Shown piece after piece: positions 1 to 44,323 of a DNA stretch of 44,323 nucleotides. Origin of the DNA: Patescibacteria group bacterium (lineage in GTDB: Bacteria > Patescibacteriota > Minisyncoccia > Phycocordibacterales > UBA1006); the NCBI GenBank assembly GCA_028286885.1, contig JAQBQS010000009.1:1-44323 (forward strand). Direction: 5' to 3'. The notes under the pieces are model-generated. The model worked only from the letters and a program-made list of their open reading frames with translations. It made no database searches and was not told the origin of the DNA. The position numbers and the translations under genes are program-made. Position 1 is the stretch's first letter. Every line of letters begins with the position of its first letter.

Positions 1-8536: not shown

Positions 8537-9115
8537 ATGAAATCATTTTTTAACAAGTTAAAAGAAGCTCATAAAGGATTCGTGATTTTGTTCACGGTCT
8601 TGATTTCGGCGATCATCCTGATGATCGGGTTCGGCATTTTCAGCATTGCGACGCGCGAAACGATCCTCTCGGGTACGGCGCGCGAGGCGCAGTTCTCGTT
8701 TTATGCCGCGGACGCCGGCGTCGAATGCGCGCTTTATTTCCAGACGCATTCGAATGTTTTGCATGCGGGAACAGGATTCCCGGGCGTCAGTACCAATGAC
8801 TGGCCAAGCTGCGGAACAACCGGAAATCAAATCAATGGCGCAGGCGATCCGGGAACGGCGAGCAATCCTGCCAGGTTCGATATCATGGTCGACGCAACGC
8901 AGAAAACATGCGCGCATGTCATCGTATATGATCCGACTTCGAGCGAGCGCCGCATTATCTCGCAGGGATATAATATTTGCGCGCTCGATGCCTCGGGTGT
9001 GGCGCATCCCGTTACGAGCAATCCGCTCCTTGTCGAGCGAGTCTTGGATACGACCTTCAGCACCGTTCCATCAACGACAACAACTCCTCCGACAGGCGGA
9101 GCTCCGACGAATTAA
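8537..9115 (+). CDS. PilX-like minor pilin (no Glu5)
   Basis: HKG/FVILFTVLI lacks E5; SFYAADAGVECALY resembles PilX N-terminus; start ATG 8537 or 8528. Confidence 0.8.
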   Translation: MKSFFNKLKEAHKGFVILFTVLISAIILMIGFGIFSIATRETILSGTAREAQFSFYAADAGVECALYFQTHSNVLHAGTGFPGVSTNDWPSCGTTGNQINGAGDPGTASNPARFDIMVDATQKTCAHVIVYDPTSSERRIISQGYNICALDASGVAHPVTSNPLLVERVLDTTFSTVPSTTTTPPTGGAPTN

Positions 9116-9162
9116 CCCTTGTATCGCAAGGGTTTTTACGTGGCGCAAACAGCGAGTTGTGA

Positions 9163-11232
<2,070 letters not shown>

Positions 11233-11256
11233 CTTTTAAATGGTATAAATCACATT

Positions 11257-12009
11257 ATGAATCAAACTGAAAAACTTCTCGAAAAAGTTCATACTAATCT
11301 TAAGGTTATTATGGGGAATGAATTTTTTGCTGGCTTGAAAAGTTCACCTGTCAATCTTCGGGGTTATCAGCTTCTTGTCAAACAAAAATACGGAGGAGTG
11401 ACAAACTTCCTTGATTTCCTTAAAAGAGGCGAGGAGCTGTCGTTGTTATATTCGAAAGAAATAGAAGAAGTTTTTCGGCAAAATTATTTGGATGAAATAG
11501 GATTTTTTGCGGGTGAAGTACGCGATGAATATGCGCATGAAACGTGGCGCCAAAGAAGTTTAAAGTCATTTGGTATCAGTCAGAAGGATTTTGAAAGCAT
11601 CCCTCTTCTTTCCGGAGTTGTTCAGCATGCCGAGATGAGAAGAGAATTGATTGCGAAAGGTACTTTTCTTGAATTAGTCGGAGCTCTCCTTTTTCTTGAA
11701 ATTTTTATAGTCTATGAGATGAAACATCTTATAGAGGCTTTCAAGCGTGATCTTCCTGAACTTTTTCCGAAGGATGGGTATGTTCATGAAAATTTTCCAC
11801 TCAATACCCAAGAGTATTGGTACAATCACGCTCTTCATGACGTATGGCATTTCAGTCAAATTAAAGAAGGGCTTCAATCGTATATTGAAAAGGCAAACCT
11901 TGATGAATCACATTTAAATGAAATTGAAAAAGGGATTGAAAATGTCTTCCAATCCAAATCATTCCTTTATTCGAATGAGCTTTTGAATGAAATTAAAAAA
12001 GCAAGATAA
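11257..12009 (+). CDS. Heme-oxygenase-like diiron protein (CADD/PqqC/TenA superfamily)
   Basis: NYLDEIG..AHETW, GALLFLE and YWYNHALHDVWH reproduce the E/H/E/H/D/H ligand spacing of CADD-type proteins; AT-rich. Confidence 0.65.
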   Translation: MNQTEKLLEKVHTNLKVIMGNEFFAGLKSSPVNLRGYQLLVKQKYGGVTNFLDFLKRGEELSLLYSKEIEEVFRQNYLDEIGFFAGEVRDEYAHETWRQRSLKSFGISQKDFESIPLLSGVVQHAEMRRELIAKGTFLELVGALLFLEIFIVYEMKHLIEAFKRDLPELFPKDGYVHENFPLNTQEYWYNHALHDVWHFSQIKEGLQSYIEKANLDESHLNEIEKGIENVFQSKSFLYSNELLNEIKKAR

Positions 12010-12055
12010 TGCTTTTTTTCATGCAAAAAATTTCCGAATATGATAAGGTATTCCC

Positions 12056-12334
12056 ATGATTACGAAGCAACAAATGCAGGATCTGGCCATGCTCGCGCGC
12101 GTCGGAGTACCTGAGGCAGAGCTTGACCAAGTAGCAGGGGAGATCGATGCGATTGTCGGATATATCGATATCTTAAATACGGTTAATGTGGAGGATATTG
12201 TTGATATGCCTTTGCAGGTGAATGTTACGCACGCTGATGCGAACGCAACCACAACGGGGACATATTTCGATACGCTTATCGCGGCTGCACCTGACTCGCA
12301 GGACGGATTTTACAAGGTTCCAAAAATTCTCTAA
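12056..12334 (+). CDS. gatC: Asp/Glu-tRNA amidotransferase subunit C
   Basis: LAMLAR..; C-terminal APDSQDGFYKVPKIL; directly upstream of gatA. Confidence 0.9.
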   Translation: MITKQQMQDLAMLARVGVPEAELDQVAGEIDAIVGYIDILNTVNVEDIVDMPLQVNVTHADANATTTGTYFDTLIAAAPDSQDGFYKVPKIL

Positions 12335-12336
12335 AT

Positions 12337-13761
12337 ATGGCACTCGATCTTAAAAACCTCACCATTGAAAAAGCTCACGCAATGCTCGTTGCGAAGGAAA
12401 TTTCAGTTGCCGAACTTGTCGAGGCGCATCTTGCGCATGCTCGTATTGCCGATAAAGAAATTCATGCGTTCATCGAGCTTTTTGAACATGAGTCAGATCG
12501 AGTCGCAAAGGCCCAGGCGATGATTGACGCTGGAACAGCGACAATGCTCACAGGAATTCCCTATGGAATCAAGGATAATATTTTGGTCGAGGGACATATT
12601 GCGAGCGCGGGTTCCCGAATGCTCCGAGATTACACGGCATCATACTCGGCAACGGTAATCAAGAAACTTGATGCGGTCGGAGCGATCCCGATGGGGCGAA
12701 CGAACATGGACGACGCGGCGATGGGTTCGTCAACCGAATCGTCATATTATGGCCCTACGAAAAATCCTCGCAACACGTCGCGTGTTCCGGGCGGATCATC
12801 AGGCGGATCGGCTGCTGCAGTTGCCGCGGACATGTGCCTCTTCGCGCTTGGAACGGATACGGGCGGATCGGTGCGCCAGCCGGCATCGTTCTGCGGAATC
12901 GTCGGAATGGTTCCGACATATGGCGCAGTGTCGCGTTCCGGAGCCATCCCGATGGGAAGCTCGCTTGACCAAATCGCGCCGTTTGCAAAAAACGTAGCCG
13001 AGGCGAAAGTTGTGTTTGACGTCATCAAAGGGTTTGATGGTATGGATGCCCAAACGCTTACGCAAGAAACTCGCGCAAAACTTGCCGAGAAACCGGCAGG
13101 CAAAGTCATCGGTGTACCGCGTCATCTTCTTGAAATGGAGGGAATCAATGCAGAAGTGAAAGCGAACTTCGACGCGTCAATTGAAAAGCTGAAGACTCTT
13201 GGATATGAAATTCGAGACATCGAACTTCCTCATGCGCATTTAAGTCTGGCTGTTTATTACATTATTATGCCGGCGGAAGTTTCAACGAACCTGTCACGGC
13301 TCGACGGAATGCGCTATGCCTTCCGCGCTCCGGGAAAAGATTTGCTCGAAACATATATGAAGACGAAGTACGAAGGATTCGGGAAAGAGGTTCGTCGCCG
13401 CATTCTCCTTGGCACCTATGTCCTGTCTGCCGGATATTACGATGCTTATTACAACAAGGCGATCAAGGTGCGAAGCCTGATCAAGTCCGATTACGAGAAA
13501 GTATTCGCGAGCGGAGTTGATTCGGTACTTGTTCCAACGTCTCCCTCAGTTGCATTCAAACCAGGTGAAAAGTCAGATCCCTTGTCGATGTATCTCGCGG
13601 ATATCTTTACGGTGACGGCCAACTTGTGCCACATGCCGGCGATTTCGGTTCCGTCAGGAGTTGACTCGGAAGGGCTTCCATTTGGAATCCAGTTTACTGC
13701 TAATCAGGGAATGGAAGAAACAATGTTCAGTATCGCGAATGATTTTGAAAAAAACTCCTAG
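12337..13761 (+). CDS. gatA: Asp/Glu-tRNA amidotransferase subunit A
   Basis: Amidase signature PGGSSGGSAAAVA, LGTDTGGSVRQPA; EVRRRILLGTYVLSAGYYDAYY. Confidence 0.96.
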   Translation: MALDLKNLTIEKAHAMLVAKEISVAELVEAHLAHARIADKEIHAFIELFEHESDRVAKAQAMIDAGTATMLTGIPYGIKDNILVEGHIASAGSRMLRDYTASYSATVIKKLDAVGAIPMGRTNMDDAAMGSSTESSYYGPTKNPRNTSRVPGGSSGGSAAAVAADMCLFALGTDTGGSVRQPASFCGIVGMVPTYGAVSRSGAIPMGSSLDQIAPFAKNVAEAKVVFDVIKGFDGMDAQTLTQETRAKLAEKPAGKVIGVPRHLLEMEGINAEVKANFDASIEKLKTLGYEIRDIELPHAHLSLAVYYIIMPAEVSTNLSRLDGMRYAFRAPGKDLLETYMKTKYEGFGKEVRRRILLGTYVLSAGYYDAYYNKAIKVRSLIKSDYEKVFASGVDSVLVPTSPSVAFKPGEKSDPLSMYLADIFTVTANLCHMPAISVPSGVDSEGLPFGIQFTANQGMEETMFSIANDFEKNS

Positions 13762-13791
13762 TCGGAGTTTTTTCGTGATATAATTTTTTAT

Positions 13792-14412
13792 ATGAACTCG
13801 ACGCCGAACGTTCCGTATATCAATCTCGAATTTATCTTTACCAAGATTTACGATTTTTTGGTATTCATCAAAAATTTTATCGTGACAGGAGGCCATGTAG
13901 ATACCGCTTCGGGCACGACTGATTACGCCGGGATCGTGCATCATACCGGATCGTGGCTCCTCACGATTCTTGTTTTCTTGTTCATCGGGCTCTTCGCGTG
14001 GGCCGTATACATCCGCATCCGTATCCACGAAGTCGACCAGAATTTGAACGAAAGCTACAGCGGGCATTTCATTCCGCCGGTACCCAAGTCCGAGCATAAG
14101 AACCAGCGGTGGGTGGCTATTACGAATCACTTCGCATCTGACAATCAGAACGACTGGCGCGCCGCGATCCTCGACGCCGATTCCATGCTCGACGAACTCG
14201 TAACGGGGCTCGGATACACCGGTGCGGGACTCGGCGAGAAACTGAATCAGGTCCGTGATGTCGATTTTCCGACGAAACAAGCAGCATGGGAGGCGCATAA
14301 GGTGCGAAATATCATTGCCCACCAGGGCGGGGGATATAACTTGTCGGAGCGGCAGAAGGATTTGGTTCGCAAGCATTACGAAAATGTATTTCGAAGTTCC
14401 GGCATTATCTAA
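13792..14412 (+). CDS. Conserved-looking membrane-anchored hypothetical protein
   Basis: One TM helix, then AILDADSMLDE..LGEKL..AWEAHKVRNIIAH (RNxxAH, HEPN-like pattern); extended -10 upstream, hairpin 14416-14438 downstream. Confidence 0.8.
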   Translation: MNSTPNVPYINLEFIFTKIYDFLVFIKNFIVTGGHVDTASGTTDYAGIVHHTGSWLLTILVFLFIGLFAWAVYIRIRIHEVDQNLNESYSGHFIPPVPKSEHKNQRWVAITNHFASDNQNDWRAAILDADSMLDELVTGLGYTGAGLGEKLNQVRDVDFPTKQAAWEAHKVRNIIAHQGGGYNLSERQKDLVRKHYENVFRSSGII

Positions 14413-14451
14413 TATAAAATCCCCTGAGGGGGATTTTATATTGATTCGTTG

Positions 14452-14522
14452 TTGCGGGGGGACGATTCGAACGTCCGCCTTCAGGTTATGAGCCTGACGA
14501 GATACCATTACTCTACCCCGCT
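14452..14522 (-). tRNA. tRNA-fMet (CAT, initiator type)
   Basis: Cloverleaf with 1:72 mismatch (A.A), A11-U24 pair, anticodon loop CTCATAA, T loop TTCGAAT; no encoded CCA. Confidence 0.9.
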
Positions 14523-14567
14523 ATATGGGGCACAAGTATACTGTATTTCCAGGGTTTGCGCAAGCCC

Positions 14568-14828
14568 TTACTTGGACAGCTTCTTCTTGGCCATGATAAG
14601 AGCTTCAAGCATGATGCGAAGCGCATCAGCATCGCTTTCAGTCGTCTGGATTTCCAATTTTCCAAGATCGCGCACGCGGTTTCTGAAAATTTTATGAGAT
14701 CCTGCAAAGAGTTTCCCAAGTTTTTCCGGCCCATCGATTTTCTTGTCTCGCAGAATAAGGAAAGGGAAGAGATCGGTGCTGACATTTTGAACGATACGAA
14801 ACGTATCGCTGAATTGGTACGTGCGCAT
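14568..14828 (-). CDS. Hypothetical protein downstream of radC
   Basis: ATG 14828 begins 1 nt after the radC stop; 86 aa. Confidence 0.55.
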   Translation of the reverse strand: MRTYQFSDTFRIVQNVSTDLFPFLILRDKKIDGPEKLGKLFAGSHKIFRNRVRDLGKLEIQTTESDADALRIMLEALIMAKKKLSK

Positions 14829-14829
14829 A

Positions 14830-15564
14830 TTATGAGTTTTCCATAATGCTTGTAAATCCCTTGTCCGAAACAATTATGTGGTCGATGAGCTCGATGCCGA
14901 GCACGGTTCCGACGGCGCGCAGCTGTTCCGTAATCTCGATGTCGGCTTTGCTTGGTTTGGTATTTCCCGACGGGTGGTTATGCACCAAGATGACGGCGAC
15001 AGCTCCGTAGTCGATTGCCGGTTTGAACACGTCGCGGGGATGGACGAGATGAGCGTCGACTGTTCCCACCGAAATCGTTTCGTCGCGTATGACTTTATAA
15101 TGATTGTTCAGATAAATTCCGCGCAAATGTTCGCGCGGCAGGTCGCGGATGCTTTTGGTGAATTCATATACGTCGCGCGCGGTGCGGATCATCTTTTGTC
15201 CTGATGAACCTTTTTCAAAAAGCCTGCGTCCGAATTCCACTGATGCGACGATCTGCGTCGCTTTTCCTTCCGGAATGCCGAGATCCTTGGAAAGCCGTTT
15301 CGGATCGCGCGCGTTCGCGATCGATTTCTCGCCGTATTGCTTCAAAACCCGGCTCGCCATTTCCATGACGTCTTCTTTCTTGGTTCCGATATTGATCATA
15401 ACCGCCAGGAGTTCCGCCATCGATAAAGCTGCAGGTCCTTCGCGAAGCATCGTCTCGCGAGGCTTCTTGTCATTCGGCTGGTCGCGGAATTTTAAAATAT
15501 AGGGCCGCATGCCGTCAGAGACAGCGATCATCGGTTCTAAATTTTTAAAGGCGTATTTGGTCAT
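14830..15564 (-). CDS. radC: RadC-family JAB/MPN protein
   Basis: KPRE..GPAALS.AELLA, VHPRDVF, HNHPSG..PS.AD, DHIIV. Confidence 0.95.
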   Translation of the reverse strand: MTKYAFKNLEPMIAVSDGMRPYILKFRDQPNDKKPRETMLREGPAALSMAELLAVMINIGTKKEDVMEMASRVLKQYGEKSIANARDPKRLSKDLGIPEGKATQIVASVEFGRRLFEKGSSGQKMIRTARDVYEFTKSIRDLPREHLRGIYLNNHYKVIRDETISVGTVDAHLVHPRDVFKPAIDYGAVAVILVHNHPSGNTKPSKADIEITEQLRAVGTVLGIELIDHIIVSDKGFTSIMENS

Positions 15565-15652
15565 GATGCGAGTATATCATTCCATGGATAAAGAGTTTTT
15601 AAACAAAAACAAAAAAAAGCCGAAAAGCGGCCATTTTGTGTGGATAAGATGC

Positions 15653-16267
15653 TTATGCTTTTCTAATATATCCTCCTTGCGGAAGAATGATTCCCGCAAT
15701 GCCGTTTCGATTTCCATCTTTGTCGATGATTCCATAGTCGCCCCTTGCGCTCAGGCTGACCTTCCCGTTTCGCTCTTTGCCGTCCGAAAAATAGACAACC
15801 GCGTCGCCGTCCTCGAGGCCTGCCTTTTTGATCAGAAGCTTGCTCGGGTCGTCTTGCGGCGGGACCTTTCCGGACATCATATCCCATTCGCCGTAGCCCT
15901 TGGCAGAAAATATTCTGATCTCTTCTTCCCAGTCCTCTTTGGTAATGGTCTTGGGTTCCTGTGCCGCAGGTTCGGTTATGAGCTCATAGACAGACGTATC
16001 AGTTTTCAAGAAAACCCGTCCGTCTTTCGATGTCGCGCCTGTTATGTTGCTGATGGCTTTTGTGTTTCCATCCAGCAGAATCGGTTGTCCCATTTTCACA
16101 TCCGTATCGATGACTCCTGAGATGGAATTTCCAGTCGGGACGCTTGATTGCGTAAGAATTCCAATCTTCGTAAATGTGACACTTTTGCCTGCCTTGAGGT
16201 TGAGACTGTTTAGAAAAATCTCTTCAGGCGATTCGATTTTGGGCGTTGTTCCGAAATTGTTTTCCAT
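15653..16267 (-). CDS. Hypothetical protein
   Basis: 204-aa ORF; ATG 16267 lies 6 nt after TGcTATAAT. Confidence 0.7.
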   Translation of the reverse strand: MENNFGTTPKIESPEEIFLNSLNLKAGKSVTFTKIGILTQSSVPTGNSISGVIDTDVKMGQPILLDGNTKAISNITGATSKDGRVFLKTDTSVYELITEPAAQEPKTITKEDWEEEIRIFSAKGYGEWDMMSGKVPPQDDPSKLLIKKAGLEDGDAVVYFSDGKERNGKVSLSARGDYGIIDKDGNRNGIAGIILPQGGYIRKA

Positions 16268-16332
16268 TTTTGCATTATAGCAGGTTTCCATAGTCAAGAA
16301 AAAATACCCTTCAAAGGGTATTTTTTCTTCTG

Positions 16333-16406
16333 CGGAGCCGACGGGACTTGAACCCGCAACCTCCCGCGTGACAGGCGGGTGCTCTAACCAGTTGAGCTAC
16401 GGCTCC
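16333..16406 (-). tRNA. tRNA-Asp (GTC)
   Basis: GGAGCCG acceptor stem, loop CTGTCAC, GGTTCAAGTC T arm, discriminator G. Confidence 0.95.
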
Positions 16407-16470
16407 GTATTTGCGCAAGCGAAACTCTAGCATGAATTCATGAAAAATCCAATGTGCGAGAATGCCCGTG

Positions 16471-16544
16471 TGTCAGAGGTGGGAGTTGAACCCACGACCT
16501 CGGCGTTATGAATGCCGCGCTCTCACCAACTGAGCTACTCTGAC
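16471..16544 (-). tRNA. tRNA with CAT anticodon (elongator Met or Ile2)
   Basis: Fully paired GTCAGAG acceptor stem, loop TTCATAA; Met versus lysidine-Ile not resolvable by eye. Confidence 0.9.
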
Positions 16545-16545
16545 G

Positions 16546-16577
16546 TGTCCCGCCATAGCTTTATGCGACGGCGGACA
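16546..16577. repeat. Small REP-like hairpin next to tRNA(CAT)
   Basis: tgtcc(c)gcc-atagctttatgcgac-ggcggaca; shares an AGCT..GCGA core with 40781-40813. Confidence 0.5.
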
Positions 16578-16624
16578 AGTCATGACAAAATAGCATGATT
16601 CGCCCCTTTTTTCAAGAGGTCTTC

Positions 16625-16653
16625 TTGATTTAAATCTGAAATAATACTACAGT
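16625..16653 (+). promoter_or_regulatory. Sigma70-type promoter of the candidate sRNA
   Basis: TTGATT-17 nt-TACAGT. Confidence 0.55.
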
Positions 16654-16658
16654 ATTTC

Positions 16659-16783
16659 GAGCGGCAGCAATGCTGGTTCGGTTCTTGTCTTCAGTCCTCG
16701 GGCGGATTTGCTTGGAAGCAGCAATTCCTTAATGAGTGCGTAACAGCTCACCCAAAGGATCGAGTTTCCCTCGGTCCTTTTTT
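16659..16783 (+). ncRNA. Candidate structured small RNA (or 20-aa peptide gene 16670-16732)
   Basis: Bounded by a promoter and the terminator aaaggatcgag-tttcc-ctcggtcctttttt; several internal hairpins. Confidence 0.45.
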
Positions 16784-16821
16784 ATTGAAAAAAGAGGAAA
16801 ATGTGTTAGTATGGCGCTTAC

Positions 16822-16894
16822 GCCGTTGTAGCTCAGCTGGTAGAGCACGTCATTGGTAATGACGAGGTCGCGGGTTCGATTCCCGCCGATGGCT
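16822..16894 (+). tRNA. tRNA-Thr (GGT)
   Basis: Anticodon arm CGTCA-TTGGTAA-TGACG, GGTTCGATTC T arm. Confidence 0.95.
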
Positions 16895-16948
16895 CACGTT
16901 CATGATAATGTAAAATCTCCGGAAGGAGATTTTTCGTTTTGAGATAAA

Positions 16949-16977
16949 TTGACTTATTTTATATAATATGTTAATAT
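16949..16977 (+). promoter_or_regulatory. -35/extended -10 promoter of orphan 17025
   Basis: TTGACT-17 nt (ending atgt)-TAATAT. Confidence 0.7.
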
Positions 16978-17024
16978 ATAAAAGTAAAAGTTCATTTCAA
17001 TTCATAACATTTAAATAAAAACAT

Positions 17025-17618
17025 ATGCCAGCTAGCGAATTAGATGCCGACAAAAAGTCTTCATGGTTTCAAACATTGAAATCTGATGCCGAAAAAGAGG
17101 GCGTCAGTATTGAAATTCAGAAAATAATAGTGGACTACTCCTTGCCATACAGCGAAGCTGCGAGCAATGGCGATTTGTCGATGGGTCCTGGCAATGACAG
17201 AATTGCCGAGGCTCTTCGCACTATCGAAATGAAAGACGTTTACCAGATTGAAAAAGAAAAGATCGTAGAAACGACCATTCTTCTCAATTGGCCAGAAGGT
17301 GTATCTTATGAGCGTGCGGTCGCATGGGGGATAAAGCATGGTCTCAAGCTATCGACGCCTCATGATGTATTTGCATTTGGCGTGGAAAACTCTTCATTCA
17401 GCCTTCCTCTGATGCCGTTACCTACGTCTGGTCCCATTCTTAGAGGAATTCCGACCGAGCGATACGTATGCGAGACAACAGGGTTCAACGAAGATGTCTT
17501 CGGTATCGAATTCAGGAACTATCGCCAGTGGCGCCATCCTATCTTCAAACCGAAAGAGTATTTCTCGTTTAACAGGGTTTGGTTTATTTTTTTAAAACCA
17601 GCTGATACAGATCTCTAA
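17025..17618 (+). CDS. Orphan hypothetical protein
   Basis: 197-aa ORF with own promoter, A-rich leader and terminator (~17626-17659). Confidence 0.75.
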   Translation: MPASELDADKKSSWFQTLKSDAEKEGVSIEIQKIIVDYSLPYSEAASNGDLSMGPGNDRIAEALRTIEMKDVYQIEKEKIVETTILLNWPEGVSYERAVAWGIKHGLKLSTPHDVFAFGVENSSFSLPLMPLPTSGPILRGIPTERYVCETTGFNEDVFGIEFRNYRQWRHPIFKPKEYFSFNRVWFIFLKPADTDL

Positions 17619-17707
17619 AGTATGTTCCGCTTCTGTTAAGATCAGAAGCGGATTTTTTTATGTTGCAAAATTTGTCTTCATTAAAAATAACAAGATAAAA
17701 ACGGACA

Positions 17708-18022
17708 TTAGTCCGCTTCTTCTTCCGCCTTCTCGCCGAGCTTTACGATGTCGCCGTCCTTGAACAAAATATTTTTCAAAATTTTGCGCCATTTCGGCTT
17801 TTGCCGCAGCAGAAATTCCAAGTCCATGCCGAAGTGCTTGAACTCCTCGCCCTGCGCGTTTTCCATGATCGCCTTGGCGTCATCGTTTTGCTCGACGGAC
17901 ATGCGCTGCTCGTACCAGTCGATTGCTTCGGCCTCCTCAATGAGTCCCATGATCATGCGGGCGAAGGTGCGGGTTTCCTGCGATAATTCTTCTGCTGGTT
18001 CGTGATATTGGTCAAATGCCAT
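17708..18022 (-). CDS. Encapsulated-ferritin-like (EncFtn/Flp) protein
   Basis: YHEP.EELS..TR..AR....LIEEAEAIDWYEQR and EEFKH..M.LEFL ferroxidase motifs. Confidence 0.85.
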   Translation of the reverse strand: MAFDQYHEPAEELSQETRTFARMIMGLIEEAEAIDWYEQRMSVEQNDDAKAIMENAQGEEFKHFGMDLEFLLRQKPKWRKILKNILFKDGDIVKLGEKAEEEAD

Positions 18023-18136
18023 AATGATTTCAGGTTACCTTATAATGAGTCCATTTTATCATCATTATGCCAAGAAGACAGCAGAGGAACACTTGTTCAC
18101 TTGACACTTATTTTAAGTATTTGATAAAATGAAAGC

Positions 18137-19624
18137 ATGAGTCCTTCGATATCATTCCAGCCTGATTCTGCCTTGGCAAAAATCCCGGGTATTTTTACGA
18201 TCGTGGACGTGGAAACGACCGGTATGCGTGCGGCAAGTTCGCGAGTAATTGATATTGGGATAATTAGAATAGAAAATGGAATAGTTACAAAAACATTCAA
18301 GTCATTCGTGAATCCAGGATCAAGAATTTCGTGGTCGTCCACCTTGATCACGGGAATTACAAACGACGACGTCGAAAATGCTCCGAGCTTCGAGGATATT
18401 TCAAGTGATATCTATGAATTTTTTGAGAATGCGGTTTTCGTCGCGCACAATGCGAGCTTTGATTATTCGTTCATCAAAGCCGAGTTTGCAAGATGCGGAA
18501 TTGATTTTTCAGCAGAGACCCTCTGTACGGTAAAGCTTTCCCGTGCGCTTTACCCGAGAGAGCGTCGCCACAATTTGGATGCGGTGATTGAACGATTCGG
18601 ATTCACATGCGAGACGCGCCATCGCGCATATCCGGACGCGGACGTGCTGCGGCAGTTTTTGGAACACATCCAAATGCATCATACGGAAACGGAAATCAAT
18701 TCTGCCATCTCGGGAATCTTATTCGCAGGGAAGAAGGAATTCTTATACGACCGCAAATCGCTTTCAAGGTTGCCCGACGGTCACGGCATTTACCAATTTT
18801 ACGGACCTGATAATGAGCTTCTGTATATCGGCAAGAGCAAGCATATTCGCACGCGTGTGCGATCACATTTCTCGGATGACGAGCCGATGGAGCGCAAGCT
18901 CATGAAAAAAGTTGCGAAGATCGAATGCGAGGAAACCGCCGGGGAACTTTCGGCGCTGATTCTCGAGGCGCATCGCATAAAGCGCGACCTGCCGATTCAT
19001 AACCGCAAACTGCGGAAATTGCGCGAGATGGTTGCACTGGTTGAATCCAAGAATGCAGGGGGCTATCTTGTCCCAGTGATTGAGAAACATGAGACCATTG
19101 ATCCGCAAGCGGGGATTTTGTCCGTCTTCAGAAGCATGCCGCAGGCACGCGCGAAGCTGCGCGAATTCGCAGCAAAAAATAATTTGTGCGAGAAGCTTCT
19201 CGGTCTCGAGAAGACCGACCGCGCATGCTTCGGATTTGGCCTTGGCAAATGTTCTGGTGCTTGCATCGGGCGCGAATCCGCAGATGAATACAACAAGCGC
19301 TTCAAGGCCGTATTCAAAAGCCGCCGCATTAAGACATGGCCTTTCAAGGACACGATCATGATCGACGAGAAAAAAGACGATCAGTCCGGAATCGTTTTCT
19401 TTGTCCGCGATTGGAGAATTTTGAAATCATTTTCATACGAGGGTTCCGAGATGGGTGAGTTCATTGCCTCGCCGGGAACGTTCGACGTAGACACGTATAA
19501 GATTCTTGCAAGGTACATGCTCGATCCTGCGAACAGAAGAAGCGTAAAACAAATTTCCGAACAGGAGTTCAGAAATTCGCTTCAGGCATTGGACGAGGGA
19601 GAATATGTAATCGAGTTTGCCTGA
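18137..19624 (+). CDS. DEDDh 3'-5' exonuclease (Pol III epsilon-like) fused to a GIY-YIG UvrC/Cho-like nuclease
   Basis: VDVETTG, VAHNASFD, HRAYPDA; GIYQFY..LLYIGKS..IRTRVRSHF; Cys cluster C..LLGLE..C..C.GAC. Confidence 0.88.
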   Translation: MSPSISFQPDSALAKIPGIFTIVDVETTGMRAASSRVIDIGIIRIENGIVTKTFKSFVNPGSRISWSSTLITGITNDDVENAPSFEDISSDIYEFFENAVFVAHNASFDYSFIKAEFARCGIDFSAETLCTVKLSRALYPRERRHNLDAVIERFGFTCETRHRAYPDADVLRQFLEHIQMHHTETEINSAISGILFAGKKEFLYDRKSLSRLPDGHGIYQFYGPDNELLYIGKSKHIRTRVRSHFSDDEPMERKLMKKVAKIECEETAGELSALILEAHRIKRDLPIHNRKLRKLREMVALVESKNAGGYLVPVIEKHETIDPQAGILSVFRSMPQARAKLREFAAKNNLCEKLLGLEKTDRACFGFGLGKCSGACIGRESADEYNKRFKAVFKSRRIKTWPFKDTIMIDEKKDDQSGIVFFVRDWRILKSFSYEGSEMGEFIASPGTFDVDTYKILARYMLDPANRRSVKQISEQEFRNSLQALDEGEYVIEFA

Positions 19625-20310
19625 TATAGTTTGTGTACTGATATTTCATTCTTGCGGAACGCGTTGACCAAGTTATGCGCGAGGCGCGTCGGTTCGGGCA
19701 ATCGGTATCCTCGCAAGCATGTTTTTATGATGGACAAAGATTCAGCCAGTGTAATGAGATTTCCCGGAGAAATCAAAAGAGGATTTGATTTCTTTTTCGA
19801 GCGGAGCGCAATGCCGATAACTTCGCCGGTTTTCGGGTCGATGATTTCGGTTTCGCTGCCGGGTTCTTCGCTTGGCATGTCATATTCGCCGTACAATCGC
19901 GACTTTGCGCATCCGATCGTCGGCACGTCGGCAACAAGTCCGAAATGCGCCGCGATGCCGAGCCTGCGCGGATGGGCGATTCCGTGTCCGTCAACGACAA
20001 CAACGTCAGGCTTTGTTTTGAGGGCATCCCAGCATTCCAAAAGTCCGGGAATTTCGCGGAACGACAAGAGTCCCGGTACATAGGGGAATGTAACAGGCGT
20101 CTTGATGCACGAATGCTCGACAATTTCCAAACTCGGATATGACAGTACGATAATGCCGGCGAAGAGTTCCGTTCCAAACCGTTCGAGTGAGACATCCGCG
20201 CCTGCGATAAACTTCGGTTTCCTTGGAAGGCTGATATGGCGAAGCTCCTCGCGCAATTTCTTTTGCAAGGCGACGGCTTCGGTCGGCGACATGTCGAATG
20301 AGTGTCTCAT
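19582..20310 (-). CDS. nfi: Endonuclease V
   Basis: AGADVS, FPYVPGLLSFRE, VDGHGIAHPRRLGIA, IGCAKS, YRLPEPTRLAH. Confidence 0.95.
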   Translation of the reverse strand: MRHSFDMSPTEAVALQKKLREELRHISLPRKPKFIAGADVSLERFGTELFAGIIVLSYPSLEIVEHSCIKTPVTFPYVPGLLSFREIPGLLECWDALKTKPDVVVVDGHGIAHPRRLGIAAHFGLVADVPTIGCAKSRLYGEYDMPSEEPGSETEIIDPKTGEVIGIALRSKKKSNPLLISPGNLITLAESLSIIKTCLRGYRLPEPTRLAHNLVNAFRKNEISVHKLYQANSITYSPSSNA

Positions 20311-20415
20311 AGTCGTACTTTAGAACGCGCCGAATAACTTGGCAAGTATGCAAATCGATAAGTCGGCGTATACTAAAATTGGTGGACATTATCAGCAGTT
20401 AATCTTTTACATTAT

Positions 20416-20592
20416 ATGTTGAAATGGAGTGTTATTTTCTTGATCATCGCAATTGTTGCAGCTATCCTTGGATTCGGAGGAATCGCGGGCGCTGCGGCAA
20501 CGATTGCCAAGATTCTCTTCTTCGTCTTCCTCGTTGTCTGGATCATTTTCTTGGTTCTTGGCTTCACGGTCGCAAAGAAGATTACGAAATAA
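20416..20592 (+). CDS. DUF1328/YtjA-family small membrane protein (not in ORF track)
   Basis: [49 protein letters not shown]..; 58 aa; terminator follows. Confidence 0.9.
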
Positions 20593-20653
20593 TAAAAGCC
20601 TGCGGGCTTTTTTTACTTGAATAATTTGGGATTTCTGCTACCATGGTCCCATC

Positions 20654-20726
20654 GCCAAAGTAGCTCAGTTGGTAGAGCACGTCTTTCGTAAAGACGGGGT
20701 CGCCGGTTCAATCCCGGCCTTTGGCT
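20654..20726 (+). tRNA. tRNA-Thr (CGT)
   Basis: Anticodon arm CGTCT-TTCGTAA-AGACG; GCCAAAG/CTTTGGC acceptor stem. Confidence 0.95.
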
Positions 20727-20730
20727 CACG

Positions 20731-21462
20731 ATGTCACGACAAGAAAATAACAATGCGTCCGCATGGGAACGAGAATACCGGGAGCCGACGTTTTTAACGA
20801 TGGGAACGGAACCCATTAATGCGGTAAAAGATTTTGTGAAATGGATGAGGAAACAGGTGCGGAAAAATCCTGCGGATTTTTCCGCACCTGTTTCCGAGTG
20901 GAATATCCTTGATCTCGGCTGCGGCAACGGAAAAAATTTGAAATACATTGTCGAGAATTATGCAAAGAGCGGAATTGGTTATGACGTATCCGAAACGGCG
21001 ATTGCGGCTGCGCGCGGGCTTGTCGATGGCTTAAAATTAAATTACGAAGTTCGTTCAATTGCGAATATCTTTCCGACTCGCGATTCGTCGATTGATTTAG
21101 CACTCGATGTTACGAGTTCGAATTCTCTCACAAATTCTGAACGTGAAAAGTTTCTCGCCGAAGTTTCGCGCGTATTGAAGCCGGGTTCATATTTCTTTAC
21201 TCGAGCATTATGCAAAGATGGCGATGCCAATGCGAAAAATCTGATCAAACAATTCCCGGGAAGCGAACCCGATACTTACATTCTTGGCGAAACGGGAATT
21301 ACTGAACGAGTATTCTCAAAACAGGATTTCGAGGGGGTCTACGCGCCGTATTTTGAAATTGTTCACTTAGAGAAATTATGGGGATACCAGAAATGGGGAG
21401 ACCGGACGTACAAGAGAAACTACTGGATTGCTTATCTAAAATCCAAGAAATCCGCCTCATAG
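20731..21462 (+). CDS. Class I SAM-dependent methyltransferase
   Basis: ILDLGCGNGKN, GYDVS, RVLKPGSYF. Confidence 0.88.
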   Translation: MSRQENNNASAWEREYREPTFLTMGTEPINAVKDFVKWMRKQVRKNPADFSAPVSEWNILDLGCGNGKNLKYIVENYAKSGIGYDVSETAIAAARGLVDGLKLNYEVRSIANIFPTRDSSIDLALDVTSSNSLTNSEREKFLAEVSRVLKPGSYFFTRALCKDGDANAKNLIKQFPGSEPDTYILGETGITERVFSKQDFEGVYAPYFEIVHLEKLWGYQKWGDRTYKRNYWIAYLKSKKSAS

Positions 21463-21494
21463 ATTTGTTGCGCCATATTTGATACACTCGCCTT

Positions 21495-22292
21495 ATGACC
21501 GTTTCCGAAATCAGGAATTTGTTTCGCGAATTCAAGGGCAGGGAAGAAGGATTGAAAAAAGTAACTCGTTATTCGCTCTACCCGGTGATGTTTTACCGAA
21601 CCGATCTTTGGGCGCATACGCTTCACGTGCATTGGATTACGCTCCAGCTAGCCAAGCGCGTCAAATCGACTCATCCTGAATTTAATACGGAACGCGCAGC
21701 TACGATGGCCCTTGTCCACGATGATCACGAACTTTTTCTCGGTGATATCCAGGCGGGATTGAAGCTTCGAATGAACAAAGAAGAAAAAGAAAATTTAAAA
21801 AACAGCGAAATTCACGCGATCGATCAAGTTTCAGATTCGTTTCCGAAAACGGTAAACGGTTACGAATATCGAAGCCTTCTTATTGAAGCGATGAATGCTG
21901 AAACACTTGAATCGCAGATTGTGAAATTGGCAGACAGACTGGATGCGTTCGGCGAGGCCCTACATGAACTGTACGCTGGAAACATGGTATTTGCGGTCAG
22001 TGTCGGGCATGAGCGCGGCGACATTCCGACGCCCGCGGACTTTTACGTAAATTGGCTTGAGAAAATACCATCAACTTTTCCAGAGCTGGCAGTGCTTTGG
22101 AACAAGGGAGAGGTGTTATTTTCAACTCCAGAACGCCTTGATTGGAAACATGTCGCTGAAGAAGGATCTCCTGCGACGATCGAATCGCTCTCAACAAGTT
22201 CGCATTATCCGCATTATGGCGAATGGTTGAGCATTGTTTTGAAAAACAGCGATGACGAGCTTATCGCGAAACTTGTTACAAAAGCTGAGTAA
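21495..22292 (+). CDS. HD-domain phosphohydrolase (YfbR-like)
   Basis: L..VTRY, AHT, ALVHDDHE..LGDI, IVKLADRLDA. Confidence 0.8.
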   Translation: MTVSEIRNLFREFKGREEGLKKVTRYSLYPVMFYRTDLWAHTLHVHWITLQLAKRVKSTHPEFNTERAATMALVHDDHELFLGDIQAGLKLRMNKEEKENLKNSEIHAIDQVSDSFPKTVNGYEYRSLLIEAMNAETLESQIVKLADRLDAFGEALHELYAGNMVFAVSVGHERGDIPTPADFYVNWLEKIPSTFPELAVLWNKGEVLFSTPERLDWKHVAEEGSPATIESLSTSSHYPHYGEWLSIVLKNSDDELIAKLVTKAE

Positions 22293-22297
22293 TTTAT

Positions 22298-23173
22298 ATG
22301 ACCAAGGAAGACATTCAATCAAAAATTGCCGAACTCGAGGCGCGCATGTACGCGCCTGATTTTTGGAATGACAAGGAAGCGGCTCAGGCAGCACTTCGTG
22401 AAATTGAAGAATTGAAAGCGAAACTCGAGGGCGGCGGAAAATATGACAAGGGCGATGCCGTGCTTTCCATTTTCACAGGCGCAGGCGGGGACGACGCGGA
22501 GGATTTTTCAAGAATGCTCTATGAGATGTATTTGAAATTCTGCGACAACAAGAATTGGAAAACGATTCTGTTGGATAAGAATGAAAATGGCAGCGGAGGG
22601 TTCAGATCTATTTCTATTGAAATTCATGGCAAGAATGCATACGGCACTCTAAAGAATGAGTCCGGCGTGCACCGATTGGTGCGCATCTCGCCGTTCAATG
22701 CGAAAGGCAAGCGCAATACGAGTTTTTCGATGGTAGAGATTTTGCCAAAATTCGAGAAGCTTGATTTTGAAATTCCCGAGTCTGACCTCGACATTGCGTT
22801 TTCGAAATCCGGCGGCAAGGGCGGACAGAACGTGAACAAACGCGAGACCGCCGTGCGCATTACGCATACACCTACTGGATTGACCGCGCATGCGACTGCG
22901 GAGCGTAGCCAAGAAGCCAACAAGGAAGAGGCGATCAAAACGATTTCCGCAAAAGTCTGGCGACTTGAAGAAGAAAAACAAAAAGCCGCCGAGCGCGGCA
23001 TGGCCATCTCGGCTACGACCGATAACGAATGGGGAAGCCAAATCAGATCGTACGTCTTGCATCCCTACAAAATGGTCAAGGATCATCGAACAGGTGTGGA
23101 GACATCAAACGCGGAAAAAGTTTTAGAGCGAGGGGAACTTGATGAATTCATTGAAGCTGAAAAAGATTTGTAA
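22298..23173 (+). CDS. prfB: Peptide chain release factor 2, shortened form
   Basis: GAGG, ESGVHRLVRISPF (SPF motif), GGQNVNK, WGSQIRSYVLHPYKMVKDHRT. Confidence 0.92.
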   Translation: MTKEDIQSKIAELEARMYAPDFWNDKEAAQAALREIEELKAKLEGGGKYDKGDAVLSIFTGAGGDDAEDFSRMLYEMYLKFCDNKNWKTILLDKNENGSGGFRSISIEIHGKNAYGTLKNESGVHRLVRISPFNAKGKRNTSFSMVEILPKFEKLDFEIPESDLDIAFSKSGGKGGQNVNKRETAVRITHTPTGLTAHATAERSQEANKEEAIKTISAKVWRLEEEKQKAAERGMAISATTDNEWGSQIRSYVLHPYKMVKDHRTGVETSNAEKVLERGELDEFIEAEKDL

Positions 23174-23217
23174 TATAAAAAAGCCTGGCGAGATATGCCA
23201 AGCTTTCGAATTTAAGG

Positions 23218-23580
23218 TTAGGCCTTGAATCCTTGCAGAATTTCTAAAATATTCAGAAGTTCTTTTTCTGCGAGCTCCAGAGCGGCTATGCGGTTGATCT
23301 TTTTACCGGAAGCTTTTTCCCTTGACCATGAGTTTCTTACGTCGTTCAAGCTGTTGTTTGCAGCATCGATGACATTTTGGATTTTCTCGTTGGACAAGGT
23401 GAGCTTTTTCGATGAAGAAAAGGTGAGAGCGGGGAAGTTAGTTCTGTAGAGCGCGCCTACCATACTGATCGATTTTCCCGCCTTAGTAGATAGGCCTATA
23501 GGGGAAACCATGAGGAGATTTTGTAAGGATAGCATTGCTTGGTAAATTTGCAGGGAGCTTTTGTAGTTGTTGTTTATCAT
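23218..23580 (-). CDS. Orphan hypothetical protein
   Basis: 120 aa; promoter TTGACT-17-TATAGT at 23636-23608. Confidence 0.65.
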   Translation of the reverse strand: MINNNYKSSLQIYQAMLSLQNLLMVSPIGLSTKAGKSISMVGALYRTNFPALTFSSSKKLTLSNEKIQNVIDAANNSLNDVRNSWSREKASGKKINRIAALELAEKELLNILEILQGFKA

Positions 23581-23726
23581 AACGGTATTGTTTTTTGTTT
23601 CTGAACAACTATATCATATTTATCATTAAAAGTCAATAGATCCCAAAAACCTTGCTTTATAATGCTAAATAAAAAAAATCCCTGTGCCATTAAAGGTAAG
23701 GGATTCCGAATAATTTTTAACATTTT

Positions 23727-24083
23727 TTAGTCAGTGTCGTGATTGCTGTTGGGATGAAGCGGGAAGAGGTCTTCGAGAGCTTTCTCCATTTCTGGCAGGG
23801 ACTCTTTTATATAATTTTCCTGCATCTGTTTCATTTCCTCGAGATGGCTGGCAGATTCGGTCAAATTCTCGCTCATACGGGATCCATGATAGTCTTCCCA
23901 GAAAAAGTCCGTAAGAATTTTAAATGCCAGCTTTACGGAAGGGTTCATAACATAGCCCTCCTTGGCTTTTTGATAAAAGCTGATGCCGCTCGCATCTTTT
24001 TTCGAATGGAGTTCTTTGAGAAAATTGAGCGCCTTGCGCACGGCCGAAACGCTTGTTCCGCCTATGATTACTTCCTTACTCAT
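23727..24083 (-). CDS. Orphan hypothetical protein
   Basis: 118 aa; promoter TTGATT-17-TATATT starting at 24156. Confidence 0.65.
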   Translation of the reverse strand: MSKEVIIGGTSVSAVRKALNFLKELHSKKDASGISFYQKAKEGYVMNPSVKLAFKILTDFFWEDYHGSRMSENLTESASHLEEMKQMQENYIKESLPEMEKALEDLFPLHPNSNHDTD

Positions 24084-24193
24084 TCAGTTTGGTTTTATTG
24101 ATTTGTCGAAATAAAAATCTCGGATGAAATATAACATAGTTATATGACTTAATCAAGATCTGAAAAATGAGCGTATGCTATAATGCCAAAACT

Positions 24194-24814
24194 ATGATTA
24201 TTACCCACCACGGAAAGGAATTTTTCAAGCTTCAGACCGGCGACATGGTTCTGGCCTTGAATCCTATCTCAAAAGACTCAAAATTTAAGACGAATGGATT
24301 CGGCGCCAATATCGCACTCGTCTCCATTAATCATGACGATTACAACGGCGCCGATTTGGTGGAATACGCAGGCAAGGTTCCGTTCGTGATCAAAGGTCCC
24401 GGCGAATATGAAATCTCGGACATTATGTTCCAGGGATGGGCGACCAAGGGATACGACGACAAGATCAACTCGATCTATTATTTCGAATTCGATGGGATGA
24501 AAATTCTGTATCTCGGCGCGATGTACCAGAGCGAGATTTCGATCGAGGCGCGGCAGGCGATCGGGGACGTGGACGTTCTGTTCGTTCCGATCGGGGGCAA
24601 GTCCGTTCTCGGCGCTGAGGCTGCGCACAAGCTCGCCGTAACATTTGGTCCGAAAGTCATCATTCCGATGGACTTCGGAACGGATCAAGAAAAAGATGCA
24701 CTCAAAGATTTCTTGAAAGAATCGGGGAGCGAGAAAGTTGCACCGATTGATAAGCTTACGATCAAGTACAAGGATATTTCGAGCAAGGAGCAGGAAATAA
24801 TCGTCATTGAATAA
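24194..24814 (+). CDS. Metallo-beta-lactamase-fold protein (Lactamase_B_3-like), degenerate metal site
   Basis: GPGEYEI, DVLFVPIGG, PKVIIPM are family motifs; the HxHxDH motif reads SINHDDY. Confidence 0.8.
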   Translation: MIITHHGKEFFKLQTGDMVLALNPISKDSKFKTNGFGANIALVSINHDDYNGADLVEYAGKVPFVIKGPGEYEISDIMFQGWATKGYDDKINSIYYFEFDGMKILYLGAMYQSEISIEARQAIGDVDVLFVPIGGKSVLGAEAAHKLAVTFGPKVIIPMDFGTDQEKDALKDFLKESGSEKVAPIDKLTIKYKDISSKEQEIIVIE

Positions 24815-24854
24815 AAGAAAACCCCTCTCGGATGAGTGGGGTTTTTAAATTCGA

Positions 24855-25214
24855 TTACTCGACAGGCGTCACGCTTACGATATTCGGATAGCCGTCCATC
24901 CTATGGATGCGGATTCCGTAACATCCGATTTTGTACTTCTTTCCGACAGTCATCTTGTTTTGGATGTCGGATGAGTTGTACTTGTCATATGTCCAGGTGT
25001 CGCTGTTCTGGAACACTCCCTCTTCTTCGGTAAACACCAGGTACGTGTCATCTCCTTTGATGATCTTGTGGTCCAGGCTTTTGATTGTCACTACAATTTC
25101 CCTGTACGTTTGGTGGTTAGTCTTGTAATAGAGAATTAGGAAAGGGCTGATGATCAGGCTTCCCACGATGATTACCAAGATAAGACGGCCGATTTTCTGC
25201 ATTCTTGTCAGCAT
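24855..25214 (-). CDS. Membrane-anchored DUF1523-like protein (phage-associated type)
   Basis: TM helix, then YLVFT..VFQNSD..KYNSSD..GKKY..YG.R..YPNI; promoter TTGACA-18-TATAAT at 25267-25238. Confidence 0.6.
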   Translation of the reverse strand: MLTRMQKIGRLILVIIVGSLIISPFLILYYKTNHQTYREIVVTIKSLDHKIIKGDDTYLVFTEEEGVFQNSDTWTYDKYNSSDIQNKMTVGKKYKIGCYGIRIHRMDGYPNIVSVTPVE

Positions 25215-25304
25215 GTTTTTTGATTTTGTTTGCAAGCATTATAACACACTTATATTTAATATGTCAAGTAACGATTGTAAGCGGTTCCTTGCTATAATTT
25301 TTGC

Positions 25305-25589
25305 ATGAAGTTTCTCTCAAAAATCAGAACCAAGAGTCCCGAGTTCCGGCTTATGCTGTCAATTGGTTGCGCGTTCGTCTTGACGGTCGTCATTGTCGGC
25401 GGATATGTTTTGATTCAGTCATCCGGAACCTCCGTGAAATCATCCGCACCGAGTCCTTTTTCAGTCGTTGCAGGATCCATCAAGGATTCCATTGTTACAA
25501 ACTCAAGTCAAAAGACGCAGGTCATTGATGCATCGGCTACGCAAACAACTCATGACGAGTCGAGCCCGTTTGGAACATCGGGGCAATAA
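25305..25589 (+). CDS. Small single-TM protein
   Basis: 94 aa with TM helix and Ser/Thr-rich tail; TGcTATAAT 6 nt before ATG. Confidence 0.65.
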   Translation: MKFLSKIRTKSPEFRLMLSIGCAFVLTVVIVGGYVLIQSSGTSVKSSAPSPFSVVAGSIKDSIVTNSSQKTQVIDASATQTTHDESSPFGTSGQ

Positions 25590-25600
25590 AAAAGCCGGCA

Positions 25601-26008
25601 CTACGTATCGGCTTTGCATTTTGTGTCATTGACGATCAGTATCGGCAGCTCTTGTTCAAGAGTGAACCACATTTCGCGCGGAACAGGAAACTCGACGAGG
25701 CCTAAGGCATGTCCCATCGCGAACAGCATTTCGGCCGTTTCGAACATCATCGTCCACCAACGGCCGGTGTTTTTGAAATTGGATTCGAGAAATGAGGCGC
25801 CTTTGCTTCCCGAGCTTTTCTTAAAGTCGTAAGGAAGCTCTAGGAGCATGTCCTTGATTTCTTGCTTATGGTCAAGAAGGTCGTTTGAAAAATAAATGTC
25901 ATTTTGAAGTCCGATTCCTCGGAATGATGATGCTTGGGTTTTGGAAACCCTGCACCGGAAGAAAACTTCCTTTACGTTTTTTGAGCACAGCTGGGTTTTG
26001 GTTTCCAT
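25601..26008 (-). CDS. Orphan hypothetical protein, possibly phage-derived
   Basis: 135 aa; MLLELP..F..GASFL..G.WWT..E.L.AMG.ALG..PREMW pattern; TTGACA promoter at 26062. Confidence 0.65.
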   Translation of the reverse strand: METKTQLCSKNVKEVFFRCRVSKTQASSFRGIGLQNDIYFSNDLLDHKQEIKDMLLELPYDFKKSSGSKGASFLESNFKNTGRWWTMMFETAEMLFAMGHALGLVEFPVPREMWFTLEQELPILIVNDTKCKADT

Positions 26009-26107
26009 GATATTGAATTGAAATGGTTTGTATTATAATAACCTTTTTTATTTAAATGTCAAGAATAGAAAAATCCCTTTGCTTCGAAAAGCAAAGGGAT
26101 CTGATGT

Positions 26108-26467
26108 TTAAATAGAAAGACGATAGTTTAACTTTTCGTCATAGAAACCTTCAACTCTTATGTCGTTCTCTGTGAATGTTATTTTGCAGCCCTCAGTCAT
26201 GCAGACACTGAACTTACTTGCAAGTCCGGTGTAGTTGTTATTCGGATAAAACTGAAGGATCGTATTGACTCTTGTATGTTCGATATTAAAGATGTCAGCT
26301 ACAGCGTAGGAGATGGTGTCTGTGGTTAGCATTCCATGGCAAGGATAAGAAGTGAATCCGTCATCGGTTTTTAATACTATGCTTGGACCTTTCTTTAAAA
26401 ATTCTAGCATTGTTTTAATAATGGTGACGTTATCTTCGCCATCTTTCTTGAATGTAAGTGTAGGCAT
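26108..26467 (-). CDS. Orphan hypothetical protein
   Basis: 119 aa; promoter TTGACT-16-TAATAT at 26538-26511; hairpin ~26069-26101 downstream. Confidence 0.65.
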   Translation of the reverse strand: MPTLTFKKDGEDNVTIIKTMLEFLKKGPSIVLKTDDGFTSYPCHGMLTTDTISYAVADIFNIEHTRVNTILQFYPNNNYTGLASKFSVCMTEGCKITFTENDIRVEGFYDEKLNYRLSI

Positions 26468-26601
26468 TTGGTTTGTTTTTATTTGATTATAAATAGAGCT
26501 TTATATGGATATATTAGCATACTATATAGATAAGTCAAGTATTCCAATCCTGCCAATTTGCTATAATACTCAAGCATTTAAACGATATTTTTACTATTCC
26601 T

Positions 26602-29055
26602 ATGGCAGACAAAACACCCGAAATCAAGCCCGACCACGTCAACATCATACCGATGAACATCGCGACCGAAATGCGCGAAGCCTTCATTGCATACTCGATG
26701 TCGGTCATCACGTCCCGCGCCCTTCCCGACGTCCGAGACGGATTGAAACCCGTACACCGGCGCATTCTCTACGGCATGCACGACATGGGCATTTACGCGA
26801 ACTCGAAATTCGTAAAGTCCGCAAAGGTTGTCGGAGAGGTGATGGCGAAATACCACCCGCACGGCGATGCCTCGATTTATGACTCCATGGTGAACATGGC
26901 GCAGACATTCTCGTACCGATATCCGTACGTCTGGGGACAGGGAAACTTCGGTTCGATCGACGGCGACAATGCGGCCGCGATGCGTTATACCGAGGCCAAG
27001 ATGATGAAGCTCACCGCGGAACTTCTTCGCGACCTTGAAAAAGAAACGGTTGATTTTACGCCAACCTATGATGCAACCGGCAAGGAGCCGAGTGTTTTAC
27101 CTACGGCCATTCCTGCGCTCCTTCTCAATGGTACTCTCGGTATTGCAGTAGGTATGGCGACGAACATTCCTCCTCATAACTTGACCGAGGTTATTGATGC
27201 AACTATTGCAACAATTGATAATCCCAAGATTACGAATGAAGATTTGATGGAATATGTGAAGGGGCCTGATTTCCCAATTGGAGGAATTATTTACAACAAG
27301 AAAGACATTGCTCACGCATACGCGACAGGACGCGGTCCGGTTGTTGTTCGCGGAGAAACAGAAATTGTCGAGCAGAAGAACGGATCATTCCAAATTGTCA
27401 TCACATCAATTCCGTTTCGTGCGAACAAAACGTCGATGATCGAGAAGATTGCCGAACTCGTTACCGAGAAAAAACTTACCGAGGTAAAGGCGATGCGCGA
27501 CGAATCAACGCGCGACATGCGCATGGTGCTCGACCTCAAAGCGGGAGTCAATCCGCAGAAGGTTTTAAACTACCTGTTCAAGCACACTGAACTCGAAAGC
27601 AACTTCAACTTCAACATGGTTGCACTTGTCGACGGGACGCCGCAGACGTTGGCACTCAAAGATTTCCTCACGAACTTCATTTCGCATCGACAAGTTGTCG
27701 TGCGCAGGCGAACAGAATTCGATCTGCGCAAGGCGGAAGCACGTGCTCATATCTTGGAAGGGTTGAAGATCGCGCTCGACCACATCGACGAGGTCATCAA
27801 ATTGATCCGCGCGTCGCGTGATACCACGGATGCCAAGGAAGGACTCATGAAAAAATTCAAGCTCTCCGAGATTCAGGCGCTTGCCATCTTGGACATGAAG
27901 CTTCAGAAACTGGCTGGACTCGAGCGCAAGAAAGTCGAGGACGAGCTCAAGGAAGTCCTCGGCGTTATTTCAGATTTGAAAGCCTTGCTTGCGTCAGTTG
28001 CCAAGATGATGAAGATCATCCGGACGGAATTGGTTGATATCAAGGAAAAATACGGCGACGAGCGCCGAACGAAAGTCGTCGCAAAGGCGGTTGGAAATAT
28101 TTCAGACGAGGACTTGATCGCTGATACGAATGCGGCTCTCGTCTACACGGCTGGCGGTTACATCAAGCGAACCGATCCGACCGAATACAAATCGCAGAAA
28201 CGCGGTGGCGTCGGCGTCGTTGATCTCGACACTAAAGAAGAAGATGTCGTGACGCATTTGCTCACGGCGTCCACCCACAGCGACCTGCTCTTCTTCACAG
28301 ACTTGGGCAAGGTGTACCAGATCAAGATGTACGACATCATGGAGGGGCGTCGCGCAACCAAGGGCAAGTCAATCATGAATTACTTGTCGCTTGCGGATAA
28401 CGAAAAAGTTACAAGTATATTGCCAGTTCCGAAGGGGGCCGACAGCCAAGGCAAGTCGATCTTCTTCGTTACTAAACAGGGAACGATCAAGAAGGTTCCG
28501 GCCGATTCATTCTCGACCGTACGAAGGTCAGGATTGATCGCAATCGGACTCAACGGCGGCGATACGCTCCTCGGTACGGTCATGACGCAGAAGGGAGACA
28601 CAGTATGCCTCATCACATCCGACGGCCAATCAATTCGATTTGCGGAATCAGACGTCCGCGATATGGGTCGCACTGCAGCGGGTGTTCGGGGAATCAATCT
28701 CGACAAGTCTGATGCGGTTGTCGGACTCGGCGTGGTGAACGACTCGATGAAGAATCCGACGCTTATGGTCATGTCTGATCACGGATACGGCAAGCGAACC
28801 GCAATCGACGAGTACAAGGTTCAGGGACGAGGCGGTTCCGGAATCAAGACGGCGAACGTTACGGACAAGACAGGTCCGATCGTCGGCGCGAAAATCGTAA
28901 CAGACGATAACACGGAACTCATTGCGATTTCCAAGAAGTCGCAAGTCATCCGAACCGAGATTGAATCTATTCCGGTTCTGTCGCGAGCAACACAAGGTGT
29001 TCGCGTGATGAAACTTCGGGAAGGGGATTCGCTTGCGAGCTTGACGCTGCTTTAA
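26602..29055 (+). CDS. gyrA: DNA gyrase subunit A
   Basis: RALPDVRDGLKPVHRR, YHPHGD, AAMRYTEA catalytic Tyr, GyrA-box QKRGGVG, C-terminal pinwheel repeats. Confidence 0.97.
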   Translation: MADKTPEIKPDHVNIIPMNIATEMREAFIAYSMSVITSRALPDVRDGLKPVHRRILYGMHDMGIYANSKFVKSAKVVGEVMAKYHPHGDASIYDSMVNMAQTFSYRYPYVWGQGNFGSIDGDNAAAMRYTEAKMMKLTAELLRDLEKETVDFTPTYDATGKEPSVLPTAIPALLLNGTLGIAVGMATNIPPHNLTEVIDATIATIDNPKITNEDLMEYVKGPDFPIGGIIYNKKDIAHAYATGRGPVVVRGETEIVEQKNGSFQIVITSIPFRANKTSMIEKIAELVTEKKLTEVKAMRDESTRDMRMVLDLKAGVNPQKVLNYLFKHTELESNFNFNMVALVDGTPQTLALKDFLTNFISHRQVVVRRRTEFDLRKAEARAHILEGLKIALDHIDEVIKLIRASRDTTDAKEGLMKKFKLSEIQALAILDMKLQKLAGLERKKVEDELKEVLGVISDLKALLASVAKMMKIIRTELVDIKEKYGDERRTKVVAKAVGNISDEDLIADTNAALVYTAGGYIKRTDPTEYKSQKRGGVGVVDLDTKEEDVVTHLLTASTHSDLLFFTDLGKVYQIKMYDIMEGRRATKGKSIMNYLSLADNEKVTSILPVPKGADSQGKSIFFVTKQGTIKKVPADSFSTVRRSGLIAIGLNGGDTLLGTVMTQKGDTVCLITSDGQSIRFAESDVRDMGRTAAGVRGINLDKSDAVVGLGVVNDSMKNPTLMVMSDHGYGKRTAIDEYKVQGRGGSGIKTANVTDKTGPIVGAKIVTDDNTELIAISKKSQVIRTEIESIPVLSRATQGVRVMKLREGDSLASLTLL

Positions 29056-29065
29056 AATTCAAATC

Positions 29066-29097
29066 AAAAAATATCCGAGAATTCTCGGATATTTTTT
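29066..29097. terminator. Bidirectional terminator after gyrA
   Basis: aaaaaatatccgagaattctcggatatttttt perfect palindrome. Confidence 0.8.
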
Positions 29098-29138
29098 GTA
29101 AATAAAAAACCGGCTGCAGAGCAGCGCGGTTTGTAATG

Positions 29139-30242
29139 TTACTCAACAGGAACGAGAAGTTCTTTTCTCATGGCGGCAAATTTCTTCATGGATTTCGCCG
29201 GTGCGATGTAATTCTTTTCCGCCTTGAGGAACTCGAGGTTTTGCTTCAGGATGCTAAGCTCCATGGCATGCAGCGCGTCGGTACTTGTCCCGTGCTCCTT
29301 GAGGAGATCGCGAAACTCTTCATGCGACACCCAGATGACCGGATTGTTCACATAGAGCGAAGAATGGTGGAACATGATTCCCTCAGGAGTGAACGAAAAT
29401 GATGGAATTCCGTCCAATTTGACACTGTTAATGAGCTGGTTCGCCTGATGAATATTGATATCCTTCTTTGACATCTCTTTTGGGTATCGAGGTATCGTGA
29501 TCATGCGTCCGTGCACAAACATCTTGAGGTTCCTATCGGAGGGGAATGAGTCCATCAGAAGCGAGTTGTACACGATAGGAGCTATGTACTGCATGAGGGT
29601 GAACTTTTTCTGAACCAACTTCGGAAAATCTTTTGTCTCCAAAATTTTATAGAGTACCTGATTGTAAATGCGCGATTGACGCGCCTCGATCATCATGAGT
29701 TCCTTGTTAAACGATTTGTACGGAACCATGTTCGAATGGACTTCAACTTCAATAATGCGTTTCTTGGTATAGATCTTGAGTTCTCTCATGAGAGCCAGGA
29801 GATCGTAGATGAGTTCGCTTTCTTCTTTTGTCATGCGAAACGCATCTTTTGGATAGAACGTGCCGGAGATGCTCTCGAGTTTGAATTCCTTCGAATGGTT
29901 TTCGAGTCCCAGGAGTTGTTCTTTCGTGACATTCAGAAGTTCGGCAAATGACATCGCGTCTTTTGGATCGAAACCGTAGCGCAGTGTTTTAAAGCGCGAA
30001 AAGTCGGATACGAGATTTGAGATATGTGATTGCATATCCTGAACCGGGCCGGCATATACCATCCCATGGGAGATGTTGAGATTGATCATGATCTCCTCAA
30101 AAAGCTTGTATGATGCCAGAACTTCAGGGTTTGTTGATCCTGTATTCTTGACATCTTCACGGCGTGAGAGAGGACAGAGACTGCAACCCGCGGCGCACGA
30201 TTGGCTGGTTGGAAAGATTTCCATTTCGATTATTTTCTTCAT
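29139..30242 (-). CDS. Orphan protein with N-terminal CxxxCxxC (radical-SAM-like) motif
   Basis: IEMEIFPTSQSCAAGCSLC; start moved to ATG 30242 because the promoter TTGACT-17-TATTCT overlaps the longer start. Confidence 0.7.
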   Translation of the reverse strand: MKKIIEMEIFPTSQSCAAGCSLCPLSRREDVKNTGSTNPEVLASYKLFEEIMINLNISHGMVYAGPVQDMQSHISNLVSDFSRFKTLRYGFDPKDAMSFAELLNVTKEQLLGLENHSKEFKLESISGTFYPKDAFRMTKEESELIYDLLALMRELKIYTKKRIIEVEVHSNMVPYKSFNKELMMIEARQSRIYNQVLYKILETKDFPKLVQKKFTLMQYIAPIVYNSLLMDSFPSDRNLKMFVHGRMITIPRYPKEMSKKDINIHQANQLINSVKLDGIPSFSFTPEGIMFHHSSLYVNNPVIWVSHEEFRDLLKEHGTSTDALHAMELSILKQNLEFLKAEKNYIAPAKSMKKFAAMRKELLVPVE

Positions 30243-30330
30243 TTGTAATGGTATTTGTTTGCGCGAGAATATCATCTATTTATCACCAAGTCAAGTATGA
30301 CTAACTCGCGAGCTCTAATATAATGAATGC

Positions 30331-30858
30331 ATGTTTTCAGATCCTCAAAAGATAATCGATTCGCTGCCGATTGAGATCGGTTCGTCCGTTGCCGATCTCG
30401 GAGCGGGAACCGGAGCGTGGAGCATTTTACTTGCCAAGAAAGTCGGATCGACGGGGAAGGTCTACGCATGCGAAGTCCAGAAGGACATGCTCGTTCGCAT
30501 TGAAAACGAAGCAAAGCAGCATAATATAACTAATATCCAGACTGTCTGGTCAAACGTTGAAAATCATCAGGGAACAAAACTGCGCGACGCGTCCGTTGAT
30601 TGGGCGATCGCGGCGAACGTTCTGTTTCAAGTTGAAGACCAGCCGGGCTTTATCAAGGAAATTTCGCGAATTCTAAAACCCGGGGGCAAATGCCTTCTTG
30701 TCGATTGGAAGGAAAGTTTCGGAAATCTCGGTCCGCACGAAAAGGATGTTGTGAGCGAAACCGAGGCGACGGAACAGTTCGCCATTGCCGGACTGCGCAG
30801 GACGCAATCCGTAATCGATGGCGGTTCCCACCATTACGCGATTATCTTTGCAAAGTAA
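30331..30858 (+). CDS. Class I SAM-dependent methyltransferase
   Basis: VADLGAGTG, GKVYACEVQ, RILKPGGKCLLVDW. Confidence 0.88.
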   Translation: MFSDPQKIIDSLPIEIGSSVADLGAGTGAWSILLAKKVGSTGKVYACEVQKDMLVRIENEAKQHNITNIQTVWSNVENHQGTKLRDASVDWAIAANVLFQVEDQPGFIKEISRILKPGGKCLLVDWKESFGNLGPHEKDVVSETEATEQFAIAGLRRTQSVIDGGSHHYAIIFAK

Positions 30859-30862
30859 AGTT

Positions 30863-32209
30863 ATGAAAAAATTCTCCATTTTTCAAATCGTAGTGTACGT
30901 GCTGTGCATCATCGGCATTATTTTCGCCATTCTCATTTTCTCCGGAAAAATTTCAGTCGGCAAGGATTCGAAGTCATCAGTTTCAGGAACCGTTACGATG
31001 TGGGGAACGCTCCCGTCTGAAACTATGGGAAATGCGCTTGCCCTTGTTGCCGGCGCATATCCCGATCTGCATGTCGTGTATTCCCAAAAAGATCCCGCAA
31101 CGATGCAGTCGGATTTTGTGAATGCGCTGGCATCGGGAACGGGGCCTGATTTGATCCAGCTCAGTCCCGCGGATGTCGTCAAGAATTCCGACAAGCTTCT
31201 GACGATCCCGTTTGCGAGCCTGCCGCAGAACACTTACTTGAATACGTTTGTCGATGAGTCGGCGCTTTATTTGAATTCTACGGGAACCGTGGGACTCCCG
31301 ATCTTCATCGATCCGATGGTGATGTATTACAATCGCGACCTTCTCGCCTCGTCGTTTTCCGTATCGGCTCCCAAAACCTGGGACGATGTCGTTGCGCTCA
31401 ACAAGAAAATGACGACCAAGGATGATGCGGGACAGCTTTCGGTTGAAACAGTCGCGCTCGGCACATATTCCAATATCACGCATGCCAAGGAGTTGTTGGC
31501 GCTTCTCGCATTCCAGACAGGCAACAGCTTGGTCAAGATAAATCCGGCAACGAACAAATATGCGTCGCAGTTTGCTACTATTGATCCGAAAACGGGAGCA
31601 TCCATTGCAACGGTATTTAGATACTATACGCAATTTGCGAATCCATCGGACGCGGATCATTATTCATGGAACGATTCGCTGCCGCTTGATTCTACGCAGT
31701 TTATCGCCGGAAGGCTTGGCCTCTATTTCGGATATGCGAGCGAACTTGCTTCTATCCGTGCCAAGAATCCGAATCTCAATTTCGCCGTTGCGGCAATGCC
31801 GCAGTCGAGCAAGTTCCCGACGAAGGCAACCTATGGAAAAATGATCGGGGTCGGCATTACGAAAATTTCCAAGAATCAGGCGCTTGGCGTGATGGTAGCG
31901 AACTTGATGGCAAGCCAGACGTTCATCAATTCTTATTTTATCTTCGATACGACGCTCGCGCCTGCGCGCAAGGACATGCTTGCGGCAGACCAGTCAGGAG
32001 ATGCTACCAAGGCGCTCGTGTATAACTCGGCGATCATTGCGCGCGGTTGGCTCGATCCAGATCCCGCACAGACAAATGATCTCTTCAAGAGGTTTGTCAC
32101 GCAGATTAATGCCGGACTCATCCTGCCCGAAGGAGTTCTCTCAGGAGGCAATTCATTGATCCAAGGAATCCTTGATAGCTTCCAGAAGGATCCGGCGCCC
32201 GTATCCTAA
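30863..32209 (+). CDS. Membrane-anchored extracellular solute-binding protein (family 1-like)
   Basis: N-terminal TM, VTMWG, ALASGTGPDL, MYYNRDLL, PKTWDD, NLNFAVAAMPQ. Confidence 0.82.
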   Translation: MKKFSIFQIVVYVLCIIGIIFAILIFSGKISVGKDSKSSVSGTVTMWGTLPSETMGNALALVAGAYPDLHVVYSQKDPATMQSDFVNALASGTGPDLIQLSPADVVKNSDKLLTIPFASLPQNTYLNTFVDESALYLNSTGTVGLPIFIDPMVMYYNRDLLASSFSVSAPKTWDDVVALNKKMTTKDDAGQLSVETVALGTYSNITHAKELLALLAFQTGNSLVKINPATNKYASQFATIDPKTGASIATVFRYYTQFANPSDADHYSWNDSLPLDSTQFIAGRLGLYFGYASELASIRAKNPNLNFAVAAMPQSSKFPTKATYGKMIGVGITKISKNQALGVMVANLMASQTFINSYFIFDTTLAPARKDMLAADQSGDATKALVYNSAIIARGWLDPDPAQTNDLFKRFVTQINAGLILPEGVLSGGNSLIQGILDSFQKDPAPVS

Positions 32210-32273
32210 AAAAAGACCGCAATCCGTTGTGGTCTTTTTGTTTTTTAATTTTTTGCAAGGTATACTGTCAGAC

Positions 32274-33824
32274 ATGAACAGACTCAAATCTTTTGCGCTC
32301 CTTCTCGCGTTCGGGCTTCTTGCAATGGCGCCCTACGCCCATGCCGCATTTACTGCGACTCCGACGCAGACCGTGAGTTCACTGACAGTCAGCTATCACT
32401 ATACCGGAACTCCGACCTCCGATATTCGAGTCTATTCATGGCTCGGCGTTGCAAGCTCGACAACTTGGATCGATCGCAACAATCTCTTGATTACGATTGG
32501 ACATTCCTCGACACCGGTGACGAAGGATTTTAGCGTCACCTATAACTTTTCGGCTCTCGGCCTGACGAACGGGACGAACTATGTTTACTATCTTGCTGAC
32601 GGAACGACCGATCAGTCTACCGTTCTTTCGGGGCCTGCGTATTTTACCGTCGGAGGAACCCAAAATCCGACAACACCTACAACTGGTCAGTATGCGTTTG
32701 CTGCAACAGGGCAGTTTGCCGGCCAAGCCCCTGGAACATTCCAAGAAGGTTTTACTGTTAAGCCGACGACTTCGCTTGCTCAGGCAACAACATTAACGCT
32801 TAAGACATTTGTGAACACGTCTTCGACAACGCTCGTATCAACGGATACGTTTCCAATTGGACCTGGCACGGGAACTGTTTCGCCAAGTACGAACGATCTC
32901 GGACCTGGCGATTATACTGCAGTCATTTACGAAGGAACCACGAGTGTCGGGAGTGTTGATTTCAAGATAACAAGCTCCGCGCCTGCAAATCCGTCAACTC
33001 CTCCCACGACGCCAGCAACTCCGCCTGCAGGACCTACGACTCCGATCACTCCCGCCGTTCAAGTCGGCAACACGCTCATAACCTATTTGCCTGGATATAC
33101 GATTACGAATACGGACGCGACACTTCCGGTCAAGATCAGCGTTGTTGTTGAGGCCCAGGTTAACTTGTCGGTGTATATGGCACCCCAGGGACAGAATCCT
33201 TCGGGAGGGCAGACTCTTGTCAATGAATTTATCAGGCCTTTCGTTCCAAAAAATACTTCGATTAAATTTACGGGGCTCACTGCCGGAACAACGTACGTCT
33301 TCACAATTAAAAATGAATCGACAGGCGACCATACAGCGCCTCTGCAATTTAGAACGACCGGCGGAACAGGAACGACAGGAGGATCATTCGGCGTTGTAGG
33401 AACGAATATTGTTAACGGCATTCCGACCGATGTGCCCGCCCTTGTCGATACCATTTCGGATAAGGGAATCGTTCCTAAGTGCGGTCGTACAGGCAGTGAT
33501 ACCGACACCGTTGGAACGCAGATGTGCGGATACAAGGATTTAATGCAGCTGATCGCGAACGTCATCCAGTTCGGACTCATCATGATCGGTCCGATTGTAG
33601 CGATCCTTGCGATGTATGCGGGTGCGATGATCATCTGGCTCGGCAGATTGCCTGATCCGACGAGCGAGCAGATGAAAACACTTAAGAAGTACAAAGCGAT
33701 GCTCGTCCGCGCCGCTATCGGGATCCTTATTATTGTCTTGGCATGGACGTTGATCGCTACAATCCTGCGGGAGCTTGGCGTCAAGTCGAACTACATCCTG
33801 CTCGACATCTTGAGCGGCAACTAA
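32274..33824 (+). CDS. Secreted Thr-rich multi-domain protein with C-terminal TrbC/VirB2-pilin-like hairpin
   Basis: Signal peptide ending AHA/A; beta-rich repeats; Fn3-like FTGLTAGTTYVF; IVPKCG..MCGY; two C-terminal TM helices. Confidence 0.75.
   Translation: MNRLKSFALLLAFGLLAMAPYAHAAFTATPTQTVSSLTVSYHYTGTPTSDIRVYSWLGVASSTTWIDRNNLLITIGHSSTPVTKDFSVTYNFSALGLTNGTNYVYYLADGTTDQSTVLSGPAYFTVGGTQNPTTPTTGQYAFAATGQFAGQAPGTFQEGFTVKPTTSLAQATTLTLKTFVNTSSTTLVSTDTFPIGPGTGTVSPSTNDLGPGDYTAVIYEGTTSVGSVDFKITSSAPANPSTPPTTPATPPAGPTTPITPAVQVGNTLITYLPGYTITNTDATLPVKISVVVEAQVNLSVYMAPQGQNPSGGQTLVNEFIRPFVPKNTSIKFTGLTAGTTYVFTIKNESTGDHTAPLQFRTTGGTGTTGGSFGVVGTNIVNGIPTDVPALVDTISDKGIVPKCGRTGSDTDTVGTQMCGYKDLMQLIANVIQFGLIMIGPIVAILAMYAGAMIIWLGRLPDPTSEQMKTLKKYKAMLVRAAIGILIIVLAWTLIATILRELGVKSNYILLDILSGN
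32691..32978 (+). repeat. 96-codon domain shared with the next gene
   Basis: 84/96 aa identical to 34614-34901. Confidence 0.9.
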
Positions 33825-33830
33825 TACACT

Positions 33831-35780
33831 ATGAATATTATTATGAAAAAATTACTCGCCATCTTCGCGCTCCTCATATCTGCAGTCGCCCTCGGCGTGC
33901 CGTCTCATTCGTTCGCAACGACGACTACGACGTCGAATTCTATTACTGCAGGAGGTTTAATGTCTCATCCTGGAAGTCTAACAACCACAGTTGATCAAAC
34001 AATGACGGCAGTCACCGTAAACTATCACTTTGTCGGAACACCTGACCAGTCTACAATCAAAGTGTATTCTTGGCTTGGCAGAATTTTGCCGAGCAGCAGC
34101 TGGCTTGACCGATCAAACCTTTTGATTACGATTCCGCAGTCCTCTTCACCTGTAACGAAGGATTTCAGCGTGACGTATGATTTTAATGCGCTCGGGCTTA
34201 TAAGCGGAGACCAATATGCCTTTTATTTGGCAACAGGGAAAACGGATAGTGATTTCCTGATAACGCCCCAAATGACCTTTACGGTTGGAGGAACAGGAGG
34301 GGGTTCATACACTTTCGTTGCAAACGGACAGTCTCCAGGCTCAACGACAGGAATGTATGATGAAAGATTTACCATTACTCCCACGGTTCCCCTTACTCAA
34401 CCGACCACGGTTAAGATACTTACTGAAATGACAGGCGGGAGTAATCCCCACACGCGAAACATTCCTAACATTGCAGTATCAGGCTCGAACCCTGTTTCTG
34501 TGACAATGGATGATCTGGCTCCGGGAACTTACCAAGCGCATCTTTTTGATGCCCATTCTGTGCAATTAATGTTGATTCCATTTACGATTACAGCAGGAGC
34601 CGGACAGGGTCCATACACGTTTACCGCAACCGGACAATTTGCGGGCCAAGCCCCCGGAACATTCCAAGAAGGATTTACGGTCAAGCCGACGACTTCGCTT
34701 GCCCAAGCGGTAACGCTGACGCTCAAGACGTTTATGAATGGAGCCGCAACAACATTGGTATCAACCGATACGTTTCCTATTGGGCCCGGAATTGCCGCAG
34801 TTTCGCCGAGCACGAACGACCTTGGACCCGGCGACTATACCGCCGTCATTTACGAGGGAGGAACGAGCGTCGGGAGCGCCGATTTCAAGATAACAAGTTC
34901 GGTTCCGGGAATCGTCCAAGTCATTTCGCATGTGAACGTTCCATCAACTACGGCGACGATCAGCGGAACCCTTGCCGCAACAGGCGCCGATATTCCGAAC
35001 GCTCATCTTGTCGTAAAATTCGGCGAAGACTTGTCGCATTTAACAATCTCTCCCAAGGTTGCCTTCAGCGGAACGATTCCGCACACGGGCGTTGCTTTTA
35101 CGGTTGCGAGCGACCCTTTTGATCCCGCCGTTTCAAACTTGTATTACTATCAGTTTGACGAAACCACCACGGGAACGACCCTTGGCCAAGGAAGCTTCTA
35201 TATCAATACTCCGGCTGACCAAGTAGGCGGAGCGATCAATCCGGGAGCACAGCCGGGAACGCCAACGAATCAGCCGCCTGCGTGCGTTGCCGGACCCTTT
35301 ACGGACGATACGACGAATGACAAATTATGTTCGACCGGCGCTACCGTGAAAGATCTCGTTAAAACAGCAGGAACCTGGACATGGAAATGCACGAGTTCGG
35401 TCATTGCTTATACTCCGGCATCCTGTACGGCAAGCGTGACGGCTGCCGCAGCCAAACCTTCGGACGATAAAAATCCTGACAACTTCCTCAAGAATCCATT
35501 GTCATCGAGCTTGAACTCGTTTCCCAAGATCATCGCGGCGATCGTCAACAACATCGTGCTCCCGATCATGATTCCGTTTATCGCGCTCATGCTCATCTAT
35601 TCCGGATTCCTGTTCGTGATTGCGCGCAAGAAGGGATCGACCGACGGATACGCTGTTGCCAAGAAGACCTTGATGTATACGATGATCGGTGCGGCGCTTG
35701 TCCTCGGAGCATTCGTCGTCTCAAACGCGCTTCAGGGAACGCTTAACGATCTTCTCGCTCCGACTACAACCACGCAATAA
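33831..35780 (+). CDS. Paralogous secreted multi-domain protein with C-terminal TrbC/VirB2-pilin-like hairpin
   Basis: Signal peptide; shared domains; Cys module with WTWKC; LKNPL..IYSGFLFVIA..AKKTL..IGAALVLGA. Confidence 0.75.
   Translation: MNIIMKKLLAIFALLISAVALGVPSHSFATTTTTSNSITAGGLMSHPGSLTTTVDQTMTAVTVNYHFVGTPDQSTIKVYSWLGRILPSSSWLDRSNLLITIPQSSSPVTKDFSVTYDFNALGLISGDQYAFYLATGKTDSDFLITPQMTFTVGGTGGGSYTFVANGQSPGSTTGMYDERFTITPTVPLTQPTTVKILTEMTGGSNPHTRNIPNIAVSGSNPVSVTMDDLAPGTYQAHLFDAHSVQLMLIPFTITAGAGQGPYTFTATGQFAGQAPGTFQEGFTVKPTTSLAQAVTLTLKTFMNGAATTLVSTDTFPIGPGIAAVSPSTNDLGPGDYTAVIYEGGTSVGSADFKITSSVPGIVQVISHVNVPSTTATISGTLAATGADIPNAHLVVKFGEDLSHLTISPKVAFSGTIPHTGVAFTVASDPFDPAVSNLYYYQFDETTTGTTLGQGSFYINTPADQVGGAINPGAQPGTPTNQPPACVAGPFTDDTTNDKLCSTGATVKDLVKTAGTWTWKCTSSVIAYTPASCTASVTAAAAKPSDDKNPDNFLKNPLSSSLNSFPKIIAAIVNNIVLPIMIPFIALMLIYSGFLFVIARKKGSTDGYAVAKKTLMYTMIGAALVLGAFVVSNALQGTLNDLLAPTTTTQ
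34614..34901 (+). repeat. 96-codon domain shared with the previous gene
   Basis: 84/96 aa identical to 32691-32978. Confidence 0.9.
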
Positions 35781-35781
35781 T

Positions 35782-36162
35782 ATGAAACGACACATTACAA
35801 CTCTTTCTTTGTTCGTAGGCGGGCTTGCGTTCGGCATGATGATCAAGGTGGCATTCGCGCAGCAGGGAACTGCCGGCGGGACGTTCAACACGTTGGTTTC
35901 GACGGCCGGCAATTGGATTAGCGCCACAATCGTGCCAATGCTCGTTGCCATCGCGGTGTTAGTCTTCATGTTCAACATGATCATGTTCATCTTCAACTCG
36001 GACAATGAGGCTGAAAGGGCAAAGTTCAAGAAGTATTCGCTCAACTCGATCCTAGCGCTCTTCATCTTGCTTTGCGTGTGGGGTGTCGTCGGGATCTTCA
36101 CTCATACGTTTTTCAACAAGGATCCCGTTATTCCGCAATTGCCGACGAGCGATTCGGCATAA
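35782..36162 (+). CDS. TrbC/VirB2-like pilin
   Basis: Signal peptide ending AFA/Q; two hydrophobic helices split by a charged loop; SILALFILLCVWGVV. Confidence 0.7.
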   Translation: MKRHITTLSLFVGGLAFGMMIKVAFAQQGTAGGTFNTLVSTAGNWISATIVPMLVAIAVLVFMFNMIMFIFNSDNEAERAKFKKYSLNSILALFILLCVWGVVGIFTHTFFNKDPVIPQLPTSDSA

Positions 36163-36224
36163 TGGAACATTAAAAAACGCACCCTTGGGAGGTGCGTTTT
36201 GCATTTGAACAAAATGCAAAAATG

Positions 36225-36605
36225 TTAGTGGGCTGCTCCACCTCCGCCACCTGCTGGGGGAGCGGCGGCTGCGGCAGCAGGTGCTGCGGCGGGACGCTTG
36301 TCAGGAGCAGTAGCTCTTTTAATCTTCATCTTTTGGATCTTAGTATTGTCGCCGAACTCATTGAGTCCGAGTACACTGTCGATCTCGTCTTTCGTTACGG
36401 CTTTGGCCATGGCAGCATCGTGGCATATACCTAGGAGTACGGAGTTTGTGATTCCGCGGTGCCTGCATGCCCATATAGCTTCCTCATAGTTACCGTCAGT
36501 GACAGCCTTTTTGATGCCTTTTTGGACATCCTCGTTTTTTTGATCGCGAACATCGAGGAATCCCTCGATTGTTTCTTTAAACTTGTCGCTTACTTTTTCA
36601 GCCAT
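36225..36605 (-). CDS. Orphan protein with Pro/Ala/Gly-rich tail
   Basis: 126 aa; promoter TTGACA-17-TAAACT starting at 36680. Confidence 0.7.
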   Translation of the reverse strand: MAEKVSDKFKETIEGFLDVRDQKNEDVQKGIKKAVTDGNYEEAIWACRHRGITNSVLLGICHDAAMAKAVTKDEIDSVLGLNEFGDNTKIQKMKIKRATAPDKRPAAAPAAAAAAPPAGGGGGAAH

Positions 36606-36790
36606 TTGATTGGTTTTTAGTTGAATAAATGAATTAAATACTTTCGGGAAGAGTTTATCATAATATTAGTATATTGTCAAGTATTCTAATCGCCAGAAAC
36701 CTTGATTTTAAAGGCAAAATAAGGGATTTCTATAAAACCCTTATAAATCAACACTCTAGGACAGATTTGGATGGGGAAGCTCTGAACTAC

Positions 36791-36819
36791 TTGACAAATA
36801 TGTATGAATATGCTAAGAT
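36791..36819 (+). promoter_or_regulatory. -35/extended -10 promoter of the lipoprotein-like gene
   Basis: TTGACA-17 nt (ending atgc)-TAAGAT. Confidence 0.7.
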
Positions 36820-36889
36820 AGTAATAAGAGTAACCTCTGTAAACAAAATAATTTTTTAAACCAACAACAAACAAAAAAACAAAACAACA

Positions 36890-37636
36890 ATGAGAAATTA
36901 CAAAAACAACCTCGCAATGCTCGTAGTAGCAGTACTGATCATCGGCCTTTCATCATGTGCAAAGCAATGTACAGATGCATACGGTAATGCGGTTCAATGC
37001 CAGTCTGCTACCACAACCGGTACCTACTATCCTACTACCACTCCTACGAACGGCAACAACAACGGACAGAACACGCCGACCAATCCTTCAGCAGGATCCG
37101 GTGCTGCCCTGTTTATGGTAGACGTCACTGCGCTTAATATGGTGGGTGTCGCAGGCCAAGGCCAGTTCTATGCCGTAACCCCTGACTATGATCAGAACTG
37201 CGTGCCGGATGCTGACGCACTTGGCACTGCAGTGGACAAAAACAAGGTGCCTCTGTCAGGACTGATCTCATTTGATCAAGGAATCACTTCCTATCCTTCA
37301 GTGCTGATCTGCGATGCAGGTGTTGCCAATAGCTACAAGGGCTATCATGACCTAAACGGAGGAAACGTGATCGTCTCAGTGTTCAGCAGCAATGTGCCCT
37401 ACGGATACTCTATCAAGCCGGGCACTGTAAACTTGACTACAACCAATCTTTGCACGAAGACCAACTCTGGGATTTATGTAAAGACAACGGTTGGAAAAAC
37501 TGATCTGGCATCTCAAGACTCATGGGCAGCTATCAAGAACCTGAGCGACTCTACCAAGTCAACCAGGGAACTGATGAGCCCTGATGCTGAAAAGAACCGT
37601 GTCGATGCGTTTGTAAAGACGTACAAACATAACTGA
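36890..37636 (+). CDS. Orphan lipoprotein-like secreted protein
   Basis: Lipobox IIGLSS/C, Thr/Asn-rich linker, several Cys; terminator ~37652-37683. Confidence 0.75.
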   Translation: MRNYKNNLAMLVVAVLIIGLSSCAKQCTDAYGNAVQCQSATTTGTYYPTTTPTNGNNNGQNTPTNPSAGSGAALFMVDVTALNMVGVAGQGQFYAVTPDYDQNCVPDADALGTAVDKNKVPLSGLISFDQGITSYPSVLICDAGVANSYKGYHDLNGGNVIVSVFSSNVPYGYSIKPGTVNLTTTNLCTKTNSGIYVKTTVGKTDLASQDSWAAIKNLSDSTKSTRELMSPDAEKNRVDAFVKTYKHN

Positions 37637-37685
37637 TCCTCAAAGGATCTCCAAAGCCACCTTACAAATAAGGTGGCTTTTTTAC

Positions 37686-37714
37686 TTGACAAAATATATA
37701 AAGTATGCTAATAT
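37686..37714 (+). promoter_or_regulatory. -35/extended -10 promoter of orphan 37773
   Basis: TTGACA-17 nt (ending atgc)-TAATAT. Confidence 0.7.
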
Positions 37715-37772
37715 ATAAGAAGAGATCTTTCCATTAAAATACTATTCATAAACCAACAAAATTAATTAACAA

Positions 37773-38132
37773 ATGAAAAAACTAATCTTCTTCTTCGCAA
37801 TGATCTGTGCCGGAACAACAATGTCTGCCCAAACTAAACAAGGCTGGGTAAGTCAGGAAGGCATGCAAAGATGGCTGGGTCAATCGCAGTTCTATAACAG
37901 GACTGATGTTACTACCTACAACTGGATCCGCGTATCGTGGCTTCAGGGAGCGGATACGATATCTGCAAATGCTGCGATCAATGCCGGTGAAATCCAAAAC
38001 GGCATCAAGAAAGGAGATGCGGTTACGATCACGCTGATCAACAACGTGAATACTCCTGTCTGTCATACGGCAATAATAAATCCTGATCGGACAATGGTCC
38101 TAGGGTTCTCTATTTACGCCATCGCACAATGA
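37773..38132 (+). CDS. Orphan secreted protein
   Basis: Signal peptide MKKLIFFFAMICAGTTMSA/QT. Confidence 0.72.
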   Translation: MKKLIFFFAMICAGTTMSAQTKQGWVSQEGMQRWLGQSQFYNRTDVTTYNWIRVSWLQGADTISANAAINAGEIQNGIKKGDAVTITLINNVNTPVCHTAIINPDRTMVLGFSIYAIAQ

Positions 38133-38242
38133 AGCGTCCCCTTAAAGGTTATCCACTCGGATGACCTTTTTTATTTGCTTTTAATTTCCTTGTGGTATAC
38201 TTGGCGTATCCATTATTAAGGATTAACCGTTTCATACCAATC

Positions 38243-38617
38243 ATGAAAAAATTTCTCGCGTCATTATCAACTTTCGCCCTGATTCCTGCGCTCGCATCCG
38301 CGCAGATTATCGGAACATCCGGAACGACGGGATTGGGCAGCTTGGTTGTTCAGTTCAAGGGACTTCTCTCGGCATTGTTTCCAATTGCAATCGCAATCGG
38401 AGTGCTCGCGTTCTTCTACGAGCTCATCATGTTCATCGTTCACAAGAGCGACGACAAAGCTGAGAAATTCAAGAAGGGAATCCTGATGAGCCTCCTCGCC
38501 CTCTTCCTAATGTTCACATTCTTCGGACTTTTGAACGTTATTGCCAACACGCTCGGACTCTCTGGTGCCGTCGGACAGGGTGTTCAGTCAAACCAGATTC
38601 CAGCCGTTCAGCTATAA
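38243..38617 (+). CDS. TrbC/VirB2-like pilin
   Basis: Signal peptide ending ASA/Q; two hydrophobic helices; resembles 35782-36162. Confidence 0.7.
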   Translation: MKKFLASLSTFALIPALASAQIIGTSGTTGLGSLVVQFKGLLSALFPIAIAIGVLAFFYELIMFIVHKSDDKAEKFKKGILMSLLALFLMFTFFGLLNVIANTLGLSGAVGQGVQSNQIPAVQL

Positions 38618-38621
38618 TTGC

Positions 38622-38966
38622 ATGTTTTCCTGGCTGTATCCGATAACCGCATACGCCGCAAGCGATCCGATCAGCGTCAAATTGCTGGTTTTTCGGATCA
38701 GCTACTACATCTTAAACCCGCTCATCAAGGCCGGGTTTGTTGTAGCTTTCGTTTTCTTCATTTGGGGGATCATCAGCTACCTGAAAGATCGAAATGCAGG
38801 ACGCATCTGGGATACGTCGGCATTCGACAAGGATGGCAAGATGACAAGCAAGGCGGGCGACCAGATCGTCTACGGCTTGATCGGACTCTTTATCATGGTC
38901 TCGGCGTTTGGAATTCTCCATTACCTCAAAGATTTCATCGGATCAGGAATTCCTACTCCCTACTAA
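38622..38966 (+). CDS. TrbC/VirB2-like pilin
   Basis: AYA/A; ILNPLI..FFIWGIISY..IVYGLIGLFIMVSAFGIL. Confidence 0.7.
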   Translation: MFSWLYPITAYAASDPISVKLLVFRISYYILNPLIKAGFVVAFVFFIWGIISYLKDRNAGRIWDTSAFDKDGKMTSKAGDQIVYGLIGLFIMVSAFGILHYLKDFIGSGIPTPY

Positions 38967-39075
38967 CTCAAGTAGGCAAATAAAACTCTCACGTAATGTG
39001 AGGGTTTTATTTTTTAATTTCAAATAAAAAGCCCCTTACTTTGCAGTAAGGGGCTTGCAAGCTTTTCACTCGAGG

Positions 39076-39825
39076 CTACTTGTCCATCTTTCCGCCATCA
39101 ATCTCTACTTGCTCTACTGGTGTTCCAGTCTGAGCGGTAGGATCCTTTGGGGTAGTTGTAGTGGGCGCGTTGTCCGGTTGCCAGTCCTTCTCGTGGTCGT
39201 TCCTGCTTCTGCCTTGTGATCTGTTAGTATTGGCGTTTCCTGAGTTGGATGAAGACGTTTCCTCAAAAACAGCAGGGCTAAAAATTGCGTACATGATCCA
39301 AATGAGGACGATGATAATGAACGCCGGCAAGATAATACGCTTCCAAGGCATTCCTTCAGCAGCGTCGGTAGGAGTCGTAGCCGTTGCATGGTTCGCAGTC
39401 GCCATGTTCCTATGCGCATTTTTGAAAATGTGCGGGGATAGCATGATGATGCAAATAACGACAAATGCCAGGATCTCCGAAGCGCCGAGCATTCCGATCA
39501 TCTTCATTCCTGCATCGTAACTGAAAAGACAGCCGGCGATAATAGGAATCAGAATCAAGCATAAGGCGAACCATGCGGCTCCCGAGTTCGCTTTTCTTAC
39601 ATGGTCAGGATCATAGGCGCTGTCCGTTGTGTGGTAATGGGACAATACCCATAAAGCTCCGAGCGTTCCTATGATTGTGATTACAAGCAAAACGATTGCG
39701 AAGTTTGAGAGGCTATGAGTAGCATCAAACCGTTTGGAAATACTCATGATGAGTATTCCGATGATAAAAGCAGCTATTGCTCCCAGGTAAATCCTAAAAG
39801 CACCTTTGGAAATTGTTGTTGCCAT
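39076..39825 (-). CDS. Orphan multi-pass membrane protein
   Basis: About five TM helices and a polar low-complexity tail; promoter TTGACT-17-TATAGT starting at 39908. Confidence 0.72.
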   Translation of the reverse strand: MATTISKGAFRIYLGAIAAFIIGILIMSISKRFDATHSLSNFAIVLLVITIIGTLGALWVLSHYHTTDSAYDPDHVRKANSGAAWFALCLILIPIIAGCLFSYDAGMKMIGMLGASEILAFVVICIIMLSPHIFKNAHRNMATANHATATTPTDAAEGMPWKRIILPAFIIIVLIWIMYAIFSPAVFEETSSSNSGNANTNRSQGRSRNDHEKDWQPDNAPTTTTPKDPTAQTGTPVEQVEIDGGKMDK

Positions 39826-39984
39826 ATTTGTTATATTTTGTTTTAAATGAATAAAATAATGACTATGAGTTTCCTGATAACTATAGCATTTTTAGATATA
39901 AAAGTCAAGAGTACAGTATATTTCCAAATAGCCGAATTCATGCTAGTATTTTAAGGCTCATTTGGGATATCCCCCGCAAGAAAT

Positions 39985-40057
39985 GCACCCGTAGCTCAGT
40001 CGGTAGAGCAGTTGCCTCTTAAGCAAACGGTCGTAGGTTCGATCCCTACCGGGTGCA
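39985..40057 (+). tRNA. tRNA-Lys (CTT)
   Basis: GCACCCG/CGGGTGC acceptor stem, loop CTCTTAA; terminator ~40062-40102. Confidence 0.95.
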
Positions 40058-40119
40058 CACATAAAAAAGCGGCGGAAATGCGAAGCATTTCCGCCGCTTT
40101 TTTATACCTACTTTTATAC

Positions 40120-40680
40120 TTACCACTTGTAAATAAAAAGATTTTTTGCGAGATCAGATTTCTTGGCCGAGACAGTAACAATGCGGAGCGGCTGTTTTCT
40201 TGAAATTTTAAAATCGCACGAGACAAGAATAGTTCCGGGCTGCAGTTCCCGGTCGAGTTTCCCGCCCAAGTCATCCATGACGCCCGGCAGGAGATAGGCA
40301 AACAAATGCGTTGCCTTTGAAAAATCGTATGAAAAGAAATTTTGCCTGACGATTGAGACATTGGGCAACTTCCGCGTGTTGAATCTCGCAATGAAGTAGG
40401 GAACAAGGTCGTGTTCGATGCCGATCATTTTTGTCTGAGGAAATTTTTGCGTCGCGGCAACCAGAACCTTGCCGTTTCCGCATCCAATTTCGATGAAGAG
40501 GGAATCTTGACCAAGATCGAGTTCAGAGAGTATTGGATCGATTGCGTGGTCCATGACGGGAATAAAAGGCGCATGACCAAAAAGAGTCGATCTAAGAAGC
40601 GAAAAAACAATCCATACTGTCGCAACCAAAAGAAGAATCATCGTCAAGAAGTAAATCACGTTCACGATGATATGAGTCAT
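40120..40680 (-). CDS. Membrane-anchored class I SAM methyltransferase
   Basis: N-terminal TM, APFIP, IEIGCGNG, FAYLLP..M..L..KL..EL.PG..LVSCDF. Confidence 0.82.
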   Translation of the reverse strand: MTHIIVNVIYFLTMILLLVATVWIVFSLLRSTLFGHAPFIPVMDHAIDPILSELDLGQDSLFIEIGCGNGKVLVAATQKFPQTKMIGIEHDLVPYFIARFNTRKLPNVSIVRQNFFSYDFSKATHLFAYLLPGVMDDLGGKLDRELQPGTILVSCDFKISRKQPLRIVTVSAKKSDLAKNLFIYKW

Positions 40681-40681
40681 G

Positions 40682-40763
40682 TGCCCGGGAGAGGACTTGA
40701 ACCTCCATGGGTCACCCCGCTTGCTCCTAAGGCAAGTGCGTCTACCAATTTCGCCACCCGGGC
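40682..40763 (-). tRNA. tRNA-Leu (TAG)
   Basis: Anticodon arm CTTGC-CTTAGGA-GCAAG; long variable arm. Confidence 0.95.
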
Positions 40764-40780
40764 ATGCTTATTTTATTGTT

Positions 40781-40813
40781 GCCCCACTTCGCTCGATGCG
40801 AGCTACGCGGGGC
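40781..40813. repeat. Small REP-like hairpin between the tRNA-Leu genes
   Basis: gcccc-acttcgctcgatgcgagctacgc-ggggc. Confidence 0.5.
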
Positions 40814-40817
40814 GTTG

Positions 40818-40901
40818 TGCCCGGGGTGGGAATCGAACCCACATGACCTTGCGGCCGAGAGATTTTAAGTCTCTAGCGTCTACCAATTTCGCCACCCGGG
40901 C
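40818..40901 (-). tRNA. tRNA-Leu (TAA)
   Basis: Anticodon arm AGAGA-CTTAAAA-TCTCT; long variable arm. Confidence 0.95.
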
Positions 40902-40917
40902 AATCTCGGCATGTTTG

Positions 40918-40989
40918 AGGCGTGGGCGGGAATTGAACCCGCGCATGTCGGTTTTGCAGACCGAAGCGTTACCACTTCGCCACCACGCC
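40918..40989 (-). tRNA. tRNA-Cys (GCA)
   Basis: Anticodon arm TCGGT-CTGCAAA-ACCGA; discriminator U. Confidence 0.95.
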
Positions 40990-41017
40990 GTTCGCATTTC
41001 TGCGAAGTTACTATATC

Positions 41018-41353
41018 TTATTCCTCGTCTTCCCGCAATAATTCATCCACGCGCTGTCGGTTTTTTTCGCCTGCGTCGAGGGTGAACCTAAACCACGGGA
41101 TGGCTCCTCCTTTGACATGCTTGACGACGTACTTGCGGATGTCATCTTGGTGGCGTTTGAGGAAATTCATCGCAATAGGCTCCGCGCGCTCGGGAAGTAC
41201 CGAGACGTGGATGACGATGTGCTTGTTGTCGAACGAAAAATCAGCACGCGTAATCGTGATCAAAGACACTCGAGAGGACTCGCGTGTGATGTAATCGGAG
41301 GCGTGTTTCTTGATTTCCTTTTCCAAGGATTCGTTGTGGTGGTTTGAGGGCAT
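41018..41353 (-). CDS. rbfA: Ribosome-binding factor A
   Basis: Directly downstream of infB; LITITRADFS.D, IP.FRF.LD pattern. Confidence 0.8.
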   Translation of the reverse strand: MPSNHHNESLEKEIKKHASDYITRESSRVSLITITRADFSFDNKHIVIHVSVLPERAEPIAMNFLKRHQDDIRKYVVKHVKGGAIPWFRFTLDAGEKNRQRVDELLREDEE

Positions 41354-41357
41354 AAAT

Positions 41358-42869
41358 TTATTTGGTCTCGGTCTTAAATGTCTCGATCACGTCGCCGGGA
41401 AGGGGATCTTCCTTGCAGTCGAGCTGCATTCCGAACTCCTCGTCTATTCCTACGCTTGAAACGGGAGCCTTGCCCATCTGGAGTTCAGTGATCGTTCCGC
41501 GGGCGACTTGCTCATCTCCTCGCATCAGTTTGAAGCCTGCCTTCTTGTCCATCGAACCTTCGAGAACCCGACCGCCTGCGACATGGGAATTCTTCTGAGA
41601 GCTGAATACTTTCAGGATCTTCGCTCGTCCTAATATCGTATCCACTTCCTTGCGGGGCCTTCGAACTTCTCGTTCAACCTCGAGCCATTCGGTCAGCTTA
41701 TAAATGATATTGAATGTTTTGACCGTAATCTGGTCGACCTCGTTCATGTCGAGAACTTTCTTGTCGATGTCGACATTGAATCCGATGATGATCGTATTCT
41801 TGTCGGATAATGCAAGTTGCAAGTCAGATTCATTGATGATGCCGACGCCCTTCTTGATGACTTTGAAATACACCTCGTCAGTCGATAGTTTTACAATTTC
41901 GTCGTCGATGGCTTCGGCTGAGCCGAACACGTCGCTCTTGATGATGACAGGAATGATTTTGGTTTCGCTCGTGATCATCGGATTTGCAACATATACGAGA
42001 TTTTCCATATTCTGCTTGGCGAGTTCAATAAACTCTTCAGCGTCCTTCTTGGTCTCGAGAGCTTGGAATTCGGAACCGACGGCTGGCGTAACTGAAAATC
42101 CGGTGATGGTGATAGGGGATGAGAACGTAGCTGACTCGATGGACTTGCCTGCGAAGTCCTCGATGATGCGCGTGCCCGTCATGGATGTTCCTGCCACGAT
42201 GAACTGGCCGCGCGTGACGGTTCCATTTTTGATGATCATGGTTGCCGAAACTCCTCGTTTCTCGTCCAAATGGGACTCGACGACGAATCCTTCCGCAAGC
42301 TTATCTGGATCGCCCGTGAATTCTTGGAACTGTGCGAGAAGCAGAATCGTTTCGAGAAGCTCGTCGATTCCTGCACCCGTCACTGACGAAATGGCGTTGA
42401 CGGGAATGTCACCGCCGTATCCTTCGACGTAGACGCCGTGCTCGAGAAGCTCGGACTTAACGCGCTCCGGGTTTGCATTCGGCCGATCGATTTTTGTAAG
42501 CGCCACGATATAGGGAACTTTCGCGACTAAAATAGTTTTGATGGCTTCGATCGTCTGAGTTTTCACGCCTTCCTCCGCTGATACGATCAAGATGGCAATG
42601 TCGGCAACGCGCGCACCTCGGTTTCGCATAGCAGAAAAAGCCGCATGTCCCGGCGTATCGATGAAGGTAATTTTTTTCAAGGTTCCCGAGGCGTCGGTGT
42701 GCGCGACTTCATATGCCGCGATGTGCTGCGTAATGCCTCCGGCTTCTCCTGACACGATGTTGGACTTCCGGATGTAATCGAGAAGGGAAGACTTTCCATG
42801 GTCAACATGCCCCATGATGGCGACGACCGGAGGGCGTTCTATCAAATTGTTGGTAGTTTTATTTTCCAT
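41358..42869 (-). CDS. infB: Translation initiation factor IF-2, short form
   Basis: RPPVVAIMGHVDHGKSSL, GGITQHI, FIDTPGH, IIKSDV.GS.EA, NIIYKL. Confidence 0.95.
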   Translation of the reverse strand: MENKTTNNLIERPPVVAIMGHVDHGKSSLLDYIRKSNIVSGEAGGITQHIAAYEVAHTDASGTLKKITFIDTPGHAAFSAMRNRGARVADIAILIVSAEEGVKTQTIEAIKTILVAKVPYIVALTKIDRPNANPERVKSELLEHGVYVEGYGGDIPVNAISSVTGAGIDELLETILLLAQFQEFTGDPDKLAEGFVVESHLDEKRGVSATMIIKNGTVTRGQFIVAGTSMTGTRIIEDFAGKSIESATFSSPITITGFSVTPAVGSEFQALETKKDAEEFIELAKQNMENLVYVANPMITSETKIIPVIIKSDVFGSAEAIDDEIVKLSTDEVYFKVIKKGVGIINESDLQLALSDKNTIIIGFNVDIDKKVLDMNEVDQITVKTFNIIYKLTEWLEVEREVRRPRKEVDTILGRAKILKVFSSQKNSHVAGGRVLEGSMDKKAGFKLMRGDEQVARGTITELQMGKAPVSSVGIDEEFGMQLDCKEDPLPGDVIETFKTETK

Positions 42870-42899
42870 AGGTTTGAAAACTCACCTGATCGGTGAGTG

Positions 42900-43361
42900 T
42901 TACTCGAAGATCTTCGCTGCCTCCTTGAGCGCGTGCGCTTCCTCGTTTGAGAGTTCGTACTCGGACGAGAAGTTGGCGACCGGCTTGGCATAGACGTTCA
43001 TGCGGTCGCGCGAATAGATTGACGAGATGACAACGCCTGTTCCGTCTTCCGATAACAGTGCTGTTGCAAAGCTTTGTCGTCCGCCCACATCGGCAAACGC
43101 GTTATAGCGTACCGTTGCGATTCCTCGAACCGAAGATTTGATCTCGCGGTCGATGCGCGCGTTCTTTTCCTCGACGGATTCAACGCGGCCTTCGAAAATT
43201 TCGTGGTCGTGCATCAATTGGTAGATTGCGTCTTCCAGATTTTTTCCGTTCGTTCCGGTCGTCAATTTCTTGAGCCGTCTGGAGATATTCGAAAGGACAA
43301 TCGCGAATCCGACGACAGCGATCAAAAGAGCTCCTGCAAGTGCGTAAATTGCATACATCAT
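42900..43361 (-). CDS. DUF4446-family membrane-anchored protein
   Basis: TM plus coiled coil, then VRYNAF..VGG.QSFA.ALL..G.GVVISSIYSRD..VYAKP. Confidence 0.82.
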   Translation of the reverse strand: MMYAIYALAGALLIAVVGFAIVLSNISRRLKKLTTGTNGKNLEDAIYQLMHDHEIFEGRVESVEEKNARIDREIKSSVRGIATVRYNAFADVGGRQSFATALLSEDGTGVVISSIYSRDRMNVYAKPVANFSSEYELSNEEAHALKEAAKIFE

Positions 43362-43405
43362 ACTGCGGTGGATTATACACTAAAAGTGTGGTATTTTCAA
43401 GGCAT

Positions 43406-44158
43406 ATGAAGACGAGTGAAAAGAATGTCTTTTTTGACATCAACAAGCTGCCGGGGGAGAAAGGTCATTTGGTGATCGGTCTTTCAATGACAAGATTAGA
43501 GGAGGGTCAAGCGCCAGAAGATATTATGAACTTCCTGCGACATGTTGTTCCTGCAAAAGTTTCAAAACCGTTTATCGGATGCAATTTTTTGTACACGGAT
43601 GGTCTCTATTTATATTCTGACGAGCCGGCAGGTATTCTCAAAAAGAAATATTCATCTTCAATGACGAGACATAAGAATGGACTTTGGAATGCAATTCAAA
43701 AAGCATGGTTTGAGTTCCAGATTCAGAACTCATTTTCATTCTTGGTGTGGAATCAGCTTTATATAGGTCACCATGATTTTTATAATCATGTTTTGGAATT
43801 GAAAAAAATATATGATCAAGATTCAGAATTTCAAAAATATCTTAAATTAGATTGCAAAGACATAGGACGAGAAACTAGTGAAAATCAGATTATGTTTTTC
43901 TTGGAAGAAAGTTTGGCAATGATGTACATCATGAAAGGATTGGTAAGAATTCCAAACGATTTTATTCTTGATCAAGAAGAATGGATTTTGTTCTGCTACA
44001 GCGGACGACCTCTCCGATCACATATTTATATGCATCAGAGAAATATCTTTGGATTGAAAAACTCAAAGAATATTTATGAAAACTCATTTTATAATATCGA
44101 AGGAAAAGAATTGATTAGATTCGACGACGTCGACCTCGAAACCTACTCTGTAAAGTAA
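43406..44158 (+). CDS. Hypothetical protein resembling a tRNA-dependent cyclodipeptide synthase
   Basis: HLVIGLS, FLYTD, FFLEESLA, LFCYSG occur in CDPS-like order; 250 aa; AT-rich. Confidence 0.5.
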   Translation: MKTSEKNVFFDINKLPGEKGHLVIGLSMTRLEEGQAPEDIMNFLRHVVPAKVSKPFIGCNFLYTDGLYLYSDEPAGILKKKYSSSMTRHKNGLWNAIQKAWFEFQIQNSFSFLVWNQLYIGHHDFYNHVLELKKIYDQDSEFQKYLKLDCKDIGRETSENQIMFFLEESLAMMYIMKGLVRIPNDFILDQEEWILFCYSGRPLRSHIYMHQRNIFGLKNSKNIYENSFYNIEGKELIRFDDVDLETYSVK

Positions 44159-44159
44159 T

Positions 44160-44323
44160 ATGTTCTGGAACTCCAAAAAAAGAATCTACCTCGACCACGG
44201 CGCAACGACTCCAATCGATGGAGAGGTTTTACGCGCGATGAATTCTGTATACGAGAATAATTATTTCAATCCGGGCGGATTGTACAAGAATGCCGTTGGT
44301 GCGTCCGTAATCATTTCAGATTC
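44160..44323 (+). CDS. Cysteine desulfurase (IscS/NifS family), 5' fragment running off the window
   Basis: MFWNSKKRIYLDHGATTPIDGEVLRAM..FNPGGLY matches the IYLD.AATTP..GNPSS N-terminus. Confidence 0.85.
   Translation, partial: MFWNSKKRIYLDHGATTPIDGEVLRAMNSVYENNYFNPGGLYKNAVGASVIISD

Follow-up and report, generated by a model that had tools for sequence, protein, structure and literature searches.

Eleven leadered genes in a Patescibacteria genome and a probable genome-wide expression architecture

What might explain why eleven dispersed genes in a Patescibacteria genome share one promoter and leader design? The window, that is the whole stretch of DNA analyzed here (44,323 nucleotides of contig JAQBQS010000009.1, assembly GCA_028286885.1), contains these genes near prfB, an MBL hydrolase gene, gyrA, methyltransferase genes, a solute-binding protein gene and T4SS-pilin-like genes. 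An earlier note, made from the sequence alone, regarded them as a strong candidate for an undescribed system, either a regulon or promoter-gene-terminator units that had been acquired singly from phage-like donors.

The physical description in that note holds up well. Motif inspection identifies a complete promoter and leader at all eleven starts, and the proposed (C/A)TTGA(C/T) box, spacer and TGn-TAnnnT element are present throughout, with TAnnnT in 11/11 and TGn in 10/11. The strict pattern TTGA[CT]N-N13-16-TGnTAnnnT is matched by ten genes, the exception being 26008; the -35 box is TTGAC(A/T) in ten, with the variant at 24083, and the AT-rich spacers are 16-18 nt long. The leaders are G-poor and lack an SD motif (0/11), the end of the -10 box lies 23-70 nt from the ATG, as had been claimed, and the minimum free energy of the -30..+15 region (0 to -4.4 kcal/mol) indicates that the leaders are unstructured. 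Terminator-like hairpins follow eight genes (17025, 23580, 26467, 30242, 36605, 36890, 37773 and 39825), consistent with the statement that most units end at one, and none was found after 24083, 25214 and 26008; lacking a terminator, 24083 may therefore be read through into 23580. By coordinates, eight of the eleven are indeed on the minus strand, and no BLASTP relative was found within the leadered set for the ten proteins searched (26008 was outside this search), in agreement with the view that the proteins are mutually unrelated. None of the eleven has a -10 box ending 6-9 nt from the ATG. This leaderless arrangement, attributed in the note to core genes, is found with TGnTAnnnT at 12 window genes, including ligA, gatC, radC, the MBL hydrolase gene and the exonuclease gene at 18137, which encodes RNase_T and GIY-YIG Pfam domains and possesses a TTGACA -35 box that is rare among leaderless genes. 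Coordinates are collected in Table 1.

Table 1. Leadered units of the window and one leaderless comparator
Unit	Span	Strand	Promoter	CDS	Terminator or hairpin
1	16949..17660	+	TTGACT-17-TGtTAATAT, 16949-16977	17025-17618 (197 aa)	17626-17652
2	23172..23636	-	TTGACT-17-TGaTATAGT, 23636-23608	23580-23218 (120 aa)	23207-23179
3	23727..24156	-	TTGATT-17-TGtTATATT, 24156-24128	24083-23727 (118 aa)	none found
4	24855..25267	-	TTGACA-18-TGtTATAAT (12/12), 25267-25238	25214-24855 (119 aa)	
5	25601..26062	-	TTGACA-16-TATTAT, no TG, 26062-26035	26008-25601 (135 aa)	
6	26064..26538	-	TTGACT-16-TGcTAATAT, 26538-26511	26467-26108 (119 aa)	26102-26071
7	29065..30294	-	TTGACT-17-TGaTATTCT, 30294-30266	30242-29139 (367 aa)	29098-29065
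8	36167..36680	-	TTGACA-17-TGaTAAACT, 36680-36652	36605-36225 (126 aa)	36200-36174
9	36791..37688	+	TTGACA-17-TGcTAAGAT, 36791-36819	36890-37636 (248 aa)	37653-37680
10	37686..38177	+	TTGACA-17-TGcTAATAT, 37686-37714	37773-38132 (119 aa)	38144-38169
11	39022..39908	-	TTGACT-17-TGcTATAGT, 39908-39880	39825-39076 (249 aa)	39056-39029
Leaderless comparator (exonuclease/GIY-YIG gene)	18101..19624	+	-10 TAAAAT ends 6 nt from ATG	ATG 18137	

The eleven are not a local set, and the window is not special. A genome-wide scan, which had been suggested as a check, produced 150 occurrences of the strict motif, 130 of them intergenic, whereas random sequence of intergenic composition would give 3.8, and the window has 10 matches where its proportion of the genome would predict 6.2 (p=0.14). 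Among 867 genes called with a crude in-house caller and sorted by regular expressions, which leave about 560 genes unclassified, there are 119 high-confidence leadered genes (roughly 14% of genes), spread across all 16 contigs, and 190 leaderless genes, defined by TGnTAnnnT lying 6-9 nt upstream of the start codon, which is ATG in 185. The end of this element lies 6 nt before the start in 76 genes and 7, 8 and 9 nt before it in 23, 22 and 14, over a background of 0-8. In the leadered class the -35 consensus is cTTGAC(a/t), spacer length is mostly 17 nt (108/134) or 16 nt (22/134), and position 7 past the -10 box is mostly A (0.63) or G (0.29). Within the leader, G does not exceed 0.06 from -18 to -2 and A peaks at -12 (0.84) and -11 (0.82), positioned relative to the ATG; the mean minimum free energy is -1.15 kcal/mol, compared with -7.44 for random genomic 45-mers. 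The same A-rich, G-poor start context precedes operon-internal genes.

The note's second gene class is therefore real, but genome-wide, and it differs from the leaderless class in conservation. Leadered genes are poor in Pfam matches (15/118 versus 129/190 of the leaderless, odds ratio 14.5, p=2e-22), also among proteins shorter than 160 aa (4/71 versus 25/51), and poor in tblastn matches to the congener G005 (15/119 versus 133/190, odds ratio 16, p=2e-24), where Pfam presence and this one congener serve as the proxies of gene age. The orphan enrichment that had been anticipated is thus evident and, because both splits are strong, the leadered design is not equally frequent before conserved genes. 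A replicate in G005 gives 73 leadered-type genes, 19 of them found in the study genome, and 211 leaderless-type genes, 158 of them found there and 11 with a -35 box. In the study genome, a TTGACn -35 box is present in 75/155 leadered and 3/190 leaderless genes (odds ratio 58). GC content is 0.451 in leadered and 0.486 in leaderless genes (p=2e-12), and operon-like continuation is seen in 9/113 versus 61/185, so that leadered genes are mostly monocistronic. Where both neighbors share a strand, 36 leadered genes have the same orientation and 34 the opposite, versus 82 and 25 of the leaderless. The leaderless -10 box is often packed directly onto an upstream terminator.

How would such leaders be translated? 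The 16S rRNA tail reads GGAUCAUUUCAAUU and has no CCUCC anti-SD, which is absent from all 17 relatives of the genus, family and order with a readable tail, and is kept in only 8/21 genomes of the same class. SD-like 4-mers precede 43/860 starts versus 11% of random 17-mers, and an SD occurs in the leaders of 1/119 leadered genes. The loss of the anti-SD explains the missing SD in the leaders, and leadered mRNAs would have to be translated by some means other than SD pairing. In G050, a genome of the same class that retains CCUCC, 400 kb were compared: a strong SD is present in 10/43 leaders and in 5/16 of those with a strict promoter, and from this contrast, drawn from 400 kb of one anti-SD-bearing genome, the leader type appears to go with the rRNA tail. 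The genome encodes an S1 gene with four domains, and a search of it for a uL1 gene found none. Ribosomes would most likely load through S1 onto the open, A/U-rich leader, in the manner of Bacteroidetes.

Taken together, the eleven probably belong to this genome-wide leadered class, which is best explained as a general expression architecture that is read by the housekeeping machinery and marks volatile genes, rather than as a discrete undescribed system. A leadered unit would begin with a sigma-70/sigma-A type promoter, consisting of cTTGAC(a/t), a 17-bp AT-rich spacer and aTaTGnTAnnnT; transcription would start at the purine 7 nt past the -10 box and produce a leader of 15-60 nt, nearly G-free and unstructured, rich in T at the 5' end and in A near the ATG, followed by one ORF (median 146 aa) and usually a terminator. 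Conserved genes would mostly rely on an extended -10 box alone, with no -35 box, 6-9 nt from the ATG, and so be transcribed as leaderless mRNA. The leadered design goes with the volatile part of the genome, with genes that are lineage-specific, fast-diverging or gained and lost; each would be shielded by signals of its own and could lie in either direction. What is observed comprises motifs, counts, the link with gene conservation and the missing anti-SD; transcript starts, the mode of translation, expression levels and the reason for the split between the two designs are inferred. Some core genes that are presumably highly expressed share the leadered design: it is present at cspA, efp, rplK, rplB, pyrH and guaA, and a leadered-type promoter lies 300 nt upstream of the 16S gene. 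It is not just a strong housekeeping promoter, since the -35 boxes of tRNA genes are of another type (TTGAAA).

Leaderless genes in bacteria are reportedly the subject of work by Zheng and co-workers in 2011, and our literature search yielded no report of leaderless transcription in CPR or Parcubacteria. In the leaderless-rich genomes of GeneMarkS-2 group C, leadered genes use the SD, unlike here, where there is no anti-SD and leadered genes have a G-free, A-rich leader. In the extract considered here of Lomsadze et al. (2018, PMC6028130), group C comprises Actinobacteria and Deinococcus-Thermus, and the present genome is like it in that many units have a -10 box 6-9 nt from the ATG and that leadered and leaderless classes coexist. 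A further difference from group C is that the leadered class here goes together with a complete -35 box and with genes that are not conserved. The Bacteroidetes (group B) initiate independently of the SD in an A-rich, Kozak-like start context. This is reminiscent of the unstructured, A-rich, G-poor region before the start, with its position-specific A and lack of SD, and a shared mechanism may be suspected. Bacteroidetes retain the anti-SD and leave it unused, whereas here it has gone from the rRNA, promoters are of the classical -35/-10 kind and most core genes are leaderless. The missing CCUCC and the lack of a uL1 match agree with an anti-SD-less, uL1-less Parcubacteria subgroup, and the study genome probably falls within the same lineage. 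Tsurumaki et al. (2022, RNA 28:1041, PMC9297842) report the rRNA loss in that subgroup and regard its function as unclear; their text does not use the term leaderless, and mRNA-side signals such as those seen here do not appear in the passages considered. Like phage morons or flexible genomic islets, the leadered units are self-contained, lie between conserved genes in either orientation and vary between close relatives. Unlike these, they are outside prophage, over 16 contigs and without recombinase or repeats, and at least four of the eleven are inherited in place.

The individual units are of several kinds. No protein of the eleven has a Pfam match above cut-off or a match to PADLOC anti-phage defence models at E <= 0.01. 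The 17025 protein, whose ATG is 47 nt from the -10 box, also has no PHROG match and no counterpart in 40 relatives, but 23 distant relatives turned up in a search of 1.84e9 representatives. Its model (pLDDT 81.6) is most similar to C-type-lectin-like folds, including Mtd and TvpA, with weak Z scores of 4.4-6.7; the genome contains nothing resembling a template repeat for the 3' end and the fold match is confined to these scores, so that a DGR target of C-type-lectin fold is not supported. The 23580 and 24083 proteins match no Pfam, PHROG or PADLOC family; the Atlas search returned a best score of 0.76 with low recognition (1848) for the former and no usable match (recognition 1705) for the latter. 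Two of the eleven match phage protein families. The 25214 protein has an N-terminal membrane helix, matches phrog_301 (secreted protein, E 1.8e-17) and 191 phage records by tblastn, and scores just under the Pfam cut-off for DUF1523; 26008, which is outside the strict leadered set, matches phrog_26039 (E 4.4e-12) and 11 phage records. The unit 6 terminator abuts the unit 5 promoter, and a word-seeded search of 5.8e9 proteins found no relative of 26467. Unit 7 shares its hairpin with gyrA, and its 30242 protein has only two other clusters of relatives in 5.8e9 proteins, plus a homolog in G005 (32% identical) at the same site after gyrA. A CX3CX2C motif near the N-terminus has C16, C20 and C23 invariant in four sequences. 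The protein is modelled as a barrel (pLDDT 81) for which radical-SAM enzymes and glycosidases are tied at Z 7-8 (by VIA-align, EpeE 8.1, ChlB 8.0 and HemN 7.6, versus 8.3-7.0 for glycosidase barrels), with Foldseek TM-scores <= 0.35.

The four units at the pilin cluster have same-place, same-strand counterparts across five congeners in which lipobox, signal-peptide or membrane features are kept, and they appear to be syntenic, fast-diverging genes. Small proteins with the same kind of promoter correspond to 36605 in G002, G003, G005 and G008. The 36890 lipoprotein (lipobox LSSC; 70 nt from -10 to ATG) is 42% identical to its G002 counterpart, with lipoproteins at this position in G001, G002, G003, G005 and G008, and conservation at the DNA level is limited to the promoter, leader and 5' end. 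The 37773 protein has a signal peptide ending in SAQ, and G001 and G002 likewise have secreted proteins at this position. For 39825, which has several membrane helices, multi-helix membrane proteins are found at this place and strand in G001, G002, G003, G005 and G008, although similarity to the G002 counterpart is weak (22% over 232 aa, E 0.01).

These comparisons bear on the view that the leadered units are mainly horizontally captured, moron-like promoter-gene-terminator cassettes, from phages or from the same anti-SD-less lineage, set between core genes. We consider this unlikely for the class as a whole, although it suits part of it. Empty sites had been expected in close relatives, and 23580 (prfB-MBL gap), 24083, 25214, 26008 and 26467 indeed have no counterpart in the narrow prfB-MBL-gyrA gaps of congeners, where the prfB-MBL-orf-gyrA-MT spacings are 54-625 nt with one gap of 920; 25214, like 17025, is found in 0/40 relatives and 26008 in one, of another genus, at 41% identity. 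At 27/81 colinear sites the genes that flank the unit are <300 nt apart in G005, and at these junctions the unit is present or absent as a whole. The phage matches of 25214 and 26008, the lower GC and the random orientation of leadered genes point the same way. So does the presence of type IV pilus genes, and the units would most likely have entered by DNA uptake followed by recombination in conserved flanks rather than through an integrase. Capture one at a time therefore fits these genes but not the four at the pilin cluster, nor 30242. From their positions, at least four of the eleven appear to be inherited in place and a fifth shared with one congener, so that the origins seem mixed, with six strain-specific inserts. 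Furthermore, only 11/118 leadered genes match PHROGs at 1e-5, five of those without Pfam, and three IMG/VR scans found no relatives. With 118/119 leaders lacking an SD, SD-using donors are ruled out: any source must have the same translation system as the host. The remark that no integrase was visible is borne out, no integrase or recombinase, repeats or operator having been found for the eleven or the leadered units, nor direct repeats flanking a tRNA-Thr-adjacent unit. Phage moron or prophage cargo was rejected, as the eleven adjoin no prophage, phage structural or integration genes, and so was a single mobile element.

It is improbable that the class is instead the regulon of a dedicated sigma factor, for example a sigma-DnaA_C fusion, switching accessory, surface or host-interaction genes in, for instance, an attached stage. 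The near-exclusive -35 box would fit, as would its avoidance by tRNA genes (-35 of TTGAAA type; TTGA[CT] in only 2/42), the seven sigma region-2 matches, including that fusion, in an 846-kb genome, one sigma-like gene that is itself leadered, and a hydrophobic N-terminus in about a third of the class (40/119). However, the latter fraction is similar in leaderless genes (54/190), and the consensus TTGACA, 17 nt, TRTGnTAnnnT is that of Gram-positive sigma-A, a textbook primary sigma factor, with the -35 box, spacer of 17 +/- 1 bp, TGn and TAnnnT of a sigma-70/sigma-A extended -10 promoter all present. TGnTAnnnT is common to both gene classes, and promoters without a -35 box have a -10 closer to TATAAT, which is what compensation within one sigma would predict, although two sigma factors may each read one of two promoter grammars. 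No extra conserved motif was found in the 25 nt upstream of the -35 (information 0-0.3 bit per position), and the presence of the design at the core genes and upstream of 16S likewise argues against a regulon. Still less probable is that many units are young proto-genes, or non-coding transcripts from strong promoters in AT-rich spacers. The Atlas recognition of 23580 and 24083 is within the range of shuffled sequences, 26467 is without relatives, and 103/118 leadered genes lack Pfam, but codon-usage log-odds are positive for all eleven ORFs (9 to 69), the ORF that starts at the first ATG past the G-free leader stops shortly before the terminator, the A peak at -12/-11 is set relative to that ATG, the positional counterparts retain their lipobox, signal peptide or membrane helices, and the models of 17025 and 30242 are confident.

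Why do eleven genes of the window, eight of them on the minus strand amid plus-strand neighbours, share one type of promoter and leader? The earlier note took them for orphans that form a regulon or were captured as units from phage-like donors. The best-supported reading is a genome-wide expression architecture of two designs in a lineage without an anti-SD, and the eleven genes are unexceptional examples of its leadered design. The observation itself was correct, save for two small corrections. A promoter of the form (a/c)TTGA(C/T)N, AT-rich spacer and TAnnnT precedes all eleven starts, and in ten it fits the strict pattern TTGA[CT]N-N13-16-TGnTAnnnT, the TGn being absent only from 26008 (TTGACA-16-TATTAT). 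The leaders, 23-70 nt between -10 box and ATG, are A/C/T-rich, nearly free of G and unstructured, as described, with minimum free energies of 0 to -4.4 kcal/mol for positions -30 to +15. A terminator-like hairpin follows eight genes, and none is detectable for three. Ten of the proteins (all but 26008) were compared by BLASTP with the leadered set, and none has a relative there. None of the eleven exceeded a Pfam cut-off, matched a PADLOC model or came near any NCBIfam cut-off, and the Protein Atlas held no usable match for 23580 or 24083. Their surroundings are unremarkable, with prfB, an MBL hydrolase, gyrA, methyltransferases, a solute-binding protein, T4SS-pilin-like proteins and IF-2.

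The assembly comprises 846 kb in 16 contigs, of which the window is contig 2. The set of promoters seen there is not a local one: the window holds 10 strict matches where 6.2 are expected (p=0.14). Genome-wide there are 150, 130 of them intergenic vs 3.8 predicted for random sequence with the base composition of intergenic DNA, and most are followed by the same leader type and a single ORF. Using our own scripts and regular expressions for classes, starts and gene calls, we examined 867 genes from a crude self-trained caller, about 560 of which fall in neither class. The distance from TAnnnT to the start peaks sharply at 6 nt (125 genes, 76 with TG), and TG-bearing -10 boxes at 7, 8 and 9 nt add 23, 22 and 14 genes over a background of 0-8. 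The leaderless class therefore designates the 190 genes with TGnTAnnnT 6-9 nt upstream of an in-frame start (ATG in 185), a geometry that predicts leaderless mRNAs, and the leadered class the 119 genes with a full promoter 15-120 nt upstream of the first ATG. When leadered genes were chosen by their extended -10 box, with no preselection for a -35 box, a correctly spaced TTGACn was present in 75/155 of them vs 3/190 leaderless genes (odds ratio 58). The -10 hexamer of leaderless genes is nearer to TATAAT than that of leadered genes, and the 5' side of their promoters often abuts the T-tract of the preceding terminator. The leadered consensus is tacTTGACatat...aTaTGcTAnnnT, and the 25 nt that precede the -35 box show no other conservation; a purine prevails 7 nt past the -10 box (A 0.63, G 0.29) and is the probable, predicted transcription start. 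Across the genome, tRNA genes have a TTGAAA-type -35 box (TTGA[CT] in only 2/42) and an extended -10 box that ends 9-18 nt upstream of the mature 5' end, so that their precursors would have very short 5' leaders; the 16S gene has a TTGACT promoter 300 nt upstream. The split is replicated in the congener G005, where 211 genes are of leaderless type, 11 of them having a -35 box and 158 being found in the present genome, and 73 are of leadered type, 19 of them being found in the present genome.

The two designs serve different genes, and the proposed enrichment of orphans behind the leadered one is borne out. Pfam cut-offs are exceeded by 15/118 leadered products, one ORF at a contig end being left out, vs 129/190 leaderless products (65/95 + 64/95; odds ratio 14.5, p=2e-22), and for proteins <160 aa by 4/71 vs 25/51. 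A tblastn match in G005, compared over its whole 764 kb and with a gyrA 82% identical, was found for 15/119 vs 133/190 (odds ratio 16, p=2e-24), gene age being proxied by Pfam and this one congener, and kin genomes not being independent. Leadered genes have a lower mean GC (0.451 vs 0.486, p=2e-12), are less often continued in an operon by the downstream gene (9/113 vs 61/185) and, where both neighbours lie on one strand, share that strand in 36 cases and oppose it in 34, vs 82 and 25 for leaderless genes. The 15 Pfam-positive leadered genes include cspA, efp, rplK, rplB, pyrH, guaA, an ABC transporter and sigma-like proteins, and PHROG matches are rare in the class (11/118). Paralogy was rejected as the source of the common promoters, as only 8/119 leadered genes have a paralogue within their class. 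One leadered gene encodes a 708-aa protein with a Por_Secre_tail, the C-terminal sorting domain of type IX secretion (50.5 bits vs a cut-off of 27), which is unexpected in Patescibacteria.

Coordinates of the eleven genes, named by their start in the window, and of other features (contigs are those of the present genome unless a congener is named)
Feature	Sequence	Position (strand)	Remark
36605, 36890, 37773, 39825	window		in T4SS-pilin-like gene cluster; inherited in place
23580, 24083, 25214, 26008, 26467	window		strain-specific inserts among prfB, MBL hydrolase, small conserved ORF, gyrA
30242	window	29139-30242 (-)	very rare family
17025	window		tRNA-Thr-adjacent unit
Sigma-DnaA_C fusion	window	113-1351 (+)	412 aa
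T4SS-pilin-like run	window	32172-38966 (+)	genes ending in or made of such domains
PF18895 T4SS-pilin-like	window	33831-35780 (+)	
PF18895 T4SS-pilin-like	window	35689-36162 (+)	
PF18895 T4SS-pilin-like	window	38192-38617 (+)	
tRNA promoter example	window	16785-16821	
tRNA promoter example	window	20617-20653	
16S gene	contig 16 (L001)	29588-31147	
rplK (L11)	contig 15	41542-41964 (-)	monocistronic, leadered
Por_Secre_tail protein	contig 15 (L058:1-2127)	59084-61210 (-)	leadered
Gene with textbook SD	contig 3 (L025:7715-8440)	7715-8440 (-)	leadered
prfB-MBL gap unit	G003/G007 (L008)	~6683-6790 (-)	
prfB-MBL gap unit	G003/G007 (L016)	~730-815 (+)	

How would ribosomes find the starts of leadered genes? 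G does not exceed 0.06 at positions -18 to -2 of these leaders, A reaches 0.84 at -12 and 0.82 at -11, and a T-rich motif lies towards the 5' end (TTCTTT in 14 leaders vs 1.5 expected). The A-rich, G-poor context is common to operon-internal genes too, which makes it a general start signal of the organism. In Bacteroidetes-type initiation S1 assists on open A/U-rich leaders, and by analogy ribosomes would load on the leaders here independently of an SD; the genome encodes a protein with four S1 domains. The 16S 3' end reads GGAUCAUUUCAAUU vs the Rfam consensus GGAUCACCUCCUUU. CCUCC is found in 0/17 relatives with a readable tail (genus, family and order) and is kept in 8/21 genomes of a sample of the class. 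SD-like 4-mers stand upstream of 43/860 starts, below the level of random 17-mers (11%). No uL1 ribosomal protein turned up in this genome, which is 93% complete; this, together with the lone leadered rplK, is consistent with the usual rplK-rplA pair having been lost. The genome matches the Parcubacteria subgroup without anti-SD motif and uL1 described in Tsurumaki et al. 2022 (PMC9297842), a paper that leaves open what the loss does and has nothing on leaderless mRNAs.

A strong SD precedes 10/43 leadered genes (5/16 with the strict promoter) in 400 kb of G050, the one CCUCC-keeping genome of the class on which this contrast rests, vs 1/119 here (p=7e-6). This suggests that the leaders of accessory genes co-evolve with the rRNA tail, which constrains the possible sources of such genes: with the SD nearly absent from leaders, any donors of gained genes would share the translation system of the host. 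The sole textbook SD among the 119 leadered genes, AAGGAGG ending 7 nt upstream of the ATG, belongs to a gene on contig 3 that encodes 241 aa without a Pfam or PHROG match; the gene may have been acquired recently from a donor that uses SD. A perfect palindrome, TTCAATTGAA, lies in the DNA surrounding the new 16S tail. Because CATTTCAATT was found in two leaders, pairing with or mimicry of the tail by leaders was considered and rejected, 7-mers of the tail not being significantly commoner than in shuffles (sense in 11 leaders vs 6.1 +/- 2.3 shuffled, antisense in 10 vs 6.2 +/- 2.5).

Capture one by one from phage-like donors would account for only part of the eleven. Against it, the four genes of the pilin cluster have leadered units at the same positions and on the same strands in five congeners (G001, G002, G003, G005 and G008). 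The products by position are, in order, a small cytosolic protein, a lipoprotein whose lipobox is kept, a signal-peptide protein (in G001 and G002, with a signal peptide that ends in SAQ) and a multi-helix membrane protein. Sequence similarity is mostly lost, 36890 alone aligning to its G002 counterpart (42%), and conservation of DNA is limited to promoter, leader and 5' end; these four genes are inherited in place and diverging fast. They interleave, as secreted or membrane orphans, with the run of T4SS-pilin-like genes, and the cluster is syntenic throughout the genus. In favour of capture, 25214 and 26008 are members of phage protein families (phrog_301, E 2e-17, 191 phage records; phrog_26039, E 4e-12, 11 phage records), found in 0/40 and 1/40 relatives, and are lacking from the corresponding gaps of congeners. 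These gaps measure 54-625 nt, with one of 920, lack all five inserts and in several cases carry a different small leadered gene on the opposite strand. In G005, 27 of the 81 leadered genes with colinear flanks face a gap of <300 nt and 32 face one that contains a full promoter; whole units are present or absent at the junctions, with no obvious repeats. No att-like direct repeats were found flanking 17025, nor a DGR template repeat for it. This gene is found in 0/40 relatives and belongs to a rare family (23 distant relatives among 1.84e9 representatives); a fold search returned mostly C-type-lectin-like domains at modest Z, and Foldseek nothing at E <= 0.001. The homologue of 30242 in G005 is 32% identical and at the same site after gyrA. 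Just two other clusters occur among 5.8e9 proteins, and the four known sequences share an invariant EIFPTxxxCxAGCxxCPLSRR with an invariant CX3CX2C; the model is a barrel for which radical-SAM enzymes and glycosidases tie at Z 7-8, so that 30242 is possibly a divergent radical-SAM enzyme. Searched alone against genome contigs, 30242 gave no match; its alignment recovered the known congener locus (L134) and a weak partial match that we do not rely on (25% over 135 aa, L135). Among IMG/VR viral contigs no relative was found with 26008, 25214 or the 30242 alignment as queries.

Within the two-design architecture, core genes would use minimal leaderless promoters, and volatile genes together with a few abundant core proteins would be complete insulated units of -35 box, extended -10 box, A-rich leader and terminator. 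This split could have arisen by streamlining of old genes while young or exchanged genes keep portable signals, or could reflect different expression levels. Different sigma factors are a further possibility: the genome has seven matches to sigma region 2, many for its 846 kb, one of them in a protein that joins sigma-70 regions 2, 3 and 4 to the DnaA C-terminal DNA-binding domain, and its sigma factors also include a candidate for the primary one on contig 16 (a 437-aa frame) and ECF-like ones. We consider it unlikely that the promoter grammars amount to a genuine two-channel system, with the full promoter and G-free A-rich leader as a portable expression module that defines the unit of gene flux. 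Flux would here mean that accessory, surface and phage-derived genes are gained, lost and rapidly turned over in these Patescibacteria, and the module might be recognised by another sigma factor or be adjusted separately from the leaderless core; if so, the cell could control its volatile genome as one unit.

Leaderless and leadered gene classes are known in Actinobacteria and Deinococcus, and SD-independent A-rich starts in Bacteroidetes. Our literature search found no report of leaderless transcription in CPR or Parcubacteria. Loss of the anti-SD in Parcubacteria is already published (PMC9297842); new here are an SD-less leadered class from a lineage that lacks the anti-SD, the close association of -35 box and leader, and a quantified link between design and gene conservation. 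In such a lineage SD signalling is replaced by predicted leaderless mRNAs for conserved genes and a G-free A-rich leader for the rest, and the design tells old genes apart from volatile ones at odds ratios near 15. In genomes of this kind the split offers a rule by which to call gene starts and annotate promoters. It also offers a sequence-only marker of the fast-evolving or accessory gene set, which includes candidates for roles in host interaction and surface variation and for functions derived from phages, and it predicts clearly what should be seen when transcript ends are mapped, or ribosomes profiled, in CPR co-cultures.

In the congeners G003 and G007 the gap between prfB and the MBL hydrolase gene carries a near-identical promoter, TTGACAAAAAA(A)TCAAAA(C/G)CTGCTA(G/A)GAT. 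Behind it come a conserved stretch that contains G and an ORF of just 62-69 aa, and the unit could be a small RNA rather than a protein gene. Of all called genes, 51% have T at -1 of the ATG, as do 57-73% of operon-internal genes, vs only 28% of leadered genes.
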